This document shows positions 1 through 64,000 of a DNA stretch of 64,000 nt, piece after piece; the stretch's first letter is position 1; each line of letters opens with the position of its first letter. The stretch comes from Candidatus Kapaibacterium sp. (GTDB taxonomy: Bacteria; Bacteroidota; Ignavibacteria; Kapaibacteriales; UBA961), in the NCBI GenBank assembly GCA_046328995.1, contig JAXLVN010000004.1, positions 274,599-338,598 of the forward strand. The letters are read 5' to 3'. A program made the position numbers and the translations under genes. The notes beneath the pieces were generated by a model. The model searched no databases. It was not told where the DNA came from and saw only the letters and a list, made by a program, of their open reading frames with translations.

Positions 1-3000
1 CGGATGGAGGTAGAGAAAGTCAATTTTTTCGATAAATGCTTCAGGATTTAGAACATTTTGCTTGACGTATTCCACCTGTTTTGCATCGTTGTTATTCTGA
101 GCTACGGTGGCGGGGAGCTTCCAGAGATCTTTCGAGTGTTGATTTTGAAACACAATATCTCCATTGCTGTCCACGACGAGAATACCGTCTTTGGAGGAGT
201 GCACGAGTGCTTCGAGGAAGGCAGACTTCGAGCGGAGCATCTCTTCGATACGCTTGCTGATGGTAATATCGTGAAAGCTCCAGACACGGCCGATAATCTC
301 ATCACCCAAGCGTTGGGGGATGGAGTAGCGTTCAAATACACGACCGTCGGTTAATTCAATTTCGTCATACGACGTAGCATCGGGTGTGCGGTAGAGATCA
401 TTAACTTTTGCGATAAATTCTTCTGGATTCTTGAGTTGGGTGGTCGCATAACTGAGGAGAACGCGGTCGTCACCCTGCGATGCAATATGCTCGGGGATAT
501 TCCAGAGGGAGAGAAATTTGGAATTGTAGCTGCTAATGCGGCCATCGAGTCCGACGACGAGAATGCCGTCGGCGGTGGATTCGAGAGCAGCCGTCAGGAG
601 GGAATACGAGTGTTTGAGATCATTTTCAATCTGCTTGCGCTTGGTGATATCAATGACATTATTGAGCACATATTTTTCGGACTCGAGTTCAATCACTTCG
701 GCAAAGTATATTCCATGGCCGGTGCTGCCATTGGCGGTGCGGAATTCGAACTCAAAATCGCGCACCCTGCCGGTGAGTGTGAGCTGATCGAGCGCCTGCA
801 GACGCTCGTCGGGGCTAACCCATAAGTCTAGTGAAATCACAGAAATACCGATCACATCTTCTCGCCTGTAGCCGAAGACATTTTCAAAAGCAGAATTGAC
901 ATCCAGGATTGTGCGATCCGGCTGTCTGGTAAGAATCGATGCATCGGGATTGGCGTGGAATGTTTTTTGGAAGAGAGCATGCATATTGGCCAGATTCTCG
1001 TCGGCTAATTTTTGTTCGGTAATGTCGGTAATAATCCCGATCGAACCAATAATAGCACCAGTATGGTCGTGCCGTGGTGCTCCACTGATTTCTGCCCACA
1101 TTACTTCGCCGGATTTTTTCCGTATCTGAATCTGATATTTATCCGATACATTATGGAGGCGAAGTGCATTTTTCTCGTCGATGATGTGCCGGTCTTCGGC
1201 ACTGAAGAAGAGTTCTTTGCCGACTTTCCCGACGAGCTCTTCAGCGGTATAGCCGAGCATCTCACAGAGTCGTTGATTGACAAACAGAATGACATCATCA
1301 TTATTGACATGCATCACTCCTTCGCTCATACTTTCGATGAGCGTGCGGAATCGTTCCTCGCTATCTCGTAGGGTTGCTATGAAGTTACGCCGTCTCCGCC
1401 AAATAATAATCATCAATGCCACAATACCGCCGAGGAGGATACCGATAGGCAGCAGCACGTATGGATTTCGGTGCAGAGGATAGGGGATGACGAAGGTGGT
1501 AGTATAGCCGGCTTCATCGACCGGCCGGAGAATTTCCTTGACCTGTACCTGCAGGCGGTGGGTCCCGGGCGAAATAGTCGTGGCGACGACCTGATGATTA
1601 CTGCTCCACGCAGAAAATTCACCATCGTCAATCCGATAGCGGGTCTCGAGGTTCTTACTGCTGTAAGCGGCAAAATAACTATACGGCTTCCATTTGAGAA
1701 TGACGGAATTATCTTCAATTGCCGGTGCTGCAAACACCACTCGTGGCGGGTGTCGGGTATCGGAAATTTTATTGATAATAATCACTCCGCCGCCCGAAGA
1801 ACCGATATACACCTTTTCTTTGGTCGGAGTCACAGGCCACAGCCGGGAATTACTGAGACCCGACTGCGCATCAAATGTCTCCCACCTGCCGTTGAAATAA
1901 CTGCTGAGCCCACCCTTGGTAGCGATCCACAGTTTGTTTTGAGCATCGACCTTAATATCCTGAACGGCATCGCTGACGAGTCCGTCGGACGTCGTCCGAT
2001 AGAGAATCGTATCGGCGGCCACAAAGCCGAGACCATTGTGCTGATCGCCGAACCACACACGATTCTGACTGTCAATAGCGATGGTATAAATCCGCTGAGC
2101 CCGTAACCCGCTTGCGGTCGTCCAATGCTTCCAGTGGCCGTCTTTCCATCTGCTGAGACCGGAATATGTGCCGAACCAATACGCACCGTCCCTACTTTCG
2201 GCAAAAGAATACACTCTGCCGCTCTGCAGCTCTTTGCTATGCTCCCACGGGGTGATGCGTCCGCTATCAAGGATGAATACGCCCGGACCCTTGGCAAGAT
2301 TATACTGTAATGTATCATAATTATCGAGACCGAGGAACCAAAGACGTTTCCTCCGGTCGGGAACGATTTTGTGGACCGTACGCGCCCCAAAGGCTTCTTT
2401 CTTACCATAGTGTTCCCACCGCGAGCCGTCATACCGATAGACGCCTTCGGTTCCCACACCGCTGCCGATCCACAGTCCACCTGAAACGTCTTCTGCCAGA
2501 GCGGTCACGCTCCCCAGGGGCACGCCGTTGATCATTTCGATGGAGGTGGTGCTGCCGTTTTTTGCATGAATTTCCACACCGAGCGCACGTGCTACCCATA
2601 CGGCACTGTCGCGGGTAATGAGTATTTCATTTATCGAATTCCGATCGTCGGTCTTCCCTGTGGACCATGATTCCCACCGACGGGACGATGCCTGATACAG
2701 ATAGAGTCCGCTTTCGGTACCTACCCACAGATCGCCGTTAGCGCGATATTTCAGGAAAAGCAGATCTTGCATCTGCCGTGGGGGATTGATATAGTATTGC
2801 CAGATACCCGATTGCCGCAGAAAGATACTCCCTGAGGCGCTGAGGACGAGCATGTCGCCATTGGGTGCTTCGACAATTTTTTGTGGGAATTTCCATTCTT
2901 TTGCATTATGAAAAACCGCCTGTCCGGTGGACTGCGACTCCCACACGCCACGGAGTTCGGAGGGAATTACCACCGAAGCCAGCCAGCCGCCACGTGTATC

Positions 3001-3738
3001 ACTGACGGCCTGATCGATATTCAGCGGGGACGTCGGCGAGGAGAGAGCGGGGGTCCACTGGCCGTTACTCAGACGATAGAGATGATGAGCGGAGCTGAGC
3101 CAGATTTCACCACTGGAGCTGCGGAACATCTGCTTAAAATGCAGAGCTGTCATCTCAGGAGGAAGCTTGTAGGGGGAGATAGTCGTCGTCCGCCCGTCGA
3201 ATTGAAAGAGCTTGGACTTCGACAGCAGCAGATGCTGCCCGTTCGGTAGAGTGGCTATCGCATCGATGGGTAGCCGGCGGCCGTCATGGTAGAGGTTTAT
3301 TTTTGTAAATCCATGAATATCACCGCGGTAGAGAGAGCTGTCTGTGTGAGCAAGGATCGAATTGCCTGCTGCATAGTCGAATTCTCGTATCCTGCTGTCC
3401 GGCAGTCCATCCGAGGGGCGAATGGCTGTCCAATAATACCCGTTGAACCAGGCGAGTCCCCGTTGGGTCGATGCCCATATCGTGCCGTCCGGTGTCTCTA
3501 GGATATCAAAAACCCGATGCGACGGGAGGCCGTCTTCGGTTGTAAACAGCGTCCATCGCCATTGATCATCAAAAATTTTGTGCTGAGCGGTGAGTCGATT
3601 GGTCGAGAAGCTACAGGCCAGAAATACCAGGAAGAAGAGGATGCAGGGCGAGAAACCTACAGTACACCGAGACAACGAGAAAGGGAGGACTCTAGTCGTA
3701 CAAAAGGAGCTATCGTGCTGAATCGATTCGAGTTCCAT
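1..3738 (-). CDS. Sensor protein with N-terminal signal/TM, two-component-regulator beta-propeller repeats, a Y_Y_Y-like region, a TM helix and C-terminal PAS domain(s). The C-terminal output region lies beyond the window start.
   Basis: My own reverse-strand translation starts at ATG 3738..3736 (MELESIQHDSSFCTTRVLPF...). It shows repeated WVGTE/LW..T propeller-like motifs, a TM helix (LLPIGILLGGIVALMIIIW) near 1400, then PAS-like sequence (EERFRTLIESMSEGV..., and ...SAFLEALVHSSKDGILVVDSNGDIVFQNQ near 130-300). The frame is open to position 1 with no stop, which is why the ORF track did not list it. Confidence 0.75.
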   Translation of the reverse strand, partial: MELESIQHDSSFCTTRVLPFSLSRCTVGFSPCILFFLVFLACSFSTNRLTAQHKIFDDQWRWTLFTTEDGLPSHRVFDILETPDGTIWASTQRGLAWFNGYYWTAIRPSDGLPDSRIREFDYAAGNSILAHTDSSLYRGDIHGFTKINLYHDGRRLPIDAIATLPNGQHLLLSKSKLFQFDGRTTTISPYKLPPEMTALHFKQMFRSSSGEIWLSSAHHLYRLSNGQWTPALSSPTSPLNIDQAVSDTRGGWLASVVIPSELRGVWESQSTGQAVFHNAKEWKFPQKIVEAPNGDMLVLSASGSIFLRQSGIWQYYINPPRQMQDLLFLKYRANGDLWVGTESGLYLYQASSRRWESWSTGKTDDRNSINEILITRDSAVWVARALGVEIHAKNGSTTSIEMINGVPLGSVTALAEDVSGGLWIGSGVGTEGVYRYDGSRWEHYGKKEAFGARTVHKIVPDRRKRLWFLGLDNYDTLQYNLAKGPGVFILDSGRITPWEHSKELQSGRVYSFAESRDGAYWFGTYSGLSRWKDGHWKHWTTASGLRAQRIYTIAIDSQNRVWFGDQHNGLGFVAADTILYRTTSDGLVSDAVQDIKVDAQNKLWIATKGGLSSYFNGRWETFDAQSGLSNSRLWPVTPTKEKVYIGSSGGGVIIINKISDTRHPPRVVFAAPAIEDNSVILKWKPYSYFAAYSSKNLETRYRIDDGEFSAWSSNHQVVATTISPGTHRLQVQVKEILRPVDEAGYTTTFVIPYPLHRNPYVLLPIGILLGGIVALMIIIWRRRRNFIATLRDSEERFRTLIESMSEGVMHVNNDDVILFVNQRLCEMLGYTAEELVGKVGKELFFSAEDRHIIDEKNALRLHNVSDKYQIQIRKKSGEVMWAEISGAPRHDHTGAIIGSIGIITDITEQKLADENLANMHALFQKTFHANPDASILTRQPDRTILDVNSAFENVFGYRREDVIGISVISLDLWVSPDERLQALDQLTLTGRVRDFEFEFRTANGSTGHGIYFAEVIELESEKYVLNNVIDITKRKQIENDLKHSYSLLTAALESTADGILVVGLDGRISSYNSKFLSLWNIPEHIASQGDDRVLLSYATTQLKNPEEFIAKVNDLYRTPDATSYDEIELTDGRVFERYSIPQRLGDEIIGRVWSFHDITISKRIEEMLRSKSAFLEALVHSSKDGILVVDSNGDIVFQNQHSKDLWKLPATVAQNNNDAKQVEYVKQNVLNPEAFIEKIDFLYLHP

Positions 3739-3976
3739 GTCTTGATTCTTCTCCCCTCTGCATGCCGGTCAGACCCCACACTATCCGGCTGCGTATGCTA
3801 CTGTAATTCAGGAAGCTTCTGTATTAACTATGTGTATCGGGGTATTCACCGTTACCTAGTGCAAACATAGCTAAATAACACAAAACCACAGAACGGTATT
3901 TTAGAATGGAGGAATTACTTTCCGTCAGAACGGTATAATTCCCGGAAGAATCTCCTCATACCTCATCGCCGGTATC

Positions 3977-5569
3977 CTATCGGCCGGCTACCATCATCGG
4001 TTGCGTTGCCGTGAAATTCCCTGCACGAAAACGGAAAAAATACGTGCCTTCCGGCAGGTACGACGCATCGACCCGGAGCGTATAATGTCCCGCATCCTGT
4101 GTCATCTGATTATCGAGCAGATCCTGTAGTACACGGCCACGCAGGTCTGTCAGACTCAGCGATACGGCCGAGGCAAACGGCACATCATAGCTGATACTCG
4201 TTATCGACGTCACGGGATTCGGGTAATTCTCATATAGCCGGAACCCGAGCGGTACGTCGGTGAGAGTATCGCGAGCGGAGGTCGTCGGAACATTAATAAC
4301 CGGCAATTGCTGGAATTCCTTGAGCATGACGGCTGACAGAGCTGGCTGCTGCGCACCGAACCATTGGGCAAGAACGGACGTGTACACCTGTCGGAAATCA
4401 TACTGCATCTTGAGGTTACCACGGTCAAGATTATTCATGTCGGGATTGATGCCGACAATTCCCGGACGAACATATTTGCCGAAAATGAACATCGGCGCGG
4501 CTGTTCCGTGATCGGTGCCTGCACTCGCATTCGAGGCGACTCTCCGACCAAATTCGGAAAAGGTCATTGCCAGTACTTTATCCTCAGCCCCAAGCTGCCG
4601 GATATCATCCAAAAACGCCGTAACAGCTTCCGAGAGCTTTTGAAGCAAGGTCGCATGATTACCCTTCGTCGTGTCACTCGCCGTTACCTGCGCCGAATGC
4701 GTGTCGAATCCACTTAAGGTCACCGAATAAATCCTCGTCTGTAATCCACCGCCAATGAGTCGGGCTACGATTTTTAATTGATCGGCCAGAGAATTACCGG
4801 TCGGATACGTGGCTTTGTTGCTTGCCTTCGATGCAGCATCTTTGATCTGCTTCGAATAAGCAAATGACTCAATCTGAATTTCCCGAATATACTTCAAGTC
4901 TTTGCCGAATTTCGTGTTCGGCGGGTCTTCAAACCCCGTCGTTCCCGTTCCGTTGACCAGTGTATAAAACGTATTCGGATCCTGCAATGCAATACCCATC
5001 GACTGTCCTGCGCCCTGCAGGGCAAGCGAAGACGAAGCGCCAATCTGAATTGCAAGCGGGTCGGGAGCAGAGGAATTCGGATAGCCGATAGGGTAATTGG
5101 GATAGACTTCACCGAGAAAGCGTCCTGCCCAGCCGGAGACGAGGTATTGATTGGAGTCGGAGCCGGACATGAAAATATCGGTCGAGCGGAAATGCGAGAA
5201 GTTGGAATTAGGATAGGTGACACCCTGAATGACCACTGCTTGTCCGTTGTCAAACAACGACTTAATGCCGGTCATTGCGGGATGGAGACCGGTCTTGTCG
5301 GTGAGCTTGAGCACCGATTGCTCGGCAATCATGATATTCGATCGGAGGGAGGAATAGGCAGAATATTGATCAAGGGAAATGACCGTATTGAGCCCGTCGT
5401 TTCCGCCGGTGAGCTGTATCAGCACGAGGATTCGATCGGTCGCTGCGAGTGTGGTCGCGAGGTCATTGCTCATCATATTCCGGCCATATGCTGTGCCGGG
5501 AAGGCCGCCGATGATAAACGGTGCCGCCAGCACGGGCGACAATTTCTGAATAAAGTCTCTGCGTTTCAT
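3977..5569 (-). CDS. DUF1501 family protein (sulfatase/alkaline-phosphatase-like fold) with a twin-arginine signal and a C-terminal T9SS (Por) sorting domain
   Basis: The N-terminus is MKRRDFIQKLSPVLAAPFIIGGLPGTAYG (RRxFIxK Tat motif). DUF1501 hallmarks are present (LIQLTGGNDGLNTVI, GFDTHSAQ, GTDHGTAAPMFIFG). The last ~80 aa are YPNPVTS...GTYFFRFRAG...MVAGR, typical of a T9SS CTD. Confidence 0.8.
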   Translation of the reverse strand: MKRRDFIQKLSPVLAAPFIIGGLPGTAYGRNMMSNDLATTLAATDRILVLIQLTGGNDGLNTVISLDQYSAYSSLRSNIMIAEQSVLKLTDKTGLHPAMTGIKSLFDNGQAVVIQGVTYPNSNFSHFRSTDIFMSGSDSNQYLVSGWAGRFLGEVYPNYPIGYPNSSAPDPLAIQIGASSSLALQGAGQSMGIALQDPNTFYTLVNGTGTTGFEDPPNTKFGKDLKYIREIQIESFAYSKQIKDAASKASNKATYPTGNSLADQLKIVARLIGGGLQTRIYSVTLSGFDTHSAQVTASDTTKGNHATLLQKLSEAVTAFLDDIRQLGAEDKVLAMTFSEFGRRVASNASAGTDHGTAAPMFIFGKYVRPGIVGINPDMNNLDRGNLKMQYDFRQVYTSVLAQWFGAQQPALSAVMLKEFQQLPVINVPTTSARDTLTDVPLGFRLYENYPNPVTSITSISYDVPFASAVSLSLTDLRGRVLQDLLDNQMTQDAGHYTLRVDASYLPEGTYFFRFRAGNFTATQPMMVAGR

Positions 5570-5636
5570 GATGAATTCCTTCTGTACAAGGATGATATAT
5601 AAGGGAATTAACTGTTGGGTGCTTTGCCGGAATCGT

Positions 5637-7247
5637 TTACATCATTTGAAATTCTGCCATGCGAAACATAAATTTCAGCAGGGCACTGAGCTTGCTTTTG
5701 ACGGCATTTACTTTTTGCGTGCTTGTCGGATTCTTGACGTACTCATTCCAGATGACGCCCCATTCGTAGTCCGGCACTCCGGGGAGCAGCGTATCGGTCA
5801 CAAGACTCGATACTTGCTTTTCGGTGAGCGGGAAGACAAAGAGATCGGCGGCAATATCCCTGATAAGTTGATAGGGGTCGGCAGGATTCGCGCTAACGGA
5901 TTTCACATACGAGAGCACATCGATGCCGGCTTTGGCACCGCTGACAGTGAATCCATTAACAAGTTGATCAGTAAAGCCGTTGCGATTCGGCAGTGTCGCA
6001 GAAGTGATCCATAATTCATAGAAATTCGGTGCCTGATAATAGGCCGCCCAGCCCGCTACGTTGGGATGCTCCATGAGCTCCATCTGCAAGCTTGCTGCAA
6101 TGCTGCGATACCGGTCATAAAAATTATAGGCTCCCAGCGAGTCCCACGGCATTCCGAGCGGGAAATGCTGCACGAGGCCGATGATAAAGTCGAGGGGGTT
6201 TTTAATCATCCCGCCGATGAGAAGCGGGTCATAAAAATGTGCGGAGGTAAAGAGTGCGTGAAGAACCGGCTCGACGGTGAAGTTGTTTGCTCGTAGAATT
6301 GCCGCAAGAGGTTGAATTACCAATGCTTCCGTCGCAGCATCTATTTCATAATGCACGAAATACCGATATAATTTCCGGCAAAAAAACAGGGCAGTTTCTT
6401 CCATGGAGAAGATCATTGCGATGAGATCCTGCACTTCGCTGTCACCGCCGGTCGTGCGCCCTTTTATGACGGCGTTATGAAAGCAGGACGAGAATTGCTT
6501 GTCCTTGCTGTCATGCCTATTTGCCGTGAATTTGCCGGTGGCCGAGAATTCATCGTCCGACCATCCGGTGAGGACGCGGGCTGCTGCCTGAACATCCTGC
6601 TCGGAGTAATGAGTATAATTTCCGGGGGCGATTTCGGGTCCTTTACCGATGGTGAAGAGTTCGAGTAATTCCCGCGCATAATTTTCATTCGGCTTTGTAT
6701 TGGTATTTGTACTTCCGTTGAGATAGCGGAGCATTGCGGGATCCTTGGTCACAGCCGTGACAAGCGAAGTAATATTTCCGAGGGCATTAGTGCGGAAGAG
6801 CACATTTTGCTTGTACATATAGCGGCTGTCATAGACGACTTCGGACTCGGAAACAAAATGATTGTGCCAAAAGACGGTCATTTTTTCGAGAATCGACGGA
6901 TTTGGCGTGGCGAGCCATTGCGTCCACCATGCTTTGATATAGCGGATATACATCGGGTCATTGGCACCGTCACGGGGGAATTCCAGCCAGGAAATTTCCG
7001 TACCGGGCACGGTGGGCTTGGGAATATTCGTTTTGGTATCCAAGAGTGTCGTCACGGCGGCATCCACCCCAAGTGCCGTAAATTCGGCAATTTTTGCTTT
7101 GGGGAATCCGAAGGTCAGCCGTCGGAGCAGGTGAGCTGCATGAAGCTCGGTAAATGGACCGCTGAATTTCGTGAGTTCGCCGGCTGCTGCCTGAGTCGTC
7201 TCGGCTTGACCGGAAAATTGAGCTTTCAAAAAGGAACGTCGATTCAT
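5637..7247 (-). CDS. DUF1800 family protein, the usual partner of DUF1501
   Basis: It carries the AAHLLRRLTFGF motif and an N-terminal MNRRSFLK. It is 536 aa and lies immediately upstream of, and co-directional with, the DUF1501 gene across a 67 nt gap. Confidence 0.8.
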   Translation of the reverse strand: MNRRSFLKAQFSGQAETTQAAAGELTKFSGPFTELHAAHLLRRLTFGFPKAKIAEFTALGVDAAVTTLLDTKTNIPKPTVPGTEISWLEFPRDGANDPMYIRYIKAWWTQWLATPNPSILEKMTVFWHNHFVSESEVVYDSRYMYKQNVLFRTNALGNITSLVTAVTKDPAMLRYLNGSTNTNTKPNENYARELLELFTIGKGPEIAPGNYTHYSEQDVQAAARVLTGWSDDEFSATGKFTANRHDSKDKQFSSCFHNAVIKGRTTGGDSEVQDLIAMIFSMEETALFFCRKLYRYFVHYEIDAATEALVIQPLAAILRANNFTVEPVLHALFTSAHFYDPLLIGGMIKNPLDFIIGLVQHFPLGMPWDSLGAYNFYDRYRSIAASLQMELMEHPNVAGWAAYYQAPNFYELWITSATLPNRNGFTDQLVNGFTVSGAKAGIDVLSYVKSVSANPADPYQLIRDIAADLFVFPLTEKQVSSLVTDTLLPGVPDYEWGVIWNEYVKNPTSTQKVNAVKSKLSALLKFMFRMAEFQMM

Positions 7248-7290
7248 AATGCTCTCCTTCTATGAGAGTTTGGGGTAGGGGGATTGTCAA

Positions 7291-7704
7291 TTACTCTTTC
7301 CACTCTTTCCATACATGAAAGCATTGATGGCATCGGTATTCTTCCCGGGGGAAGAATAAGGGGAATCCGGCAAGGAGCCAGGAAAATGCCATTGAACGCT
7401 TATCTTGGATGAATTCTATTCGGTTACTTCCGCATTCAGGACAGCATCCCCAGTCATCGGAGGAGGGGTCGAGGGCGAATTCCTGCGCCTGCACGAGGGC
7501 GATAATTTCCCTGGCTGCCTGCTCATTGTGATACTCGACCTCTACCCGGACACCGCCAAGGGCATTGGAGTAGAGCCAATTCATCCCAACAAGATTTTTA
7601 TTGGCAATAAAAGCCCGGATACCTTCACCCTCAAGGCGCGAACAGAGCAAATCCGCCTCAAAAACCGTACTGACAACGGCAACGGTAGCAAGCTTTGATT
7701 TCAT
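7291..7704 (-). CDS. DUF2007-like (putative signal-transducing, PII-like) domain protein with a C-terminal Cys-rich zinc-ribbon
   Basis: The N-terminal ~75 aa match the DUF2007 pattern (VAVVSTVFEADLLCSRLEGEGIRAF...VEVEYHNEQAAREII). The C-terminus is CCPECGSN...CHQCFHVW. It sits 43 nt upstream of the DUF1800 gene on the same strand. Confidence 0.45.
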   Translation of the reverse strand: MKSKLATVAVVSTVFEADLLCSRLEGEGIRAFIANKNLVGMNWLYSNALGGVRVEVEYHNEQAAREIIALVQAQEFALDPSSDDWGCCPECGSNRIEFIQDKRSMAFSWLLAGFPLFFPREEYRCHQCFHVWKEWKE

Positions 7705-7950
7705 ACTGTTTCCGAAAAGAGGAGCCGATGAGAGTTCTATAATTGCAACCGACCGTCACGCTCCGCGGATGGGAGAATCCTCTCTTCCGGAGGAGATTGC
7801 TGTCTCAATGCAGAACTCTATTCTTTGATTTTCAAAAATTTGGCTCAAAAATAGATATTTTCGGCGGAAAGGAAACAAAATATTCCGTGAGTAAGTCTAA
7901 GAGCCGCCACAAGGAGGTATTAGTGCATCACATACACACTCAGAACGACT

Positions 7951-9948
7951 ATGAATTCCATCTACGCAGCCCTCGTGTTTTTTGCCCTGCTCGCGCTACC
8001 GGTACACGCGCAGACTGCTGCTGACGTACGTACGTATTCGGTAACGCTGTCGTCATCGATTTCGGGAGGTGGGAATCCCCGCCTTACTCTTCACTGGCTC
8101 CCCGATACACAGGCAGAATCGTATACCGTCAGCCGAAAATTAGCTACTCAGAATTACTGGACTGATCTGGCCGAGCTCGACTATTCTCAGCAGGAATTCA
8201 CCGATTCGACACTGCAAAGAGGCTTGGAATACGAGTATCAGGTTGCCAAAATATCAAAAATTAACGGCAAGAATTTCACCGGGTATGGGTATATATCTTC
8301 CGGAATTGACGTTCCCCGCCCCGACACCCGCGGCAAAATTCTCCTGCTTATCGACTCTCTCACGAATGCCGCGCTGCCCGAAATCCTTGCCCGCTACGAG
8401 CAGGCGCTTATCGGTGACGGCTGGACGCCAATACGGAGAGTCGTGCCCCGCGCGGAAACCTTCGCCCGGGAAAAAGTGCGGCAGGTAAAGTCTATTATTC
8501 AAAAGGAATACGATGCCGATAAATCGCTTACGACGGTCTTTATGGTTGGCAGGGTAGCAGTACCCTATTCCGGTAATTTTGCTCCCGATAATCACCCGAA
8601 TCATCATGGCGCATGGACGGCAGACTGCTATTACGGCGATGTCTATCCCTCGTCGATCGATGCGCGGTGGTCGGATCTGTATGTCGTTGATACAATGGGC
8701 GAACGCGTGCAGAACTGGAATAAACGCCTCGACGGGAAATTCGACCAATCATCAATTATCAGCGATATCGATCTGGCTGTTGGTCGCGTCGATTTCTATG
8801 ATATGCCGGCAGCGTCTGAGACAGAGACCGAGCTCCTGGCCGACTACCTTGAGCGTAATATCCGCTATCGTACCAAAGAGCTAGCACCGGAATCGAAAGC
8901 ACTTGTGGATGATAATTTCGGCGTCTATGGAGGCGAGGCATTCGCGCAGGCAGGATGGAGTAATTTCGGCGGACTCGTTGGCAACGGCAATATTTCAAAT
9001 GGGAAATTACTCGCTTCCTCGACTCAAAAACCCTACCTCTGGGCCTATGGCTGTGGTCCGGGAGTCTATACAAGTATTGGTGGCGTAGGGAGTTCGGATG
9101 ACTTTCTCAAAACTCCCGTTCCTGCCGTATTCATGATGCTCTTCGGCAGTTATTTAGGTGACTGGGACTCGCAGAATAATGTCCTCCGCGCGGCGCTTGC
9201 CTCCAAGCCGGCGGCGCTCGCCACGATGTGGAGCGGACGTCCGATCTGGCGGGTGCATCCGCTCGGCATGGGCGCCACACTCGGCGAATGCGCGAAGCTG
9301 ACACAGAATAATGACGGGCTGATGTATGCAGGCAATACGTATGCGCGCGGCACACACATTACGCTTCTCGGCGACCCGACCCTCACGATGAATATCATCG
9401 CGCCACCCAAGAATCTCAAACGCACGCAACTCACAACCGGGATGGTTTCTCTCGATTGGACGCCGTCACCGGAGAGCGTGGGAGAGTATTATGTATATAG
9501 GAAAGTAGCACCGACAGGGTTTGAACGTGTAGCAGTAATTGCTTCTCCACTAACGCATTGGACGGATTCTCTGGCGCCGGTTGGATCCGAATATATGGTT
9601 CGCGCGCGCATGCTTGTGCAGTCACCAAGCGGTTCGTATAGTGCCTTTAGTCAAGGAGTATTTACGAGTGCTCCGCTAAGCGCAGATATGGAGGAGGCGC
9701 AGGAAGAAACGATCGACATCTCACCGAATCCTACGAATAATACTGTTCACATTCAACTATCTGCTCCTGCGACAATCGAGGTATATTCGGCATTCGGTCA
9801 GCGGATTGCATTCCTTGGCTCCGGCATGAGCAATGGTGAGTGGAACGGTAAGGATATCAGCGGTTTGCCGGTACCGTCGGGTGTGTATTTCCTGAGAATT
9901 AGTACCTCGAAGTCTATCTTCACACGTCAGCTTGTGGTGATGCGATGA
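7951..9948 (+). CDS. Secreted T9SS cargo protein with fibronectin-III-like domains near both ends and a central domain of unknown function
   Basis: It has a signal peptide (MNSIYAALVFFALLALPVHAQ) and a C-terminal T9SS CTD (ISPNPTNNTVHIQ...GVYFLRISTSKSIFTRQLVVMR). YTVSRK/YYVYRK Fn3-like stretches are present. Confidence 0.7.
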   Translation: MNSIYAALVFFALLALPVHAQTAADVRTYSVTLSSSISGGGNPRLTLHWLPDTQAESYTVSRKLATQNYWTDLAELDYSQQEFTDSTLQRGLEYEYQVAKISKINGKNFTGYGYISSGIDVPRPDTRGKILLLIDSLTNAALPEILARYEQALIGDGWTPIRRVVPRAETFAREKVRQVKSIIQKEYDADKSLTTVFMVGRVAVPYSGNFAPDNHPNHHGAWTADCYYGDVYPSSIDARWSDLYVVDTMGERVQNWNKRLDGKFDQSSIISDIDLAVGRVDFYDMPAASETETELLADYLERNIRYRTKELAPESKALVDDNFGVYGGEAFAQAGWSNFGGLVGNGNISNGKLLASSTQKPYLWAYGCGPGVYTSIGGVGSSDDFLKTPVPAVFMMLFGSYLGDWDSQNNVLRAALASKPAALATMWSGRPIWRVHPLGMGATLGECAKLTQNNDGLMYAGNTYARGTHITLLGDPTLTMNIIAPPKNLKRTQLTTGMVSLDWTPSPESVGEYYVYRKVAPTGFERVAVIASPLTHWTDSLAPVGSEYMVRARMLVQSPSGSYSAFSQGVFTSAPLSADMEEAQEETIDISPNPTNNTVHIQLSAPATIEVYSAFGQRIAFLGSGMSNGEWNGKDISGLPVPSGVYFLRISTSKSIFTRQLVVMR

Positions 9949-10114
9949 GCTGTTGAACAAACCATCCTGGATTTTCTACCTGACTTATAAGGTTTTCGCA
10001 AAACCTGCTATATCTGTTCTTTATCTATCCAAGTATTAGAATCTTACTGCTTGCTAGCCTCAATGACAAAATTACAAGTCATTGAAGCTAGTTACATCAG
10101 GAGTAGAGTAGTAT

Positions 10115-10969
10115 TTACTCTGAATTATTATTAGACCCTTTACTTCGTTTCTTGTCAGCTAAAAGTTGGCGAGCTGATGCTGGACTCACTACTTTCTTAC
10201 CAGTTTTAGCTTCAATCGCTTTACGTGTATTACCCGCAATCGTACCACCTTGGTTGGCTATGATTGTATTTTCTTTGAAAGTCTGAGGTTTCTTTTCCTT
10301 ACTGATTTCTGTCGTTGTTGCCTCGGCAAGCATAGTGAGCACGAGTTCTAAATTGGTCATGTTGTCCCGTAAATTTTCTCGCTTGAGATCTTTATACTGC
10401 TTGTATTGCCGAACATTGAACCCGCTCCATGCTTTTGTGATTTCGTCGGTAAGTAGCGCATATTCCTGTCCTTTTTGTACGCCTCGTTGTTCCCATTCAT
10501 CTGTTAGTTCTTTTCGAACTTCAATACTTTTGAGGCGTTGGTTTATCCATTCTTTGCTATAACCTTTTTTAAGATATGTCTCCATGAGACGGTCAAATCC
10601 GATTTCAGGATTTTCAATCTCATCAATTCTATCGCTTGCAATCGAAGCGAGCCAGACTTTAAAGGGTTCGGCTTTGGGTGATGGAATCGATTGAATTAAC
10701 CTGAAAAGCTGTTCGGTATCAGCGACATCTGTAAGACGCATTTTACCGTCTGCGGCTACCATTTTCAAAGCGTGACAGTTTGTCACGGTTTGATTGCCTT
10801 CTTCCTTGAGCCGTTGTTTTAATTTGCGCCAATATGCTTGCGGATCAATACTTTCTGAAAGTACTCCAACCATATCGACGATTGAAAAATACCATTTTTC
10901 TTCTTGTTCGCTCCAAAGTGAGCGTACTTGCTTTTGCTCAAAAAGCTTGATGCTGGTTTGTAGGGGCAT
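10115..10969 (-). CDS. DinD-like / Bro-N domain protein (DNA-damage-inducible protein D family)
   Basis: The N-terminus (KQVRSLWSEQEEKWYFSIVDMVGVLSESIDPQAYWRKLKQRLKEEG) aligns with E. coli DinD (EYWSARELSQVLEYSEF...RAKEACENSG). The gene is AT-rich relative to its neighbours and flanked by AT-rich intergenic DNA. Confidence 0.6.
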   Translation of the reverse strand: MPLQTSIKLFEQKQVRSLWSEQEEKWYFSIVDMVGVLSESIDPQAYWRKLKQRLKEEGNQTVTNCHALKMVAADGKMRLTDVADTEQLFRLIQSIPSPKAEPFKVWLASIASDRIDEIENPEIGFDRLMETYLKKGYSKEWINQRLKSIEVRKELTDEWEQRGVQKGQEYALLTDEITKAWSGFNVRQYKQYKDLKRENLRDNMTNLELVLTMLAEATTTEISKEKKPQTFKENTIIANQGGTIAGNTRKAIEAKTGKKVVSPASARQLLADKKRSKGSNNNSE

Positions 10970-11273
10970 GGCTGTACAGTTAAGAGTAAGAAAATAAGTG
11001 AAGTAAAGAGAAATGTGAATAGTTGATACCGTATCTTTTGAAGAACGAAACTACGAAAAAATGCACTGTAAGAAAAACGTATTTTCCGGTTGAACGGCAT
11101 GAGCAGCAATTCTTATCTTTAGAGTCTTCGGCAAAGAGTATATCGCAAGCGTTTGATTGAGAGCGGAACTCAGTGCTCTGAAATTTCCCACTACACCCGC
11201 CTATTCACCCAAAAAACGTATTTTCGCGGTGAAATACTATCGTTGTATGCGTCATTTTTAAGGATATTTACCT

Positions 11274-12281
11274 ATGGAAGAACAGAAAAAACCCGTTATT
11301 TTAAGTGGAATCACGCCTTCCGGTGTGCTGATGATTGGTCATTATATGGGGGCAATCCGCAATTGGGTGGCGCTGCAGCACGAGTATGAATGTTTTTTTA
11401 TGGTGGCGGATTTACATGCAATTACCGTACGTCAGACGCCGGCCGATCTGCGCCGCCGCACACTCGATATTGCCGCCGGATATATTGCCTGCGGAATTGA
11501 CCCCGACGTGTGTACGCTGTTCGTACAGTCGCATGTACCTGAGCATACTCAGCTTACATGGGTGCTCGGCAGCTTAACCGGTATGGGCGAGGCGAGCCGG
11601 ATGACGCAATACAAGGAAAAATCAAGCGAAAATTCGGAGAATAATAATGTCGCGCTCTTTACCTATCCTGTTCTTATGGCAGCCGATATCCTCATTTATC
11701 AGGCAGATTTAGTACCCGTTGGCGATGACCAAAAGCAGCATCTTGAGCTCACGCGGAATCTGGCTGAACGGTTTAATTTCCGGTATTCGCCGACTTTTAC
11801 CGTGCCCGAACCCTTTATCCCGCCGGCAGGAGCGCGGGTGATGAGCTTGCAGGAGCCGAATAAAAAAATGTCCAAGTCCGATAAAAATGAAAAAGCTACG
11901 CTCTTTATCTCCGACTCGGACGATGCAATCCGCATGAAAATCAAGCGCGCCGTCACTGACTCCGGCACCGATATTCGATTTGATGAAAAAAATCGTCCGG
12001 GTGTGGCGAATCTGATGACGCTCTATTCGGCCGCGACCGGCAAGTCGAATGCAGAAATTGAACGTGAATTCGAAGGTCTCGGCTATGCAGAATTCAAAGA
12101 GGCAGCGGCAGAGGCGATGGTAGGATTCATGCGCCCGATGCGCGAACGTTTCCTCGAGCTCCGAAGTGATACCACGATGCTCAACGCCCTGCTCGCCAAA
12201 GGAGCAGAGACCGCGCGCAACCGCGCACGACGCACGCTGAGAAAAGTGTATAAGAAGGTAGGTTTTGCTGAATTAGGGTGA
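11274..12281 (+). CDS. trpS: Tryptophan--tRNA ligase
   Basis: Class I HIGH motif (TPSGVLMIGHYMG) and KMSKS motif (KKMSKSDKN) are present. The length of 335 aa is typical. Confidence 0.95.
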   Translation: MEEQKKPVILSGITPSGVLMIGHYMGAIRNWVALQHEYECFFMVADLHAITVRQTPADLRRRTLDIAAGYIACGIDPDVCTLFVQSHVPEHTQLTWVLGSLTGMGEASRMTQYKEKSSENSENNNVALFTYPVLMAADILIYQADLVPVGDDQKQHLELTRNLAERFNFRYSPTFTVPEPFIPPAGARVMSLQEPNKKMSKSDKNEKATLFISDSDDAIRMKIKRAVTDSGTDIRFDEKNRPGVANLMTLYSAATGKSNAEIEREFEGLGYAEFKEAAAEAMVGFMRPMRERFLELRSDTTMLNALLAKGAETARNRARRTLRKVYKKVGFAELG

Positions 12282-12302
12282 TCTAACCGTCGATTATACA
12301 AA

Positions 12303-12366
12303 GATTTACGCAGAGAACGATGAGATTGTTCTCTGCGCCCTTTGCGCCTTTGCGTTAAAATACGCA
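12303..12366. repeat. Palindromic REP/attC-like repeat, copy C (reverse orientation)
   Basis: CTCTGCGCCCTTTGCGCCTTTGCGTTAAAA is the reverse complement of the TTTTAACGCAAAGGCGCAAAGGGCGCAGAG core seen at 46025 and 47468. It starts 22 nt after the trpS stop. Confidence 0.8.
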
Positions 12367-12409
12367 TCAAAAGGATGAGTTAAGTAGAGAATCTAACAAA
12401 AAAACGAAA

Positions 12410-12583
12410 ATGAAAAATAAGAAAGAATATGTGGATATCGAAGATATACGTCCTTCAGAACCTCTTACTCCAATAGAAAAACAAGCTATAAGCGACTTTA
12501 TTAAACAACGAAAACTAGAAATCTCGACAAAAGGAGTTTCGTCTGAGCAAAATAGAGAAAAGCGGCAAAAAGTACCGGCATAG
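12410..12583 (+). CDS. Hypothetical small protein (57 aa) in an AT-rich insert bracketed by repeat copies C and D
   Basis: I translated ATG 12410 to TAG 12583 as MKNKKEYVDIEDIRPSEPLTPIEKQAISDFIKQRKLEISTKGVSSEQNREKRQKVPA. It is below the ORF-track length cutoff. Confidence 0.3.
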   Translation: MKNKKEYVDIEDIRPSEPLTPIEKQAISDFIKQRKLEISTKGVSSEQNREKRQKVPA

Positions 12584-12637
12584 ATGGGTGTAATGGTTCT
12601 ATCATGTGCCGTGTGTTTTTAACTCTTAAAAATAAAG

Positions 12638-12705
12638 GGTTACGCAAAGTGCGCTGAGAATATCCTCTGCGTCCTCTGCGCCTTTGCGTTAAAATAAACG
12701 CAAAT
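12638..12705. repeat. Palindromic REP/attC-like repeat, copy D
   Basis: TTACGCAAAGTGCGCTGAGAATATCC...TCTGCGCCTTTGCGTTAAAA. It abuts the stop codon of the minus-strand gene 12707..14653. Confidence 0.8.
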
Positions 12706-12706
12706 A

Positions 12707-14653
12707 TTACCACCCCACATCCACCTGGAAAATAAACTTCTGTTCGGCATTTCCCTCAATCTCACTTGTGCCGCTCCCGAGCGACGTCACGCTGTTCTTG
12801 GCGGTGACGGTGTAATTGGCTGCAAGCGACAACTGCGGTATCGGCTTGTAATTCAACAAAATAAACGACCTTGTGCCATTGCCGTAGAGAGCAGGATTCC
12901 CCAGCACGCCGGGCACGGACGGTTCGAATGTCCACCGCGCCGACGCATAGCTGTCGGTCGAAAAATACGCAATGCGTGCGCCTATTTTCCAGCGTTCGCT
13001 CCGCCACCAAATCTCGGCAAAACTCACAACACCCACTTCCCGCGGCTGCACACGTTCAAAGTCACAATACACCGCTTCCACGCGAAAGCGGGTGCGGATT
13101 TCCGGCGTTGCCTCATGCTGCACTTCCGTTCGAAGTGAAGTGACTGTGCGCTGATAGACGCTTCGCATGCCATCCTCGCCCGTGAAGACGTCCGTTTTAT
13201 TTTCCGTGTGGAAGCGCATCACCGCAAGTGTGGGACGGGTGATTTTCCACCGGCATTCGGCTAAAATATCGGCGCCGCGCGTGGGGGAGTACATGCCGAA
13301 TCGCGGCGTAAGAGATTGATACACATCAGCATAACCCATGAGTTCAAGCCCGGGCACGCTGCGCCAGAAGAGTCCTGCATAGAACCCTGCTTCATTGCTC
13401 GGCGAGGGGAATTCTCCGAAATTATTCCCGAAGGGCGAACGGAATTCCGGGGAAAAGTAGCGCACGCCGAGGGCTGATTTTACGTTTTTACCGGTGAATT
13501 CCATGCTGAATTTCACGCCATTATTCCCAAGTGCGTCGCGGCTGAATTCGCCAAGAAGAAGAGAATTGACACCCGTATATGCCCCATAAAGCGAGGATAA
13601 GGTGCCCGACTGCCCGGAAAAGACACTCGTCGAACTGCTCACAATCGGCCTCTCGTAGCGCAGGGAAAGTGCAGAGGCGCCCAGCGTCCATGCGGAGGAA
13701 ATAGTCCATTCTGCAATGAATCCTATGGCTTGTTCGCCCAGCGCGTTTCGTTTTGCAATCTCGGAAGGCGTTCGGAATAAACCACTTATATCGAACGAAG
13801 TAGCAATATTTTGTGCGGAATCAATCGACGCAGACCTACGAATTGATGAATAAAATCCTGTGATTTCCAGCAAAGAATTTTCTGAGAGTGATATCTTGCC
13901 TTCCACAGCCGCCCCTCGAAAGAATCGATATTCAATCGACGAGCGATACGGACTACTGCCGCTGCCCTGCTGAATGATCGGCGCAATGACTTCACTCCCT
14001 TTTTTTGCACCAAATCCTTGAGAAATAATACTTCCGAGACCGCTTTCGGCGGTGAAGTCACCGAGTACGACGCGGAAGGCATTATCCTTATACTCGGCAA
14101 AACCGCTCATAAAGTCGGTAAGTGAGCGTTCGCCTTGAGCTTTGGAGGCGGTGACACCTGCCGAGAAATTACCAATCCCGCCGGTGAGACGCTGATAGAG
14201 TGCGAGTGGCGAACCAAGAAAGGCGCTGTCCTGAATGCCTTTGATTTCTTGAAATCGGTCGTATACGCGCGTGCGGTAGCCGAGCCATGCCGGCTGTGTA
14301 TCGTGTGGTTTTTGGAGAACGACACATTTCTCGAAGAGGGCGAACTGTGCCTCCGAGAGCCGCAGCGAGTCGGCGAGGGCACGTTTGGTAATCTGCGGAT
14401 ACTGTTTACGTAATCGGACTAAGCGTCGTGCGTTAGCAATGGAGAGGCCCGGCAGGAAGAGCAATGTCCGGGGCTGTGCTGTCGGCAGTACGATCGGATG
14501 CTCGGAATAATACTCGATCGTGTTGAGCAGCGGCGCATCGTCGCTGTCGCGGCTAACGACTTCGAGAGCGGATTCTTCGGGAGAAGTGGCAGATGTGTCC
14601 TGAGCGGCAGCGGGAGCAAGGCACAGTAAAAGCAAGGCGAGGAATTTCTTCAT
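12707..14653 (-). CDS. Outer-membrane beta-barrel protein with an N-terminal ComEA-like helix-hairpin-helix DNA-binding motif
   Basis: The signal peptide is MKKFLALLLLCLAPAAAQ. An HhH pair (LLFLPGLSIANARRLVRLRKQYPQITKRAL...LRLSEAQFALF) resembles ComEA. The remaining ~500 aa show an amphipathic beta-strand pattern. Confidence 0.55.
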   Translation of the reverse strand: MKKFLALLLLCLAPAAAQDTSATSPEESALEVVSRDSDDAPLLNTIEYYSEHPIVLPTAQPRTLLFLPGLSIANARRLVRLRKQYPQITKRALADSLRLSEAQFALFEKCVVLQKPHDTQPAWLGYRTRVYDRFQEIKGIQDSAFLGSPLALYQRLTGGIGNFSAGVTASKAQGERSLTDFMSGFAEYKDNAFRVVLGDFTAESGLGSIISQGFGAKKGSEVIAPIIQQGSGSSPYRSSIEYRFFRGAAVEGKISLSENSLLEITGFYSSIRRSASIDSAQNIATSFDISGLFRTPSEIAKRNALGEQAIGFIAEWTISSAWTLGASALSLRYERPIVSSSTSVFSGQSGTLSSLYGAYTGVNSLLLGEFSRDALGNNGVKFSMEFTGKNVKSALGVRYFSPEFRSPFGNNFGEFPSPSNEAGFYAGLFWRSVPGLELMGYADVYQSLTPRFGMYSPTRGADILAECRWKITRPTLAVMRFHTENKTDVFTGEDGMRSVYQRTVTSLRTEVQHEATPEIRTRFRVEAVYCDFERVQPREVGVVSFAEIWWRSERWKIGARIAYFSTDSYASARWTFEPSVPGVLGNPALYGNGTRSFILLNYKPIPQLSLAANYTVTAKNSVTSLGSGTSEIEGNAEQKFIFQVDVGW

Positions 14654-14720
14654 CGGTGTATGAAAAAGTGGTAGAAATGTGAAAAATGGCGTGCAAGACG
14701 GAAAAGAACGTGGTGCACAT

Positions 14721-14757
14721 AAAAAAGGTGAAATTTCCCATTACGGGAAATTTCACC
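14721..14757 (-). terminator. Rho-independent terminator for the lipoprotein gene 14830..15375
   Basis: A perfect 13 bp stem (GGTGAAATTTCCC / GGGAAATTTCACC) with a 5 nt loop is followed on the minus strand by TTTTTT. Confidence 0.7.
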
Positions 14758-14829
14758 TTCGATTGTCAAAGTACGTTTTTGAGGTGGTCGTTCAAAAACG
14801 ATGCGGATACTGTCTCTAAAGAACGATGA

Positions 14830-15375
14830 TTATTTCGTAAATCCTTCTTGAAGCATTTCTTCGACGGTTCTGCTCCCTGCTTCGGTATCCGGCTGGGTCG
14901 GCAAATTACCGTATAATTTTTCGTTCAATGCCTGCATGACATAGACAGTCGATTGGTTCTTAGTTACGAAAATACTCGGCAGACCGCGGAGAGAGAAGCG
15001 GCTCATCAGTGGGTGCTTGACTTGTGAGGAGCGCATTGAGTAGATGATAATCATCGAGTCCGGAACACCGGCTGACTGGAGTACTTTAATAGTCTGAGGG
15101 AAGGTCTTCTTGGTACCATTACATCCGCAGGAAGGATTCACAAAGAGATAAACCTGCTGATGATTGGCCTGATAAGCATCGGAAATTTCTTTTACTTTCG
15201 CCGCTGATGGCGTGTAGGTGTTTACTTCTGCATCGAACCATGCATAGCCGGTCGAGGTCCGGAGATCTGATACAGTCATAAGGGTAGCTTCCGGCTCCGG
15301 CTCAACGGGCGAGCAGGCTGAGAGACCGAGAGCGATGGAGCAGATAAGTGCGAGGAGGGAGCGGTAAAATTTCAT
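14830..15375 (-). CDS. Lipoprotein of unknown function, possibly with a thioredoxin-like fold
   Basis: The start is taken at the internal Met (MKFYRSLLALICSIALGLSAC, lipobox LSAC). A Cys-containing NPSCGCNG motif is present. Confidence 0.5.
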   Translation of the reverse strand: MKFYRSLLALICSIALGLSACSPVEPEPEATLMTVSDLRTSTGYAWFDAEVNTYTPSAAKVKEISDAYQANHQQVYLFVNPSCGCNGTKKTFPQTIKVLQSAGVPDSMIIIYSMRSSQVKHPLMSRFSLRGLPSIFVTKNQSTVYVMQALNEKLYGNLPTQPDTEAGSRTVEEMLQEGFTK

Positions 15376-15477
15376 TGTGTATCCTATCGAAGAATAAAAC
15401 AGCATTAATGTTCTGCGAAATTAGCGTTTTTTTGGTGATAATCAAATCACTTATTATCATGAAACGTTGAAATTTTA

Positions 15478-16350
15478 TTACCCGAAGACGCCGAGGATAA
15501 TTCCGGCCAACATTCCGAGAATAATGATACCAAAAATGCTGGTAGTCCACAGCAGCACCGAGTATTTTGATTCGAGGGCAGCGAGCTGCTTTTTGATACC
15601 GGTTTCATGATAACTGTGCGTACCATGATTGTCTTTTTCCGTCTCGCTGCGGGTGATGGCTTCGATGGAGTATTTGGCTTGTGTGACTTGATTTTCGATG
15701 TCGGCTTTTACTTTTTTGAGCTTTTCTTCCATATCGCGCTCGGTCTTGTCGATCATCGTCTCGACGATACGTGTGGTCTCATCGACGATATATTTGGTCT
15801 CGGTGACCTTGCTCTTGAAATTGTCGATTTCGTCGCTCAGCAATGAATGAGAGCGACGTTGCTGATCTTGTAAACCCCATAGGCGCTGGTCGAGCGATAC
15901 AAGCTGATTGGACATTTGGGATATACTCAATTCAACGCGTTTCTCGGACTTGGAGAATTCTTTGTCAACCTGCTTCTGAACAAGCGACTTGATACTGTCT
16001 ATGACAAACGATAGCTCGGCATTGCGTTCTTCGAATGACAGATACAGCTTTTCGAGAGAAGATTTTAACTCATGAATCGAATTGAGTTCATTGTAGAGCC
16101 CCTCGATAGATTCAGCTTTTTGCTGAATTTCGAGCAGCGCGGAGCTGACGGCGGCATTAAGGTGAACGATTGTATCATCGGCGCGGCGCTCACTGTCGCG
16201 GATGAGTGCCTGCAACTGGGAATTCTGCCGGGCAATTTCAAGCGATTCTTTCTGAAAATGCTCAAATGCACGATTGTATTCATGTGCCTGCTGACGAATC
16301 GTGCCGAATAGTCCGAGTATTTCAGGGCTTATTGATTTGGGATTCTCCAT
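15478..16350 (-). CDS. Coiled-coil protein with a C-terminal transmembrane anchor
   Basis: The sequence is heptad-rich throughout. The C-terminus is a hydrophobic helix (LLWTTSIFGIIILGMLAGIILGVFG). Confidence 0.45.
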   Translation of the reverse strand: MENPKSISPEILGLFGTIRQQAHEYNRAFEHFQKESLEIARQNSQLQALIRDSERRADDTIVHLNAAVSSALLEIQQKAESIEGLYNELNSIHELKSSLEKLYLSFEERNAELSFVIDSIKSLVQKQVDKEFSKSEKRVELSISQMSNQLVSLDQRLWGLQDQQRRSHSLLSDEIDNFKSKVTETKYIVDETTRIVETMIDKTERDMEEKLKKVKADIENQVTQAKYSIEAITRSETEKDNHGTHSYHETGIKKQLAALESKYSVLLWTTSIFGIIILGMLAGIILGVFG

Positions 16351-16637
16351 GGCTTGGTATATTCTAAGAAATAGCTCAAACTCTCACATAAATCTTGCAA
16401 CAATTCAGTCTCGAATTCGGGTACGACGCCCGGGGAATGCTCGATCAGCACACGCATCATCTCTTCACGGAATTTTACATCGTGTGTAAATGACGGAGAA
16501 AGATAGGTTTGGAGAAAATCATACAATGAATTTTCCTGCGCCAGCTCCTCGTAAAATGTCCGCGGAGCGAGCCCCTGTATCGCCGCTTTGGTGAGCGTCG
16601 AAAGCCGCTGTTCGTTCTCTTCCTCGTGTGACTTCAT
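16329..16637 (-). CDS. Hypothetical small protein (102 aa)
   Basis: Its ORF overlaps the downstream coiled-coil gene by 22 nt, suggesting co-transcription. Confidence 0.35.
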   Translation of the reverse strand: MKSHEEENEQRLSTLTKAAIQGLAPRTFYEELAQENSLYDFLQTYLSPSFTHDVKFREEMMRVLIEHSPGVVPEFETELLQDLCESLSYFLEYTKPWRIPNQ

Positions 16638-16788
16638 AGTTTCAATTATTCATTGATATCACCTGCCATTGAAGGCAGTCGCCTCAGTATCGGACTATTT
16701 ACAATAATACTTGATTTTTTCTATGGAGATATACTATATTTGAATTAATCCCCATGTTTCGAATCATTCATCGTCCTAACCTCTCCCT

Positions 16789-19032
16789 ATGGCTCATAAG
16801 GAAATCAAATCTTCATCGACACATCGCATCGGAGAAAACCCCGAGGCCGATCTTGCGCTCCTGCTCGCCGATTGCCGTGCAAATTTACCAAAACCCGATG
16901 AAAGTCTTATCAGTAAAGCGTTTCATTTTTGCGTAAAAGTGCATGAAAAAGACCGCCGCGCCTCGGGTGAGCCCTATTATGTGCACCTGCTCGAAGTAGC
17001 ACGGATTGTCGCCCGGGAAATTCCCTTGGATGACGTATCCGTCGCCGCTGCTCTGCTCCATGATATTGTCGAAGACCACGCAAATTATACTATTAAAGAC
17101 ATTCGTGCCGAATTCGGACAGACCATTGCAACGATTGTGGACGGCGTGACTAAAATCACCGATATCTCCAAAAGCAAGGAAATTAAACAAGCGGAAAGTT
17201 ATTTGAAACTCGTACTATCTCTCGTCAAAGATGTGCGGGTGATCCTCCTCAAAGTCGCCGACCGACTCCATAATATGCGCACGCTCGACCATCTGCTGCC
17301 ACATCAGCAGGCGCGCATTGCCCGGGAAACACTCGATATCTTTGCGCCGTTTGCCCATCGCTTCGGTTTGGGAAATATTAAGTGGGAATTGGAGGATCTG
17401 GCGTTTAAATTTCTCAATCGTGAACAGTACGACTCGATAAAAAAACAGCTCAATTCTACCCGGAAAGACCGCGAACTCTACATTCAGAAGTTTATCCATC
17501 CGATTTTACAGAAGTTACAATCCTACTCGCTCAAAGTCGAAATCAACGGCCGACCCAAACATATTCACTCGATTTATCATAAAATGATCGCCCGCGAGAA
17601 GTCGATTGAAGATATTTATGACCTCTTTGCGATTCGAATTATTCTCGATACGGAGGACAAAAACGAATGCTTTATTGTCTATGGGTTGGTCTCCGAGATT
17701 TATACGCCGGTGCCGGAACGATTCAAAGACTATATCTCTATTCCCAAGAAAAACGGGTATCAGAGTTTGCACACGACGGTCATCGGCGAGGACGGCAAGC
17801 GTGTCGAAGTACAAATCCGCACCAAAAACATGCACGAAATCGCCGAAAAAGGCGTGGCGGCACACTTTAAATACAAGGCCGAGTCGCTCAATGACGAAAG
17901 CGCAATTTTCGGGAATAAAGACCTCGAAGAATGGGCGAATAATATGCGCGACGTGCTCGAAAATTCCGGACAAGACGCCATCCCCGAATTACTCGAATCA
18001 TTCAAAATCACCTTATACCAAAACGAGATACATATTTTCACACCCAAAGGTGAATTGCGTAATCTCCCGCTCGGTTCGATGCCGCTCGACTTCGCCTTTG
18101 CCATTCACTCGCAGGTGGGGAATCACTGCATTGGTGCGAAAGTGAACGGGAAAATCGTGCCTCTGGATTACAAATTGGAAAATGGTGACTCGGTTGAAAT
18201 TCTGACCTCGAAAAATCAGAATCCGAATCGTGACTGGGAACGCCTCGTGATTACGCATAAGGCAAAAGCGCATATCCGCAAGTATCTCAATGAGGAAAAA
18301 CGCAAGAAACAGCTCGAAGGAAAGGAAATCTGGGAGAAGAAAGTCAGAAAAAATGACCTGCACATCAATGAAGACGGACTCGAAAAAGTGCTGCAGTCAT
18401 TAAAATTTGATAACAAAGGCGAATTTTACTACGCTCTTGGCATCGGAACCGCTAATATTGAAGGTGTTTTTGAATTAATTCGGGAAAAAATGAAACCCGG
18501 AGCGCCAATTAACGAAGTCGCCACGTCGGAAATTACGTTCGAGTCGATCTTATCGACCTCCCGCGGCAACACCACCGGCGTCTATGTGATTGGAAATGCT
18601 CAAAATACAGCGGCTTTGCTCTATAATTACGCCAAATGCTGCAATCCCGTGCCGGGTGATCAGATTGTGGGCGTGGTCACGACCGGCAGTGGAATTAAAG
18701 TGCATCGGAAAACGTGTAAGAACATCAAGGAATTACAGAATAAAATCCACTCCCGTCTCATGGAACTCGAATGGTCTGCGTCGTCGCAGGGTGATTTTAT
18801 CGCCGCAATCCGTATCACGGGAGATGACCGCGCCGGTATGCTCAATGAAATTACGAATGCTGTCGTGTCGTATAATAATACGAGCATCCGGAGTGTGAAT
18901 ATTCATGCGATGGAGTCGGTATTTGAGGGAATTGTGACGGTATTTGTCAAAAATACCGAACACCTGAGCAGAATTTTCGATAAATTAAAAAAAATAAAAG
19001 GTATCAAAAGCATCGAACGCTTCGAAGGATAA
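16789..19032 (+). CDS. Bifunctional (p)ppGpp synthetase/hydrolase, RelA/SpoT homolog
   Basis: An HD hydrolase domain (YYVHLLEVARIV...LLHDIVEDH), a RelA_SpoT synthetase region, and TGS and ACT-like C-terminal domains are present. The protein is 747 aa. Confidence 0.9.
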   Translation: MAHKEIKSSSTHRIGENPEADLALLLADCRANLPKPDESLISKAFHFCVKVHEKDRRASGEPYYVHLLEVARIVAREIPLDDVSVAAALLHDIVEDHANYTIKDIRAEFGQTIATIVDGVTKITDISKSKEIKQAESYLKLVLSLVKDVRVILLKVADRLHNMRTLDHLLPHQQARIARETLDIFAPFAHRFGLGNIKWELEDLAFKFLNREQYDSIKKQLNSTRKDRELYIQKFIHPILQKLQSYSLKVEINGRPKHIHSIYHKMIAREKSIEDIYDLFAIRIILDTEDKNECFIVYGLVSEIYTPVPERFKDYISIPKKNGYQSLHTTVIGEDGKRVEVQIRTKNMHEIAEKGVAAHFKYKAESLNDESAIFGNKDLEEWANNMRDVLENSGQDAIPELLESFKITLYQNEIHIFTPKGELRNLPLGSMPLDFAFAIHSQVGNHCIGAKVNGKIVPLDYKLENGDSVEILTSKNQNPNRDWERLVITHKAKAHIRKYLNEEKRKKQLEGKEIWEKKVRKNDLHINEDGLEKVLQSLKFDNKGEFYYALGIGTANIEGVFELIREKMKPGAPINEVATSEITFESILSTSRGNTTGVYVIGNAQNTAALLYNYAKCCNPVPGDQIVGVVTTGSGIKVHRKTCKNIKELQNKIHSRLMELEWSASSQGDFIAAIRITGDDRAGMLNEITNAVVSYNNTSIRSVNIHAMESVFEGIVTVFVKNTEHLSRIFDKLKKIKGIKSIERFEG

Positions 19033-19100
19033 AATAACGTATTATATTAATTAGATTATTACTTAGGAATACACTATACTCATCTTTACGGATTACATAT

Positions 19101-20336
19101 ATGGCAATTGACCACAACAATGTTGATTTATCGTCGCTGAAAATAAACAGACAAACCCCTACCGAGCCGAGCGGCTCGAAAACTAAGTATGTCGTCACCG
19201 GCGTCGTACTTCTGGCGCTCTTCGGCGCCTATTATTTCCTCAAAGACAGCAACTTTTCCTTTAAGGCAGAAGAAGTAGAAGTCGCAACCGCGATTATGAC
19301 ATCTCCGTCGCAGGCAAATGCCGTGCTCACATCAAGCGGCTATGTCGTCGCACAGCGCAAGGCATCGATCTCCTCGAAAGCGACCGGCAGATTGGAAAAT
19401 TTATACGTCATCGAAGGCGATGTCGTGAAAGCCGGCTCCATCATCGGACGCATCGAAAGCAGTGATGTCGCGGCAAACCTCCAGAATGCCACTGCCTCAC
19501 TCGAAGTATCGAAGGCAAATCTCCAAAATGCATCAGCCGAACTCGAAGATGCCAAGCTCAATCTTGAGCGTCAGCGCCGGCTGAGCCAAAGCGGCGCAAC
19601 TACCTCGTTCGACCTCACGAATTCCGAAGCAAGAGTCAAGCGCGCCGAAGCCGCCGTCGCATCCGCGCAGGCAAGTATCAAAGTGTCGGATGCCAATATC
19701 CGCGCAGCGCAAGTACAAGTAGAAAATACGGTTATCCGCGCACCATTTGACGGAACAGTGCTCAACAAAAACGCAAATGTCGGCGAAGTGATTACCTCAC
19801 TCGGCGGCGCAGTAGGTTCGCGCGGAGCCGTCGTGACAATCGCCGATATGACCTCACTCGAAGTAGAAGCTGACGTCTCCGAGTCGAATATCGAACGTAT
19901 CAAGCCCGCAATGCAATGCGAAATTACCCTCGATGCTTTCCCCGATAAACGCTACCGCGGAGAAGTAAGCAAGATCATCCCAACCGCCGACCGCGCCAAA
20001 GCGACCGTCCTCACCAAAATTAAATTCACTGATCGTGATGCACGCGTGCTACCCGAAATGAGCGCTAAAGTGATGTTCCTTAAGGATAATACAAGCACTG
20101 AAAGCGAATCTGCCCCGCCCAAACTAACCATCCCGGCCGCGTCTGTCGTCTCTAAAAATGGCAAGAAAGTGGTCTTCGTGATGAAAAATGATGTGGTGCA
20201 AGAGGTCCCTGTACAAGTCGGTGAAACATTAGGCGGAGCCCTCGAGATACTCAGCGGATTAACCGCCGGCGATAAAGTAATTCTCGTCCCATCAGATAAG
20301 CTCAAGTCCGGAACAGCAGTGACTCTTAAAAAATAA
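19101..20336 (+). CDS. HlyD/MacA-family periplasmic adaptor subunit of an efflux system
   Basis: An N-terminal TM segment is followed by biotinyl-lipoyl-like and coiled-coil segments. It lies immediately upstream of the ABC ATPase and FtsX permeases. Confidence 0.8.
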   Translation: MAIDHNNVDLSSLKINRQTPTEPSGSKTKYVVTGVVLLALFGAYYFLKDSNFSFKAEEVEVATAIMTSPSQANAVLTSSGYVVAQRKASISSKATGRLENLYVIEGDVVKAGSIIGRIESSDVAANLQNATASLEVSKANLQNASAELEDAKLNLERQRRLSQSGATTSFDLTNSEARVKRAEAAVASAQASIKVSDANIRAAQVQVENTVIRAPFDGTVLNKNANVGEVITSLGGAVGSRGAVVTIADMTSLEVEADVSESNIERIKPAMQCEITLDAFPDKRYRGEVSKIIPTADRAKATVLTKIKFTDRDARVLPEMSAKVMFLKDNTSTESESAPPKLTIPAASVVSKNGKKVVFVMKNDVVQEVPVQVGETLGGALEILSGLTAGDKVILVPSDKLKSGTAVTLKK

Positions 20337-20435
20337 ATTATCCGTACTGACATACAGTTGTCAAAAGCGAACCCTAATTTCGCGCTCATTCATTCCAAGG
20401 GAATTAACATACATATTTTTATTCATTATTATTAG

Positions 20436-21128
<693 letters not shown>

Positions 21129-21131
21129 TCC

Positions 21132-22292
21132 ATGAATACCACACGTATGGTTCTTAAAAACACCCTCCGCCACCCCTTGCGTAATATCCTTACCGTAATT
21201 GGGATAGCGATTGCAGTGTCGGCGTTTGGCCTGCTGCGAACGGTGCTTACCTCCTGGGATGCAGGTATCGAGGCCGGCTCGGTCGATCGGCTCGTTACCC
21301 GTGATGCGGTGTCGTTTATCTTTCCGCTGCCGCTGTCGTATGCTGAAAAGATTGAGCGAACCGATGGCATCGAAAAACTATGCTATATGAATTGGTTCGG
21401 CGGCGTGTATAAAGACAAGCAAAACTTCTTCCCGCGGATGGCTTGCCAACCGGAGAGAATCTTTGATGTGTATCCCGAATATATGGTCACCCCGCAGGAA
21501 CGCGAGGCATTTATCAAGGAGAGGAATGCTTGTGTCATTGGTGAGTCTATTGCCAAGCAATTCAATATCAAGCTGGGCGATATCATGACCGTTGATGGCG
21601 ATATTTACCCGGGAAAATGGGACTTCGTGGTGCGGGGAATTTATAAACGTCGGGACCAAAGCACCGACGGCACGCAGATGTTCTTTAGCTGGGTGTATAT
21701 GAATGAACGCCTCTTGCAGGAGTCACCATCCCGCGCGAATAAAATCGGGTGGGTGGTCGCAAAATTGAAGCCGAGAACAAATCCTGCCGCCGTTTCCAAG
21801 GCAATTGATAATCAATTTTTGAATTCGAGTGCGGAGACGAAGAGCGAAACAGAACGTGCCTTTAATCAAAGCTTTTTTGAGTCTTATAGTGCAATTTTTA
21901 CGGCAATTAGAATTATGTCGTTTCTCATTATCGGCATTATTCTCATGGTACTTGGCAATACGATGATTATGTCCACCCGTGAGCGCACCCGCGAATATGC
22001 GATGCTCAAGGCCCTCGGATTCCGGGGGAATCATCTCGTGGCGTTTATCGCTGGCGAGTCGGTGGTGATTGCATTCATCGGGGCGATTATCGGCGTCGGA
22101 CTGCTCTATGTGATGGTTCTCGGCGCGAGTGCTGTGGTACCGAAACAGTTCTTCCCCGTATTCTTTATCGCACCGAGCACGTATTTCATATCATTCGGTT
22201 CTGCCTTACTGCTTGGCGTGCTTGCTTCGATTCTACCGGTGATGCATAATACAAAAATACAGATCGTCGAAGGTCTGCGCTTTAATGGGTAA
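21132..22292 (+). CDS. ABC transporter permease, FtsX/MacB-like
   Basis: It has an N-terminal TM, a large periplasmic domain and a C-terminal FtsX-like 3-TM bundle. It begins 4 nt after the ATPase gene. Confidence 0.8.
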   Translation: MNTTRMVLKNTLRHPLRNILTVIGIAIAVSAFGLLRTVLTSWDAGIEAGSVDRLVTRDAVSFIFPLPLSYAEKIERTDGIEKLCYMNWFGGVYKDKQNFFPRMACQPERIFDVYPEYMVTPQEREAFIKERNACVIGESIAKQFNIKLGDIMTVDGDIYPGKWDFVVRGIYKRRDQSTDGTQMFFSWVYMNERLLQESPSRANKIGWVVAKLKPRTNPAAVSKAIDNQFLNSSAETKSETERAFNQSFFESYSAIFTAIRIMSFLIIGIILMVLGNTMIMSTRERTREYAMLKALGFRGNHLVAFIAGESVVIAFIGAIIGVGLLYVMVLGASAVVPKQFFPVFFIAPSTYFISFGSALLLGVLASILPVMHNTKIQIVEGLRFNG

Positions 22293-22319
22293 TTATCTTC
22301 CATTTACTTTACGATTAGT

Positions 22320-23486
22320 ATGAACATTCCATTCTATTATATTCTCAAAAATTTCTTCGCACGGAAATTAACGGCGTCGATTACAATTGTCGGCGTCGCG
22401 CTCGTGGTATTCGTCTTTGCCGCCGTGCTCATGATGGCGTATGGCGTTGAAAAAGCCCTCATAGCAACAGGTTCGGACGAGAATGCCATTATCACCCGCA
22501 AGGGCTCGAATAACGAAATATCAAGTATAATCGACCTGCCAACAGCCAATGAACTCTCGACATTAAAAGGAATTGCAAAGGATGCTCAGGGCAAGCCCAT
22601 CGTATCCTACGAAGTGGCTACGGTGATAAATTTAGACAAAAAGTCCGGCGGGATGAGTAATGTTTCCGTGCGCGGTGTGAGCCCGCAAGTCTTTACGCTG
22701 CGACCAAATGTGAAGATTGTACAAGGTGTGTGGTTCAAAAACGGCGCGCGGGAAATCGTCGTTGGTAAGCAGGCAAATGAACGCTTTACCGGTGCAGGTC
22801 TTGGCGATAAAGTTAAATTCGGCGGTGACTTCTGGACAATTGTCGGCGTGATGGATGCCGGTGGCAGCGCCTTCGACTCCGAAATGTGGGGCGATGTGGA
22901 GCAATTACGCGGCGCCTACAAACGCGAGGCGTATTCGAGCATGACGTTTAGATTTGAAAGTAAAGACGAGCTTGAAGTAATGAAAAGTAAGATGACAAGC
23001 GACCCGCGGCTCAATCAGATGGAAGTGGAAGTCGAGCGTAGCTTCTTCGAAAAGCAGGCAGCGGCGCTTTCTACCTTCCTTCGCATACTGGGCTTGGTGA
23101 TTACCATCATTTTCAGTGTAGGCGCGATGATCGGTGCGATGATTACGATGTACACATCGGTGGCGAACCGTACGGTCGAGATCGGTACATTGCGTGCATT
23201 GGGCTTTCATAAGTGGTCGGTACTGTTTGCCTTTTTATTTGAATCCCTTATGCTCTCATTTGTCGGCGGACTTATTGGATTAGTCCTTGCGTCCGGGCTA
23301 ACGTTCTTCTCGATTTCTACGATGAATTTCAGTTCGTTCTCGGAGCTTGCTTTCTCCTTTGCCCTTTCGCCGATGATCGTCGTCTTGTCCCTCGGATTTG
23401 CCGTGCTGATGGGGTTCGTCGGCGGAGTATTACCGTCGTTGCGCGCCTCAGGTATGAAAATTGTCGATTCGTTACGTGGAGCGTAA
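22320..23486 (+). CDS. ABC transporter permease, FtsX/MacB-like (second copy)
   Basis: It is paralogous in architecture to 21132..22292. Confidence 0.8.
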   Translation: MNIPFYYILKNFFARKLTASITIVGVALVVFVFAAVLMMAYGVEKALIATGSDENAIITRKGSNNEISSIIDLPTANELSTLKGIAKDAQGKPIVSYEVATVINLDKKSGGMSNVSVRGVSPQVFTLRPNVKIVQGVWFKNGAREIVVGKQANERFTGAGLGDKVKFGGDFWTIVGVMDAGGSAFDSEMWGDVEQLRGAYKREAYSSMTFRFESKDELEVMKSKMTSDPRLNQMEVEVERSFFEKQAAALSTFLRILGLVITIIFSVGAMIGAMITMYTSVANRTVEIGTLRALGFHKWSVLFAFLFESLMLSFVGGLIGLVLASGLTFFSISTMNFSSFSELAFSFALSPMIVVLSLGFAVLMGFVGGVLPSLRASGMKIVDSLRGA

Positions 23487-23506
23487 CTGATTATTTTTGA
23501 AAGTAA

Positions 23507-24811
23507 TTACTGCACGAAAATTGTCTGCTCTTTAGACTCCATTTCAAAAATCGGCACCTTCTCGACGAGTCCCGGATGACCGAGCATACGCAAAAGATAT
23601 GGCGGCAAAGCGCGAAAACGCAGGCGGATGCTCACTTGAATCACGGCTCCTTTGCGTTGTGGTATCGGAATTTGAAATCGATTCATGCGTGATTCAAAGG
23701 GCGGAATCGTTCGATTCTCCACAAAATCAGCTTCCCAGAAAAAAGGCGTTTCGTTGCCATGACGAAGCGCCTTTCCGTTATAGAGCGCCAGGGATTTGTC
23801 CTCACTGATGCGTCCGCTGCGTACTTCATCACTGTGATAGTCCATCAAATCGCCATTTTTATCCAGCAGACCGGAGGCAAAAAGCGTGTCGCCTCTCTCA
23901 TCTTTTGCGATGACTTCGAGCCACATCTGACGTTCGAAAATCGCGCCGGAGGGAATGTTGTGTCCGGTAAGAATGTTTTGGATAACGGCTTGGAGAGATA
24001 GCGTGCCGTCCTGCATGCGAACCGTCTGCGGCGCAATGATGTCCATTTGTACTGAATACGTTAGCATGGAAGCGATTTCATTGATGGTTTCTTCTCGTCC
24101 GGGGAATTCTGTCAGTGGCACATCGACACCGACCATCGTGTGATGATGGACGCGCTCACGGACCGGACCGCCGGTAGCGGCTTTCCCGGTGTAAAATTTC
24201 ATGTGACAGGTTTGGCAGGAGATGAGCCGGCCGGGGAAGGTGCTGTTTTTCCACTCGGTAAAGGTACGTTCGATCGGGAAATTATTCGGCGTATTGAAGT
24301 CATGACACGGACGGCAAACTTCGGAATTATCATCAAATTGTGCCGCATATTCCGAACGGTGATAAGCGTTTGGCAGAGGGTCAGGGATCGGACCGAGGCG
24401 TGTCGAGTCAAGGATGAATTTGAGGGAATTACTCGTTGTCGATTGATTAGGCGCAAGGCGATGACACACGTCGCAGCTGATACCATGGGCAGACATTCCG
24501 GAGAGTTTGTTCCGCTCACCCGAGTGCGCGATATTGTCAATTAACACAGATGTGGGAGAGTGGCATTCGACGCAGAACTGTCCGAGGCGTCCGGCGGAAC
24601 GTAACTGTCCAACGCTATCGAGTGCGAAGAGAACCGGATCTTTCATCGCATAGGCATGCATCGACGCCTCCCATTCACGGAAATGATCCGGATGGCAGGA
24701 GCGGCATTCTTCGGGCGCTGCAAATGCCCGGCGGAAGAGTTCGAGAGAATCTTTCCGTGAGGCGGGCGGGAGCGTAACGGTCTCGACAGTGTCGTTGCAA
24801 CTGCTTGCCAT
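23507..24811 (-). CDS. Multiheme c-type cytochrome (five CXXCH motifs) with an uncertain start
   Basis: The five motifs are CRSCH, CVECH, CDVCH, CRPCH and CQTCH. The first in-frame ATG (MASSCND, 24811) gives no signal peptide. The ORF-track entry 23507..25285 runs upstream into the SUMF1 gene and includes a signal-like hydrophobic stretch that has no ATG/GTG/TTG start within reach. Confidence 0.6.
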   Translation of the reverse strand: MASSCNDTVETVTLPPASRKDSLELFRRAFAAPEECRSCHPDHFREWEASMHAYAMKDPVLFALDSVGQLRSAGRLGQFCVECHSPTSVLIDNIAHSGERNKLSGMSAHGISCDVCHRLAPNQSTTSNSLKFILDSTRLGPIPDPLPNAYHRSEYAAQFDDNSEVCRPCHDFNTPNNFPIERTFTEWKNSTFPGRLISCQTCHMKFYTGKAATGGPVRERVHHHTMVGVDVPLTEFPGREETINEIASMLTYSVQMDIIAPQTVRMQDGTLSLQAVIQNILTGHNIPSGAIFERQMWLEVIAKDERGDTLFASGLLDKNGDLMDYHSDEVRSGRISEDKSLALYNGKALRHGNETPFFWEADFVENRTIPPFESRMNRFQIPIPQRKGAVIQVSIRLRFRALPPYLLRMLGHPGLVEKVPIFEMESKEQTIFVQ

Positions 24812-24839
24812 AAAAGCAAGTAAGCACGCAAGTAAACCC

Positions 24840-25976
24840 TTACGGCAGAGTGCGTACCACCCGAAAGCCCGTCGTGTTGCTGGGATGTTCTGGATATTGA
24901 ATACCACGATTAGATACCCGTAAATTAAAAAGTGAACTCGAAAATGCACCGCCACGCAGCAGGCGTTCAGCGCCCGAGGCAGGACCAAGCGGGTCTGTTG
25001 CCGGTGAGGTACGATAATAACTGTCGAGATAATAGTCCCAGCACCATTCGCTGACATTTCCGATGACATCATAGAGTCCGAAGGCGTTGGGTGTTTTTTG
25101 TCCTGCCGTGTGCGTCTCTTCGTTGGCATTGGCGCAGTACCATGCGAGAGGGGCGAGCACAGGATCGGCGGGTGTGCAGCCGTTATTCGACTGAAGATAA
25201 TCGCCGCCATAGCTGTCGGTGGTCGTGCCGCCGCGGGCTGCATATTCCCACTCGGCTTCGGTGGGCAGGCGGTAACCGCTTGCATTGAAATTACAGACGA
25301 CAGAGTCGTCTATCCATGAATAGCATGGGGTTAGCCCGGCGCGCACGGAAAGCCGATTGCAAAAGTCAAGAGCATCATTCCACGAAATATTCTCGACCGG
25401 CAGCGAATCACCCCGGAACCAACTCGGATTGTACCCCATTAGCATGCGCCATTCACGCTGCAGTACTTCCATTCTTCCAACGGCAATCCGCCGGGAGAGC
25501 GTGATTTGGTGCACGGGCTGTTCGTAAAAATTCTTGTCCGAACCCATCATATATTTCCCGGCGGGGAGCTCGGTCATAGCGATAACCGGATACGCAGAGC
25601 GGATATTAATATGAATAATCGACGTAGCAGCGAGGCGTCCATCGTTGGCATCATAGAGATTCACCCGCAGGAAATACCATCCATCATCAGGAAAACTGAT
25701 ACTAATCTGACGAACGGATGACCGGGGAGCAATGATCGAATCATCGAGCAGCCATTCATAGTGTGGCTGCGAGGGTGGATTGGTGGTAAATGTTGAATAA
25801 ATATAGGGTTGCCCCGGCACACCTTCCAGCGCTGATGCCGTCGCCAGTATCGAGAGCGTACTCTGCGGCAGCCGGACGGTCACCGTTTCCTGCGCGCAGC
25901 TTCCGAGCAATACGCCAAGAGCAGCGTACAGCAGAAGGATAATGGTCGTATGTAGGAACGTCAAGCGACGAAGCAT
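24840..25976 (-). CDS. SUMF1/FGE-sulfatase-domain (formylglycine-generating-enzyme family) protein with signal peptide
   Basis: A C-terminal FGE-sulfatase domain is present (RLPTEAEWEYAARGG...GLYDVIGNVSEWCWD...LRGGAF...RGIQYPEHPSNTTGFRVVR). The N-terminal signal is MLRRLTFLHTTIILLLYAALGVLLGSCAQ. Confidence 0.75.
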   Translation of the reverse strand: MLRRLTFLHTTIILLLYAALGVLLGSCAQETVTVRLPQSTLSILATASALEGVPGQPYIYSTFTTNPPSQPHYEWLLDDSIIAPRSSVRQISISFPDDGWYFLRVNLYDANDGRLAATSIIHINIRSAYPVIAMTELPAGKYMMGSDKNFYEQPVHQITLSRRIAVGRMEVLQREWRMLMGYNPSWFRGDSLPVENISWNDALDFCNRLSVRAGLTPCYSWIDDSVVCNFNASGYRLPTEAEWEYAARGGTTTDSYGGDYLQSNNGCTPADPVLAPLAWYCANANEETHTAGQKTPNAFGLYDVIGNVSEWCWDYYLDSYYRTSPATDPLGPASGAERLLRGGAFSSSLFNLRVSNRGIQYPEHPSNTTGFRVVRTLP

Positions 25977-26163
25977 GGAATTCTCACCGGGAATTGATAT
26001 TGACCGGCAAATTAATCAATTTGGTGAATTATTAGGGTAAAAAAAATACGGGTGGATAAAGGAGTCCAAAGTGAGCTTGCAGAGAACATTATTCTGAGCG
26101 AATTTTCGAGGTAACATTAGATCGAAAATATTGTAAATGGTTTGATTTCAACAAGCTACTGCA

Positions 26164-26751
26164 TCAATACCACAACTGCCACTGCACCTTCGCGCTCAGC
26201 GACGTAAGTGATACCTGTCGCTCGGGGATAGCATAATAGCGGAGGTCGCCGCCGATACTGATTGACCGTGAAAGCGGATACGCATAGCCGCCGCCGAGCA
26301 TCCATCCTATTTCCCATTGGGTGCTTGCGGTGAAGTCGGCGTCATTGAGTGTGGCATTGACGCGGTAATTGTACACGCCGACGCCGGAGGTGAGCTCGAT
26401 GCCGTATTTTTCCATGCTGAATATGAGGAGGGCGGGGATGGCGTCGAGTTCGAGCGTGGTGCCCGGTGGCAGCGTCGCATCCTGCTTAACGATGAGATTC
26501 GACACCCGCAGGAGTCCGGTCTCGACACCCATGCCGAGCAAATGATCGGGACGCCAGATAAGCCGTAGCGTCCGCAGAAAGCCGAGCTGGGAATAGTCGG
26601 CTTTATCGACGTCAATCGAACGTTCGATATGGGACTGCGAGAGCCCGAGATTGGCCTGCACGATGAGGCGGTAATCACCACGGAGAGAGTCTTCCTGCGC
26701 GCTTGCAAGGCAGGGTATCAGAAGGAGAAGAGCGAGTATCAGTACTTTCAT
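26164..26751 (-). CDS. Small outer-membrane beta-barrel protein
   Basis: It has a signal peptide, alternating hydrophobic strands and a C-terminal aromatic residue (..QWQLWY). It overlaps the upstream GDPD gene by 4 nt. Confidence 0.6.
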   Translation of the reverse strand: MKVLILALLLLIPCLASAQEDSLRGDYRLIVQANLGLSQSHIERSIDVDKADYSQLGFLRTLRLIWRPDHLLGMGVETGLLRVSNLIVKQDATLPPGTTLELDAIPALLIFSMEKYGIELTSGVGVYNYRVNATLNDADFTASTQWEIGWMLGGGYAYPLSRSISIGGDLRYYAIPERQVSLTSLSAKVQWQLWY

Positions 26752-28040
26752 CGGCGGATATAATAATTATAGGCAACGACAGTAGGGTAATTTGTCAGGA
26801 TTCCATCATACTCGCCTTCATTTAAAAATTGGACGATAAATTCCGGCTGATCCAGCGTCCAGACAAATGCCCGTCGGTTCTCGGCATGCAGCCGGCTTAC
26901 CTCACTCTGCAGCGTGCCGAGTGTCCAGCGCGGAGCAAAGACTTTGGAATTCGCCTCCTGCGTCTGACGTACACTTAATTCGCAGATCGACGGCACACTT
27001 GCATGCTCCGGATGTGCGACAAATGCCTGATAAATCTCATCGGACGCCAGGCCGAAAAAAATCTCCAGACTGTCACGCTTGCCGGCAGCTTGAAGCAGCT
27101 GCGCCCGCTCAATGTATTTTTTTTGCATCGGAATAATCATTTCTACCTCGGCGGCTTCTTTGATATCGAGCCATACTGCCGTGAGCGAGGTCGAGTCCAC
27201 CACCGTTCGGAGGACGTCGTCAAGGGTCGGGATACGCTCGCCATTTTTAAGGCGACAAAGTTCCTGAAGCTGCCCGTACGTGTAATTCCCAATCGCTCCT
27301 ACCATATACTCACCATTGATGAGCCGTGTATTGAGATTTTCGTCATGATAGAGCACCGGAACGCCGTCACGGGTGAGCCGCACGTCGATTTCAACTCCAT
27401 TGGCACCAAGCTTGCCGGCGAATTTGATGAGTTCGGTCGAGTTCTCCGAAAATGGCAAACGGTCGCTATTACGCCCGCCTCCGCGGTGCGCGATGATCCA
27501 GAATTTCCCGTTAGTTTTTTCTTTTATACGCTCGTAGAGCGGTCGTACATACTGCAATACAAGAGGTTCACTCGGCAAAGCATCACTTCCGCCCACTGCG
27601 CCGCGGATAGTGAGGGTAGCAGGGCGGGTAGAACGTAGAATTTCCCGGGCTCCATCATTTTTATGTATTTCCAATGTGGAGAGTCCTGTCTGCGGTGATT
27701 GGGCATTGCGCCAGTAGCCGGCATAGAGAATCGAGGAATCTTTCATGCCGCTGCGGCATACCATGTACGTCGAATTTTTCTGACAAAAAATCGACAGTGA
27801 CTCGCGGTCATGCTTGAGAATGACCGTGTCGCCGAAGCGCGCATTCCCCTGTGATACAACATAGACACCTTCGAGTAATCTCCTCGCCTGATTGGGTATC
27901 GTACTCGTGCCTTGGAGCGTCGGCGCCAGAAGTTCGGTGTCGGGCACGATGATGCGGAGTTCACTGTTGCACGATGCTACCAAGCAGCATACCGCGACAA
28001 TACATGCATTCATACAGAGAATAATGCCGTTGATATTCAT
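26748..28040 (-). CDS. Lipoprotein with a C-terminal glycerophosphodiester phosphodiesterase (GDPD) domain
   Basis: A lipobox (LVASCNS) is present. The GDPD motif is WIIAHRGGG...ENSTELIKFAGKLGANGVEIDVRLTRDGVPVLYHD. The N-terminal region is ~190 aa. Confidence 0.7.
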   Translation of the reverse strand: MNINGIILCMNACIVAVCCLVASCNSELRIIVPDTELLAPTLQGTSTIPNQARRLLEGVYVVSQGNARFGDTVILKHDRESLSIFCQKNSTYMVCRSGMKDSSILYAGYWRNAQSPQTGLSTLEIHKNDGAREILRSTRPATLTIRGAVGGSDALPSEPLVLQYVRPLYERIKEKTNGKFWIIAHRGGGRNSDRLPFSENSTELIKFAGKLGANGVEIDVRLTRDGVPVLYHDENLNTRLINGEYMVGAIGNYTYGQLQELCRLKNGERIPTLDDVLRTVVDSTSLTAVWLDIKEAAEVEMIIPMQKKYIERAQLLQAAGKRDSLEIFFGLASDEIYQAFVAHPEHASVPSICELSVRQTQEANSKVFAPRWTLGTLQSEVSRLHAENRRAFVWTLDQPEFIVQFLNEGEYDGILTNYPTVVAYNYYIRR

Positions 28041-28744
28041 AAGATCACTCCAATTGAAAATTCGGGATAAATCAGGCGGTCATTGAACGTTGAAAATGCG
28101 AGCCAGGATTGGTAAGCGTTGCTGAGGTTGTTGATTTTAAGACCAAGAAGAATATGGGTTTTGCGGAAGAAGGGCTGTTCGGTATAGACCCCAATCGACC
28201 CTCCTGCGAAGGTGTTTTTTTCGCTCAGTACTTCAATATCGCCCACCCGTGTGCTGCGTGCGGTGATATAAAGTACTTCACCGCGAACGGTGATGAACAC
28301 TTCATCAAACGCGAAGCCGAGGGAGACATGCGGGGTATTGAGCCAGCCGATAGCTGACACATCGAAGCTATTGTCCATAGTGGCAAAGCCGTACCAGAGA
28401 GTGCTGTAGTCACCGACGGAGAGCGCAAGGCGTCCGTAGCTGATATTCCACGATGCGCCAATGGAGGCAAGATTGGTGATGTAATTACTCCCGAGGCGTC
28501 CGGTAAGCGCAAAATTCAGCGGTAAATTATACCGGAAATTCCCGTCGAGCATAGGGATTTGCCGGATTTCTTCTTCGGCTATCGGGCGTGGGACGAAGGT
28601 CGTCGTCGCGCCGATGCAGCCGGAGAAGGTATAGGCATCTGCTTCGCGGGGGAAGAGAACGTAAGCGCCTGTAGAGTCAGCTTGCTGAGCTAATGCGAGG
28701 GAGGGGAGGAGGAGGCACAGAACACCAAGGAGCAGAGTTTTCAT
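28037..28744 (-). CDS. Outer-membrane beta-barrel protein
   Basis: It has a signal peptide (MKTLLLGVLCLLLPSLALAQ) and a beta-strand pattern. Its stop overlaps the GDPD start by 4 nt. Confidence 0.55.
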   Translation of the reverse strand: MKTLLLGVLCLLLPSLALAQQADSTGAYVLFPREADAYTFSGCIGATTTFVPRPIAEEEIRQIPMLDGNFRYNLPLNFALTGRLGSNYITNLASIGASWNISYGRLALSVGDYSTLWYGFATMDNSFDVSAIGWLNTPHVSLGFAFDEVFITVRGEVLYITARSTRVGDIEVLSEKNTFAGGSIGVYTEQPFFRKTHILLGLKINNLSNAYQSWLAFSTFNDRLIYPEFSIGVIL

Positions 28745-29004
28745 GTAGTTCCTGAGTATAAATAAAAGTCATGTCGCCTATTGAGTACAGAGCCCGGGAA
28801 GAGGTTTATTCGGAAAATCGTCGTCGCCACCGATAAACGTACACCCGGAAATTTGGCGCAAAATTAACCTTTTCACGGGCACTCAATCGGCATTTTTGCA
28901 AAAAATAACCTCTTTATTCCTGAATTATATCGGCTTTTTCCATGGCGTTTCGTATTTTTGCTGTCGCAATTACTCAAATCCCGAATTCAAATCGAAATGC
29001 ATTT

Positions 29005-29478
29005 ATGGAAATTATCTTTACTGCTGACGAACTTGCCGAAGTTGCACGCCTGAAAGCCCAATACCCAGAGCCCAAAGCCGCTATTATGCCTGTCCTGTGG
29101 ATGGCGCAGAAGAAATTCGGCTGGCTCTCCGAAGACGTTATGAAATACGTTGGTGAAGTGATGAATCTTCCTCAGTCGCATGTCTTGGGTGTAGCGACGT
29201 TCTACACAATGTATTTCAAAAAACCGATGGGGAAATATCATGTGCAGGTATGTACCAATGTATCATGTATGTTACGCGGTGGAGAAGCGCTCTACGACCA
29301 TGTATCGCACACCTATGGTATCAAGCACAATGAGACCACACCCGACGGACGTATTTCTCTCGAAGAGGTAGAATGTATGGGCGCATGTGGCGGCGCTCCG
29401 ATGATTGCGATTAACGAAACATTCCACGAAAATGTAACTGCGTCTCAAGTCGATGCGTTACTCTCGTCACTCCACTGA
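29005..29478 (+). CDS. NuoE-family thioredoxin-like [2Fe-2S] ferredoxin (NADH dehydrogenase 24 kDa-subunit-like), standalone
   Basis: The start is taken at MEIIFTADE. The Cys motifs are C-x4-C (CTNVSC) and C-x3-C (CMGACGGAP). No other nuo genes are nearby. Confidence 0.65.
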   Translation: MEIIFTADELAEVARLKAQYPEPKAAIMPVLWMAQKKFGWLSEDVMKYVGEVMNLPQSHVLGVATFYTMYFKKPMGKYHVQVCTNVSCMLRGGEALYDHVSHTYGIKHNETTPDGRISLEEVECMGACGGAPMIAINETFHENVTASQVDALLSSLH

Positions 29479-29488
29479 TTAACTACTT

Positions 29489-30349
29489 TTGATTCTTACT
29501 ATTATGCGCCCTCTCCGATCATTCTCTCAGCGGTTTCTGCTCGTCGCCACGATGGCGTTCTTGCTGAATTCTGCCAGTAATGGACTCGTAGGGTCATACC
29601 TTGCTCTCTATCCACAGCTTGTATTGCAGCACTTCCAGTTGTGGCGCCTTGTGACCTTCCCGCTCGCTTCGCCAAGTATTGCCGGGATGATCCTGCTGTC
29701 GCTGTCAATGTTCTTATTTGCCGAAGAGTTAGAGCAAATCTACCGCAAACGCCTGCCACTCTTCATGCTCGGGCTCACCGGTTTTCTTGGTGTAGGCTAT
29801 ACGCTCCTCTTTCAGCATTCAATGCTCCCGCTGATAGGTGCAGAGCATCTTTCATTCTTCGTGCTTACACTGTTTTTATGGTCATTTCCGCGACGCGCGG
29901 TCGAAATTTTCGGCGCTCATATCCGCGGTGATGTCATTATTCTCATTTCGTCCTTTAGCTTTTTTACGTTCTCGCTTGTCGATGTCCTGCTCAATAAAGC
30001 ACCGTTTTTCGGGCTTGTTCTCCAAAGCGGACTCGGGATATTCTGCGGATTACTGACGGTGTTTATGTACCTGCAGGCAGCGGCGAACCGCAGACGCAAA
30101 GCACGAGAAGCGGAATTCCCGATGATACCTCTCGATGCACCGTTTGAGCCGGTGGAGGAAACCGACTATTTACCGCAGCAAAAACGCTATCCGGCAGCAA
30201 TTCCACAACATTATCAGGCGCATAGAGCGGAAATCAGCGATGAAGAACATGCCAATCAATTACTCGATAAAATTTTCTCACAAGGATCAGAGTCGCTCAC
30301 CCCTGCCGAACGTGATTTCTTGGAAAAATATTCCCAAACATTGAAATAA
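29489..30349 (+). CDS. Polytopic membrane protein of unknown function with an acidic or hydrophilic C-terminal tail
   Basis: It has 5-6 predicted TM helices and begins 11 nt after the NuoE-like gene. Confidence 0.45.
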   Translation: MILTIMRPLRSFSQRFLLVATMAFLLNSASNGLVGSYLALYPQLVLQHFQLWRLVTFPLASPSIAGMILLSLSMFLFAEELEQIYRKRLPLFMLGLTGFLGVGYTLLFQHSMLPLIGAEHLSFFVLTLFLWSFPRRAVEIFGAHIRGDVIILISSFSFFTFSLVDVLLNKAPFFGLVLQSGLGIFCGLLTVFMYLQAAANRRRKAREAEFPMIPLDAPFEPVEETDYLPQQKRYPAAIPQHYQAHRAEISDEEHANQLLDKIFSQGSESLTPAERDFLEKYSQTLK

Positions 30350-30464
30350 TTCCTTTATAGAGAGTGAACTTATGCCAATAGCGGCGTGCTTGTAACAAGC
30401 ATGCCGCTATTTTTTTTTGTGGAAATGAATCAGCGGTTGTGCTCTTTGTGTCATTGCCTGTACG

Positions 30465-31022
30465 ATGGAACAATCAATCTCTACATATTCAGACGCAGCC
30501 CTCTACGCCATGATGCGCGATGAGGCGACCAAGCAAGTGAGTTTTGCCGAACTCTACGCGCGCCATTCGACGAGGATTTTCCTCTATTGTCGCCGCGCTC
30601 TCGGTGATAATCACGCGGCTGATGATTTGTTCCAGGAAATATTTATCTCATTCTTGAAAAGCAGTGCCGGCAATCAGGACGTGGAAAATGTCGCCGCATA
30701 CCTCGTGCGCATCGCTCGGAATGCAGTACTGAATTCGAAGCGTACGCCACAACCGGCGATGATCTCGCTCGAAGACTTTCATCTGCCGATGAGTGATAAT
30801 CGCTATGAATCACAGGAAATTACCGAACTCATCGCATCGGCTCTCGATACATTACCCGACGATCAGCGCGAGTGCTTTGCATTGCAATTATACAGCGGAC
30901 TCACGTACGCAGAAATTGCAGAAGTCATGAATCTCCCGCTGACAACAGTGCGCAATCGCGTCGTGCGGGCAAAGCGGAGAACCAGGGAAATTCTCGCGCC
31001 CTATTTTGAAGAATATTTGTGA
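30465..31022 (+). CDS. RNA polymerase ECF-type sigma-70 factor
   Basis: A region-2 motif (DDLFQEIFISFLK) and a region-4 HTH (YAEIAEVMNLPLTTVRNRVVRAKRR) are present. The protein is 185 aa. Confidence 0.85.
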   Translation: MEQSISTYSDAALYAMMRDEATKQVSFAELYARHSTRIFLYCRRALGDNHAADDLFQEIFISFLKSSAGNQDVENVAAYLVRIARNAVLNSKRTPQPAMISLEDFHLPMSDNRYESQEITELIASALDTLPDDQRECFALQLYSGLTYAEIAEVMNLPLTTVRNRVVRAKRRTREILAPYFEEYL

Positions 31023-31093
31023 TGGTTAAATTGGCAATCGTAGTAATATCGTTATGAATATAATAGTAACGTATGTTTGGAGAGAAACATGCT

Positions 31094-31201
31094 GTCATTC
31101 TGAACCCTTCGTAGGGTGAAGAATCGAAACATGCTGTAAAATTATTCCTTTAGGACATCATCAAGTTTCGATTCTTCGGTCGAAGACTTCCTCAGAATGA
31201 C
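31094..31201. mobile_element. Miniature inverted-repeat (MITE-like) element, short copy
   Basis: Terminal inverted repeats of ~37 bp run from 31094 (GTCATTCTGAACCCTTCGTAGGGTGAAGAATCGAAAC) and end at 31201 (reverse complement GTCATTCTGAGGAAGTCTTCGACCGAAGAATCGAAAC). They enclose ~34 bp and are the same TIR family as 35577..35856. Confidence 0.7.
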
Positions 31202-31252
31202 ATCCTTATAAATCTATTTTCGTGTAATTTATCAATAGTTGAATGAATTAAA

Positions 31253-32410
31253 ATGGACTACTCAGAACTCATCTACTTATACATCGACGGCGAGGCAAGT
31301 GAGGCGGAGCGAACGCTGCTCTTCTCGGCGCTAGCGACCGACGCTGCACTTCAGGCGGAATTTAACGACGCCTTCAGGATGAATTCTGCCGTTCAGAAAG
31401 AAATCGAAACGACCGTTCCCCCACCCGAACTCACGAGCCAAGTGTTTGAAAAAGCAGGATTTGTAACGCCGGACGAACCATCCCGTAAAAAAGCAGGTTG
31501 GCTTGCCTTGCTGCTGCTGCTCATGAATTCCCGGGGAATTCCACTCCTCACGGCAGTCGGCGGCGCGCTGATTATGTACGGAGTGATGCGGTGGAATTCA
31601 GGCGCAGAACCAAGCGCGACAATTGCTGCAAATGACGCTTCACCGCAATCAATTTCAGCTCCACACAAGTTTCGTGATACGACATCTGCTACACCTTCAA
31701 TTCCCAATGAATCGATCGCGAGCCAACGAATAATTCCAACGAGCAGCAGTAGAATCATTCCTTCCGAACGTACACACATACCTTCCGAACATCTTAATAG
31801 TCAAGAAAATACGAAGAAGATTGTGCCGGATCTTATACCGGTTCGGCATACAATGAGCGCGTTGCATTCGTATCGCTCATCACCATTCGGTCGGGATGAT
31901 TGGCGCCGCCTGACAGCGCCGCAGAATACACTTTCGTTGCCTGCTGATGATTTCGCCGATCTTGTGATGCAGGTCAGCGGTCACAGCGGTTTGCAAGATC
32001 GTGGTGATGCATCACCTGCAATGCTCAATAATATGAGTATCAGCATTGCCTCGCACCTTTCGCCGAATCATCTTCTTGGCGGACAACTTGGGCAGGAGTC
32101 GTTCCCGATTTTCAGTTCAGACGGAACGTTTGAGAGGAATGTGAATGTGATGTGGATTGGCGCCTTATATCGCTACGAAATGGATGGTATCCAAGCACTT
32201 GGCGGTATTCAACCGTTTGCTCAGGTCGTGGCGGCCGGCACACGGTCGGGTCCGCTCGGCAAGGGCACACTCGGCGTGATGTGGCAACCCGAGAGTCGTA
32301 TTATTCTCTCCTTCGGACTCGAAGCCACGGCGCTTGTCTATCAATTCCAAAGCGCATCCTACGGCACGCAAAAGCTGGGCATGAATTATGGCATTTCTGT
32401 CAAATTTTAA
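31253..32410 (+). CDS. Anti-sigma factor for the upstream ECF sigma, with a large extracytoplasmic domain
   Basis: There is an N-terminal anti-sigma domain (MDYSELIYLYIDGEASEAERTLLFSAL), a TM segment (WLALLLLLM) and a Ser/Pro-rich region. Confidence 0.65.
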   Translation: MDYSELIYLYIDGEASEAERTLLFSALATDAALQAEFNDAFRMNSAVQKEIETTVPPPELTSQVFEKAGFVTPDEPSRKKAGWLALLLLLMNSRGIPLLTAVGGALIMYGVMRWNSGAEPSATIAANDASPQSISAPHKFRDTTSATPSIPNESIASQRIIPTSSSRIIPSERTHIPSEHLNSQENTKKIVPDLIPVRHTMSALHSYRSSPFGRDDWRRLTAPQNTLSLPADDFADLVMQVSGHSGLQDRGDASPAMLNNMSISIASHLSPNHLLGGQLGQESFPIFSSDGTFERNVNVMWIGALYRYEMDGIQALGGIQPFAQVVAAGTRSGPLGKGTLGVMWQPESRIILSFGLEATALVYQFQSASYGTQKLGMNYGISVKF

Positions 32411-32430
32411 ATTTTCAAGGGGATTTTCCA

Positions 32431-33009
32431 ATGAGTAAAGCATTTATCATCATGCTGTTATGCGGAGTATCTACGCTCACGGCGCAGGAGGAACAGGCAA
32501 CTTCTCCTTTTCATCATCAGATTGGTGTGGCAGGTTCGTTGATTTCCGGTATGGGAATCAGCTATCAGTATATATTTTCAGATGATTACCGGGTGAAGTG
32601 TACGGGGTTGTATTATACTGGAACAGATAATAATTCAAATTCAGATGATAGGACAGATACGGAGACGCAAGCGGGGCTGGAAGTGCAGAAGAGTCTTTTA
32701 AAGGGAAAAAGTACCCGTGTTTTTGCTTTTGTGGGAGTGGGAATATTGTCATCGACTACACTCAGCAATATCGATATTGACACTCGTGCGAGCAATACTC
32801 AGAACTATTATCACAGTGGCGCCGGTGTTGGAATTGAACTAGTAGTAGCCGGGCGCATAGCTTTTAATATTGAAGTAGGGGCGTTGTATTCTTTAAGAGT
32901 TACGCGAGGAGAATCCGTTGCTCCAAAATATAGTATATACGATTCACATTACTACCGTGAAGCGGGTTTCGGCATCGGCGGTGGCCTTGGTATCGGCTAT
33001 CAATTCTAA
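32431..33009 (+). CDS. Small outer-membrane beta-barrel protein, tandem paralogue 1
   Basis: The start is at MSKAFIIMLLCGVSTLTAQ. It has the conserved FHHQIGVAGS..SG.GISYQ motif and a C-terminal GIGYQF. Confidence 0.65.
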   Translation: MSKAFIIMLLCGVSTLTAQEEQATSPFHHQIGVAGSLISGMGISYQYIFSDDYRVKCTGLYYTGTDNNSNSDDRTDTETQAGLEVQKSLLKGKSTRVFAFVGVGILSSTTLSNIDIDTRASNTQNYYHSGAGVGIELVVAGRIAFNIEVGALYSLRVTRGESVAPKYSIYDSHYYREAGFGIGGGLGIGYQF

Positions 33010-33040
33010 ATATTTCTTCGTACTTTATCAAAGGATATGT

Positions 33041-33616
33041 ATGCTAAAAACTATCATTATCTTCTTGCTGTGTGGTATAGTAACGCTCACGGCGCAGGAG
33101 CAGGCCACGCAGGAATTTCATCATCAGATTGGTGTTGCGGGCTCGAGTATGTCGGGCTATGGTATCAGCTACCAGGCGATTTTTTCGGATAATTATCGGG
33201 TGAAGCTTACGGGCTTTTGTATGAGTGCATCGGCAAGTACGACGTATGATTCGGACGACTTCTATCTTTCGGCCGGGATTGAGGGACAGAAAACTCTCTA
33301 CAAGACTGAAGCCACACGGCTTTATGGACTGCTGGGTGTGGGATTCTACAAGCAGGGCAGTTATGATTATCCTCCAAATTATGGGTTTAGCAGTTATAGT
33401 CACACGGAAAATACGTATTCGGGAGGGGCAGGATTTGGGGTAGAGCTCATTGCTGCCGGGAGGATTTCCTTTAATTTCGACGTAGGACTTGCGTATTCAT
33501 TCAGCGAGCGGAAGTATTATACAAATGATGGCACTCCGTCACCGATAACGCCAATATTTCGGAGTGAGGTGGGTGTGGGTATTGCCGGTGGCATTGGATT
33601 CGGCTATCGATTTTAA
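33041..33616 (+). CDS. Small outer-membrane beta-barrel protein, tandem paralogue 2
   Basis: The start is at MLKTIIIFLLCGIVTLTAQ. It shares the FHHQIGVAGSSMSGYGISYQ motif and ends GFGYRF. Confidence 0.65.
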   Translation: MLKTIIIFLLCGIVTLTAQEQATQEFHHQIGVAGSSMSGYGISYQAIFSDNYRVKLTGFCMSASASTTYDSDDFYLSAGIEGQKTLYKTEATRLYGLLGVGFYKQGSYDYPPNYGFSSYSHTENTYSGGAGFGVELIAAGRISFNFDVGLAYSFSERKYYTNDGTPSPITPIFRSEVGVGIAGGIGFGYRF

Positions 33617-33649
33617 TTTCTTGGTTCACAACTATAGTATCACATTCTA

Positions 33650-34225
33650 TTGTATAGCGTTATGAAAACTACACTCTCATTGCTTCTTGCCTGTTTGTTT
33701 ACCTTCGGAATGCTTTCTGCCGCGCCGGTTGACTCTACGACGATTATGCATCATTCGATCGGGATATCGGGTTCGTCTATCACGGGTTTTGGCGTGGCGT
33801 ATCGCTACAATTTTGATAATCAATGGTATGCCAAAACCGTTGGCGCGCTTTATTATACCGAAGACAGCGACAGTCGAAGCGATTTTTACAGTTTTATAGG
33901 ACTTGAACTACAGCGGAATTTCATCCAAACCCCGAGCACGCGGCTTTATGGTTTTGCGGGGACGAGCTATTGGTACAACATGTCGGAGTCCTCCTACACT
34001 TCTGCCGGGGTAACTACTGTGTACACGTCAAAAGAGCATACGATGAATATCGGTGCGGGGGTAGGATTTGAGCTGTCAATTTGGGAGCATTTCGGAGTGA
34101 ATTTCGACTTTGGATTTCAATATGCCGGCATACAGCATCCAAGCACCACGACGACTGAGAGTAGTTTGAGGTCATCTTCGCGTTCCGGCATGGGCGGTGG
34201 AATCGGCTTCGGGTATCAATTCTAA
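33650..34225 (+). CDS. Small outer-membrane beta-barrel protein, tandem paralogue 3
   Basis: It has a signal peptide, the MHHSIGISGSSITGFGVAYRY motif and ends GFGYQF. Confidence 0.6.
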   Translation: MYSVMKTTLSLLLACLFTFGMLSAAPVDSTTIMHHSIGISGSSITGFGVAYRYNFDNQWYAKTVGALYYTEDSDSRSDFYSFIGLELQRNFIQTPSTRLYGFAGTSYWYNMSESSYTSAGVTTVYTSKEHTMNIGAGVGFELSIWEHFGVNFDFGFQYAGIQHPSTTTTESSLRSSSRSGMGGGIGFGYQF

Positions 34226-34334
34226 GCATTTCCCCGCCACGCAAATACATTGCCCAAAAAGCCGCTTGTACCCCCAAAGAGCGGCTTTTTTCGTAAATTG
34301 CACCCCATTATACCCACTTATCAAGGAAAAACTC

Positions 34335-34544
34335 ATGGCTAAAAATCCTATTGCGGCTAAAGTTCAGAAGGCAACTATGATCCTCGGCGTCGCTAATTTA
34401 CTGGCGGCATTCGCATTTCTCTTCGGCTATTTTATGTCGAAAGAATGGCTCTTCCTCGTCGCCTCCGGCGCAATGTTCGTCGCATTCGGCGGCATTATCG
34501 TGCTGGCAATCAAGATGAAAAAGAAACTCGCTGACCTCGAATAA
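34335..34544 (+). CDS. Small two-TM membrane protein (69 aa)
   Basis: I took the start at MAKNPIAAKVQK, with two hydrophobic helices. It lies 35 nt upstream of the DUF4349-like gene. Confidence 0.4.
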   Translation: MAKNPIAAKVQKATMILGVANLLAAFAFLFGYFMSKEWLFLVASGAMFVAFGGIIVLAIKMKKKLADLE

Positions 34545-34578
34545 TGATGTTCGTTTTCGCCTACTATTTCTCCTGCTT

Positions 34579-35550
34579 ATGAAATCTTTACTGCTTTATC
34601 GTATAGCCGCACTAGCGCTTGTCGTGGTTGTATTGTCTGGGTGTTGGAATAAATCGGGGAATTCAGAAACAGTGCCACAGACGAAGATGAAACTTGAAAA
34701 TCTACCCCCCGCTGAGCAACAGAGGAGTGGTTTGACAGATAATTTTCTGAATTCTCAAATTGCAAACAGTAGTACAGGTAATGGAACAGCACTTGATGTC
34801 GCTGCGAGCACTTCTACTGAACATAACACCGGCTCGAACTCTGCTGCAACACCAACGAAAAAAGAATCGAAAATCATCAAAAATGCGACTATCCGCATTC
34901 GAGTGAAGGACTTTCAGGCGGCAGGTTCGCAGATTGAGGAGATTATCAAGCGACAGGGCGGGTATTTTAGTTCGCAAACCGAGTCTCACACGAGCGATTC
35001 CCGCGAAAATCACGCAGTGATTCGTGTGGGGAATGAAAAATTCGATGCACTGGTCAAAGAACTCGTAAGCATCGCCGAACGTGTTGATTCTAAAAATACT
35101 TCCATCGATGATGTTACCGGTCAATTCGTCGATATTCAGGCGCGGTTGAAGGTAAAAAAAGAAACCGAGAGTAGGTTCTATGAAATCCTCAAGCAAGCCC
35201 GCACCGTCAGCGATATCCTCGAAGTGCAGGGGAAAATCAATGAAATCCGCGAAGAAATCGATGCAGCCGAGGGGAGATTACAAGTACTGAGCGATCAGGT
35301 GACGTTCAGCACCGTGAATCTTGAATACTACGAACGCTTAACGCAAGCTACCACGGCATCAGAAGATAGCTTCGGCGAGAATCTCGCTCGGGGATTCTCT
35401 AATGGTTGGCATGGATTGCTCTCGCTTATCGTATTTGCCGTCACGGTATGGCCATTTTGGATTATTTGCGCGGTATTTCTCTTTATCATTATCAAAAGCG
35501 CTAAACGTATGCGCCGGCAGACGAAAGGTGATACGACTACGAAGTCTTGA
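34579..35550 (+). CDS. DUF4349-like lipoprotein with a coiled-coil and a C-terminal TM anchor
   Basis: There is a lipobox (VVVLSGCW), a Ser/Thr-rich linker, a coiled-coil (RLKVKKETESRFYEILKQAR...AEGRLQVLSDQ) and a C-terminal TM (LLSLIVFAVTVWPFWIICAVFLFIII). Confidence 0.5.
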   Translation: MKSLLLYRIAALALVVVVLSGCWNKSGNSETVPQTKMKLENLPPAEQQRSGLTDNFLNSQIANSSTGNGTALDVAASTSTEHNTGSNSAATPTKKESKIIKNATIRIRVKDFQAAGSQIEEIIKRQGGYFSSQTESHTSDSRENHAVIRVGNEKFDALVKELVSIAERVDSKNTSIDDVTGQFVDIQARLKVKKETESRFYEILKQARTVSDILEVQGKINEIREEIDAAEGRLQVLSDQVTFSTVNLEYYERLTQATTASEDSFGENLARGFSNGWHGLLSLIVFAVTVWPFWIICAVFLFIIIKSAKRMRRQTKGDTTTKS

Positions 35551-35576
35551 GGAATATGCTACTTCCAAAAAAGTCT

Positions 35577-35856
35577 GTCATTCTGAGTGAGTCTTCGAGC
35601 GAAGAATCGACAAGAGCACTACGAACGTTGATGACGATTCTCGGATTTATTGGATTATAATCTGTTGAATAAGAACTCAGTTACAAGTAATCTTGAAGTA
35701 TGCCGATATGAAGTTAGATGCAAATATATACCAACAAAATAAACACATTCATCCTGAAACTGATTTGGTCGAAGTATCATAATGTGCTTCAATGTCATAA
35801 GATGTGACACCATTAGCAAGTGTCGATTCTTCAGTCGAAGACTCCTTCAGAATGAC
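35577..35856. mobile_element. MITE-like element, long copy (~37 bp TIRs flanking ~205 bp of AT-rich non-coding core)
   Basis: The left TIR begins at 35577 (GTCATTCTGAGTGAGTCTTCGAGCGAAGAATCGACAAG). The right TIR ends at 35856 (reverse complement GTCATTCTGAAGGAGTCTTCGACTGAAGAATCGACAC). There is no ORF inside. Confidence 0.7.
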
Positions 35857-35915
35857 ATACTGTTAACTCTATGTCCATAATTGATTTCCCTCAATGTACC
35901 TCAAAATAACTACAC

Positions 35916-37100
35916 ATGAATACTACCCTTATCTCCCGTGAACATGATGCAATTTTTCAGACCTACAGGCGGCTGCCGGTAGCAATTGACCATGCCGCAG
36001 GATGCAGAGTCTATGACACCGAAGGCAATGTTTATCTCGATTTTTTAGGTGGAATTGCCGTCAACGCGCTCGGTCATAGTCATCCGCGGATCATCGAAGC
36101 CGTCGAAAAACAGCTTCGCAAGTATATGCATGTGTCGAATTATTTCTATCAGGAGCCGCAGATTCAGCTTGCTGAAAAATTAAAAGAAATCACCGGATTT
36201 GATCGGGTGTATTTCAGTAATTCCGGTTCGGAATCCTTCGAAGGCGCCGTAAAACTCGCCCGTAAATGGGGTAATGCACGCGGAAAAACAGAGATTATAG
36301 GGTTCAGCGGCGGCTTCCACGGACGCACCTACGCTCCGCTCTCCGTCATGGATAAACCGTTGTATAAAAACGGGATGGAACCATTTCTTCCTAATAATCG
36401 TGTGCTGAAGTTTAATGATTGCGAACAATTACGCGCACATGTCAATGAAGCAACCTGTGCAATTGCAGTAGAATATTTGCAAGGCGAAGGCGGCGTGACA
36501 TTCGCGACGCAGGAATTCGCCGCAACGATTGAAGAATTGCGGCAGCAGTACGGCTTCCTCCTCATCGCCGATGAAGTGCAGGCAGGCGGCGGTCGCACGG
36601 GACATTTCTACGGATTTCAGCATCGGAATGCAACGCCCGATATCGTAACGATGGCAAAGGCAATCGGCGGCGGACTCCCGCTGGGCGCGATACTCGCGCG
36701 TGAACATGTCGCAGACGAGTGGAAACCCGGAATGCATGGCACGACATACGGCGGCAACGCGCTTGCCTGCGCGGCAGGACTCGTCGTTCTTGAGGAGCTT
36801 GGTCACGGAATTACCGAGAATGTATGGACGGTTGGCGCATATCTTACCGAAAAGCTACAGGAAGTTCAGCGAGAATTTCCGGAGAAAATCACCGAACTCC
36901 GCGGTTGTGGCATGATGCAGGGCGTCGTGTTAAATGGTGAATCTCAGCCAATCGTAAATGCATTACTTACCCGAAAAGTAATCGCTAATGCCACATCCGT
37001 CAATGTCGTGCGGCTCTTGCCTCCGCTGACGATTACCACAAGCGATGTCGATGAGTTTATCGGGCATTTCAGGGCGGTGATTGCGGAAGCCAAATTGTAA
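35916..37100 (+). CDS. argD: Class-III PLP-dependent aminotransferase, acetylornithine/succinylornithine aminotransferase-like
   Basis: Class III aminotransferase motifs are present (DFLGGIAVNALGHSHP, FIADEVQAGGGRTG, TMAKAIGGGLP). The protein is 394 aa. Confidence 0.7.
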   Translation: MNTTLISREHDAIFQTYRRLPVAIDHAAGCRVYDTEGNVYLDFLGGIAVNALGHSHPRIIEAVEKQLRKYMHVSNYFYQEPQIQLAEKLKEITGFDRVYFSNSGSESFEGAVKLARKWGNARGKTEIIGFSGGFHGRTYAPLSVMDKPLYKNGMEPFLPNNRVLKFNDCEQLRAHVNEATCAIAVEYLQGEGGVTFATQEFAATIEELRQQYGFLLIADEVQAGGGRTGHFYGFQHRNATPDIVTMAKAIGGGLPLGAILAREHVADEWKPGMHGTTYGGNALACAAGLVVLEELGHGITENVWTVGAYLTEKLQEVQREFPEKITELRGCGMMQGVVLNGESQPIVNALLTRKVIANATSVNVVRLLPPLTITTSDVDEFIGHFRAVIAEAKL

Positions 37101-37117
37101 CATAAAAGGGAAATTCA

Positions 37118-37498
37118 ATGGGACTCATCCGCACAACAATTACACTTGCTAATCCTGCAAAGCTGGACTTACAACCAATTGATGTTACTGCACTTGTCGA
37201 TACCGGTGCACTGCATTTGTGTATCCCTGAGCATGTCGCTCTTCAATTGAACCTCAAAGAAATCGAACAACGAGAGGTCGTCTTGGCTGACGGGAAGCGT
37301 CAGCGTGTGCCGTATTGCGGTCCGATAGAAGTTCGCTTTAAAAATCGTCGGTGTTTTGTCGGTGCTTTAGTACTCGGCGATGAATGCCTGCTCGGAGCAA
37401 TCCCGATGGAGGATATGGATGTCGTACTTTCACCATCAAGACTGCATATTGATGTCAATCCTCAAAGTCCGAATATTGCAGTGTCGTCAGCGAAGTGA
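37118..37498 (+). CDS. Retropepsin-like (clan AA) aspartic protease family protein
   Basis: A single DTG motif (ALVDTGALHLCIP) is present in a 126 aa protein. It begins 18 nt after the aminotransferase gene. Confidence 0.6.
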   Translation: MGLIRTTITLANPAKLDLQPIDVTALVDTGALHLCIPEHVALQLNLKEIEQREVVLADGKRQRVPYCGPIEVRFKNRRCFVGALVLGDECLLGAIPMEDMDVVLSPSRLHIDVNPQSPNIAVSSAK

Positions 37499-37571
37499 GA
37501 GTGAACACTATTGAACAACAAAAGCCGCTTCCATGTGAAGCGGCTTTTGTGGTTGTTACGAATAGAGAAGA

Positions 37572-38264
37572 TTATTTTCCGGGGAGCCCGAGCGAACCGA
37601 AATACACGCCCAAGCTGAGCGATACGAACGACTTGGAGGGTTCGTTGCTTGACTCGCGTCCGATAAAATTCACAAGATTATACTTTCCTTCAACATTGAT
37701 GGTGACGAGCTTGAGATCGAGATCGACGCCGGCACCGAAGCCCACGCCGACGCGATTATACGTCGGACTCTGCGCGATCGGCACGGGCGTGCCTTGTACG
37801 GTAGCGTCGATAGTGCTGGAGATGTAATTATAGGTTAATTCACCGGTTGCGTAAATTCCAATTGATTTACGAACGAGGTAGTAATTCATACCGGCGGCAA
37901 TAGGAACAATATTTTGTACGGTAGTCAATTCACCGACAACGGAGTCTAATTGTGTACCCGTCGCGACGGCCACGCGGATTTTCGACTGTGGAAAGCGGGA
38001 CCAGGAAATACCGCCACTGAAGACAATTTCCTCGCTGAGACCAAAGCGCAGGCGTACGCCGCCATGATAGCCGAGCGCTGCAGCATCACGCTGCATGCGT
38101 CCGGAAAAGTCCGGCGCGGTGATAAAATCACTATTATACACATTGTTAATTTGGTCACTTGGGGTAGAGAGTCCGAGGTAAAGGCCGAAGGAAGACTGAG
38201 CATGCGAGGAGGAGCTAATCAGCAGTAAGCCAAAGCAAAGAAGAAGGATATGTAATTTATGCAT
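37572..38264 (-). CDS. Outer-membrane beta-barrel (porin-like) protein
   Basis: It has a signal peptide (MHKLHILLLCFGLLLISSSSHAQ), Gly/aromatic-rich alternating strands and a C-terminal ..LPGK. Confidence 0.55.
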   Translation of the reverse strand: MHKLHILLLCFGLLLISSSSHAQSSFGLYLGLSTPSDQINNVYNSDFITAPDFSGRMQRDAAALGYHGGVRLRFGLSEEIVFSGGISWSRFPQSKIRVAVATGTQLDSVVGELTTVQNIVPIAAGMNYYLVRKSIGIYATGELTYNYISSTIDATVQGTPVPIAQSPTYNRVGVGFGAGVDLDLKLVTINVEGKYNLVNFIGRESSNEPSKSFVSLSLGVYFGSLGLPGK

Positions 38265-38392
38265 AGAATACGGGTGGAATTTGATACAAAAAACGTTGCG
38301 CTCTTACGACGCAATCGGCGAAAGGATGCAACGAATCACTATGTGGTTTATTATTTCAGACAAAGAGTAGAAAAATACGTCGGGAGGTTTTG

Positions 38393-39502
38393 TTACCGAA
38401 AGACTTGCCCCTTCCACACGACTTCTTTTTTGAGTAAAGAAAGCGGAATGACGAGCTCGAGGAGAATAATAAATCCGACGGCCAGGAATCCCCACCCAAG
38501 CTGACGCTTCCGTTTGAGAATGGCAAGCGAAGGAGAGATCACGGCAAAATCACCAAACACCCGAATAGCAAATATCAGCGGCAGCAGCAGCCAATCGCCA
38601 TCGAGGAAAGCTGCCAGAATGCAAATCCACAGGGAGGCCGAGAAAGCAACAAAAATCACTGCTCGCCAGCCGAGATCGACCCCGCCGCGAAGCCATCGGT
38701 GATGCTGACGGATATATTCGCCGAGTGTCTGACACGGTAGCGTCGTGACGACGGCTGTATTGCTGCACACATAGCGTACTTCCCATCCACGGGCGAAAAT
38801 TGCCTGCAAGAGTGCCAGATCTTCCGTCACCGAAAAACGGATATTCGCATAGCCACCGACACTGTCGAATGCCTCGCGTCGCACCGCCAGATTATTTCCA
38901 AAACATCCGAGCGGTTGATTGAGTCCTACGCCCGCGCTTGCCATCGTGTGATTCATAATCCATTCAATTGCCTGCATTTGCTCGAAAAAAGTCTTGGCTT
39001 TGATGAGGGTAAATGAGGGAACAAGCCCCACGCGCGGATTGTCGAATTGCCGTGCCATCGTAGCAATCCAGTCGGGGACGACCGTACAATCGGCGTCCGT
39101 CATGAGGAGAATTTCGCCCCGCGCGGCTTCAATACCGGCTTGTAATGCGCCGGGCTTGCCACGTAAATTTGCCGTCGTGCGCGCTTCATCGAGGGTAATA
39201 ACACGGAGGAGCGGCAGCTTTTGGGCGAGTCGGCGGAGAATGTCGGCAGTGCCGTCAGAAGAGCGGTCGTCAATGACGATGATCTCAAAATTGTCGGGCG
39301 GGAAATTACTTAAAACTAAGGATTGAATACAGGTTTCGATGTTGGACTCTTCGTTCCTCGCCGGCACGATGACCGATACAAAAGGAAGCGGTGCCGGTGA
39401 ATTGGGGATAATCTTGCGCCGCTCGCGTGCCGCGCCGAACACAAACGTAAAAATACGAAGTCCGTATAAGATGGCCGCAAGCGTGTATAAAAAGGGGATC
39501 AT
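38393..39502 (-). CDS. Family 2 glycosyltransferase
   Basis: GT2 motifs are present (VSVIVPARNEE, IIVIDDRSSDGT) together with a DxD and multiple TM helices at both ends. Confidence 0.8.
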   Translation of the reverse strand: MIPFLYTLAAILYGLRIFTFVFGAARERRKIIPNSPAPLPFVSVIVPARNEESNIETCIQSLVLSNFPPDNFEIIVIDDRSSDGTADILRRLAQKLPLLRVITLDEARTTANLRGKPGALQAGIEAARGEILLMTDADCTVVPDWIATMARQFDNPRVGLVPSFTLIKAKTFFEQMQAIEWIMNHTMASAGVGLNQPLGCFGNNLAVRREAFDSVGGYANIRFSVTEDLALLQAIFARGWEVRYVCSNTAVVTTLPCQTLGEYIRQHHRWLRGGVDLGWRAVIFVAFSASLWICILAAFLDGDWLLLPLIFAIRVFGDFAVISPSLAILKRKRQLGWGFLAVGFIILLELVIPLSLLKKEVVWKGQVFR

Positions 39503-39658
39503 TCAGAGCAATTGCAAAAAAGAGAGCAGAATTAACAACTAAAATACAGCGCGCGCCGGAAATTCACTGCACGAAATTTTAAATAACCGACAAGAAAGTT
39601 ATCATACGAGAGCAACATTTCAACCGAGATTGCGTCATAGCCGCCCGATTGCATCCGA

Positions 39659-39696
39659 AAACAACCTTACTTTTTGCGGTAAGGTTGTTTTTTTTA
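39659..39696 (+). promoter_or_regulatory. Terminator-like hairpin with a T-tract in the 5' leader of the MATE gene (possible attenuator)
   Basis: The sequence is AAACAACCTTAC-TTTTTGCG-GTAAGGTTGTTTTTTTT. It lies 30 nt upstream of the MATE start, with no upstream same-strand gene to terminate. Confidence 0.4.
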
Positions 39697-39725
39697 TTAT
39701 TCAAGCCGAAATATTCTAAGACGTT

Positions 39726-41123
39726 ATGGAAGAGTCAGCGCCAGCCGAACAAACACAAGCCCCCAAACAATTCAAGCGAGGAAAGGTCGATCTGCTCAAT
39801 GGTCCGATCGACTCCACGCTCCGCACCTTCGCCATTCCGCTTGCTTTTAGCTTCCTGGTCAATATGCTGTACTCGTGGATCGACACGTATTTTGTCAGTC
39901 GGCTGGGTTCGTCCGCTATCGCAGCTATCGGCGTGAGCGAACAGCTGGGGTTCTTCATCTTCAACTTCGGCAGCGGCTTCGCAATTGGCACCGGTATTAT
40001 CGTCGCCCGTCGCATGGGAGAAGGCGACCGAAAAGGCGCGAATTATACCGCCACACAAGCTGTGCTGTCGATGCTGATATTCTCGGTATCGCTTGCCGTC
40101 GGACTCTATTTTGGACTTGATTCTGTGCTGAAAGCGATGAATTTAGAACCCGAAGTCGCGCGATTAGCCCGCTTATACCTGTCAGCCCTGCTTTTTGGTG
40201 TTCCGGGGAATTTCCTCACCTTTCAAATTAACTCCATCGTACGCTCATCGGGCAATTCCGTCTTTCCGATGATGATATTATTAATGACGACGGTGATTAA
40301 TGCTATTCTTGCGCCGATTCTCATCTTTGGCGTAGGACCAATTCCAGCCTTAGGCATGACAGGCGCAGGACTTGCAACGGCAGGCGCACAGCTTATTGGC
40401 GGGATTATTTCCGTCAGCATGCTCATTTCCGGCAAAACCGGTATCCGCTTGATGATGGATAAGTTATCGCTAGACCTCGCGCTGATTTGGAGAATTGCCA
40501 AGCAGGGAATACCGGCATCGCTGCAGATGTTCTCGGTGAGTATCTCGCGGATTATGCTCTTTAAGTTTGCAAGTACGTTCGGTACAAGCGTTGTAGCTGC
40601 CTATACGCTGGGTTTAAAGGTTGATTTATTTGTCTTTATGACTGTCTTTGCCGTTGGAATTGCAATGGAAACGGCGACCGGACAGAACTTAGGCGCCGGC
40701 AATATCAAACGCGTATTTTTATTCCACCGTTCGGCAATGAAGCAGGTATCGATGGTGATTGCGGTCCTGGCGACAGGGGTCTTTCTCTTCGGCGATCATT
40801 TTGCAGGAATCTTTACAAAGGACGCGGCGATTATCAAAGAGACGACGCGCTACTTGCACACTGCTGTCTTTGGCTATATCTTCTTTGGCGTAGGGCTTGT
40901 AACGACGCGGGTTATCAGCGGTGCGGGTGCATCCTTCCGCAGTATGATTATCGTGGGTGGTTCGCTCATATTTTTGCAAGTGCCGCTTGCGTATTCATTG
41001 TCGCATTTCACGGGATTAGGTCCGCAGGGTATATGGTTCGGCGTGGTCGGCGGATATATCTTATTCACCGGCATAGCATTTATCGAACTCACACGGAAGA
41101 AGTGGCTCAATGCGCGAGTGTAG
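39726..41123 (+). CDS. MATE family efflux transporter
   Basis: It has 12 predicted TM helices and a typical MATE N-terminus (GPIDSTLRTFAIPLAFSFLVNMLYSWIDTYFVSRLGSSAIAAIGV). Confidence 0.85.
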   Translation: MEESAPAEQTQAPKQFKRGKVDLLNGPIDSTLRTFAIPLAFSFLVNMLYSWIDTYFVSRLGSSAIAAIGVSEQLGFFIFNFGSGFAIGTGIIVARRMGEGDRKGANYTATQAVLSMLIFSVSLAVGLYFGLDSVLKAMNLEPEVARLARLYLSALLFGVPGNFLTFQINSIVRSSGNSVFPMMILLMTTVINAILAPILIFGVGPIPALGMTGAGLATAGAQLIGGIISVSMLISGKTGIRLMMDKLSLDLALIWRIAKQGIPASLQMFSVSISRIMLFKFASTFGTSVVAAYTLGLKVDLFVFMTVFAVGIAMETATGQNLGAGNIKRVFLFHRSAMKQVSMVIAVLATGVFLFGDHFAGIFTKDAAIIKETTRYLHTAVFGYIFFGVGLVTTRVISGAGASFRSMIIVGGSLIFLQVPLAYSLSHFTGLGPQGIWFGVVGGYILFTGIAFIELTRKKWLNARV

Positions 41124-41147
41124 CGCTGAGATGAAGAGTGCAGCATG

Positions 41148-41182
41148 TAGCCCATGATGAATATCGTGGGCTATTTTTTTTG
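41148..41182 (+). terminator. Rho-independent terminator for the MATE gene
   Basis: The stem TAGCCCATGAT / ATCGTGGGCTA has one mismatch, with a GAAT loop, followed by TTTTTTTT. It lies 25 nt after the stop. Confidence 0.7.
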
Positions 41183-41331
41183 TTCATTTGTCGGGGTAGT
41201 AATTATGTACGATGTTTTGTAATGTATAATTCAAGTCACCGAAATTCCACAGCATATAATTCCCATCAGATACCGTATTTTTGCCGCATATAATTGGTGA
41301 ATAATCATAGTGATAGGATACGAGGCAGGCA

Positions 41332-41622
41332 ATGCACACACTCTTACGGCAATCACTCTTTTGGGATTCTAATCTTGAGTCGCTAGACCTCCAAAAGCAT
41401 AAGCGGAAAATTATCGTTCGCGTGCTTGAGCGCGGAACGCTTCAGGATTGGCAGGCAATTAAAGAGCTCTATGGCAAGGATACTATACGCGATGAAGTAC
41501 TGCAAGCCCGTTCGCTCGATAAATACGTGCTCGCGTTTTGTTCGGCATATTTTGATGTACCCAAGGAGGACTTTCGATGCTATACACTGATTCAGTACCA
41601 AAAGAAGCACTGGAATTATTAA
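41332..41622 (+). CDS. Hypothetical protein, putative cognate antitoxin or regulator of the AbiEii-like module
   Basis: It is 96 aa and directly upstream of, and possibly overlapping, the nucleotidyltransferase gene. It has no recognisable motif beyond a possible helical HTH-like stretch. Confidence 0.35.
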   Translation: MHTLLRQSLFWDSNLESLDLQKHKRKIIVRVLERGTLQDWQAIKELYGKDTIRDEVLQARSLDKYVLAFCSAYFDVPKEDFRCYTLIQYQKKHWNY

Positions 41623-42200
41623 TTCGTCTTATGAAACTTGATGCATTGCAACCATTTGCACTCGCTGGTGGAACTGCTCTCGCTTTGCGTTTCGGGCATC
41701 GAGTGTCGTATGATATTGATTTATTCACGTCTGTGGGATTTGATGCGCAAGCACTTGCTGAGAGCATTCAGCGGAGCGAACCTATTAGTCAATTCCGTGT
41801 TCAACCCAATACTATCAATGCACAGGTAGCAGGTGTAAAGCTGGATTGCCTCGCACATCGGTACAATCAACTTGGGGCAATCGAAGTAATTGATGGTATT
41901 CGCCTCTATTCTCTTCCGGATTGTGTAGCAATGAAGCTATCAGCAGTTGGAGGTCGTGGCGCGCGGAAAGATTTCTATGATATTGCTGCTCTTATGCAGG
42001 TAATGACACTACCCGAAATGGTTGAATGCTTTGAAAAGAAATACCCCAATGCCGATAGCTTACATACTATTCTAGCCCTAACGTATTTTGATGATGCTAA
42101 TCTTGAAGAAGAGGTTACACTTAGCGCCACATCACCTGCTCAACTACAATCATGGCACGCAGTCCAATCGTTACTTGTACGTGAAGTGAAGAAACTATGA
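41577..42200 (+). CDS. AbiEii/AbiGii-family nucleotidyltransferase toxin (DUF1814)
   Basis: Nucleotidyltransferase motifs are present (FALAGGTALALRFGHRVSYDIDLF). An alternative start at 41631 would avoid the overlap with the upstream ORF. Confidence 0.65.
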   Translation: MLYTDSVPKEALELLIRLMKLDALQPFALAGGTALALRFGHRVSYDIDLFTSVGFDAQALAESIQRSEPISQFRVQPNTINAQVAGVKLDCLAHRYNQLGAIEVIDGIRLYSLPDCVAMKLSAVGGRGARKDFYDIAALMQVMTLPEMVECFEKKYPNADSLHTILALTYFDDANLEEEVTLSATSPAQLQSWHAVQSLLVREVKKL

Positions 42201-42550
42201 TGTTTCTGCCTTGTCCATAGTTTCCAACTGACAGTCAACATTTACAGCTCCGACCGTACTTTATACATGTTCTATTGCTTTTTCACCGTGCAGACGTATG
42301 ATAAGCAAGTAGTTACGGATGGTTGAAAACAACTGAGCGGGCTGAACCTCTTTCCGGTATTGGTACGAATAGGACTCTCTCAAACCCTAGCACAACAGAG
42401 GCGCATGCACTTCACTCCTACAGACTGCATTCAATTTCCTGAAAATTGAGAGAGAACCAACTTTTTCTGCTCTCCACCTCACCGAAGTTCATTATTTTGC
42501 AGTGAACTCATGAATGATTTTCCGCGAACCCATTATTCAACAGGTAACCA

Positions 42551-45500
42551 ATGAAATTTTCTACTCTTTGCGTGCTTTTAGCGTGCTTTCTCTCTCTGCG
42601 TGCTGCCGGCCAATCGCTTTCCGTCTTTGGTATTGATGAGAGTCAATTCCCTACGGTCAAAGCGAAGATCTATGCCTTTCAAAAGGATGGAAGTCCTGTG
42701 CCGAATCTCACACCTGCCAAGGTCATTGTGACGGAAAACGGCATATCGCGAACTGTAACGTCCGTGACTTGTCCTGCGCCAAACGTCAAGCAGATATCCC
42801 TCACACTGAGCATCGATGTATCGGGTTCGATGGCAGCCACCGCCGACCCTTTTTCCGAACAGCCCATGCTCCTTGCCAAGGAATATGCACGGTCACTAGT
42901 GGATGCAATGGCCTCGCCGCCGTCGCAGATTACCCTGCAGATGGCTGATCGTAAGGGATATATTCTCCATGACCTTTCAACAGATAAGTCCAAAATTCTT
43001 CAGACTATTGCCGGGCTGTCACCGGCCGGGGGGAATGACTATCTCGATCAATTACTCCATCCGCAGACCGGTGCGCTTGTGCTTGCGCGCGGAGGAGAGT
43101 TCAAGCGCCATGTTCTTGTCGTGACCGATGGACAGTGGGGACGTCTTTCACCGGCCGACTCGGCGCAGTGTGTGGCCTTGTGCAAGGCAGATAGTATCAC
43201 GTTCCATGTGGTGCTTTTAGGTGGCAATCAAGCCGATGAACGTGGTATTATGACCACGTTGCAAGGCATTGCATCCGCAACCGGCGGCGTGGTAGTGACG
43301 AGCATTCGCACGTCCGCCGATGCACGGAAATTTGCACTTGAATTACACCAAAAGATACAGGGCGGTGAGCCATGTGAAATTACCTGGATGTCCGACTCTT
43401 CCTGCACGCGTGAACGCCGGGTAGCCGTGTCGATTCCGGTTACTGCCGTGCTGGCAGAGGCGATGTATCTTGCGCCGGATAATTCCTTTATCGATCTTGC
43501 GTTGAGCACCTCTTCTCTGGCGTTCGGGGCGCTTCCTCCCAAGACTACGGCGCAGCAGACAGTGACCATTACAGCGAGAAATTACCCGGTCATTGTCAGG
43601 AAAATTACCTCTTCTGACCTGCGCTTCTCGGTGATTACCTACGGAGGCACGGCGCCGCCATTTGTGCTGCAACCGGGTAATTCCCGCATTCTCACCGTGC
43701 AATTTGCCCCAACCGATTCGGGGTATTCTTTCTCTGAAATACAGATTGCTCATAATGCCTGCCTGCCGACGACGGTGCAGGTCTCGGGCGGCTTTCCGTT
43801 TAAGAGGGCAAGTGTACCGTCACTCCGACTTATCACGCCGAATGGCGGTGAACGCTATGGTGTAGGCGAGAGACCGTCGGTTGAGTGGGCAGGAGTCTTG
43901 CCGGAAGACACGATGAGAATTGAAGTGAGCACCAATAATGGCGACAGCTGGACCACCCTCGCAGAGCGTGCGACCGGACTGACGCGCACATGGCAGGTGC
44001 CCTATAGAGTGAGCGACAGCTGCCGCATGAGAATTACCCAACTCCGCCCGACGAACTCCGTTGCGACCACGGTGGTCTTCCCCAAAAGCAGGATGCCGCA
44101 GTGGAATTCAACGGGTAATCAACTCATGACCGTGGCGCTGACCGATAACTCCTCCAAAGTCTGGTATTCGGAGTCCGGTCTGCCAATTACATCCTATCGC
44201 GGACCCGGCAGCAGACTCACGCGTATCGGGTGGAATACAGCCAAGCGCTTGATTGCGATGGAATATGACGGTAATTCAATTTCAATTTTTAATGATTCAA
44301 CGGGTCAGAAAGTAATTACAAATTATGGACTCTTTGAATTGTGGAATCCCGCCGGCGATAGAATCCTCACCCGCGACGGATATATCTTGGATGAGAATGC
44401 CTTCTTAATCCGCCGCCTCGAAGACCCGTTTGAAGACTATGGCGCCGACTCGTTCCGCGTGTTCACAATGCATAAATGGAGTCCGACACGCGAAAATGTC
44501 ATCGCCGTGCAAAAAGGTGTAGCCGGCGGCGGTGATTCGCTTCGAATGTGGGATGTGTCGAAGGAAACATCCCAACCCGCCAAACTCATCAAGTCGGTAG
44601 CGGCACATAATGGAACGATTTACGCGTGTGAATGGAGTCCGTCCGGAAATCGTATCGCCTCAATCGGCGGTGATTCAACGGGTGTGGTCTATAATTTTAT
44701 CCTCAATGCTCCCATACGCTTAGTCGGTCATACAGCAGAAGTACGTTCGCTTGCCTGGAGCGCAGGTGACCGCTATGTGGCAACGGGCAGTGAAGATAAC
44801 ACGGCTAAGGTTTGGCATACGGGAACAGGGGAAATCAAGCGAACGCTTGATCATGGCGGCGCAGTGAGCGCGGTGGCGTTTAGCTTGGATGGTCGCTTGC
44901 TCGCAACGGGTGGAAAGGATTATATCATTAAGATATGGGAGGTAGAGACCGGTGGGCTGCTGCGTACGTTGCGTGGTCATACGAATGCTATCCTGACGCT
45001 TGGGTTTAGTCCCGAAGGGCGGCGCCTTATCAGCACGAGCAGCGACAGCACGGTGCGTATTTGGGATATTGATTCGACAGAAATTCAGCAGGTAATTTCT
45101 GAGAATGTCTGGAAAATCGAGCAGCCGCAGCTTCAAACAAATGAAATAGACTTTCAGCAGGTGCAGTTCGGCAGTGCGAAGGATTCGGTCGTCAAAAACT
45201 TCGTTAAGAACACCGGCACTCGACCTGTTCTCATCGACAGTATCCGCATTCAGGGCGGCAATGCAGAAGACTTCTCGGCGACGAATGGTTTTTCGGGGTT
45301 CATGCTGCAGTCCGGCGAGAGCCGCACGGTTGAGGTACAGTTCAAGCCCACAAAAGTCGGCAAGCGGACTTCCGTTGCGGAGGTGTATGTCGGTGGATTT
45401 AGTTTCCCGATACTGCTCAGCGGCGAGGCAGTATTAACGGCTGAGGTGTTGTCGGCGGATATCGACTTCCGCAAAGTAGCTCTTGGCTCGGCAAGAGATA

Positions 45501-46015
45501 CGACCGTGAATGCAATTATTAAAAATTCTAATACCTTACCTCTAACGGTGAGTTTCGCTCTCGCGCTCGACACGGCGCAGTTCAAAGTGCTCACGGGTGG
45601 CGGTATTGTGACGCTCGCGCCGGGTGAGTCCCGCACGATTTCGCTCAGATTCGCACCGACCTCGATTGGCAAGACGAGCGCGCAGCTTGTGTGCTCATAC
45701 AATGGCGCAGGGTCACCGGCGAAAATCGCACTCCTCGGCGAAGGCATTGATAAAGTAGGCGTTGAGGAAGAGGTGAAGCAGGGCGAGCGCGCCACGATTC
45801 ACCCGAATCCCGCGACAAACGCGCTGGAAATCATCCGCACAGGTGAGTTCACGGTAGAAATCACCGACCTCCTCGGTCGCGCGCTCCCGCTTGCGGTGAA
45901 GCACTTTACAAATAGCGCGCATATTCCGGTCGAGGAAGTTCCGGAAGGTGTGTATTTCGTGAGAATTCACGCGCATGGGGATGTGCAGATGATACCGGTG
46001 GTGGTGCGGCATTAG
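42551..46015 (+). CDS. Large secreted multidomain protein: vWA domain, Ig/ASH-like beta-sandwich domains, a WD40 repeat block and a C-terminal T9SS sorting domain
   Basis: It has a signal peptide, a vWA MIDAS (LSIDVSGSMAA), WD40 repeats (GHTAEVRSLAWS...ATGSEDNTAKVWH; LATGGKDYIIKIWE; ISTSSDSTVRIWD) and a CTD (IHPNPATNALEI...GVYFVRIHAHGDVQMIPVVVRH). Confidence 0.75.
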   Translation: MKFSTLCVLLACFLSLRAAGQSLSVFGIDESQFPTVKAKIYAFQKDGSPVPNLTPAKVIVTENGISRTVTSVTCPAPNVKQISLTLSIDVSGSMAATADPFSEQPMLLAKEYARSLVDAMASPPSQITLQMADRKGYILHDLSTDKSKILQTIAGLSPAGGNDYLDQLLHPQTGALVLARGGEFKRHVLVVTDGQWGRLSPADSAQCVALCKADSITFHVVLLGGNQADERGIMTTLQGIASATGGVVVTSIRTSADARKFALELHQKIQGGEPCEITWMSDSSCTRERRVAVSIPVTAVLAEAMYLAPDNSFIDLALSTSSLAFGALPPKTTAQQTVTITARNYPVIVRKITSSDLRFSVITYGGTAPPFVLQPGNSRILTVQFAPTDSGYSFSEIQIAHNACLPTTVQVSGGFPFKRASVPSLRLITPNGGERYGVGERPSVEWAGVLPEDTMRIEVSTNNGDSWTTLAERATGLTRTWQVPYRVSDSCRMRITQLRPTNSVATTVVFPKSRMPQWNSTGNQLMTVALTDNSSKVWYSESGLPITSYRGPGSRLTRIGWNTAKRLIAMEYDGNSISIFNDSTGQKVITNYGLFELWNPAGDRILTRDGYILDENAFLIRRLEDPFEDYGADSFRVFTMHKWSPTRENVIAVQKGVAGGGDSLRMWDVSKETSQPAKLIKSVAAHNGTIYACEWSPSGNRIASIGGDSTGVVYNFILNAPIRLVGHTAEVRSLAWSAGDRYVATGSEDNTAKVWHTGTGEIKRTLDHGGAVSAVAFSLDGRLLATGGKDYIIKIWEVETGGLLRTLRGHTNAILTLGFSPEGRRLISTSSDSTVRIWDIDSTEIQQVISENVWKIEQPQLQTNEIDFQQVQFGSAKDSVVKNFVKNTGTRPVLIDSIRIQGGNAEDFSATNGFSGFMLQSGESRTVEVQFKPTKVGKRTSVAEVYVGGFSFPILLSGEAVLTAEVLSADIDFRKVALGSARDTTVNAIIKNSNTLPLTVSFALALDTAQFKVLTGGGIVTLAPGESRTISLRFAPTSIGKTSAQLVCSYNGAGSPAKIALLGEGIDKVGVEEEVKQGERATIHPNPATNALEIIRTGEFTVEITDLLGRALPLAVKHFTNSAHIPVEEVPEGVYFVRIHAHGDVQMIPVVVRH

Positions 46016-46024
46016 GTCTGGAAA

Positions 46025-46108
46025 GATTTTTAACGCAAAGCCGCAAAGGGCGCAGAGAATATCCTTTGCGCACTTTGCGTAACCCTTTGCGAGTTTTGCG
46101 GTTAAATT
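46025..46108. repeat. Palindromic REP/attC-like repeat, copy A (forward)
   Basis: TTTTTAACGCAAAGCCGCAAAGGGCGCAGAGAATATCCTTTGCGCACTTTGCGTAACCCTTTGCGAGTTTTGCGGTTAAAT. It starts 10 nt after the stop of the vWA-WD40 gene. Confidence 0.85.
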
Positions 46109-46191
46109 TGGGTTGGGTTGTGTTGGGGGATGATTCTATTCTTGTACCAACCGCGATAATGAGAACACACGTTTAAAAACCAAGCTGAACT

Positions 46192-46827
46192 ATGAAATTC
46201 AAGCCTCTTACATACATATTGATGGGAGTATTCTCGATTATACAATTTGCCGGTTGCTCTCATAGATTAACTAAGGATAAGAACCTTCTGCATACTTTAC
46301 AGACATATAGTAGTTCCAATGATTTTACTAATTTGAATAACAAAATCAGTAGTGATTTGAAAGAGGATACAACTCATTATTTTCTTATTTCAATCTCACG
46401 ATACGAATCCACATGCTATCCCCCTCCTTGGCTAAATAGGTTTACAACTCAGTATCTTTTTGTTTATATTGAAGAGCCAGTTATATACCCTGATGGCGAA
46501 CATCATTATGATTTTTATTGGAAAGTCTATAAGTTTACAAATTATTCTGACAAAAAGTATTTAGGAAAAGTGAGTGGAGGAGCTTACAATTTAATAGTGA
46601 ACAAACTGTACGATATACTCAACAATAGACCTGAAGCAAATATCAGGGACAAACTTGGATATGGTTTAGAATTTTCAACATGGATCAATTACAACGGGAG
46701 AAAGATTACAAATAATATAATTAACGGTGGAGACATGGAGAATACGTATGTCAATTTATTTACTGTAGTTAAATCAGCAGTTTATGAATTAGAACTTGAG
46801 CAGTACTATCAAGGGCTTGAGAAGTAA
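46192..46827 (+). CDS. Hypothetical lipoprotein encoded in a low-GC islet
   Basis: The signal peptide with lipobox is MKFKPLTYILMGVFSIIQFAGCS. The gene is AT-rich and Asn/Tyr/Lys-rich, and sits between repeat copies A and B. Confidence 0.5.
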   Translation: MKFKPLTYILMGVFSIIQFAGCSHRLTKDKNLLHTLQTYSSSNDFTNLNNKISSDLKEDTTHYFLISISRYESTCYPPPWLNRFTTQYLFVYIEEPVIYPDGEHHYDFYWKVYKFTNYSDKKYLGKVSGGAYNLIVNKLYDILNNRPEANIRDKLGYGLEFSTWINYNGRKITNNIINGGDMENTYVNLFTVVKSAVYELELEQYYQGLEK

Positions 46828-47467
46828 ACTCTTCAATACTACACCACAATGTGATGATTTTCGATGCTATATTCCCAATACATCCATGAATCCGATTGAA
46901 AAGACATTTGTCAAGATCGTACTTGCACTGTGCTCGATTCATGTACTTTGGTTTTTGGTGTACGGCATGTTTATCGTTACGTGTTTGCTTGTCAATGGGC
47001 ATTTGCCGACATCGGATGTTTTTGAACCATTATGGTTGCGGGAGTTTTTGCATAGTATCACCGGGAGTATTTACATTGAAGTTGTTTAGTATTTTCAACG
47101 GAGAGCGAAACATTGCTTTACCTCCATAGTTGAGGGCGGCTAAGACGCCTGTTTTTCATTTGGAAATACAGCATACCGGTCATAGTCAGCATGTTTTCTA
47201 CCCCAAAAATCGGCTCTAAAAATAATCCTAAACAACTTCATCGTTATAATGCTCTGTTTTTTCAATTTCTTTATTAGCATCACAGCACTTTTGGGTATGA
47301 TAGTCAAAACGAAGAACAAGCGGATTCTGATAGGCACGGTTTTGTTTGTCTTGGTAAATGTGGGGTTCATTTATTTTGTTACTTCGGACCCGGGGTCAGT
47401 GCTTTGGTGCGGTGAATAATCAATATGGTAGCATTCAACGTGAAATTTACATATTGATGGTACAAAA

Positions 47468-47550
47468 AGATTTTTAACGCAAAGGCGCAAAGGGCGCAGA
47501 GAATCACTTTGCGAACTTTGCGTAAACCATAGCGAAATTTGCGGTTAATT
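47468..47550. repeat. Palindromic REP/attC-like repeat, copy B (forward, direct with respect to copy A)
   Basis: It is ~88% identical to copy A over ~80 bp. It ends with TTTGCGGTTAATT and lies 48 nt upstream of pfk. Confidence 0.85.
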
Positions 47551-47597
47551 AAATTATATTTCATAAAAAAACTACTTATTATTACAGGAAAATCTCT

Positions 47598-48698
47598 ATG
47601 GCAATTAGAAAAATAGCTTTGAATACCGGTGGCGGTGATGCTCCGGGGTTGAACGCCGTGATACGCTCGGCAGTGCATTCTGCGTTGCATCGCGGGTGGG
47701 AATGTGTGGGTATTCGTGATGGATACAATGGCATCCTGCAGCCCGACGAATACCCGCACAATGGGCTTATACCATTGACTCATCAGTCGGTGCGCGGGAT
47801 AACGCATTTGGGTGGCACGATACTCGGCACTACGAATCGTGGTAATCCTCTCCATTATCCGGTGCGGCAGGCGGACGGCTCGTATATTGAAATCAATCGT
47901 GTCGATGAATTGCTCGGACGGTTCCGCGAAGAGGGAATTGACGCGCTCGTTGCGATCGGTGGAGATGGTTCGCTCAAAATCGCTAATGCCTTTGTCGAGA
48001 AAGGGTTCCCGGTGGTCGGCGTGCCGAAAACGATTGACAATGATATCTTTGGTACTGAGGTTACGTTCGGTTTTGACAGCGCCGTCAGCTTTGCAACCGA
48101 GTGTATCGACCGCCTGCATTCGACCGCTGAGGCGCATCATCGGGTGATGGTGGTGGAGGTGATGGGACGGTATGCAGGGTGGATAGCTCTTCATGCAGGA
48201 GTAGCAGGCACGGCTGATGCGATTCTCATTCCGGAAATACCGTATTCGATTGATAAAATTGCGGCGAAGGTGCAGGAGCGAGACGCGCGCGGACGCCATT
48301 TCTCGATTATCGTGGTGGCAGAAGGCGCCAAACCGGTCGATGGTGAAACGTCGATTATCGGGAAGTCGATTGGTCAAGCCGAACGTCTCGGAGGTGCCGG
48401 CGAACGTGTGGTGAAGCAGATTGAAGCCCTCACCGGAAAAGAGTCACGGCTGGTCGTGCTCGGGCATTTATTGCGCGGCGGTGCTCCGACGACATTTGAC
48501 CGGTTGCTTTCGCTCAGGTTTGGCGCTGCTGCGGTACGTTCTCTTGCCGACGGTATGTCCGGCGTAATGGTCGGTCTCGAATCATCGCACATTCATTGTG
48601 TTCCGTTCAGTGAAGTAGCCGGCAAGATGCGTGGCGTGCCTACGACTTCGGATATTATCCTCACGGCGAAGGATTTGGGGATTACGTTTGGGGATTAG
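47598..48698 (+). CDS. pfk: 6-phosphofructokinase, PfkA family (ATP- or PPi-dependent cannot be distinguished by eye)
   Basis: Motifs GGGDAPGLNAV, GGDGS and PKTIDNDI are present, along with MGR. The protein is 366 aa. Confidence 0.9.
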   Translation: MAIRKIALNTGGGDAPGLNAVIRSAVHSALHRGWECVGIRDGYNGILQPDEYPHNGLIPLTHQSVRGITHLGGTILGTTNRGNPLHYPVRQADGSYIEINRVDELLGRFREEGIDALVAIGGDGSLKIANAFVEKGFPVVGVPKTIDNDIFGTEVTFGFDSAVSFATECIDRLHSTAEAHHRVMVVEVMGRYAGWIALHAGVAGTADAILIPEIPYSIDKIAAKVQERDARGRHFSIIVVAEGAKPVDGETSIIGKSIGQAERLGGAGERVVKQIEALTGKESRLVVLGHLLRGGAPTTFDRLLSLRFGAAAVRSLADGMSGVMVGLESSHIHCVPFSEVAGKMRGVPTTSDIILTAKDLGITFGD

Positions 48699-48732
48699 GG
48701 GCCATGCTACGTACGATTATAGGTGAAAATGG

Positions 48733-48830
48733 TAAACCTCAGTAGGAGAGCAGAAACCTTAGGTGTTTATTAAACCTCAGTAGGAGAGCAGAAAACCTTA
48801 GGTATTCATTAAACCTCAGTAGCGCAAGGA
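48733..48830. repeat. Tandem repeat, ~38-39 bp unit in 2.5 copies
   Basis: TAAACCTCAGTAGGAGAGCAGAAA(A)CCTTAGGT + 6 nt variable occurs at 48733 and 48771. A partial third unit follows at 48810. Confidence 0.8.
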
Positions 48831-48992
48831 CATTCGCCGAAATGATAAAACCTTATTACCTTATTCCAAAACATAGTTAGGCATCCCCTCACCTCCATGC
48901 GGCTAAAGCAGGCTACTCAAGATGGGGAGTCAAGAGCAAGTCCCGCTTCAGCCGGAGGATAGTGTAGGTGTTGAAGGTACAGAGTATAGACA

Positions 48993-49030
48993 AAGAACCC
49001 GTGATGGTGCAGCGTTCATCACGGGTTCTT
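48993..49030. terminator. Strong hairpin serving as a (bidirectional) intrinsic terminator between the convergent pfk and propeller genes
   Basis: A perfect 14 bp stem (AAGAACCCGTGATG / CATCACGGGTTCTT) with a 10 nt loop is followed by TTTTGTT on the plus strand. It lies 4 nt from the stop of minus-strand gene 49034..50461. Confidence 0.65.
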
Positions 49031-49033
49031 TTG

Positions 49034-50461
49034 TTACCGTGCTACGGTGAGCAGCGAAACAGAGTTGTCGCCGCCATTGGAAACACGGAGGAGATATACT
49101 CCTTCGGCCAGGTGACCGGTGGTGATATCGACAGTGCCACGCCCTGTGGTCCAGTCAATGTGCGCGGCAGCAGTTACATCGAGCACTTCGGTGCCAAGCA
49201 TGGAGTATAAGCCCACATGAAACGATGACTGAAACTGCGGATCGGTAAATATGCCAACCGTTGCATGCTTCGAAACAGGATTCGGCACCACCGAAAATAT
49301 CCATGTGTGTGCGAGTGCGTCATCAAGCTTTGGCTGTCCTTCGACGCCATTAGCTTCTCCTGTATAGACGACGACGCCTTCACCGCGTGTGCCTACCCAT
49401 ACTTGCCCCTTCTTATCGACGGTGAGTCCGTACTCGAGGAAATTACCTACGCCTTGATCGGCGTAACGTCCGGGAGGTAATTGCACCTTCAGCCATTTCT
49501 TGGTTTGTTTATTATACTTAGCTAAATAGTCAGGATGCATTGTTACCCATAAATTACCTTGATTATCTTCGGCTGCCGACGTGACGAAAATACTTCGCTG
49601 CGCATCATCAGGACGTATGCTTGGTATTTCTTTGCGGTCGAGCACTGTCCATTCGGAGTTGTCGGGGTTAAAATTGAGGATGTAGTCAGGCTGAGCATTC
49701 ATCCATATTTTACCATCACGAGCTATGTGAATTTTCCCTGCACTGGTAAATGTAATGACTTGATTGTCAATTCTGAGTGTGTCAAATAATGTGCGATTGC
49801 CTGTGATGGGGTCGAAGCGCACAATGCCACCGTAGGCCAAATACCAGATAATACCATGTTTGTCGATTTCCATCGACGCTGAACCTACCTCACCGGCAAT
49901 TCCATAGATCGGGAACTCCTTCGCATCCTTCAAGATAGGGTATTGTGTCCACTTCCCGTCATAAAACCTTGAAAGTGACATAGCATTGGACATACCTGAA
50001 AGCCAGAGTCCACCGCTGCTATCCATGGCAAGACTATTGACAGAATAGTAATTGGGGTCGTTACCCGAAGTAGCGGATGGATCATATGCCCAAGCCTTAC
50101 CATTATAGTACTTTGTCATTTTACGAAGCTTTGTATCGTAATATTTGAGACCGTAGGTGGTAGCTACCCATAAGTTGTCATGCAAATCTTTGACCAAATT
50201 TACCACTTCACCTACATAACTTTGTGGGTTGTCTGCATCGACGAAAAAAGATTCCCATAGATCTTTATTGATGCTAAACAGACCTTGTTGAAACCCACAA
50301 ACAACTTCACCATTGCTGAGTATTACGATGGCTTTAGCGTATGATTTGGTTTTCATTGAATCGCTGATAGTGGCATTCCTATCGTATTGAATCCACTGAG
50401 CATTACATATATTTGCAATTGTTATAAATGTGAGAAGAAGAAGAATCAAAGAAGTTTTCAT
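49034..50461 (-). CDS. Secreted beta-propeller protein (two-component-regulator-propeller-like repeats) with a T9SS C-terminal sorting domain
   Basis: There is a signal peptide and repeated NLWVATTYGL / GGLWLSG / GNLWVT / GQVWVGT motifs. The CTD is VVPNPVSKHATVGIF...GVYLLRVSNGGDNSVSLLTVAR. Confidence 0.7.
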   Translation of the reverse strand: MKTSLILLLLTFITIANICNAQWIQYDRNATISDSMKTKSYAKAIVILSNGEVVCGFQQGLFSINKDLWESFFVDADNPQSYVGEVVNLVKDLHDNLWVATTYGLKYYDTKLRKMTKYYNGKAWAYDPSATSGNDPNYYSVNSLAMDSSGGLWLSGMSNAMSLSRFYDGKWTQYPILKDAKEFPIYGIAGEVGSASMEIDKHGIIWYLAYGGIVRFDPITGNRTLFDTLRIDNQVITFTSAGKIHIARDGKIWMNAQPDYILNFNPDNSEWTVLDRKEIPSIRPDDAQRSIFVTSAAEDNQGNLWVTMHPDYLAKYNKQTKKWLKVQLPPGRYADQGVGNFLEYGLTVDKKGQVWVGTRGEGVVVYTGEANGVEGQPKLDDALAHTWIFSVVPNPVSKHATVGIFTDPQFQSSFHVGLYSMLGTEVLDVTAAAHIDWTTGRGTVDITTGHLAEGVYLLRVSNGGDNSVSLLTVAR

Positions 50462-50588
50462 AATCAGTAATAATAATATAAAGGATAATGAAATAAAGCG
50501 GGCAGAAGTGGTAAGTAACTTATTAGGTTAGTGTCACTGCCCGCTTACGTCGATTGAACTACTTAGCTTTGCCACTATATTCAAACTA

Positions 50589-51245
50589 CTATTGACATAT
50601 ACGGAGACAAGGGATAGGATTACCGGCTGCATCATGGGTAGTAGCAGGGCATGTGGCTCCATTGTTGACAATGCTGACTAATGTTTCGTTAAGTTGCTTA
50701 ACACCATTGACATATTCATAGCACACCCGCCATTGTTCTTCACAACGGCCGATGTTACCATTGCCGCAAGGAGTGCGAACCCAAGTTGCAGTGGTTGGAT
50801 CAAAAAATTCCTCAGAATAGCAACTTGCATGGAGGATACGATAGATGGTTTTACTCATAGCAGGACATGGTGGAATAGGAGTATTTACAGCAGCCCCCAT
50901 TCCTCCATCTGTAGATGTCCAAGGGTGTAAATTGACGATAAGATGCCGGGAAGCAATGCGAATAAGGTCATTCATATCGTATGAGCCGGTGCATCCATGC
51001 CCCCGTGAAATGGCACCTATATAGATTTCTACTTCTCCACCATTAAAAGGAGTCGTTCTCCAGCACCATTGAAAAGTGATGAAGCAGCCGCTACCGAGGG
51101 GAGATTCGATAGTTGTTGAGTATGAGCCTATAAAAGGAATATTCGGATAATCATTGGGGGCAGGGGTGGGGCATTGTGCGTTAGCAGATTGAAGACAAGT
51201 GAGTGACAGTAGTAGGGCCACGGCGATGAGTGTGAAAGTTCTCAT
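50589..51245 (-). CDS. Cys-rich secreted protein of unknown function
   Basis: The start is taken at MRTFTLIAVALLLSLTCLQSANAQ. The ~195 aa mature part contains about 14 Cys. Confidence 0.45.
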   Translation of the reverse strand: MRTFTLIAVALLLSLTCLQSANAQCPTPAPNDYPNIPFIGSYSTTIESPLGSGCFITFQWCWRTTPFNGGEVEIYIGAISRGHGCTGSYDMNDLIRIASRHLIVNLHPWTSTDGGMGAAVNTPIPPCPAMSKTIYRILHASCYSEEFFDPTTATWVRTPCGNGNIGRCEEQWRVCYEYVNGVKQLNETLVSIVNNGATCPATTHDAAGNPIPCLRICQ

Positions 51246-51726
51246 GAAGAATTCCAGTCGTAAATGTGTAACAATAAGAAGATTGAAGTAAAGGTTGTTC
51301 CGGGGCAAGTGTGAAAAATAATAGTGATACTTGCCCCGGCAAATTGGTCACGGAGAAATGGCGATCTCCGTATGGTTCTTTTTCTCGACTGCTATGGTTG
51401 GTTTATCCTCAGGCCATCATCCGTGCAGCGAGAAAAATACCGCCGGCTGCCATGAGCTGTAAAAAGGATTCTTTGACATCACCTGTGAAAATGTGATACA
51501 ACCTAAATTATGGTGGTGAGGAAAAAAAATAATGGTGAAAAGTAGTAACCGCTACTATAGTGTGAAGGTGAAAATGATGCTTCACACAATGCAAAGTGTC
51601 TGATACTGTAGAAAAGGTTGCAGTGGAGGTGAAATATTTTTTTATTGGGGAGAAATTGCTTGTTAAGAGGGCAGAGAAGTATAGGTTTGTAAAGGTGTTA
51701 CAGGGTATTGCTTGTTTCTGGAAATT

Positions 51727-54700
51727 TCATCTCCATACGCTCAATAGCTTGCCGTCGGTGGCGGTGTTTCCGCGTAATTGTACACAGTACGAACCGCATA
51801 CCCAGTCGCTTGTTACCACCGTAAACTGGTATCGACCAGAATCAATATACCCGTCGATGAGCGTTTGAATACTCCTGCCAAGAACATCATAGACTACGCA
51901 GGAATACTCACCAGCGACAGGAATATCTATACTAATCACAGCATGATCATCGACAGGATTGGGTGCAATAGCAAGGATCGTAGGCACGCCTGCTGTACTG
52001 CCTCCGAGACGCTGACCGCCCCATGATGTGGATGTTGTTATCTGGCAAATACTGCCCAATGCTTTTATGGTAGAAGGGATAGAAAATAGGTTGAAATGAG
52101 GAGGTGTCTGCACGATATACTCCAAAACAGCACATGCTGAACCGCTATCGGTCGATGATACGAATCGTGGAGATAAGTCAAACGAACGAAACGAGAACAA
52201 ATTCCCGTTCTTTTGATATTTTGTATTATAGTTCGGCGGGATGTTGATAAGTGGTAGGTTGTTGAGTCGAATCGAAGTATCCATTATCCGCACGAGTGAT
52301 GACAGTGAATCGGTAACCAACACGCCCGTAACCGGTTCGGTGCTCGAATTGCATACAACAGTTCGTACTGAAAAATAATCGGCAGAGTCTGTTTCCCGGA
52401 CTTTGGTGATGGCTTTGTGAACACTCATCGCCGGAACAGATGGAGTGACGCTCACGGATGTTTTTCCAAGACGTTCTGCTTGCTCTATAGGCACAGCATC
52501 GGGAAGTATCTGCACTTTTTGCGCACGGTTCAAGAAGCGTGTATCGCCCTTCACGCGTGTGCGGAGAACGGTTGTGAAGCATCCATTGCTATCGGCTTTT
52601 GTATCATTGAGATGAGTAATAATCAGTCCATTCTCATTGTGAAAATCTCCGTCAATGAGCTCCAAGCCATCAGGCAAATTAGCGTGAAGTGTGAGAGGGC
52701 GAATGTATTCAGCAGCATCCCAGCATACAGTAATCACAAACGGTACTTCTTCGCCTAAACATGGGAAATAGGTCACAGGCAGTACATCGAGCCCATAACC
52801 GGCAGGACGCAGCCGTACATCATCCATAAAGATATAGTTATCATACTCTTGGTTCGTATCCGAAAGGTTGAGCTTGTTGGCGTAAAGGATGAGTTGGGTA
52901 AAGTCCTTGGTTCTAAAGCGAAAGGGCTTGCTGCGTAATTTGTGCCATAGTGAATGGGTGAAGGTGGTATCTAAAACCATCATACCTCCAAAATCTGGAG
53001 GACTATCTATAATACCTTTATACTCGGGATAACGTGCACAGACATTATAATCAACAATATTTACTGATAATCTTGCAGCATTAATATCGTATTTATTAAA
53101 TGTTGGTGTATAAGCATGGAGTTCTAATACATATTCGCCTATAGTATCCATGTTTTTGGGGTAAAAAGATTGAATAAGTCCTTCATTGATGAAGTGTTTA
53201 ATGGAAGTGTCCGGAGGAAAATTTGTTACCATTTTATTCATAACTCCAACCATGACCTCGTTTGCAGGATCATTATCCCATGTTTCTGGCTTTATCGGAG
53301 CAATTCTGATTAGTTGAATAGTATCTGATGGGAACAAACCATTTGTCCTTAAATTTATCCTCCCGCTCCCTTTTCGAACATAAATATCAGGAGTAAAAGG
53401 CATGTTTTCCCATGCTGTAAGCGGTGATAACGATGAGCAGTGATTTGATACACTAAAATCTTCAAACGCTCCTCCGCCTGCTGCCAGTTCAAAGCCACTA
53501 TTGCAGAGACCGAGATACTCCTTTGGCGGGCAATTACTATAGCGAACCAACTGTACCCGTATCACAAAATAGGCAGTATTGCTCTCTGCGCCGGTGATTG
53601 TGTTCACTCCTATGTATCGGATGATTGCAATTCCCGCAAATTCTGGTCCGCGCTCGAAAATATACTCCTTACCATAGAGTGTTTTGAGTGAGTCGGATGC
53701 AACCGCTACCCTGCCAACAGCATCACCGCCAATAACTTCCATACACCGTACCTCGGAAACACCGACATCATTCTGTAGTAAATCTTCGGAATTAAACATC
53801 CTGCTTTTTGTCTCGTCGAATCGGACGATTAATTCATCGTTACCGGCAGCGGTGAGTTCAGAGGTTGATGGATACGTCGCAAATCGTCCACCGCCATTGT
53901 TAGGATTGCCATAGCTACCTGTGATGGAGTATCCAAGGTCAGCTACCATCTGTACATCAGAAACAGTCGGAGCACGGCGAGCGATAGAATGCTGAATGGA
54001 ATATGACATCACACTTGTTGCACCGCAATCGGTATCAATATGGCAGATACTTGTACCGAAAGAAAACCCACGAGGAGTGTAGAGCGGCAATTGAGTCGCA
54101 AATTTCCCCTTAAATACCAATGATGGCGAGTTATTACTGCAAGGAATTTGGAACGTTGCGGGTGGAATTGCACTATTATAATGGAGTGCATAGCATTGAT
54201 TGGTACGCTCAATGAGCGAGCGCCCGTCGGCAGTATGAACGAAGGTATCGAATCGTGTATAGTAGCCGCCACCGCGCAAACTTGAGCCGTCGGATTGAAT
54301 GAAAGTGGCTACGCCGAGGGCATGAAGGCATTCATGCAGCAGAACAGTATAGAGGTCAATTCCCGAAAAGGTGGTGGCATTATAATCAAGATTAAACGTA
54401 TTGGCTGTGTTGATTTCAATGATACCGTGATAGGCAGGCCTTTGAGGGAGATATTTGAACGCATCGACGCCGGAGTTGAGCGTCGTCCACACAGCGCCGT
54501 CGAGGATACCGTTTTGTCCGGCAGGGTCGTCGGCATAGATAGCAGTGGCTTGGGCTGCAGTGCCATCACGGCGATATGCGCAGAGTGCGAGAATATCAAC
54601 TGTATCGTTTATGAGGTGAGGTCTTTTGATAAGTGTTGAAATATCAGTGAGTACTGCAAGGAGTACATTCCGGCGGGCTTCGCCGAGTTGTGGATGGAAG

Positions 54701-54963
54701 TATCCCCCGGCGGGATCATTAGTTTCACCGCTGAAGGTCACACGAAAATGTCCTGCCATCGCAGTGATTTCATTGGCAAGAATTTGTGGCGCTTTTTTAG
54801 AATATGATGTTTCATGCCGAACAAATGCTTGCGGTGGAAGCGGCTCACCTTTCGAGGTAAAATACGCAATAGGTGGATGAGTAACTACAGTAGTCGGCTG
54901 ACCAAACGCAAGAGTATGAATAAGGAGAATCGTGCCGAGAATGAGTAAGGCGCGGTATATCAT
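51727..54963 (-). CDS. Secreted zinc metalloprotease (HExxH) with multiple beta-sandwich domains and a T9SS C-terminal sorting domain
   Basis: The start is taken at MIYRALLILGTILLIHTLAFGQ. The zinc motif is TVLLHECLHALGV. The CTD is IAPNPVDDHAVISIDIP...YQFTVV...KLLSVWR. Its start overlaps the upstream AraC-like gene in an ATGA arrangement. Confidence 0.7.
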   Translation of the reverse strand: MIYRALLILGTILLIHTLAFGQPTTVVTHPPIAYFTSKGEPLPPQAFVRHETSYSKKAPQILANEITAMAGHFRVTFSGETNDPAGGYFHPQLGEARRNVLLAVLTDISTLIKRPHLINDTVDILALCAYRRDGTAAQATAIYADDPAGQNGILDGAVWTTLNSGVDAFKYLPQRPAYHGIIEINTANTFNLDYNATTFSGIDLYTVLLHECLHALGVATFIQSDGSSLRGGGYYTRFDTFVHTADGRSLIERTNQCYALHYNSAIPPATFQIPCSNNSPSLVFKGKFATQLPLYTPRGFSFGTSICHIDTDCGATSVMSYSIQHSIARRAPTVSDVQMVADLGYSITGSYGNPNNGGGRFATYPSTSELTAAGNDELIVRFDETKSRMFNSEDLLQNDVGVSEVRCMEVIGGDAVGRVAVASDSLKTLYGKEYIFERGPEFAGIAIIRYIGVNTITGAESNTAYFVIRVQLVRYSNCPPKEYLGLCNSGFELAAGGGAFEDFSVSNHCSSLSPLTAWENMPFTPDIYVRKGSGRINLRTNGLFPSDTIQLIRIAPIKPETWDNDPANEVMVGVMNKMVTNFPPDTSIKHFINEGLIQSFYPKNMDTIGEYVLELHAYTPTFNKYDINAARLSVNIVDYNVCARYPEYKGIIDSPPDFGGMMVLDTTFTHSLWHKLRSKPFRFRTKDFTQLILYANKLNLSDTNQEYDNYIFMDDVRLRPAGYGLDVLPVTYFPCLGEEVPFVITVCWDAAEYIRPLTLHANLPDGLELIDGDFHNENGLIITHLNDTKADSNGCFTTVLRTRVKGDTRFLNRAQKVQILPDAVPIEQAERLGKTSVSVTPSVPAMSVHKAITKVRETDSADYFSVRTVVCNSSTEPVTGVLVTDSLSSLVRIMDTSIRLNNLPLINIPPNYNTKYQKNGNLFSFRSFDLSPRFVSSTDSGSACAVLEYIVQTPPHFNLFSIPSTIKALGSICQITTSTSWGGQRLGGSTAGVPTILAIAPNPVDDHAVISIDIPVAGEYSCVVYDVLGRSIQTLIDGYIDSGRYQFTVVTSDWVCGSYCVQLRGNTATDGKLLSVWR

Positions 54964-55406
54964 AGAGTGTTTTGAATTAGAACTAATGGACTTGAATAAA
55001 ATGTTTTGGTATGCGCGTAGCCCACAGATTTGCTCACTTCGACTAATGGTTTTCCTGATTGGAGCAGCGGACAGGCAGCGTGCATGCGAAGACATTTGAG
55101 GTACTCGCTCGGCGTTTTTCCGGTTAGACGCACGGTCTGCTCGTAGAGCCATCGGCGGCTTACGTGTATTTCTTCGGCGAGTGTGTTGATGTCGGCGCTT
55201 GGGTTGTTGTACTTCTGCTCGAAAAGCGTGAACAGAGTACGGTGTATTGTGTCACATAAATTACCTGTACCCTGCCCTGCATTTTGTAGTTGAGAGAACG
55301 AATCCAACGTATTCGACTCGTTATACGATAGTAGAGAATGTATCATCAATTCTGAAAAATGTGAATAATTTTGTGTGAAATATTCCCCGAATACTGTCCT
55401 ACCCAT
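54960..55406 (-). CDS. AraC-family HTH DNA-binding protein, standalone (148 aa)
   Basis: The HTH_AraC region is DINTLAEEIHVSRRWLYEQTVRLTGKTPSEYLKCLRMHAACPLLQSGKPLVEVSKSVGY. It is 53 nt downstream of the hybrid histidine kinase and its stop overlaps the protease start. Confidence 0.7.
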   Translation of the reverse strand: MGRTVFGEYFTQNYSHFSELMIHSLLSYNESNTLDSFSQLQNAGQGTGNLCDTIHRTLFTLFEQKYNNPSADINTLAEEIHVSRRWLYEQTVRLTGKTPSEYLKCLRMHAACPLLQSGKPLVEVSKSVGYAHTKTFYSSPLVLIQNTL

Positions 55407-55459
55407 ATGGCATAAGAAACATGGTGTGTGTCGTGTATTATTTTAATCTCTTTCCCCAC

Positions 55460-58018
55460 CTACACCCTCCGCAGCATCTCCCCAATAATACTTAATAACT
55501 TCTCGGAAGTATAGGGCTTATGGAGAAAAACAACCCTGTCCTGCGTGACGATATCGCTGTCCTGCTTTAAGCCGCTGACGGCGATGATTTTTACCTGCGG
55601 ATTCATCTTTTGTATCGCACGGATGGTCGCCGTGCCGTCCATATAGGGCATCATCATATCGGTGACGACGAGGGCGATCGAGTCGCCGTAATGAGCATAG
55701 GTGGCGAGTGCTTCGGTGCCGTCAACCGCGGTGAGAACCTTGTACCCATGCGCTTCTAAGGTTACTTTCGTTATTTCGCGTATGCTTTCCTCATCTTCGA
55801 CTATTAATATACACTCACCTTTGCTGTGGGGAAGTGCCACGCTCACATCGAGTTCGGCCTGCCGACTGCCGTCATCGCTCACCGGCAGGTACAGCTTGAA
55901 CGTCGTGCCCTTGCCAAGCTCGCTATAGACATTGATAAATCCCTTGTGACTCTTGATAATCGTGAGCACGGTGGAGAGTCCGAGACCGGTTCCTTTGTTG
56001 ATTTCTTTCGTCGTGAAAAACGGTTCGAATATCCGCTCGAGAACCACCGGCGGGATTCCCATGCCTTGGTCGGTGACGGTGATCACGATATAGGTGCCGA
56101 GTTTTGCATCGAGGTGCATGCGCACGTACTGTTCGTCGAGTTCGATCGTTTCCGCTTCGATTTCAATTTTTCCGCCATTCGGCATTGCATCGCGCGCATT
56201 GACACAGAGATTCATCAGCACCTGATGTATTTGCGTCGAATCGGCGGAAATCGTCGGTAAATTCGTGGTGTATTTTGTATGGAAGGTAATCGACTTCGGG
56301 AATGTCTGCGTGATGATTTTTCCTATTTCTTCAATTAAATGACGTACTTGGACGATGGTAAATTCCCCTTCGACACCGCGAGCAAAGGAGAGAACCTGCC
56401 GGATAAGTGCCGACCCGCGCTTGGTCGATGTCTCAAGCATCTGCAGCATCTTTTGGCTTTGAGCATCGGTAAGCTTGGTACTCAAATAGCTCACCGACAG
56501 TAAAATCGGCGATAGCACATTATTGAGGTCATGGGCAATTCCGCTGGCAAGCGTACCGATACTTTCCATGCGTTGCGCGCGAAGGAATTGCTTCTCGAGT
56601 TGTTTTTTCTCCGTACTGTCTCGTGATACGACAATTACCCTGATAACGGCGCCCTCTTCATCTCTGATGACACTGCCCTGTGACTCGATAAAGCGTATGC
56701 TGCCGTCGGGAAGAACAAAACGGTACTCCGCCCGCTGTCCGATTCCCGTGCGCACCGTGTCGTGAAAGAGTGCGCGGATGCGGTCGCGGTCTTCGGGATG
56801 AATTTCCTGAAATGAATCGGTGCCGTAGAGTGATTCCGGGTTGCCGAGGAGGGAGCGATAGGAGGGACTATTATACATGCGTTTGCCTTCGAGGTCGAGC
56901 ACTGCGATCATATCGGCTATGTTTTCTGAGATCATACGGAATTGCTCATGACTCTCCCGTATCGCTTCATCGGCGACCTTGCGGGCGGTGATATCCTGGA
57001 ATGCACCCATAAGCCGAATGCATTTTCCATCCCGAAATTCACCTTTGCCGAGCGAACGTACCCAAATTTGCTTGCCGTTTGCAGTAATAAACGGCACTTC
57101 AATGTCCCATGGCCTGCCTTCTTCCATGCCGAGTTTCACGGCTTCGGTGATTAATGGCCGCGCTGAAGGTGCATAAAAATGAATCGCTTCCTCGATAGTG
57201 GGTATTTGTCCCTGCGGCAGACCGTAGATGGTGAAGGTCTGTTCGGTCCAGAACATATCCATCGTCTCGACATCGATTTCCCAACCGCCGATATTGGCTA
57301 ATTTCCCAATTTCCGTGAGCATTGATTCACTCTTCCGCAACTGTTCTTCTGCTTTTTTACGTTCCGAAATATCGACCGACAGGATAAACACGCCCTCGGG
57401 TACCGGCAGAAACTTCAGGTCAAAGCATCCTTTGCGTCCGTCGGGGAAGTGAAACTCATGTTCGATGATCTGAGGGATGCGTTCCTGCATACAGAGCCAA
57501 AGTTTTTCAAACATTTCCGTCGATTCAATCCCCGGATACATCTCCATCATTGTATGGCCGATTAGATCTTCCTTCTGCCGGCGGGCATGATGTGATGCCG
57601 TGTCATTGAGGTAGATATAGGTCCAGTCGTATCCGACAATCTGACATCCTTCCAGCATCTCATCGAGTCCACGCAGATGTATCGATTCACTTGCTTGATT
57701 GGACGAAATGCTCTGTCGTAATACACCAACTTCTTGTTCTAATTGATGAATAACGGACAAAAGGGAAGTGCTCTCCTCGCTCTGCCTGCTGCTTGCCTCG
57801 CCCGCGCGCTCGTGCGTGATAGCCAGTAAGCGCTTTCGGCAGAGCCAAAGTGCACCTACCAGCAACATGTTCACGGCAAGGGAGAGTATGGGGAAGAACG
57901 TGCCCGCATCGGAAGAAACCACGGTCAACCGATGGTAGGTGTCCCAGATGGCATAGCACAGCACTCCCGATACTATCCAAGAACGAAGGTGTAGTTTTGT
58001 GCGGAATGAGGGTTTCAT
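55460..58018 (-). CDS. Hybrid sensor histidine kinase/response regulator with cytoplasmic PAS domains
   Basis: There are two N-terminal TM helices with no periplasmic loop and several PAS-like blocks. HisKA (LASGIAHDLNNVLSPI), HATPase (GTGLGLSTV) and a C-terminal receiver (ILIVEDEESIREI...VVTDMMMPYMDG) are all present. Confidence 0.85.
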   Translation of the reverse strand: MKPSFRTKLHLRSWIVSGVLCYAIWDTYHRLTVVSSDAGTFFPILSLAVNMLLVGALWLCRKRLLAITHERAGEASSRQSEESTSLLSVIHQLEQEVGVLRQSISSNQASESIHLRGLDEMLEGCQIVGYDWTYIYLNDTASHHARRQKEDLIGHTMMEMYPGIESTEMFEKLWLCMQERIPQIIEHEFHFPDGRKGCFDLKFLPVPEGVFILSVDISERKKAEEQLRKSESMLTEIGKLANIGGWEIDVETMDMFWTEQTFTIYGLPQGQIPTIEEAIHFYAPSARPLITEAVKLGMEEGRPWDIEVPFITANGKQIWVRSLGKGEFRDGKCIRLMGAFQDITARKVADEAIRESHEQFRMISENIADMIAVLDLEGKRMYNSPSYRSLLGNPESLYGTDSFQEIHPEDRDRIRALFHDTVRTGIGQRAEYRFVLPDGSIRFIESQGSVIRDEEGAVIRVIVVSRDSTEKKQLEKQFLRAQRMESIGTLASGIAHDLNNVLSPILLSVSYLSTKLTDAQSQKMLQMLETSTKRGSALIRQVLSFARGVEGEFTIVQVRHLIEEIGKIITQTFPKSITFHTKYTTNLPTISADSTQIHQVLMNLCVNARDAMPNGGKIEIEAETIELDEQYVRMHLDAKLGTYIVITVTDQGMGIPPVVLERIFEPFFTTKEINKGTGLGLSTVLTIIKSHKGFINVYSELGKGTTFKLYLPVSDDGSRQAELDVSVALPHSKGECILIVEDEESIREITKVTLEAHGYKVLTAVDGTEALATYAHYGDSIALVVTDMMMPYMDGTATIRAIQKMNPQVKIIAVSGLKQDSDIVTQDRVVFLHKPYTSEKLLSIIGEMLRRV

Positions 58019-58420
58019 GGTATTGATGGGAATAGAGTATAGAAATTAGGTACGGTTTTCTCGTAATTGTGGATATTATCAGCAATCCGGAAGGTATAAA
58101 TGGTCTCTTGTCAGGTCGGGCACATCGATTCGGTCTCTCTACCTATAGATGAAGTACCGAGCAGTTCTTTTGTCATGGATAGAGAGTAGAATACCGGAAA
58201 GCAAAAACCGGACAGAAGTTCTGTTCGGTAGAATTGATGCAGCCAATCGACACGTATGGCTACCGAACCACGGTAGCCGGAAATGATGGTCGCATGACAG
58301 GGCTATACTGCGTACGTGCCGGTATTTATCTGATTGTTATGCTGTTGAGCAAGCTCAGAGATGCCTCCTGCTTGTGCCGCCGATGCCTTCGCGCTGATTT
58401 TTGTCACCACTAAAAGCCGC

Positions 58421-58452
58421 GCGCAATGTGGTAAGCGCGCGGCTTCATCATC
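58421..58452 (-). terminator. GC-rich hairpin, candidate terminator for small gene 58518..58715
   Basis: A perfect 11 bp stem (AAGCCGCGCGC / GCGCGCGGCTT) is followed on the minus strand by TTTTAG. Confidence 0.45.
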
Positions 58453-58517
58453 ATGGGAAGGGGGACATTCTCTTCTGCCGTCGAGGGCAGCTATGGTGAG
58501 CTCGATGAACATGTTGG

Positions 58518-58715
58518 TCAGTTCGTGAGCTCATGAGCAAAAATCGCCGCTACTTCATCGGCGAGGATGAAGTCAACGAGCTTGCTTTTTTGCTCTTTGC
58601 CGATAAATTCATAAATCATACGCTTGGTCTTGGCTTGCTCTTTGAGCTGTACTTCATCGGCTACAATCCGGAAATTTCTGCCGCTGATGGTGTGGATGTT
58701 GAAGGTCGTTTGCAT
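58518..58715 (-). CDS. Hypothetical small protein (65 aa)
   Basis: The ORF has a downstream hairpin. An overlapping plus-strand ORF (58533..58760) is a less likely alternative. Confidence 0.3.
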   Translation of the reverse strand: MQTTFNIHTISGRNFRIVADEVQLKEQAKTKRMIYEFIGKEQKSKLVDFILADEVAAIFAHELTN

Positions 58716-58797
58716 AGTTGTTCTCCTGATAAATTGATAAATAGTAAAAAATGGAAATGAATAATGTGAATGTATAAATAGTACTACGTGCTGTATG

Positions 58798-59007
58798 TTA
58801 TTGGACTACAGTTCGGTCTTTTATGTCAATCAGCGATGCCTGCTCTCCATAGGTCGATTGCACTTGCTGATTAAGTACTTGATCCTGCTGAACGGTAGAA
58901 ATTGCACTTTGCTGTTCGGCAAGAAGTGCATTGATTTGAGCGATGTCATACGAGGTGCCCGACGAGATTGAACCTAAATAGATGAGGATTGAAAGTAAGA
59001 AATTCAT
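58798..59007 (-). CDS. Small secreted peptide (69 aa precursor, ~48 aa mature, Gln/Ser-rich)
   Basis: The start is taken at MNFLLSILIYLGSISSG (signal peptide). The mature part is DIAQINALLAEQQSAISTVQQDQVLNQQVQSTYGEQ... Confidence 0.35.
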   Translation of the reverse strand: MNFLLSILIYLGSISSGTSYDIAQINALLAEQQSAISTVQQDQVLNQQVQSTYGEQASLIDIKDRTVVQ

Positions 59008-59110
59008 GATAATTACCCTAGAATAAATTGTACATTTGCTGTAGCAAAATCGCTGCGTTAATTTCAAGTGCAATTTATAGGGGCGGGCTCGCCATTCCAT
59101 GACAAAGTAG

Positions 59111-59329
59111 GGTCGTTTTGTTACATCGATTTTTTGCCTATTTTTGGGGTAAAATAAGGGGTGCGAAAAGTGACTTTCTAGGTTTTATGCGGTCTACAGG
59201 GGATTTGCAATTTGTTGAAAATCGCGAAAAAGGGGTCGTTTTGTTACATTTTGTAAAATTGTCGTTTCCAATCTTTTTTGCCGGAATTCCGGTATTTCGG
59301 GTGGAAACTATAGAAAAGTGGGTCGTTTC
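59111..59329 (+). promoter_or_regulatory. Three direct repeats of GGGTCGTTT(TGTTACAT) in the upstream region of gene 59330..60853
   Basis: GGGTCGTTTTGTTACATCGATTTTTTG occurs at 59111, GGGGTCGTTTTGTTACATTTTG at 59232, and GTGGGTCGTTTCATG at 59318 overlapping the start codon. Confidence 0.45.
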
Positions 59330-60853
59330 ATGCTTATCGATCAGCTCAAAGCACTCGTACAGATAGTACAGAGAACCGGGAGCGAATTACCTGAGGACTT
59401 CTCAGTGCCGCCCGGCAAAAAAGAGTCGCTTGTTCTGCAATTTTACCGTTTGCTGCTCAGCGATGATACTCCCGAGGATGAAAGTGAGCTAGCAGCAATA
59501 CTCCTCGGTGATAAAAACAGCAATAGTCACTACCGAGTTCTCAAAAACCGCATTAAAAAGCAGCTCACGGCGGCGGTCCTGAATCTGAGCGTGAATACAG
59601 AATCATTTTCCGATGTGTTTAGAGCATGGTATGGCGGTAGCCGCGAACTCATTGTAGCAGAAGTGCTTACCAAGCTCGGAAAGCATACAGCCGGGATTGA
59701 AATTATCCAGGAAATTTACAAGCAAGCGACGTATTATCATCTTACTGACCTGCAAATCCGCGCCCTTGACCACCTGCGCTCGCATTACGCACTCACCGGC
59801 GAGAAAAAAAAATATCACGATACGAAAGCACTGCTCAGTAGCGCTCTTGCAGTACGTCAGGCAGAAATCGATGCGGTCAGTCATTACGAAGATGTGACGA
59901 TTCTCTACGCCAACAAACACTCCGAGCGTCCCGAAAACTTACCCTTTGCCCGCGAAAAATTACGTCTGATACGTATATTATTTGATCAGTATGACAGCTA
60001 CAAAATCAAAGATCGCTATTGGGCGCTCGCCTCGCTTATCGGGCAAATTGATCTTAATTACGACACGGTCATGGAGTCAACGGAGGAAGCAATTAGCTAT
60101 CTGAAGGAGCATCCTCACCTCGTAGGTAAGAATTTGCTCGGAATCTATATGTCCGAAAAAATACTCATCTGTTTCTCCCACCGCAAGTACGACGAAGCGC
60201 GCGCCGCAATTGAAGAGTGTAAGCCGGTAACTACTCCCAATACCGGTACATGGCTCAGTCTTAAAATGACGGAAACGCTTCTCAATCTTCACACTTGCCG
60301 CGAGCGTGAGGCATGGGAAATTGTGCGTCAGGTCAAAAGCGCCCTCAAAGAATCTTCGGGCGGAATGGAGCGCTACGGCATTGAATGGAAAATTCTCGAA
60401 GGGTATTGTTACTACGCCTGCATGACCGCTACGCCGCCGCCAAGTGAGGACGACATGCCGTTCTTACCCGACCCCGTCCGTGTCTTCGCCGGCGGTTTCC
60501 TCGAATTCTTCGATGATAAAGAAGGCGCGAATCTCTCGATGCTGCTCTGCCATATTCTATTAATATCGCTCTCGCCGGACTCCAAAACAGACTTCTCGAA
60601 TAAAATTGCCCTCCTCGATCGGTATCGCCTGCGGAATTTAAAGAATCGACAATCGCAGCGCGGCGCATACTTTATCGAACTCCTGAGAGCAATGGTACGC
60701 GCCGATTACAACCGTGCCACGACCATTCGCCTCGCCAAGCCCATTCTCGAAAAAATGCAGGCAATCACTATCTGCGAGAATTATGAAATACTTCCGTTTG
60801 AAAAGACATGGCACGCGCTCGTGGAGCGGATGACGGTGAAGGTAAAAGGATAA
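59330..60853 (+). CDS. Hypothetical all-alpha protein (about 507 aa)
   Basis: It is helix-rich with no recognisable catalytic motif. The start could be ATG 59330 or GTG 59318. Confidence 0.5.
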   Translation: MLIDQLKALVQIVQRTGSELPEDFSVPPGKKESLVLQFYRLLLSDDTPEDESELAAILLGDKNSNSHYRVLKNRIKKQLTAAVLNLSVNTESFSDVFRAWYGGSRELIVAEVLTKLGKHTAGIEIIQEIYKQATYYHLTDLQIRALDHLRSHYALTGEKKKYHDTKALLSSALAVRQAEIDAVSHYEDVTILYANKHSERPENLPFAREKLRLIRILFDQYDSYKIKDRYWALASLIGQIDLNYDTVMESTEEAISYLKEHPHLVGKNLLGIYMSEKILICFSHRKYDEARAAIEECKPVTTPNTGTWLSLKMTETLLNLHTCREREAWEIVRQVKSALKESSGGMERYGIEWKILEGYCYYACMTATPPPSEDDMPFLPDPVRVFAGGFLEFFDDKEGANLSMLLCHILLISLSPDSKTDFSNKIALLDRYRLRNLKNRQSQRGAYFIELLRAMVRADYNRATTIRLAKPILEKMQAITICENYEILPFEKTWHALVERMTVKVKG

Positions 60854-60865
60854 CATCGCCATCTC

Positions 60866-60905
60866 CGCGACCTTTGCGAAACCTTTGCGTGCTTTGCGGT
60901 TAATC
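60866..60905. repeat. Palindromic REP/attC-like repeat, partial copy E (right half)
   Basis: CGCGACCTTTGCGAAACCTTTGCGTGCTTTGCGGTTAAT lies 13 nt after the stop of gene 59330..60853. Confidence 0.7.
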
Positions 60906-61025
60906 AGCGCTATGCGCAAAAATCCATCCCGAAAATCCAGAACACCGCACACCCCGATTATTTTTCGTAATTTCGCGCTGCAATTCTTCTAATTTCCTTG
61001 AATCATCATTCGTGTGCGATGCGCT

Positions 61026-61625
61026 ATGTCTATTCTGCCTATATATTTATATAATCATCCCGTTTTAAAAAAGAAAACCGAACCCATTCGTGAAATGACG
61101 GGCGAGCTCCGCACGTTCATCGATAGTATGTTTCAGACGATGCATCAGGCCGACGGTATCGGACTCGCCGCCAATCAGGTCGGCGCGTCGATTTCGCTGA
61201 CCGTGATTGATGTCTCGCAGGCAGGCGATGAGGACGAGGATGATATCATCATGCCTGCGCCGCTTGCGCTCATTAATCCCGTGATTCAGTATTATTCGGA
61301 TGAGGAAATCGACTTTGAGGAGGGTTGCCTCTCGCTGCCGCATTTTAGAGATAAAGTCATGCGTCCGGATGCAGTGCAAGTGAAGTATTTTGATATAGAT
61401 ATGAAGGAACACACGATCGAGGCCGATGGAATTTTCGCGCGTGTGCTGCAGCATGAAATTGACCATTTAAACGGCATTTACTTCTTCGAGCGCCTTTCTT
61501 CGCTCCGGCGCACACTCTCACAAAAAAAGCTCAAGCGGATCGTGCGGGGGGATATTTCGCCGCGCTATTCGATCATTGATGCCGACGGTAAACTAATCGA
61601 TTATATTCCTGAGGACGATGAATGA
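61026..61625 (+). CDS. def: Peptide deformylase
   Basis: Motifs GIGLAANQVG, EGCLS and HEIDHLNG are present. The start is taken at MSILPIYLYNHPVL. Confidence 0.9.
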   Translation: MSILPIYLYNHPVLKKKTEPIREMTGELRTFIDSMFQTMHQADGIGLAANQVGASISLTVIDVSQAGDEDEDDIIMPAPLALINPVIQYYSDEEIDFEEGCLSLPHFRDKVMRPDAVQVKYFDIDMKEHTIEADGIFARVLQHEIDHLNGIYFFERLSSLRRTLSQKKLKRIVRGDISPRYSIIDADGKLIDYIPEDDE

Positions 61626-62608
61626 AAGCTCTCATCACCGGCGCAACCGGTTTTATCGGAAGTCATGTAGCGGATTTATTACTTGCCCGTGGCTACGATG
61701 TACGCGCAATTGCCCGGAAAACGAGCAATCTCCGCTGGCTCTCGGGTAAAAATATCGAAATAATCGACGGTAGTATCAGCAATCCCGCCTCGCTCCAAAA
61801 AGCAATGGAAGATGTGGAAATTGTCTTTCATGTCGCCGGCCTCACCGCAGCCCGCAATGCCGAAGAATTCATGCGCGGCAATCGCGACGGCACGCGAAAC
61901 ATGCTCGAAGCCGCCTATAAATACGCGCCGAATATCCAGCGTTTTCTCCATGTGAGTTCGCTTGCAGCCGTGCGTCCTGCGACTTCGCTCGATGCGCCGG
62001 TCGATGAGACCACCCCATCGGCGCCAATCACAAGCTATGGCATTTCCAAAAAAGCAGCCGAGGATGAAGTCAATAATTTTGCCGGGAAATTGCCGATTAC
62101 GATCGTGCGCCCGCCTGCTGTGTATGGTCCGCGCGAGTCGGCGATTCTAGATTTTTTCAAAACGGTGAAGAGTGGATTCGTGCCGCATATAGGGTTCGAT
62201 GAAAAGCACGTCAGCTTGGTCAACGGACTCGACCTCTCGCGGGGAATTATCGAAGCAGCCGAGTCGCCGAATACGATTGGCGAGACGTATTTTATTTCCA
62301 GTGATGAATTTTATACGTGGGAGCAAATTGGCAATGTCACGGCGAAAGCATTCGGCAAAAGCCGGGTGTTTCCGCTGCGATTACCGCATTTTCTCGTGTT
62401 TGGGGTGGCTGGAATGTCCGAATTTTTTGGTCGATTTGCAAAAAATCCACCGGTGTTGAATTTTGAAAAAGGACGTGATATCACGCAGCGCTACTGGATA
62501 TGTTCGATCGAAAAAGCCAAGCGTGACTTCGGCTATCGCCAGCAAATATCCATCGAAGACGGCATCCGCGAAACCGTCGAATGGTACAAAGAACACAAGT
62601 GGTTATGA
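61622..62608 (+). CDS. NAD-dependent epimerase/dehydratase family protein (SDR)
   Basis: An N-terminal Rossmann motif (ITGATGFIGSHV) is present in a 328 aa protein. It has an ATGA start/stop overlap with def. Confidence 0.8.
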   Translation: MKALITGATGFIGSHVADLLLARGYDVRAIARKTSNLRWLSGKNIEIIDGSISNPASLQKAMEDVEIVFHVAGLTAARNAEEFMRGNRDGTRNMLEAAYKYAPNIQRFLHVSSLAAVRPATSLDAPVDETTPSAPITSYGISKKAAEDEVNNFAGKLPITIVRPPAVYGPRESAILDFFKTVKSGFVPHIGFDEKHVSLVNGLDLSRGIIEAAESPNTIGETYFISSDEFYTWEQIGNVTAKAFGKSRVFPLRLPHFLVFGVAGMSEFFGRFAKNPPVLNFEKGRDITQRYWICSIEKAKRDFGYRQQISIEDGIRETVEWYKEHKWL

Positions 62609-63135
62609 AAAAAGTTATCGTCATGTTCTGTCTCGTTATCGCCGCCTGCCACCAGGAAAGTAATATTCCGCAGCAAAAGCAAGCGCTCGAAAATATGGTG
62701 CAGATCCCCACGCACACGAGTTGGAATTTCTCGATGGTATTCATGGACTCCTCCCGCACCAAGACCAAGCTGTCGGCAAAGCTCGCCCGCGTCTATGAGC
62801 AGCGCCAGGAAACCCTCCTCGACACCAATGTCGTCGTCGAATTTATGAATGAAAATTCCAAGCGCGTCGCCATGCTCACCGCAGACAGCGCAAGAGTCGA
62901 TGACAAAACGCGGAATATGTTCGCCTACGGCAAAGTCAAAGTCGTCTCCGACAGCACGCACACCACGATGACCACCACGCTCCTGATGTGGAACAACCAA
63001 ACCCAAAAGCTCTACACCACCGAAAAAGTGCACATCGTCTCCCCGAGTGAGATCATCGACGGCACCGGCATGGAATCCGACCAATATTTGAAGAATTATA
63101 AGATATTCAAGGTGAGCGGGATAAAGAATCCGTGA
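62605..63135 (+). CDS. LptC-like lipoprotein (LPS export system protein C family)
   Basis: The start is taken at MKKVIVMFCLVIAACHQ (lipobox). The beta-jellyroll-like sequence ends ..KNYKIFKVSG. It has an ATGA overlap with the epimerase gene. Confidence 0.5.
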   Translation: MKKVIVMFCLVIAACHQESNIPQQKQALENMVQIPTHTSWNFSMVFMDSSRTKTKLSAKLARVYEQRQETLLDTNVVVEFMNENSKRVAMLTADSARVDDKTRNMFAYGKVKVVSDSTHTTMTTTLLMWNNQTQKLYTTEKVHIVSPSEIIDGTGMESDQYLKNYKIFKVSGIKNP

Positions 63136-63145
63136 GGATTTTTTT

Positions 63146-63235
63146 AGTCTGTAAGTCTGTAAGTCTGTAAGTCTGTAAGTCTGTAAGTCTGTAAGTCGGT
63201 AAGTGGTAAGTGGTAAGTCAGTAAGTGGTAAGTAG
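63146..63235. repeat. Simple-sequence repeats: (GTCTGTAA)n about 7 units, then (GGTAAGT)-like units
   Basis: I read them directly at 63146-63200 and 63197-63235 in the convergent intergenic region. Confidence 0.85.
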
Positions 63236-63295
63236 GGGAGTCATGAGTTGCTCCCCAAAAGTCATTTTACTTTTCAGTCCCTTTAGTCCCTTTAG

Positions 63296-63335
63296 GCCCC
63301 TCAGCCCTCAGCCCTCAGCCCTCAGCCCTCAGCCG
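63296..63335. repeat. Simple-sequence repeat (CAGCCCT)x5
   Basis: CCTCAGCCCTCAGCCCTCAGCCCTCAGCCCTCAGCC lies immediately 3' of the stop of the minus-strand CBS/CorC gene. Confidence 0.85.
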
Positions 63336-63347
63336 CCGACCTGGCGG

Positions 63348-64000
63348 CTATTCCTCATCCTCTTCCACCTCTTCCTCAGCAAGCTTCAGCTTGACGGACT
63401 CGACGCTGCGCTTCGAGCGCTGAGTGATGGTACAATCATAGCCATCGGCGCGGATTACTTCGTTGAGTTCGGGGATTCTCCCTGCCGCGTGATTGATCCA
63501 ACCACCTATTGTTTCATACTCTTCAGCTTCGGGGAGGGGGCGGGGGAGATGTTCGTTGACGTCGGCAATCGGCGCGCTCGAGCGTATATACCATTCATCG
63601 CCGCGCTGCTCGACAATCGAGACTTCATCATCGTATTCGTCCTGAATTTCACCGACTAATTCTTCCATAATATCTTCGAGCGATACGATACCGGCTGTGC
63701 CGCCGAATTCATCAAGAGCTACGGCGAGATGGGCGCGGCGCTTTTGCATTTCGCGGAGGAGGTGGCTGATTTTGTCGGTTTCCTGTACAAAAAATGCAGG
63801 ACGGAGCACATCCTGAAGGATGATGAGGTCGGGGTGATTCATCATCGTCAGTAAGTCTTTCGCATAGACGACGCCAACGATATGGTCGATTGTCTGGCGA
63901 TAGACCGGCATGCGGGAATAGCCTTCTTCCATGACTTTTTCAATAATTGCATTGCCGCGCATGGAGATTTCAAGCCCGATGATTTTGCGGCGCGGCACCA
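63348..64000 (-). CDS. CBS-domain plus CorC_HlyC-domain protein (HlyC/CorC/TlyC family), with the N-terminal part beyond the window end
   Basis: A CBS pair (RMPVYRQTIDHIVGVVYAKDLL; LRPAFFVQETDKISHLLREMQKRRAHLAVALDEFGGTAGIVSLEDIMEELVGEI) and a transporter-associated C-terminal domain with an acidic tail are present. Confidence 0.75.
   Translation of the reverse strand, partial: VPRRKIIGLEISMRGNAIIEKVMEEGYSRMPVYRQTIDHIVGVVYAKDLLTMMNHPDLIILQDVLRPAFFVQETDKISHLLREMQKRRAHLAVALDEFGGTAGIVSLEDIMEELVGEIQDEYDDEVSIVEQRGDEWYIRSSAPIADVNEHLPRPLPEAEEYETIGGWINHAAGRIPELNEVIRADGYDCTITQRSKRSVESVKLKLAEEEVEEDEE

Follow-up and report, generated by a model that had tools for sequence, protein, structure and literature searches.

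T9SS cargos of type A, among them ChiA, RemA and NucA of F. johnsoniae, RgpB of P. gingivalis and mirolase of T. forsythia, end in a beta-sandwich domain (CTD) of ~80 amino acids and carry Sec signal peptides. The system accepts proteins that have folded in the periplasm beforehand, GFP and mCherry with an attached CTD being examples. Reviews describe all T9SS effectors as Sec-dependent, all of the experimentally verified cargos in the T9GPred compilation (102/102) are Sec-type, and the T9GPred predictor demands the absence of a Tat signal; both sources agree with the premise of the original prediction for this locus, that T9SS cargos are normally Sec substrates. Transfer from Tat to an outer-membrane system is established in Pseudomonas aeruginosa, where PlcH, PlcN, the PhoD-like phosphatase PA3910 and PA4140 follow a Tat-then-T2SS route; among them are several phosphoesterases that phosphate starvation induces (PMC4899797). 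In Tat hitch-hikers (the small and large subunits of NiFe hydrogenase, DmsAB and PaoABC), one subunit bears the leader and its operon partner, itself leaderless, is nonetheless active outside the cytoplasm (PMC4273604, PMC10924467). DUF1501 proteins with PSCyt/PSD modules in Planctomycetes and Verrucomicrobia, and DUF1800/DUF1501 pairs beside bacterial chitin synthases, are conserved and uncharacterised, and the DUF1501 proteins of Proteobacteria and PVC bacteria were independently predicted to be Tat substrates (PMC3542564, PMC5122149).

The locus analyzed here resembles these last modules in combining a Tat-motif DUF1501 protein with a large upstream partner, which is DUF1800 here and a cytochrome-like PSCyt/PSD protein in PVC bacteria. 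Unlike the PSCyt/PSD- and chitin-synthase-linked proteins, however, its DUF1501 member has a T9SS tail. The tail is the C-terminal beta-sandwich of canonical type-A cargos, whereas in place of their Sec signal peptides the DUF1501 family has a conserved twin-arginine leader.

The DUF1800-DUF1501 locus

The window, the whole 64-kb stretch of DNA analyzed, comes from Candidatus Kapaibacterium. Three ORFs, all on the minus strand, lie at the positions originally given, and they contain every sequence string quoted for them (KRRDFIQK, YPNPVTS, GTYFFRFRAG, LLRRLTFG and MNRRSFLK). The features are as follows.

3977..5569, minus strand: DUF1501-CTD gene, 530 aa; Tat-type leader, alkaline-phosphatase-superfamily catalytic domain (as modelled) and T9SS type-A CTD
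5483..5569, minus strand: twin-arginine signal peptide of DUF1501, residues 1-29, MKRRDFIQKLSPVLAAPFIIGGLPGTAYG, followed by R30
A27-Y28-G29: predicted signal-peptidase I site of DUF1501
4286..5437, minus strand: DUF1501 catalytic domain, residues 45-428
3980..4237, minus strand: DUF1501 T9SS type-A CTD, residues 445-530; YPNP ... D-x-x-G-R ... G-T-Y ... terminal basic residue
5637..7247, minus strand: DUF1800 gene, 536 aa; all-alpha protein without signal peptide, operon partner upstream of DUF1501
7224..7247, minus strand: DUF1800 N-terminal MNRRSFLK, a "half signal" (twin-arginine motif with no h-region after it)
7291..7704, minus strand: gene for a DUF2007-like protein with four cysteines (Cys4), 137 aa, 43 nt upstream of DUF1800

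The DUF1501 ORF scores 69 bits against PF07394 (Pfam cut-off 27) and the DUF1800 ORF 306 bits against PF08811. In the window, a Shine-Dalgarno-like AAGGAG precedes the DUF1800 ATG. Wherever a locus extends far enough to show the gene before DUF1501, that gene is DUF1800, at a median distance of 35 nt and at some loci with a 4-nt overlap; the conserved pairing that had been proposed is supported, as an operon. In the reading favored here, to which we give a probability of roughly 0.6, DUF1501 is exported by Tat and then by T9SS, with DUF1800 as a co-exported, hitch-hiking partner.

The DUF1800 partner

Neither a fold comparison with the AF2 model of DUF1800 (pLDDT 88, pTM 0.88) nor a profile search turned up a PDB relative, and the protein has no CTD. 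Residues 1-19 are disordered in the model. Ahead of the LLRR motif, the longest uncharged run is 7 aa and the best 10-residue hydropathy is 0.27. Because no hydrophobic core follows it, MNRRSFLK amounts to an incomplete signal peptide: the string first noticed is present, but the hydrophilic stretch behind it speaks against a Tat signal of DUF1800's own. The motif is N-terminal in 64 of 120 orthologues, and roughly every second orthologue is entirely leaderless. Sec-like leaders are found in Methylococcaceae and Phyllobacterium, suggesting that the family works extracytoplasmically, and a plausible Tat leader in Hymenobacter. An RR motif without a signal peptide would fit the typical pattern of a Tat hitch-hiker partner. 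As in the known examples, one member of the presumed complex (DUF1501) has the leader and the other has none; frequent retention of RR-x-F-L without an h-region, however, is not described for known hitch-hikers, and DUF1501 would differ from them in undergoing a second, T9SS-mediated step.

It is possible, if distinctly less probable, that DUF1800 acts in the cytoplasm on the maturation or proof-reading of DUF1501, like the chaperones of Tat redox enzymes, that its RR motif is either vestigial or used for chaperone-type recognition, and that DUF1501 alone takes the Tat-then-T9SS route. This would accord with the lack of both h-region and CTD and with the bulk of the cargo that a globular heterodimer of 60 + 55 kDa would make for T9SS; in addition, the core-less motif recalls the vestigial Tat motifs of cytoplasmic-facing enzymes, of which NarG is an example. 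Against it stand the leaders of the Methylococcaceae, Phyllobacterium and Hymenobacter proteins, as well as the size of DUF1800, which is far bigger than known Tat chaperones.

Sorting tail, leader and neighborhood of DUF1501

Profile searches uphold the predicted Por C-terminal domain. The DUF1501 tail scores 33.1 bits against PF18962 (Por_Secre_tail; cut-off 27; residues 449-523) and 30 bits against NCBIfam TIGR04183 (cut-off 23). In the AF2 model (mean pLDDT 82 for the whole protein), the CTD forms six beta strands (456-527; pLDDT about 90), consistent with a beta-sandwich. The family profile matches the solved T9SS-cargo CTDs 8glk_D/8glj_D (E 7e-4) and also the mirolase CTD 8qb1; a PDB profile search with the CTD returned nothing besides solved cargo CTDs at E<0.01. 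Across 42 orthologues, the signature residues P450, N451, P452, G478, G508 and Y510 are invariant or nearly so, as are R3, R4 and F6 (invariant) and A27 (nearly invariant) in the leader. Since mean column identity in this alignment is only 33%, the leader and CTD residues are conserved beyond chance.

Both domains are present in 38/42 genome-derived orthologues and, among the 120 nearest protein clusters, in 104, the carriers including Ignavibacteria, Kapaibacteria, Hymenobacter, Arsenicibacter, Saprospiraceae and Chitinophagales. The fusion, whose implied routing was at first called unusual, is how DUF1501 is normally built throughout the orthologue clade of the FCB group. It is common, then, but the proteins are annotated just as "DUF1501 domain-containing protein" and have never been characterised. 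The CTD is confined to FCB-group lineages, which hold many other CTD proteins; it was not found on the DUF1501 orthologues of Binatia, Methylococcaceae, Planctomycetota, Vibrio, Rhodobacter or Phyllobacterium, and orthologues outside the FCB group keep the Tat leader while missing the tail.

That these orthologues work tail-less might suggest that the tail does not serve secretion at all, but is an Ig-like domain for binding, stability or the like on a protein that stays periplasmic or anchored to the inner membrane, as it does outside the FCB group. The CTD scores exceed their cut-offs modestly, 16 of the 120 nearest clusters lack a precomputed PF18962 match in spite of their similar length, and a scan of the 64-kb window for T9SS machinery genes found none. 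Such a role is nevertheless improbable given the strictly C-terminal position of the domain, the near invariance of its type-A signature, its exclusive resemblance to cargo CTDs among solved structures and its restriction to lineages rich in CTD proteins, four more of which are encoded within the window.

By motif, composition and conservation, the DUF1501 leader is of the Tat type. The family consensus reads [K/N]RR-D-F-[L/I]-[R/K], and RR is present in 117/120 clusters, the other three beginning inside the leader and appearing N-terminally truncated. The h-region is long (median uncharged run in the family, 17 aa), rich in Pro and Gly, and far less hydrophobic than the Sec leaders from the same genomes: the best 10-residue Kyte-Doolittle hydropathy is 1.9, against 3.0 for the Sec leaders of neighboring CTD proteins. 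A basic "Sec-avoidance" residue closes it in 106 of 117 leaders; the window protein has no basic residue inside the c-region, with R30 lying just past the predicted cleavage site. The leader is disordered in the AF2 model. Elsewhere in 864 kb of related DNA there are 27 other C-terminal CTD matches, 3 of them fragments or variants of DUF1501. Only 2 of the remaining 24 proteins match the RR pattern; these matches lie upstream or in very hydrophobic surroundings, and one is not shared by the orthologue. The leaders of these other CTD proteins look Sec-type in all cases with an unambiguous start codon.

One could argue that the DUF1501 leader functions in Sec export too, with arginines that merely provide n-region charge and an ordinary Sec-then-T9SS route, as for every proven T9SS cargo. 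The generic Tat HMMs PF10518 and TIGR01409 do not match the window leader, and only 3/42 orthologues reach E 0.01 with them; furthermore, the motif reads S-R-K-Q-F-L in a Cytophagaceae/Spirosoma subclade, where RR is thus not indispensable. This reading is quite unlikely, however, because an n-region needs charge but no fixed RR-x-F-[LI]-[KR], and the near universality of RR, the character of the h-region with its usual terminal basic residue, and the independent Tat predictions for DUF1501 of Proteobacteria and PVC bacteria (see above) all argue otherwise. The combination of a Tat-type leader and a type-A CTD in one protein is supported, as originally proposed.

The 137-aa neighbor fared less well. 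It does have paired CxxC motifs (Cys 88/91 and 125/128), but its match to PF09413 (DUF2007; 21.4 bits, E 2.8e-4) falls below the Pfam gathering score of 25.7 and that to a zinc-ribbon HMM (E 0.06) is not significant. The protein is kept only in a sister species (83% identical), where TrpRS and a 665-aa CTD protein near the pair are likewise syntenic; because the whole neighborhood is syntenic, the adjacency reflects recent common descent and is most likely incidental. A three-gene module in which this protein regulates the pair, as suggested by its strand, its 43-nt distance from DUF1800 and its 90% identity in the sister species, is therefore highly improbable, the more so as the DUF2007 assignment is itself sub-threshold and no homologue occurs within about 6-8 kb of DUF1800/DUF1501 at 70 other loci.

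Fold of DUF1501 and the proposed route

In Foldseek, the DUF1501 model matched sulfatases, LtaS and YejM with probability 1.0 and E values from 7e-7 to 1e-5, at 10-12% identity and a TM score of about 0.35, and a sequence-level search of solved structures gave no match. The modelled catalytic domain is thus a distant alkaline-phosphatase-superfamily fold, sharing its core with S1 sulfatases, LtaS and YejM/PbgA. Invariant columns include D58, S125-H126, D289/H291 and D353-H354, putative metal or nucleophile residues. In the model, D58 follows directly on strand 47-56, and helix 126-135 starts right behind S125. A conserved Asp following strand 1, a Ser where a helix begins and a D-H pair toward the C-terminus are features shared with the superfamily. 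Unlike S1 sulfatases, DUF1501 has no formylglycine motif (C/S-x-P-x-R), S125-H-F-R-S being found instead; "sulfatase-like" describes the fold alone. DUF1501 is probably a metal-dependent enzyme with Ser125 as the likely nucleophile and D58, D353 and H354 as likely metal ligands, to which D289 and H291 would contribute. It would most likely be a phospho- or sulfo-ester hydrolase or transferase with an extracellular substrate.

In the proposed Tat-then-T9SS route, the two sorting signals would act in series. DUF1501 would fold in the cytoplasm, probably loading its metal there, and cross the inner membrane folded, via Tat, using the 29-residue leader, which signal peptidase I would cut after A-Y-G29. 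DUF1800, which in this clade lacks a signal peptide, would most likely bind DUF1501 in the cytoplasm and leave together with it as a Tat hitch-hiker, and this would account for the use of Tat instead of Sec; as to where it ends up, it could equally stay cytoplasmic. As in P. aeruginosa, a folded, Tat-exported enzyme would be passed to an outer-membrane system that accepts folded periplasmic proteins, except that this system would be T9SS, recognizing a discrete C-terminal domain rather than the conformational signal of T2SS. Genes for neither the T9SS nor the Tat machinery turned up in the 64-kb window.

Among the papers searched, Tat-then-T9SS routing is described nowhere, and since all 102 verified cargos are Sec-type, a Tat-dependent T9SS cargo would be without precedent. 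The combination of a Tat-type leader with a T9SS tail is nonetheless widespread in relatives of this organism, though the field describes all T9SS cargo as Sec-exported. If the proposed routing is true, the "mosaic" route from Tat to the outer membrane would extend to T9SS.

Fold and C-terminal tail of the DUF1501 protein

Features of the window discussed in the text (CTD, T9SS C-terminal sorting domain).
1-3738 (-): Reg_prop beta-propeller and PAS sensor protein, at least 1246 aa, running off the window start
3977-5569 (-): DUF1501-CTD protein, 530 aa (PF07394, PF18962, TIGR04183)
5637-7247 (-): DUF1800 protein, 536 aa (PF08811, 306 bits against a cut-off of 26.1, residues 39-484)
7291-7704 (-): DUF2007-like protein, 137 aa (PF09413 below threshold; two CxxC pairs, Cys 88/91 and 125/128)
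7951-9948 (+): 665-aa protein, divergently transcribed, with a Sec leader and a T9SS CTD (43 bits)
10115-10969 (-): BRO-N domain protein in a low-GC island within 9500-11500 (GC 0.40-0.45; flanks about 0.51)
23507-25285 (-): 592-aa protein with multihaem cytochrome c signatures (Cytochrome_C554, NapC/NirT-like)
42551-46015 (+): protein with WD40 and ASH/Ig domains and a C-terminal T9SS-type tail
49034-50461 (-): Reg_prop protein with a C-terminal T9SS-type tail
51727-55152 (-): 1141-aa protein with a weak metalloprotease match and a C-terminal T9SS-type tail

The DUF1501, DUF1800 and DUF2007-like ORFs all lie exactly where the original prediction had placed them. For DUF1501, the Pfam profile PF07394 scores 69 bits (cut-off, 27 bits), its aligned part being confined to residues 253-377, and is matched by 42 of 42 genome-derived orthologues. 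A Shine-Dalgarno-like AAGGA(G) sequence precedes the start codons of both the DUF1501 gene and the DUF1800 gene. An AlphaFold2 model (mean pLDDT 82) consists of a disordered leader, a catalytic domain (residues 45-428), a low-confidence linker (429-438) and a C-terminal domain. A single-sequence search of the PDB found no related solved structure. Compared by Foldseek, the model was matched with probability 1.0 to choline/aryl sulfatases, LtaS and YejM, at 10-12% identity and a TM score of about 0.35. The modelled fold thus places DUF1501 within the alkaline-phosphatase superfamily, as a distant relative. Residues G55-G56-N57-D58, S125-H126, D289/H291 and D353-H354 are invariant among the 42 orthologues. 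In the model, D58 lies just past strand 47-56 and S125 just ahead of helix 126-135; D58, S125 and D353-H354 occupy the secondary-structure positions expected of the superfamily. We infer catalytic roles for these positions by comparison with LtaS, EptA and the sulfatases, in which they would match the metal-binding acidic residue, the nucleophile and the distal D-H pair. The protein had been described as sulfatase-like, which is correct as regards the fold but not the active-site motif: the formylglycine motif C/S-x-P/A-x-R is absent at the candidate nucleophile, where the context is N-x-S125-H-F-R-S, which has neither Pro/Ala at +2 nor Arg at +4. The protein therefore lacks the motif of the formylglycine-dependent (S1) sulfatases, despite the sulfatase-like fold. 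Since the motif is missing, phospho- or sulfo-transfer by a Ser nucleophile appears more likely, on sequence grounds, than classical sulfatase chemistry.

The T9SS tail that had been proposed for this protein is confirmed, as type A, by profile scores of 30 bits for TIGR04183 (NCBIfam; cut-off, 23) and 33.1 bits for PF18962 (cut-off, 27), the matches covering residues 449-526 of 530 (449-523 for Por_Secre_tail, PF18962, in Pfam). Six beta strands predicted at 456-527 (pLDDT 86-95) are consistent with a compact Ig-like beta-sandwich. When a profile of the DUF1501 family was run against all PDB sequences, the sole matches were CTDs of T9SS cargo proteins, namely 8glk_D and 8glj_D (E 7e-4) and the Tannerella mirolase CTD (8qb1), aligned end to end; one of 8glk/8glj was deposited as a Por secretion system C-terminal sorting domain protein. 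The CTD signature (P-N-P, the G of D-x-x-G-R, G-x-Y) is nearly invariant in the 42 orthologues.

The window encodes five CTD proteins in all, DUF1501 included. Clear Sec-type leaders are found on two of the three distal ones, the start of the 1141-aa ORF being uncertain. Scans of 20 window ORFs against Pfam or NCBIfam detected no T9SS component, and nothing relevant to T9SS in Kapabacteria turned up in the literature. The four other CTD proteins suggest that the organism has a functioning T9SS. The 665-aa protein has no recognised domain beyond its CTD. At the related loci L003/L004, a homologue (33% identical) is encoded some 2 kb upstream of DUF1800/DUF1501. Downstream of DUF1501, the sensor gene begins after 238 nt on the same strand, and in the sister species (83% identical; loci L071-L073) a large downstream gene is likewise called on the DUF1501 strand. 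RNA genes, sought in the seemingly ORF-free interval 1-3976, were discounted: Rfam and ARAGORN were negative, and the region is occupied by the sensor gene. Promoter and terminator scans returned counts within shuffle expectation. The BRO-N island may derive from a phage or mobile element.

A Tat-type leader on a T9SS-tailed family

The textbook Tat consensus is S/T-R-R-x-F-L-K. The DUF1501 leader, K-R-R-D-F-I-Q-K, follows it at the boundary between n- and h-regions. Of the 120 closest DUF1501 clusters (50-83% identity), 117 have the RR pair, with the consensus [K/N]RRDF[L/I][R/K]; the other three begin within the leader and appear N-terminally truncated. R3, R4 and F6 are invariant across the 42 orthologues, in which mean column identity is only 33%. 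The uncharged run following RR is long (median, 17 aa) and weakly hydrophobic, its best 10-residue Kyte-Doolittle hydropathy averaging 1.94, where the Sec leaders of neighbouring CTD proteins reach 3.03. It is closed by a basic residue (K/R) in 106 of 117 leaders, a classical Sec-avoidance feature; in the window protein, the sole c-region-type R stands at +1 of the predicted cleavage site. A27, at -3, is nearly invariant, and a signal-peptidase site of the A-x-G/A type is therefore predicted after residue 29. Motif, invariant residues and weak hydrophobicity together support the Tat leader originally proposed.

Generic Tat profiles were judged uninformative on such short signals, and the leader was assessed by conservation and composition instead: PF10518 and TIGR01409 gave no match to the isolated 50-residue N-terminus even at E<=10, PF10518 matched three of the 42 orthologues, and the same profiles gave 13 bits on the DUF1800 N-terminus. 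Tat-type leaders are also found on DUF1501 in the pairs inspected from Binatia, Methylococcaceae, Vibrio, Rhodobacter and Phyllobacterium. Independent predictions class the DUF1501 proteins of Proteobacteria (PMC5122149) and of PVC bacteria (PMC3542564) as Tat substrates. The 64-kb window gave neither a TatA-like motif nor a TatC match. In three loci from Cytophagaceae/Spirosoma MAGs (L047 6001-7545, L048 2441-3982 and L067 6001-6477), S-R-K-Q-F-L takes the place of the R-R leader while the CTD is retained, which could reflect natural RK variation or a drift toward Sec export.

The fusion of DUF1501 to a CTD is widespread. Precomputed PF07394 and PF18962 matches coexist in 104 of the 120 nearest clusters, the remaining 16 being of equal length. 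Scanning GTDB with a single genome for each species yielded 66 loci, and Por_Secre_tail was matched in 38 of the 42 full-length orthologues from them (E<=0.01). The carriers are Ignavibacteria, Kapaibacteria, Chlorobiota-labelled MAGs, Saprospiraceae, Chitinophagales and one Flavobacteriales MAG, together with three cultured Hymenobacter species and the likewise cultured Arsenicibacter rosenii. Orthologues outside the FCB group (Binatia, Methylococcaceae, Planctomycetota) stop directly past the catalytic domain; the tail therefore follows the lineages in which T9SS-type sorting is used. The fusion, put forward as new, is thus common in the clade, but it is annotated only as "DUF1501 domain-containing protein" and has never been characterised, and half of the claim to novelty stands. 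Longer C-terminal extensions (649-684 aa in total) occur on DUF1501 in Saprospiraceae and Bacteroidetes MAGs (L052 1762-3708, L054 6001-7947, L059 6001-8052); that of L059 ends in a dockerin- or EF-hand-like-looking repeat (DGNITTTDFNIY) and not in a type-A CTD. Two MAGs each carry two paralogous DUF1800/DUF1501-CTD pairs (L012 and L028 in CALCNX01; L025 and L062 in JANYDO01), at about 49-55% identity to the window protein, indicating that the module was duplicated within lineages.

As a control, a purpose-built CTD HMM was run against all ORFs of 150 aa or more from 864 kb (the window and related loci). It gave 93 matches at the C-terminus, 66 of them DUF1501 proteins, 63 of which have RR. 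Three of the other 27 are DUF1501 fragments or variants. Only two of the remaining 24 contain an RR pattern, in contexts that are upstream or very hydrophobic, and for one of the two the orthologue does not conserve it. Non-DUF1501 CTD proteins with a clear start codon have Sec-type-looking leaders, including three others from the window (MNSIYAALVFFALLALPVHAQ, MKFSTLCVLLACFLSLRAAGQ, MKTSLILLLLTFITIANICNAQ). The combination of Tat leader and CTD had been called unusual; that description holds among other CTD proteins and fails within the DUF1501 clade, where the fusion is the rule. The accompanying statement that T9SS cargo proteins are normally Sec substrates agrees with the literature, in which they are described as Sec-dependent (reviews, PMC11285876; PMC9251779); the T9GPred rules, built on 102 experimentally identified cargos, demand "no Tat signal". 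Full-text literature on T9SS combined with Tat yielded no report of a Tat-dependent T9SS cargo. Proteins that have already folded in the periplasm are exported by the T9SS, CTD fusions of GFP and mCherry among them (PMC11285876), and passage is through the large SprA barrel (PMC9251779). The proposed route is analogous to the Tat-then-T2SS "mosaic" route of Pseudomonas (PlcH, PlcN, PA3910, PA4140). Because the T9SS takes folded proteins and the T2SS precedent is established, passage through Tat and then T9SS would be mechanistically unsurprising.

DUF1800 and the DUF2007-like neighbour

The DUF1800 assignment was upheld by PF08811, and the protein is 100% identical to one listed by NCBI for a Candidatus Kapaibacterium MAG. 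The gene lies directly upstream of DUF1501 at every locus for which upstream sequence is available, with a median gap of 35 nt and a 4-nt overlap at some loci. The protein is modelled as mainly alpha-helical with high confidence (pLDDT 88, pTM 0.88); no PDB counterpart was found by fold (best Foldseek E, 0.83), family profile or single sequence, and the fold appears to be structurally uncharacterised. The invariant polar motifs FWHNHF, NENYARE..ELFT.GKG and RHD...K may point to ligand binding or catalysis by DUF1800 itself.

A Tat leader had also been hinted at for DUF1800, and this was not sustained. The window protein begins with MNRRSFLK (7224-7247, -) followed by AQFSGQAETTQAAAGELTK, a segment devoid of a hydrophobic core, whose uncharged runs reach no more than 7 residues and whose hydropathy peaks at 0.27. 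Among 120 DUF1800 orthologues, 64 have RR-x-[FLIVMWY]-[LIVMF] at the N-terminus and, after it, a polar stretch of low complexity; the typical form is M-[NKD]-R-R-x-F-[LI], again with no hydrophobic core after it (median longest uncharged run, 10 aa; median best hydropathy, 0.87). The other 56 have no RR motif and short leaders lacking any signal (e.g. MALLDKYPATLTAKTAEHLLRR). Elsewhere, the DUF1800 leader is Sec-like in Methylococcaceae and Phyllobacterium, plausibly Tat in Hymenobacter, and absent in Binatia, Vibrio, Rhodobacter and Cytophagaceae. To our knowledge, a conserved RR "half signal" without an h-region has not been described for Tat substrates or for hitch-hikers, the Tat-exported partners that have no signal peptide of their own. 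In this clade DUF1800 is without a signal peptide while DUF1501 has a Tat leader (S-R-K-Q-F-L taking its place in the Cytophagaceae/Spirosoma MAGs). A signal that depends on lineage in DUF1800, next to a Tat-led DUF1501, is the pattern of Tat hitch-hiker complexes, and DUF1800 is accordingly a candidate hitch-hiker on DUF1501. Hitch-hiking would explain why DUF1501 uses Tat.

The 137-aa protein encoded upstream of DUF1800 had been assigned a DUF2007 domain and a possible regulatory role in the module. PF09413 scores 21.4 bits, below its gathering threshold of 25.7 (E 2.8e-4), and NCBIfam DUF2007_rel scores 15.4 against 55; judged by its sequence, the protein is probably a distant DUF2007 relative, outside the family by the curated criterion. 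A tblastn search of 70 related loci found no homologue, and the proposed partnership with DUF1800/DUF1501 was dropped. Only the sister species retains the protein, at 90% identity, and synteny there extends to the flanking TrpRS and 665-aa CTD genes. Given its absence from the 70 loci and this synteny, the adjacency is best read as recent shared ancestry and not as functional linkage.

A possible Tat-to-T9SS route

The window locus is an unexceptional example of a widespread, unreported architecture in which a Tat leader, an enzyme of the alkaline-phosphatase superfamily and a T9SS tail are joined in one protein, with an obligate DUF1800 partner devoid of a signal peptide. Its routing, processing and substrate, and the DUF1800-DUF1501 complex itself, are what we infer from these features. 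One tentative reading, to which we assign a probability of roughly 0.3, is that a DUF1800-DUF1501 heterodimer crosses the inner membrane by Tat hitch-hiking and then, in the FCB group, is taken by the T9SS through the CTD of DUF1501. DUF1501 would give the complete signal peptide, and the DUF1800 "half signal" (RR-x-F-L with no hydrophobic core) would dock on TatBC. The folded enzyme, possibly the whole complex, would then be carried over the outer membrane by the T9SS by virtue of the single CTD on DUF1501.

If this is true, these proteins would constitute the first family of Tat-dependent T9SS cargo, there would be a general reason for DUF1501 being a Tat substrate in all phyla, and two large domains of unknown function would acquire a role; the asymmetry of signal peptides between DUF1501 and DUF1800 itself predicts a hitch-hiker complex. 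A Tat-led DUF1501-CTD protein would show that the T9SS, like the T2SS, takes folded or cofactor-loaded proteins exported by Tat, extending the mosaic Tat-to-outer-membrane principle to the T9SS, counter to the assumption of Sec-only cargo. T9SS reviews and prediction tools take Sec entry for every cargo, T9GPred rejecting proteins with Tat signals, and the Tat-led CTD proteins of Ignavibacteria, Kapaibacteria, Cytophagales, Chitinophagales and Saprospiraceae are now dropped from predicted T9SS secretomes. In practical terms, secretome prediction would be corrected, and folded, metal-loaded enzymes might be displayed on Bacteroidota surfaces. DUF1501 and DUF1800, abundant families of unknown function, would be surface-exposed in the cultivable Hymenobacter and Arsenicibacter.

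Follow-up and report, generated by a model that had tools for sequence, protein, structure and literature searches.

The window analysed here, 64,000 nt of a Candidatus Kapaibacterium sp. MAG, carries a dispersed family of palindromic repeats, and the question it raises is what these repeats are and what they do beside the genes that they follow. The original prediction had offered terminators or REP-like elements, integron attC-like sites of the CALIN type and the terminal repeats of a non-autonomous mobile element as candidates.

Copies of the repeat and their architecture

All five predicted copies were present, as four full copies and one partial copy (A to E) of an oriented palindromic repeat, and the description of a dispersed, palindromic family near stop codons was borne out. 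The features are listed below with E-values from an HMM of the arm that was built solely from copies in other phyla.

12282..12361, minus strand: copy A, full composite element (HMM E 1.8e-12, fold z -5.3)
12362..12636, no strand: A-B cassette, low-GC segment, conserved in a relative
12637..12695, minus strand: copy B, oriented as copy A (HMM E 8e-13)
12696..12705, no strand: solitary unit AAACGCAAAT, between copy B and the OMP stop codon (12707-12709)
46027..46126, plus strand: copy C (HMM E 4.2e-12; full-length hairpin -21.7 kcal/mol, z -4.5)
46127..47465, plus strand: C-D cassette, GC 0.31-0.41 versus 0.52-0.57 in the flanks
47466..47550, plus strand: copy D, with the pfk start 47 nt downstream (HMM E 3.2e-13)
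60863..60904, plus strand: copy E, 3' part only, four reverse units and GGTTAAT (HMM E 0.018)

The arm consists of TTAAC and three to four tandem CGCARAG units at a spacing of 8-9 nt, and the second arm is inverted. The form found in this lineage is longer, oriented and 80-115 nt in length, and it ends in GGTTAAAT. Copy C is laid out as TTTTTAAC with three forward units, two reverse units, TAA, two further reverse units, GGTTAAAT and a G/T-rich tail, which extends ~20 nt beyond GGTTAAAT and recurs on two copies of a third genome. Copy A, on the minus strand, opens with TTTTAAC and three forward units; these are followed by a loop, one reverse unit, TAA, a tail that has decayed and GGTTAGAT, which directly abuts the trpS stop; its left part is decayed, and its start 1 nt past that stop was seen from the ortholog A', which is intact in a relative (identity 0.76). 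Copy B, whose outer end is GCGTTAAAAT, had been placed on the forward strand and is in fact reverse, like copy A, and the identity of these two copies, given as ~88%, was measured as 83% over 63 nt. The arm of copy D is 100% identical to that of copy A over 32 nt. As read from the sequence, the solitary unit AAACGCAAAT is the remnant of a further element, which in the relative lies beyond an extra cassette.

The degenerate 28-mer TTAACGCAAAGNCGCARAGGNCGCAGAG had four exact matches in the window versus none in 100 shuffles, and the HMM recovered copies A-D at E 3e-13 to 4e-12 and copy E at 0.018, with no further matches in the 64 kb. Copies A-D folded on either strand (z -3.0 to -5.3), while copy E did not (z = 0.13), so that the hairpin predicted for each copy stands for four of them and fails for the fifth. 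The copies sit just after stop codons, and the predicted four of five was confirmed: copy A lies at 1 nt, copy B at 11 nt (before the OMP stop, which is on the other strand), copy C starts ~12 nt after the stop of a 1154-aa vWA/WD40 gene, and copy E follows the stop codon of a 507-aa orphan gene by 9 nt.

Known RNA families and tRNAs were rejected as the identity of the repeats, none being present in the window; Rfam gave no match around A-D at E <= 1 and none window-wide at gathering thresholds. An intrinsic terminator was rejected as well, since scans around A-D returned neither an element-spanning call nor a T tract after a G+C-rich stem, the sole match being a 5-pair sub-stem between units in copy C. 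REP and REPIN palindromes of 20-40 nt carry a GTAG or CGTC tag at one end and are linked to RAYT (PMC3733652). The ends of the present repeats are TTAAC and GTTAA with neither tag, and the terminator or REP reading of the original prediction could not be upheld, as far as membership goes, there being no T tract, no tag and no RAYT among the flanking-gene families listed.

Distribution of the arm and its link with GxxExxY nuclease genes

The exact 28-nt arm was found at 53 loci. These span more than 10 phyla and include an isolate, Chloroflexus islandicus; the non-coding sequence is shared without change by Chloroflexus, planctomycetes, acidobacteria, Ignavibacteria and proteobacteria. Solitary copies are numerous beside housekeeping genes in other phyla, and cargo-free tandem arrays occur in Chloroflexus and Gemmataceae. 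A Pfam scan of 76 ORFs flanking the elements in the 53 loci returned housekeeping families, with PF13366 appearing twice among the 25 families listed and no RAYT or other transposase among these 25. A phage or plasmid vehicle was rejected because of the near-absence of the repeats from the corresponding sets: a single contig among 2.9 million viral ones contained the 28-mer, and a BLAST search of 72,556 plasmids gave no match to copy C. Metagenome assemblies break exactly at the repeat arm. A sister family is made of CACAGAG units, with ends such as GCCAC/GTGGC, TGC/GCA and similar rather than AAC/GTT. Literature searches by sequence string and family name returned no description of these repeats.

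The only recurrent gene enclosed by the arms is not a known transposase; it encodes a GxxExxY (PF13366) nuclease of the PD-(D/E)XK type, about 126 aa in length. Approximately 72-74% of metagenomic GxxExxY genes were flanked by inverted unit arrays. At the 69 loci with full flanks, at least two forward units were present upstream in 50, at least two reverse units downstream in 51 and both in 42, as compared with 18/309 and 13/309 in displaced control windows. Inverted arms could be aligned at 54 of 77 loci (median 34 nt), most of the genes being inside a single palindrome, and the unit type (CGC or CAC) tracked the nuclease phylogeny (0.857 versus 0.494 permuted, with 0 of 2000 permutations reaching the observed value). 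The same arrangement of the gene between arms was present in isolates of Bacteroidota, Alphaproteobacteria and Gemmatimonadota. The alignment of the protein, whose family comprises at least 7,952 clusters at E <= 1e-10, has D68, E78 and K80 invariant, and its AF2 model had a pLDDT of 95.

One such gene is known in the MAG itself. Its product, MFN8361194.1, comes from the same MAG and the same samples as the window proteins, and the gene is flanked by perfect 27-nt arms, TTTTAACGCAAAAGGCGCAAGAGGCGC, and sits between the two halves of a split metH; another insertion lies at fabD|fabG. There was no GxxExxY gene in the 64-kb window, nor did the window or the loops of gene-less copies contain remnants of the nuclease gene, and PADLOC defence-system models matched neither the nuclease nor the cargo proteins. 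Copies A-D have the arm and the inverted array that define what we provisionally call the GxxExxY-associated unit-array palindrome family. Copies A-E are best explained as gene-less members of this cross-phylum family, the gene-bearing form of which encloses the nuclease gene between its arms. Copy E was also considered as the 3' arm of an element with a gene in its loop, which was rejected since no forward array lies upstream of the 507-aa gene. Of the earlier suggestions, terminal repeats of a non-autonomous element came nearest to this link, which was invisible to the original prediction.

Cassettes and copies in related genomes

In the comparison with relatives proposed by the original prediction, both the number and the content of the cassettes varied. 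The copies are co-oriented and separate cassettes within 4 kb, A and B being 334 nt apart and C and D 1444 nt apart. At the WD40-pfk locus the window and one relative each have a single cassette, of different content, and a third genome has two: the C-D cassette of the window holds a 211-aa lipoprotein gene (46192-46827) and small ORFs, a relative has an unrelated 273-aa cargo, and the third genome has two others between three elements. Similarity between the genomes at this locus is limited to the elements, and the lipoprotein cassette was not found in another genomic context. At the OMP-trpS locus, where the A-B cassette of the window has a 57-aa ORF at 12410-12583 (+), there are one or two cassettes depending on the genome, and the extra 1.15-kb cassette of the relative begins exactly at the end of copy B; the cargo ORFs here are antisense to the array. 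The low-GC cargo includes what was read from sequence as a toxin-antitoxin pair. Copy E is missing from the orthologous site of the relative. These comparisons show that the copies are co-oriented separators of small, low-GC, strain-variable cassettes between conserved housekeeping genes.

Orthologous copies of A and B had identities of 0.76 and 0.79, versus 0.90-0.91 for the adjacent spacers, and arm identity was 0.88-1.00 between paralogs in the window versus 0.65-0.82 between orthologs; the copies of a genome are kept similar to each other, and individual ones decay. Copies A-D are shared as orthologs by two species and are therefore old and, for the most part, immobile. Under the outer-anchored register that the test assumes, variable arm positions agreed at 0.22-0.47 within elements versus 0.17-0.50 between them, and this variable-position test detected no compensatory change between the two arms. 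RNA-level selection was rejected, since the sense strand had no surplus of mismatches compatible with G.U pairing (72 versus 90). Both results point to the sequence motif rather than to pairing.

Possible origin of the repeats

The reading that we favour, with a probability of roughly 0.45, is that these copies belong to a nuclease-linked, self-propagating repeat family and act as cassette recombination junctions, integron-like but operating without an integron integrase. The arms would be recognition sites for a trans-acting, sequence-specific factor, most probably the GxxExxY nuclease. Breaks at the arms would be mended with other copies as the template, through gene conversion or homologous recombination, which would propagate and homogenize the element, and DNA lying between two copies would thereby be inserted, lost or replaced, the outcome being cassette exchange of the integron kind with no integron integrase. 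We infer the role of the nuclease solely from its co-occurrence with the arms. The age and low mobility of copies A-D, the lack of any target-site duplication seen, and a MAG in which a single GxxExxY gene is known, outside the window, speak against this reading. An integrase encoded elsewhere, or ordinary RecA recombination, could be the driver of cassette turnover, and the GxxExxY gene could simply be what the elements carry most often, or live on them as a parasite, and not be the agent.

The repeats might be selfish, MITE- or REP-like sequences with no cassette role that are tolerated after stop codons, acquired genes sharing their sites by accident. This is unlikely, although the many solitary copies beside housekeeping genes in other phyla and the cargo-free arrays of Chloroflexus and Gemmataceae agree with it, and concerted evolution, fast decay of single copies and a lineage-specific copy E fit it too. 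At two independent loci in three genomes, however, between-genome similarity stops at the element ends, cassette number changes by whole units of element plus cargo, and all elements within an array are co-oriented. Inverted arms are present as in a MITE, but neither a transposase, as in a related autonomous element, nor a target-site duplication was found: no direct repeat was seen, the flanks are themselves inverted (TTTT...AAAA), and filled and empty sites in Sphingomonas were highly diverged. That the copies are true attC sites of the CALIN or SALIN type, served by an IntI encoded elsewhere in the genome, seems distinctly improbable to us, despite much that resembles such sites. Like them, the repeats are imperfect palindromes of ~80 nt that stand directly 3' of ORFs, have ...TAAC and GTTRRRY-like ends, and occur as at least two co-oriented sites within 4 kb (three sites and two cassettes in the third genome), separating low-GC cassettes, one with a toxin-antitoxin pair, that differ in number and content between close relatives. 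The 80-nt elements fold by pairing (T/A)TTTAAC with GTTAAAT, GTTAGAT or GTTAATT, the two ends of copy C pair with each other, and stop codons overlap TTAAC in loci L036 and L171. The fit to RYYYAAC...GTTRRRY is fairly good: at the 3' end, copy A has GTTAGAT, B GTTAAAA, C GTTAAAT, D GTTAATT and E GTTAATC, and GTTRRRY is matched exactly by five of the nine ends read; the 5' end of A-D is TTTTAAC, whose first base is not the R of RYYYAAC. Complete integrons are also reported in Ignavibacteriae (PMC9024848). However, the intI-type recombinase that the original prediction proposed to look for was not found in the sequence covered: across the 64-kb window and the 8-kb loci L001-L075, an IntI1 probe, validated at 799 bits against NF011946, and searches for integrase, Xer and phage integrase detected no tyrosine recombinase. 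Integron attC sites conserve structure and not sequence, whereas the 28-mer is identical in more than 10 phyla. The arms are tandem 8-9-nt units lacking compensatory change, the CACAGAG sister family has other ends than AAC/GTT, and the OMP-trpS cargo is antisense to its array. Nor do mini-arrays of one or two cassettes scattered among housekeeping genes resemble CALINs, the attC clusters that lack an integrase, and most nuclease genes are enclosed by one inverted pair of the same arms, a layout unlike that of cassettes. The attC-like reading of the original prediction holds for behaviour and probably not for integron membership.

A very unlikely possibility is that the repeats are hairpins selected by the host in the 3'-UTR or DNA, as terminators, mRNA stabilizers or RNase III sites, with no part in mobility or recombination. 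The position of four copies 1-12 nt from a stop codon and the stable folds predicted on either strand speak for this, and a precedent exists in rRNA intervening sequences that have an ORF in the loop and a 28-bp stem cut by RNase III (PMC4990558). Against it, a T tract is missing, the elements are not consistently oriented with respect to the gene upstream, copy E amounts to half an element and does not fold, divergence between orthologous copies outpaces that of neighbouring spacers, and neither G.U asymmetry nor compensatory change was observed; a structural role alone would not require sequence identity across phyla.

Other known systems share single traits with the family. REP/REPIN elements with their RAYT (REPtrons) and TIRtrons (Di Nocera et al. 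2013, PMC3733652) are likewise short extragenic palindromes near gene ends, with many gene-less copies for each gene-bearing one and an associated gene between inverted repeats. They differ in having the GTAG/CGTC tag, an HUH/Y1 transposase and a species-specific consensus, whereas here the consensus is shared across phyla and the associated gene, in many copies, encodes a nuclease. The 23S rRNA intervening sequences with an S23p ORF in Coxiella and Leptospira (PMC4990558) also have a small ORF in a hairpin loop between inverted repeats of ~28 bp, and they are sporadic, horizontally acquired and do not destroy the host gene, for which the split metH and fabD|fabG may be compared; unlike the present family, they sit in rRNA, encode a four-helix bundle, are removed at the RNA level by RNase III and have no reported unit arrays. 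MITEs and homing-endonuclease genes share terminal inverted repeats, gene-less derivatives and a nuclease gene in mid-palindrome with our elements, for which no target-site duplication, transposase or intron or intein context was seen.

The broader proposal, that the repeats and the GxxExxY nuclease form an integrase-free cassette exchange system that spans more than 10 phyla and that we did not find described in the literature, is rather doubtful at present. In such a system the nuclease would recognize the repeated motif, CGCARAG or CACAGAG, and break the palindrome, and repair templated by other copies would spread the element. Being identical in distant phyla, the arm sequence would act as portable homology for the capture, loss and swapping of cassettes, and such swapping would reach inside operons and genes, as at fabD|fabG and metH. 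Programs that search for integrons may also call the repeats attC, and the numbers of CALINs in environmental genomes would then be inflated. If true, the proposal would account for a non-coding sequence of 28 nt that is identical in distant phyla, would give a testable role to GxxExxY/PF13366, a very large protein family of unknown function, and would constitute a route of gene capture that is like that of integrons and independent of their integrase.

Architecture and folding of the repeats

All five palindromic repeats that the original prediction had located in the window were present (copies A to E). They were built of 7-nt units, forward CGCA[A/G]AG and reverse CT[T/C]TGCG, with a spacing of 8-9 nt:

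12282-12361, minus strand: copy A; units on the plus strand in the order forward-reverse-reverse-reverse
12637-12695, minus strand: copy B; same unit order as A on the plus strand
46027-46126, plus strand: copy C; three forward and three reverse units
47466-47550, plus strand: copy D; three forward and two reverse units
60863-60904, plus strand: copy E; 3' part only, reverse units only

Copy B, which had been predicted to lie in the forward orientation, was direct relative to A and inverted relative to C and D. Read in their own orientation, full elements of the window's lineage were oriented and composite: AAAGATTTTTAAC and three forward units lead into a short loop, beyond which come one or two reverse units, TAA, another two reverse units and GGTTAAAT. 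Copy C carried an extra G/T-rich tail of approximately 20 nt, and E is the 3' part alone of a composite element.

The 28-mer TTAACGCAAAGNCGCARAGGNCGCAGAG had four exact matches in the window, compared with 0 in 100 shuffles. When the 64 kb were searched with a profile of the arm (TTAAC plus tandem CGCARAG units) containing only copies from other phyla, A to D were recovered at E ~1e-12 and copy E at 0.018, with no further match in the 64-kb window. No Rfam family matched the window's repeats, and a literature search by these sequence strings found no paper containing them. The predicted ability to form hairpins on either strand held for A to D, whose folds were significantly more stable than those of shuffled sequences, whichever strand was taken (z -3.0 to -5.3; the hairpin of C runs end to end, -21.7 kcal/mol), but not for E, which gave no fold.

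Another family of palindromic repeats in the window, TGTCATTCTGA...GAAGAATCGA, formed inverted pairs (31093-31130 / 31165-31203 and 35575-35612 / 35821-35858) that bracket a gene block (31253-35550) holding tandem repeats with a period of 607-610 nt. Tandem copies of an 8-nt repeat, (AGTCTGTA)n, preceded two copies of GTAAGTNNGTAAGTGGTAAGT at 63138-63233. GGGTCGTTTTGTTACAT, which may be a regulatory site, was present in two full copies (59110-59126 and 59233-59249) and one partial copy (59320-59329), the latter immediately upstream of the start codon of the orphan 507-aa gene.

Distribution and turnover of the family

The copies belong to a family that crosses phyla. Among GTDB species representatives, the exact 28-mer was present in 53 stretches, from Chloroflexota (including the isolate Chloroflexus islandicus), Planctomycetota, Verrucomicrobiota, Acidobacteriota, Ignavibacteria, Bacteroidota, Neomarinimicrobiota, Hydrogenedentota, and Gamma- and Deltaproteobacteria. 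The majority of these loci were single intergenic forward...reverse palindromes with a loop of 5-150 nt and some were tandem arrays, while the adjoining genes were ordinary housekeeping genes. Only 1 of 2.9 million viral contigs carried the 28-mer, and a BLAST search of copy C against plasmids gave no match.

The window's trpS, lipoprotein and deformylase correspond to MFN8360991.1, MFN8361024.1 and MFN8361035.1 of a Candidatus Kapaibacterium sp. MAG, and its pfk clusters at ≥90% identity with MFN8361025.1, all on the same contig of 469,645 nt. Proteins of a close relative, GCA_016720145.1 (Ignavibacteria bacterium Lyne_18-Q3-R50-59_BAT3C.229), share the window's 90% clusters. At least eight metagenome contigs of the window's species terminate exactly within an arm, as expected of a repeated k-mer.

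Between the window and the relative, orthologous copies of A and B were 0.76 and 0.79 identical, while the non-coding spacers beside them were 0.90-0.91 and coding DNA 0.93-0.97 identical. Arms compared inside the window showed identities of 0.88-1.00 (A equals D over 32 nt), whereas orthologous arm pairs reached only 0.65-0.82. Single copies are therefore not conserved in place, while the consensus is kept within the genome and across phyla; such a pattern is one of concerted evolution or reseeding and not of purifying selection at each site.

When the two arms of 34 simple elements were compared, their unit variants and spacers agreed no more within an element than between elements, and the arms around nuclease genes showed no excess of G.U-compatible mismatches on the sense strand (72 vs 90). 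Arms of gene-bearing elements were slightly more complementary to their own partner (0.87) than to arms of other elements (0.80-0.83). Conservation lies in the recurring motif and its inverted arrays, a feature that suggests sequence-specific recognition, and the hairpin potential is a consequence of this inverted arrangement.

Cassette borders and an enclosed nuclease gene

Elements border exchangeable cassettes. Between the vWA/WD40 gene and pfk, three genomes retained both flanking genes and the junction elements around unrelated intervening DNA: a 211-aa lipoprotein in the window (GC 0.31-0.41), a 273-aa secreted protein in the relative (GC 0.34), and 84-aa and 160-aa ORFs separated by three co-oriented elements in a JGI contig (GC 0.39). 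BLAST similarity across the three loci was limited to the elements. A further strain variant (L007) had a different palindrome at the position of D, joined to the same right-hand sequence, ...TTTGCGGTTAATT. Between the HhH-OMP gene and trpS, copy A, a 57-aa ORF and copy B have orthologues in the relative, which carries an additional 1.15 kb starting exactly at the outer end of B, GCGTTAAAAT, and containing a DUF3024 gene, a putative antitoxin and a putative truncated toxin, the latter two read from sequence. Copy E was missing from the relative, with a different repeat in its place.

The relative contains another dispersed repeat, TTAGCTCCRTMGGWGCGACCTGTTTGT / ACAAACAGGTCGC (L172 4603-4720; L176 4700-4850), one copy of which occupies its site matching E. 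Nearby genes in the window include an AbiEii/DUF6922 toxin-antitoxin pair upstream of the vWA/WD40 gene (41332-42200) and a Bro-N domain gene upstream of trpS (10115-10969). Directly after pfk lie two copies of a 30-nt direct repeat, AAACCTTAGGTRTTYATTAAACCTCAGTAG (48754-48822), and downstream of pfk the relative has an IS110-family transposase pair (L172 7457-8753).

The family is also associated with a nuclease gene. At two of the 53 28-mer loci, a 126-135-aa PF13366 / TIGR04256 'GxxExxY' gene, of the PD-(D/E)XK nuclease type, sits between the arms. We scanned metagenomes with an alignment of these two proteins and kept 80 loci. Where flanks were complete (n=69), at least two forward units lay ≤130 nt upstream in 50, at least two reverse units downstream in 51, and both arrays in 42, as compared with 18/309 and 13/309 in control windows displaced by 400-1000 nt. 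Inverted arms could be aligned at 54 of 77 loci (median 34 nt). Units were CGCARAG at 29 loci and CACAGAG, those of a sister family, at 34, with both mixed at one locus only; the unit type was shared with the nearest-neighbour protein in 86% of cases vs 49% when permuted (0/2000 reached the observed value). At a subset of loci (L079, L084, L086, L093, L095, L108, L112 and L113), the stretch from the forward array to the GxxExxY start codon holds a hairpin, which may act as a cis-regulatory RNA; its stem varies yet stays paired, and its loop, GGGAGA / TGAGAGG, is conserved.

The arrangement of gene and arms was found in the isolates Bernardetia and Gemmatirosa, and in Sphingomonas parapaucimobilis it lies between fabD and fabG in the fatty-acid synthesis gene cluster, a site that is empty in the sister species S. 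paeninsulae. The window's own MAG has a GxxExxY gene (MFN8361194.1), which occurs in the same samples as the window and has perfect 27-nt arms, TTTTAACGCAAAAGGCGCAAGAGGCGC. Gene and arms (L161 2411-2931) have a 930-aa metH N-part on one side and a separate 300-aa activation-domain ORF on the other, so the methionine synthase is divided at a domain boundary. The relative has the same split, with the gap grown to ~775 nt and holding five elements (L036 1628-2404).

The protein family is very large, with no fewer than 7,952 clusters at E ≤ 1e-10; the literature lists it as of unknown function and notes that it was transferred horizontally several times (PMC3424549). D68, E78 and K80 were invariant in the homologue alignment, and the AF2 model (pLDDT 95) was nearest to Cas4 and lambda-exonuclease-type nucleases among solved folds, at a TM of only ~0.5.

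Possible nature of the elements

A role as terminators or REP sequences, proposed in the original prediction, was not supported: the copies lack the T tract of a terminator and the GTAG or CGTC tag of REP elements, and no RAYT was among the 25 families listed for ORFs flanking elements at the 53 loci. The proposal that they are integron attC sites fared better, since their behaviour at cassette borders fits, their end sequences fit fairly well and integrons occur in Ignavibacteriae (PMC9024848). However, the 28-mer of the arm is identical across phyla, there is no compensatory change between arms, the termini of the sister family are other than AAC/GTT, the geometry is that of a gene inside a palindrome, and no integrase was found in the 64-kb window or the 8-kb loci.

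We tentatively favour, at somewhat less than even odds (about 0.45), the reading that the copies belong to a nuclease-linked repeat family that propagates itself, and that they act as cassette recombination junctions. Of this reading, the family membership, the association with the nuclease, the position at cassette borders and the turnover are demonstrated. In the inferred part, the GxxExxY nuclease would recognize and cut the arms, and repair from other copies would drive both the spread of the elements and the exchange of cassettes.

Follow-up and report, generated by a model that had tools for sequence, protein, structure and literature searches.

The pentahaem cytochrome c gene described here most likely lacks neither a start codon nor an export signal. 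Judged from sequence comparison, its start is probably a GTG codon 68 bases inside the upstream gene, which encodes a protein with a formylglycine-generating-enzyme (FGE) type domain. The case is a start-annotation problem in a conserved gene pair. A GTG-started, exported and lipidated cytochrome forming a module with the FGE-like gene is the joint explanation that we consider probable, and the functional part of it is held with low confidence.

Layout of the gene pair

Both genes lie on the minus strand of the 64-kb stretch of DNA that was analysed (the window), among genes for GDPD, OMP beta-barrel and MacB/FtsX proteins. The upstream gene (24840..25976, TAA stop at 24842..24840) encodes a lipoprotein of 378 aa by its open reading frame and Pfam match. 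The original prediction of a SUMF1/FGE-domain gene with a signal peptide agreed with this result, as the product had a lipoprotein-type leader and a Pfam FGE-sulfatase match with an E value of 1e-40. The downstream gene, re-annotated from the GTG, encodes a pentahaem lipoprotein cytochrome c of 466 aa plus stop (23507..24907). The next in-frame ATG of the cytochrome frame (24811..24809) lies 28 nt past the FGE stop, and it was taken as the start both by the original prediction and by gene callers (as in P0001). From this ATG the frame runs from 24811 to 23507 and gives 434 aa beginning "MASSC..." with five CXXCH motifs, as had been described. This shorter product has no signal peptide, so the earlier view that it is not exportable was borne out.

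With the GTG start, the two genes overlap on the same strand by 68 nt (24840..24907). The overlap is then read in two frames, as the last FGE codons (...NRGIQYPEHPSNTTGFRVVRTLP and stop) also encode the n-region of the cytochrome leader (MVFNIQNIPATRRAFGWYALCR). Scans for promoter-like (6 against 3.1 ± 1.9 expected) and terminator-like (2 against 2.8 expected) sequences gave values close to background.

Proposed start codon and predicted lipoprotein leader

The proposed GTG (24907..24905, minus strand) is in frame, 32 codons upstream of the ATG at 24811 and 21 codons before the codon where the FGE stop begins. No stop occurs in the cytochrome frame between the GTG and the lipobox Cys, and the GTG is the sole canonical start upstream of the signal peptide that is common to the relatives that lack the ATG. 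Translation from the GTG gives MVFNIQNIPATRRAFGWYALCRKGLLACLLAFMASS followed by C, a predicted 36-residue lipoprotein signal peptide (24800..24907, minus strand). It showed a positive n-region (RR...CRK) that extends up to CRK, the h-region GLLACLLAFMA and the lipobox A-S-S-C; cleavage before the Cys and its lipidation are predicted from these features. The Cys37 codon (24797..24799, minus strand) was invariant in alignment A2, the Cys was present in 111 of 121 family sequences, and a lipoprotein leader was found in every full-length orthologue of the family alignment. The acidic residues that follow the Cys (C-N-D-T-V-E) are a hint that the protein may be exposed on the cell surface.

The in-frame text upstream of the ATG, quoted in the original prediction as ...TRRAFGWYALCRKGLLACLLAF-MASSC, matches the sequence. 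The lipoprotein-type signal noticed there is real, and its Cys is the conserved lipobox Cys of the family. The accompanying statement that no usable start codon exists was true only of the 21 codons quoted, as the GTG sits eleven codons further upstream.

The GTG was invariant in alignment A1 and conserved in every lineage, even in those with a downstream ATG. In the FGE frame it coincides with a conserved Arg codon (CGT G), and its conservation is therefore not proof of a start. Several points stand against the GTG. At 23 residues the resulting n-region is long, bacterial genes do not usually overlap by as much as 68 nt, and starting at a TTG present in L003 and L094 or at a GTG present in L004 would leave a very short leader (10-11 residues). 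Among distant family members, short called leaders (7-12 residues) were common. The absence of a Shine-Dalgarno motif at the GTG is uninformative, because only 11 of the 41 long open reading frames of the window have such a motif.

An unlikely alternative is that translation begins between the GTG and the h-region, at some near-cognate codon. The candidates are two ATC codons (-28 and -25, counted from the ATG) and the codon that corresponds to the ATG of L001. One aligned position carries ATG in L001, ATA in L003 and L094, and ACA in the window, L004 and L008, which suggests an ancestral start there, and table 11 admits ATA as a rare start. ACA, however, is not near-cognate, and ATC is a very poor initiator in bacteria. 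Moreover, the canonical GTG is present 7 codons upstream of the first ATC, and the strong purifying selection described below implies efficient expression. We infer that translation starts at the GTG and not at a non-canonical codon.

The leader also contains T-R-R-A-F, and export by the Tat pathway was considered for this motif. It was rejected as a coincidence, because the RR derives from the overlapping FGE codons for TTGFR, and because haem c attachment requires unfolded Sec export.

The junction in relatives and selection on the cytochrome

The junction without the ATG was also observed in L003, L004-L007, L008 and L094. Within the window's clade, at least six assemblies made independently from different samples share this state, and one of the contigs (L003) is of long-read style. 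The codon at ATG 24811 was itself not conserved, being ACA in L003 and TCA in L094. In the window and in L008, the GTG was the only canonical upstream start.

The alignment of orthologues that had been suggested for locating starts and leaders was carried out. It placed the ATGs of sister lineages within the same overlap, 11 (L001), 9 (L092) and 17 (L010/L093) codons before the FGE stop, and all of them downstream of the conserved GTG, which the original prediction had overlooked. These ATGs begin leaders homologous to that of the window, with the leader Cys conserved, a length of 27-35 residues compared with 36 in the window, and an overlap of 38-53 nt. Between the FGE stop and the Cys, lineage-specific indels of 3 and 9 nt were present, and these keep the frame.

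The cytochrome gene showed dN/dS values of 0.05-0.13 overall, which indicates strong purifying selection. The value was 0.10 at a dS of 0.19, despite the window and L008 having only the GTG upstream, and 0.05 for the window against L003 at a dS above 2.

An indel or sequencing error had been proposed for this junction. A lost base or a mutated ATG, whether an assembly or sequencing error or the mark of a pseudogene, would account for a first ATG that gives a product without signal and for the truncated products of gene callers. We consider this highly improbable. The identical junction in the independent assemblies listed above argues against an assembly error, the strong purifying selection argues against a pseudogene, the cytochrome retains its five CXXCH motifs together with 44 invariant columns, and the FGE domain is intact up to the end of its profile.

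Where the FGE gene ends, the cytochrome frame remains open, and its offset is phase 2 throughout the long-overlap subclade. Both observations would suit a -1 shift near the FGE end, which would yield an FGE-cytochrome fusion exported by the FGE leader. Against such a shift, no slippery heptamer of the X XXY YYZ type occurs in the last 21 FGE codons, no FGE-cytochrome fusion was found among 120 cytochrome or 120 FGE homologues, and the RNA structure was not significant (z = 0.61). In other subclades the phase is 0 or 1 and an ordinary ATG lies at the stop, and a lipobox and h-region would be purposeless inside a fused protein. A fusion is therefore barely credible. The open stretch of the cytochrome frame over the FGE gene, 166 codons in the window, was also considered as a longer overlapping gene or fusion; it was attributed to chance, as the same stretch was 58, 54 and 20 codons in relatives.

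With the GTG as start, the truncation by gene callers extends to the relatives. The called products had 434 aa in P0001, 441 aa in P0002 and 412 aa in P0005, and L093 and L094 were also truncated. In this way gene callers remove the export signal of the cytochrome in at least six lineages, and a survey that selects exported multihaem cytochromes by their signal peptides would miss the protein.

Conservation of the pairing

FGE-cytochrome adjacency was observed in about 18 loci of Kapabacteria/Ignavibacteria/Chlorobiota type with differing flanks. In 13 species-level cytochrome loci, and also in L088 and L091-L094, the gene immediately upstream on the same strand was the FGE gene. The spacing of the pair varied between the 68-nt overlap and a few nt, mostly with overlapping or abutting genes. 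About 65 of the 80 cytochrome loci had no FGE gene within 6 kb. In the rest of the cytochrome family, a beta-propeller lipoprotein takes the FGE position, and in other phyla an FG-GAP/T9SS protein is also found there. In addition, two of the four orthologues with PKD and FGE domains that were checked had no adjoining cytochrome. The proposed pairing of SUMF1-domain genes with multihaem cytochromes thus held within one clade and did not extend to the family as a whole. A literature search did not find a pairing of FGE/SUMF1 proteins with multihaem cytochromes.

The junction resembles other long same-strand overlaps with translational coupling, in which the downstream start lies inside the upstream gene. 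Related lineages have the common kinds of junction, of the 4-nt ATGA type or abutting. Usual overlaps are 1-8 nt, compared with 68 nt here and 38-53 nt in the sisters. With such an overlap, the bases for the n-region of the signal peptide also encode GFRVVR, a conserved motif in the FGE domain. The locus shows a long, conserved, dual-coding overlap.

Identity of the FGE-like protein

The product of the upstream gene starts with MLRRLTFLHTTIILLLYAALGVLLGSC, and its lipoprotein-type leader ends in LLGS before the Cys. A PKD-like N-terminal domain occupies about residues 35-125, and orthologues matched PF00801/PF18911 PKD. The FGE-type domain (residues 133-375; 24852..25580, minus strand) matched Pfam FGE-sulfatase (PF03781) over profile positions 4-255 of 255, consistent with the FGE-sulfatase fold.

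The catalytic copper-binding Cys pair of FGE (C-x4-C before RYR/GFR) was absent in the alignment to 6muj, where 'lchdsycnryrv' is opposite 'ssslfnlrv' of the FGE-like protein, and the orthologue alignment has no Cys at that place. Pfam did not find an EgtB-type N-terminal (DinB-type iron-binding) domain, the N-terminus being PKD-like. The EgtB/OvoA equivalog matched only residues 233-373 with 39 bits, compared with a cut-off of 360. The best NCBIfam match was PorK/GldK (93 bits, cut-off 350), and porL, porM and porN of a T9SS context were not among the neighbours of the gene. All NCBIfam matches of the protein were far below their cut-offs.

The best solved relative was Treponema denticola TvpA (2y3c; E 5e-41), a ligand-binding DGR variable protein. 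TvpA, PorK/GldK and the FGE-like protein are all lipoproteins with an FGE-type fold and without the FGE catalytic cysteines, whereas only the FGE-like group has the PKD-like N-domain and is paired with a cytochrome. The region that matches the FGE active site and the TvpA variable region differed among orthologue subclades. The TvpA match prompted a search for a DGR target, in which positions 24830-25060 were compared with the 64-kb window (blastn, word size 7). Only the query itself was returned, and with no template repeat within the window this candidate was rejected.

These results do not agree with the description of the protein as a copper/iron-dependent SUMF1 enzyme, given the missing Cys pair, the lack of an EgtB-type N-terminal domain and TvpA as best solved relative. 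The original prediction suggested an uncharacterised extracytoplasmic redox system. In a catalytic form of this reading, the FGE-like protein would be a real extracytoplasmic oxidoreductase, PvdO- or NirV-like, exchanging electrons with the cytochrome, and the pair would be a new catalytic redox system. The conserved adjacency, with its presumed translational coupling, favours this reading, as does a match (E 1.5e-20) to PvdO, a periplasmic FGE-fold protein with the NCBIfam name dihydropyoverdine dehydrogenase. The sub-threshold NCBIfam scores, the absent Cys pair and the variable active-site-equivalent region speak against it. The proteins in the partner slot of other phyla are of binding or scaffold types, and PKD-FGE orthologues exist without a cytochrome. 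We therefore regard this enzyme role as doubtful. A non-catalytic binding or scaffold partner is the most likely role of the FGE-like protein, with low confidence, and is suggested by the missing catalytic residues together with the similarity to TvpA and PorK.

Proposed module

In the explanation that we favour, the cytochrome would be translated from GTG 24907..24905, overlapping the FGE-like gene by 68 nt, to give a 466-aa pre-lipoprotein, and its translation may be coupled to that of the FGE-like gene. The 36-residue leader would direct Sec export, after which cleavage at Cys37 would leave this residue lipidated, and the five haems would be attached outside the cytoplasm. Like c552 of Thermochromatium tepidum and MccSep, the mature cytochrome would consist of a helical cap with five haems and a stem of Ig-like fold. 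Its partner would be a lipoprotein with a PKD domain and an FGE-type C-lectin fold without catalytic cysteines, and in Kapabacteria/Ignavibacteria-type bacteria the two genes would constitute a module that is conserved and co-translated. The cytochrome is probably an envelope or cell-surface redox protein, an assignment of low confidence. At present the work stands as an annotation correction plus a lead.

Comparison of the cytochrome with known systems

The alpha-helical haem-binding domain (24059..24730, minus strand) has the five motifs CRSCH, CVECH, CDVCH, CRPCH and CQTCH (C68-H72, C112-H116, C145-H149, C198-H202 and C231-H235 in the 466-aa numbering), all invariant in alignment A2. It is followed by a C-terminal Ig-like beta-sandwich domain with a conserved GHNIPSG loop (23510..24058, minus strand), as seen in the model and the profile alignment. 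The AlphaFold2 model had a mean pLDDT of 86 and was helical to about residue 283.

T. tepidum c552 (PDB 5ze8) is built likewise, its helical N-terminal domain containing five CXXCH motifs and its C-terminal part being a beta-sandwich. Foldseek aligned the model with 5ze8 over the whole chain (E 4e-19, TM 0.58/0.68, 456 aligned columns), and hmmsearch with the cytochrome profile gave E 1.6e-22 in three stretches covering both domains. The cytochrome thus has both features of the c552 type, the five-CXXCH helical domain and the whole-chain similarity to 5ze8. The loop (G/P)H-x-(I/M)P-(S/T)G is common to both proteins. Their identity is only 19%, the window family is predicted to be lipid-anchored, and a Cys in the 5ze8 alignment stands where the window family has an invariant Glu (E213). 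A citing preprint describes c552 as a protein of unknown function.

MccSep / ExtKL (GSU2937-2936; PDB 9wt8/9wt9), a multihaem selenoprotein polysulfide reductase of Geobacter, is alike in its cap-and-stem form, with a five-haem helical cap and an Ig-like stem, in its profile match (E 2e-9) and in the conserved GH(S/N)IP-x-G loop. The NCBIfam MccSep model NF040886 gave E 5e-12 and 45 bits, far from the equivalog cut-off of 250. GHSIPDG-U-P of MccSep aligned to GHNIPSG-A-I of the window cytochrome, so that the catalytic U325 (D-G-U-P loop) faces Ala322, a position with A, T, S or V across the window family. The haem-2 ligand C239 faces V212/E213 (QCC against (K)VE, an alignment uncertain by about one residue), and with E213 invariant the window family has no Cys there. 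MccSep also differs in being a soluble periplasmic tetramer, compared with the predicted lipoprotein here, and it occurs mainly in Desulfobacterota and Nitrospirota.

A more specific proposal is put forward here tentatively, and we consider it speculative. The PKD-FGE-like lipoprotein and the lipid-anchored pentahaem cytochrome could be an undescribed two-protein redox module of the envelope, possibly of the surface, in Kapabacteria/Ignavibacteria. The FGE-type lectin fold would serve to bind a substrate or a surface. Catalysis or electron transfer would take place in the cytochrome, at a haem with surroundings unlike those in MccSep (invariant Glu213 in place of the Cys ligand and Ala in place of Sec), and the unusually long dual-coding overlap would lock the expression of the two proteins together. 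The conserved FGE-like lipoprotein/pentahaem cytochrome pair has no characterised member, and the studied structural relatives of the cytochrome are only c552 and the polysulfide-reducing selenoenzyme. If the pair is indeed a redox enzyme system, it would represent a new branch of that cytochrome family.

Overlapping lipoprotein genes

The minus strand of the window carried two predicted lipoprotein genes, the second of which would start inside the first. The upstream gene (24840..25976) encodes a 378-aa FGE-like protein with a lipoprotein-type leader (MLRRLTFLHTTIILLLYAALGVLLGS, then Cys) and a full-length FGE-sulfatase domain (Pfam) at residues 133–375 (E 1e-40); its TAA stop lies at 24842..24840. 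The first downstream ATG (24811..24809, minus strand) lies in a different frame and opens a 434-aa ORF ending at 23507, with five CXXCH motifs and weak Pfam matches to multihaem families (Cytochrome_C554 at 1e-6, and others). Its product (MASSCNDTVE...) lacks a signal peptide. The original prediction had described the pair accurately, and the in-frame text upstream of the ATG (...TRRAFGWYALCRKGLLACLLAF) reads as quoted there.

Homologues of the cytochrome numbered 160 in the protein collection and were mostly of 435–460 aa. Across 27 aligned, diverse family members the 'MASSC' Cys was invariant, and in every full-length sequence it followed a hydrophobic leader, so the family consists of lipoproteins. 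This lipobox Cys was present in 111 of 121 family sequences; eight of the ten exceptions were N-terminally truncated gene calls, and two had Ala there. Because c-type cytochromes require export, the window gene must start upstream of the hydrophobic core.

Start codon of the cytochrome gene

The claim that there was no usable start codon overlooked an in-frame GTG at 24907..24905 (minus strand), which precedes the ATG by 32 codons without an intervening stop. From this GTG the leader would be MVFNIQNIPATRRAFGWYALCRK-GLLACLLAFMA-SS before the lipobox Cys, 36 residues long, compared with 27–35 residues in ATG-initiated sister lineages and with other leaders of 34–38 residues in the family.

Among related loci in other assemblies (L numbers), L001 (protein P0003, 66% identical to the window) has an ATG (MLWAFGWCVHCRS...) 38 nt inside the FGE gene, and the sister lineages L010/L093 and L092 have one 17 and 9 codons before the FGE stop, respectively. 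Gene callers ignored these ATGs in L092 and L093, calling products of 412 and 403 aa. More distant FGE-linked orthologues start with ATG or GTG at the FGE stop or at most about two codons from it, 4-nt overlaps included. The ATG-initiated leader looked for in orthologues was found in sister lineages but not in the window's own clade, where no ATG precedes the hydrophobic core. To this clade belong the window, L008 (96% identical), L004–7 (95–96%), L003 (84%) and L094, for which the 79% identity is that of its FGE partner P0122 and not a cytochrome figure. At the aligned position of the L001 ATG, L003 and L094 have ATA, and the window, L004 and L008 have ACA; the ATG at 24811 is not conserved either (ACA in L003, TCA in L094).

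In the nucleotide alignment of FGE–cytochrome junctions, the GTG was invariant and was the sole canonical start common to all window-clade sequences. Lineages differed by 3 and 9 nt between the FGE stop and the Cys, so the frame is kept. In the FGE frame, a conserved codon for Arg (CGT G) underlies the GTG, which is also conserved in lineages with a later ATG, and its conservation is therefore not readable as selection for a start. Shine–Dalgarno motifs were rare in the genome (11 of 41 long ORFs), and so uninformative for the GTG. Near the hydrophobic core, L003 and L094 have a TTG and L004 a GTG, which would give leaders of 10–11 residues that lack a charged n-region; in distant family members, short leaders are often called.

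It is very likely that translation begins somewhere upstream and yields a lipoprotein leader, and the GTG at 24907..24905 is probably the start, with near-cognate initiation a possible alternative. The missing start and signal are thus explained by a start that was mis-called, in a gene with a long overlap on the same strand. Initiation at the GTG would be coupled to translation of the upstream FGE gene, and the product would be exported by Sec, cleaved by signal peptidase II and lipidated, with haem attached outside the cytoplasm. The lipobox Cys is followed by acidic residues (C-N/S/K-D/E-...) that resemble Bacteroidota lipoprotein export signals, a weak hint by analogy that the cytochrome may be surface-exposed.

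The callers of the collection and of NCBI truncated the cytochrome N-terminally in several lineages (proteins P0001, P0002 and P0005; L092:1604-1703, L093:3626-3752 and L094:3638-3668), even in L092 and L093, where the upstream gene contains a good ATG; a penalty on long overlaps is the probable reason. At the FGE C-terminus (R-T-L-P, window 24852-24842), R(T/S)LP* was kept only in the long-overlap subclade, and tails in other subclades were variable. In the other frame this tail reads C-R-K/S/N and so forms the charged end of the n-region in the cytochrome leader. A dual-coding constraint could explain its conservation, as could close kinship alone.

Integrity of the reading frame

The ATG-less junction recurred in assemblies from different samples and projects, which argues against the assembly or sequencing error originally proposed. 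A pseudogene was ruled out by the low dN/dS of the cytochrome against L008 (0.10, dS 0.19), L004 (0.13) and L003 (0.05, dS above 2). In the window and L008 the GTG is the only canonical upstream start, and despite this the gene has been under strong constraint since they diverged. Frameshifting into an FGE–cytochrome fusion found no support: there was no slippery heptamer, RNA structure was not significant (z = 0.61), no fused homologues were found among the cytochrome and FGE homologues, and the long open stretch of the cytochrome frame across the FGE gene was not conserved in relatives.

Conservation of the gene pair

A tblastn search with the FGE-like protein, covering 80 species-level genome loci that carry the cytochrome, placed the FGE gene directly upstream on the same strand in 13. 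These were MAGs with the labels Kapabacteria, Ignavibacteria, Chlorobiota or Bacteroidota, except for three whose label was just 'bacterium' (L011, Bacterium HR21) or Chloroflexota (L012). Other look-ups added five such loci, and flanking genes varied among all of these. The other ~65 loci, from Calditrichota, KSB1, Myxococcota, Marinimicrobia, Zixibacteria and others, had no FGE gene within 6 kb. Instead, 27 of these carried a ~480-aa beta-propeller lipoprotein (Pfam Lactonase, 7-bladed beta-propeller), usually just upstream, and 28 a ~700-aa FG-GAP protein, usually just downstream of the cytochrome; a scanned FG-GAP representative matched a T9SS sorting tail at E 6e-5, below Pfam's cut-off. 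These neighbours are an alternative conserved module outside the FGE-linked clade. Such flanks were seen at L013, L019-L023, L026, L028, L031, L038, L040, L051, L063, L067, L068, L072, L080, L085 and L087.

In the reverse check, the cytochrome lay downstream in two of four PKD-FGE orthologues; the other two adjoined DUF1800, DUF1501 and GFO_IDH_MocA genes. L089:634-6543 and L090:508-6521 show the conserved row OmpA, DUF1800, DUF1501 (sulfatase-like), PKD-FGE and GFO_IDH_MocA oxidoreductase, without the cytochrome. The co-occurrence of the FGE-like gene with the cytochrome is thus conserved within one clade and absent from most cytochrome loci; this split and the reverse result indicate a clade-specific, translationally coupled module and not an obligate partnership. 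The remaining interest is moderate and lies in the unusual 68-nt dual-coding overlap and in this conserved, uncharacterised pair of FGE-like lipoprotein and pentahaem cytochrome.

In the window, three operon-like genes with 4-nt overlaps (26164-28744, minus strand) lie 187 nt upstream of the FGE gene. They encode a 235-aa protein that matched no family, a lipoprotein of 430 aa with a GDPD domain, and a 195-aa protein resembling OMP beta-barrels. L003, L004 and L094 share this block in synteny, and L001, L092 and L093 lack it. A MacB/LolCDE-like ABC transporter set (20436-23486, plus strand; one ATPase, two MacB_PCD/FtsX permeases) converges on the cytochrome 3' end with a 20-nt gap and is syntenic in L003, L004, L008 and L094.

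Comparison with known proteins

The closest solved relative of the FGE-like protein was TvpA, a DGR variable protein (E 5e-41); the 64-kb window contained no DGR template repeat. FGEs followed at 6e-20, then PorK and PvdO. Both FGE catalytic cysteines were absent in the alignment to 6muj and in that of orthologues, in which a PKD domain lies N-terminal to the FGE domain. We infer that the protein is a binding or scaffold partner and not an enzyme, a role that fits the binding-type partners (beta-propeller, FG-GAP/T9SS) in other phyla.

In the AlphaFold2 model of the cytochrome (mean pLDDT 86, pTM 0.82), a helical haem domain precedes a beta-sandwich. The only PDB entry that Foldseek matched over the whole chain was T. 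tepidum penta-haem c552 (5ze8; E 4e-19, TM 0.58/0.68), and the family profile matched 5ze8 at 1.6e-22 and MccSep at 2e-9; the cytochrome has the c552/MccSep fold. A citing preprint terms this c552 a protein of unknown function. The nearest NCBIfam model was ExtKL/MccSep (45 bits against a cut-off of 250). MccSep is a polysulfide reductase with a five-haem cap and an Ig-like stem, whose activity requires U325 and the haem-2 ligand C239 (bioRxiv 10.1101/2025.11.18.688581). These residues align with Ala322 and V212/E213 of the window cytochrome, so the family is not MccSep; judged from the alignments, the pair lacks the catalytic residues of both FGE and MccSep. E213 of the 466-aa product (about 24269-24271) is an invariant Glu where, in an alignment uncertain by ~1 residue, T. 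tepidum c552 has Cys and MccSep the C239/C240 pair; this replacement suggests that the haem-2 environment differs in the window cytochrome family.
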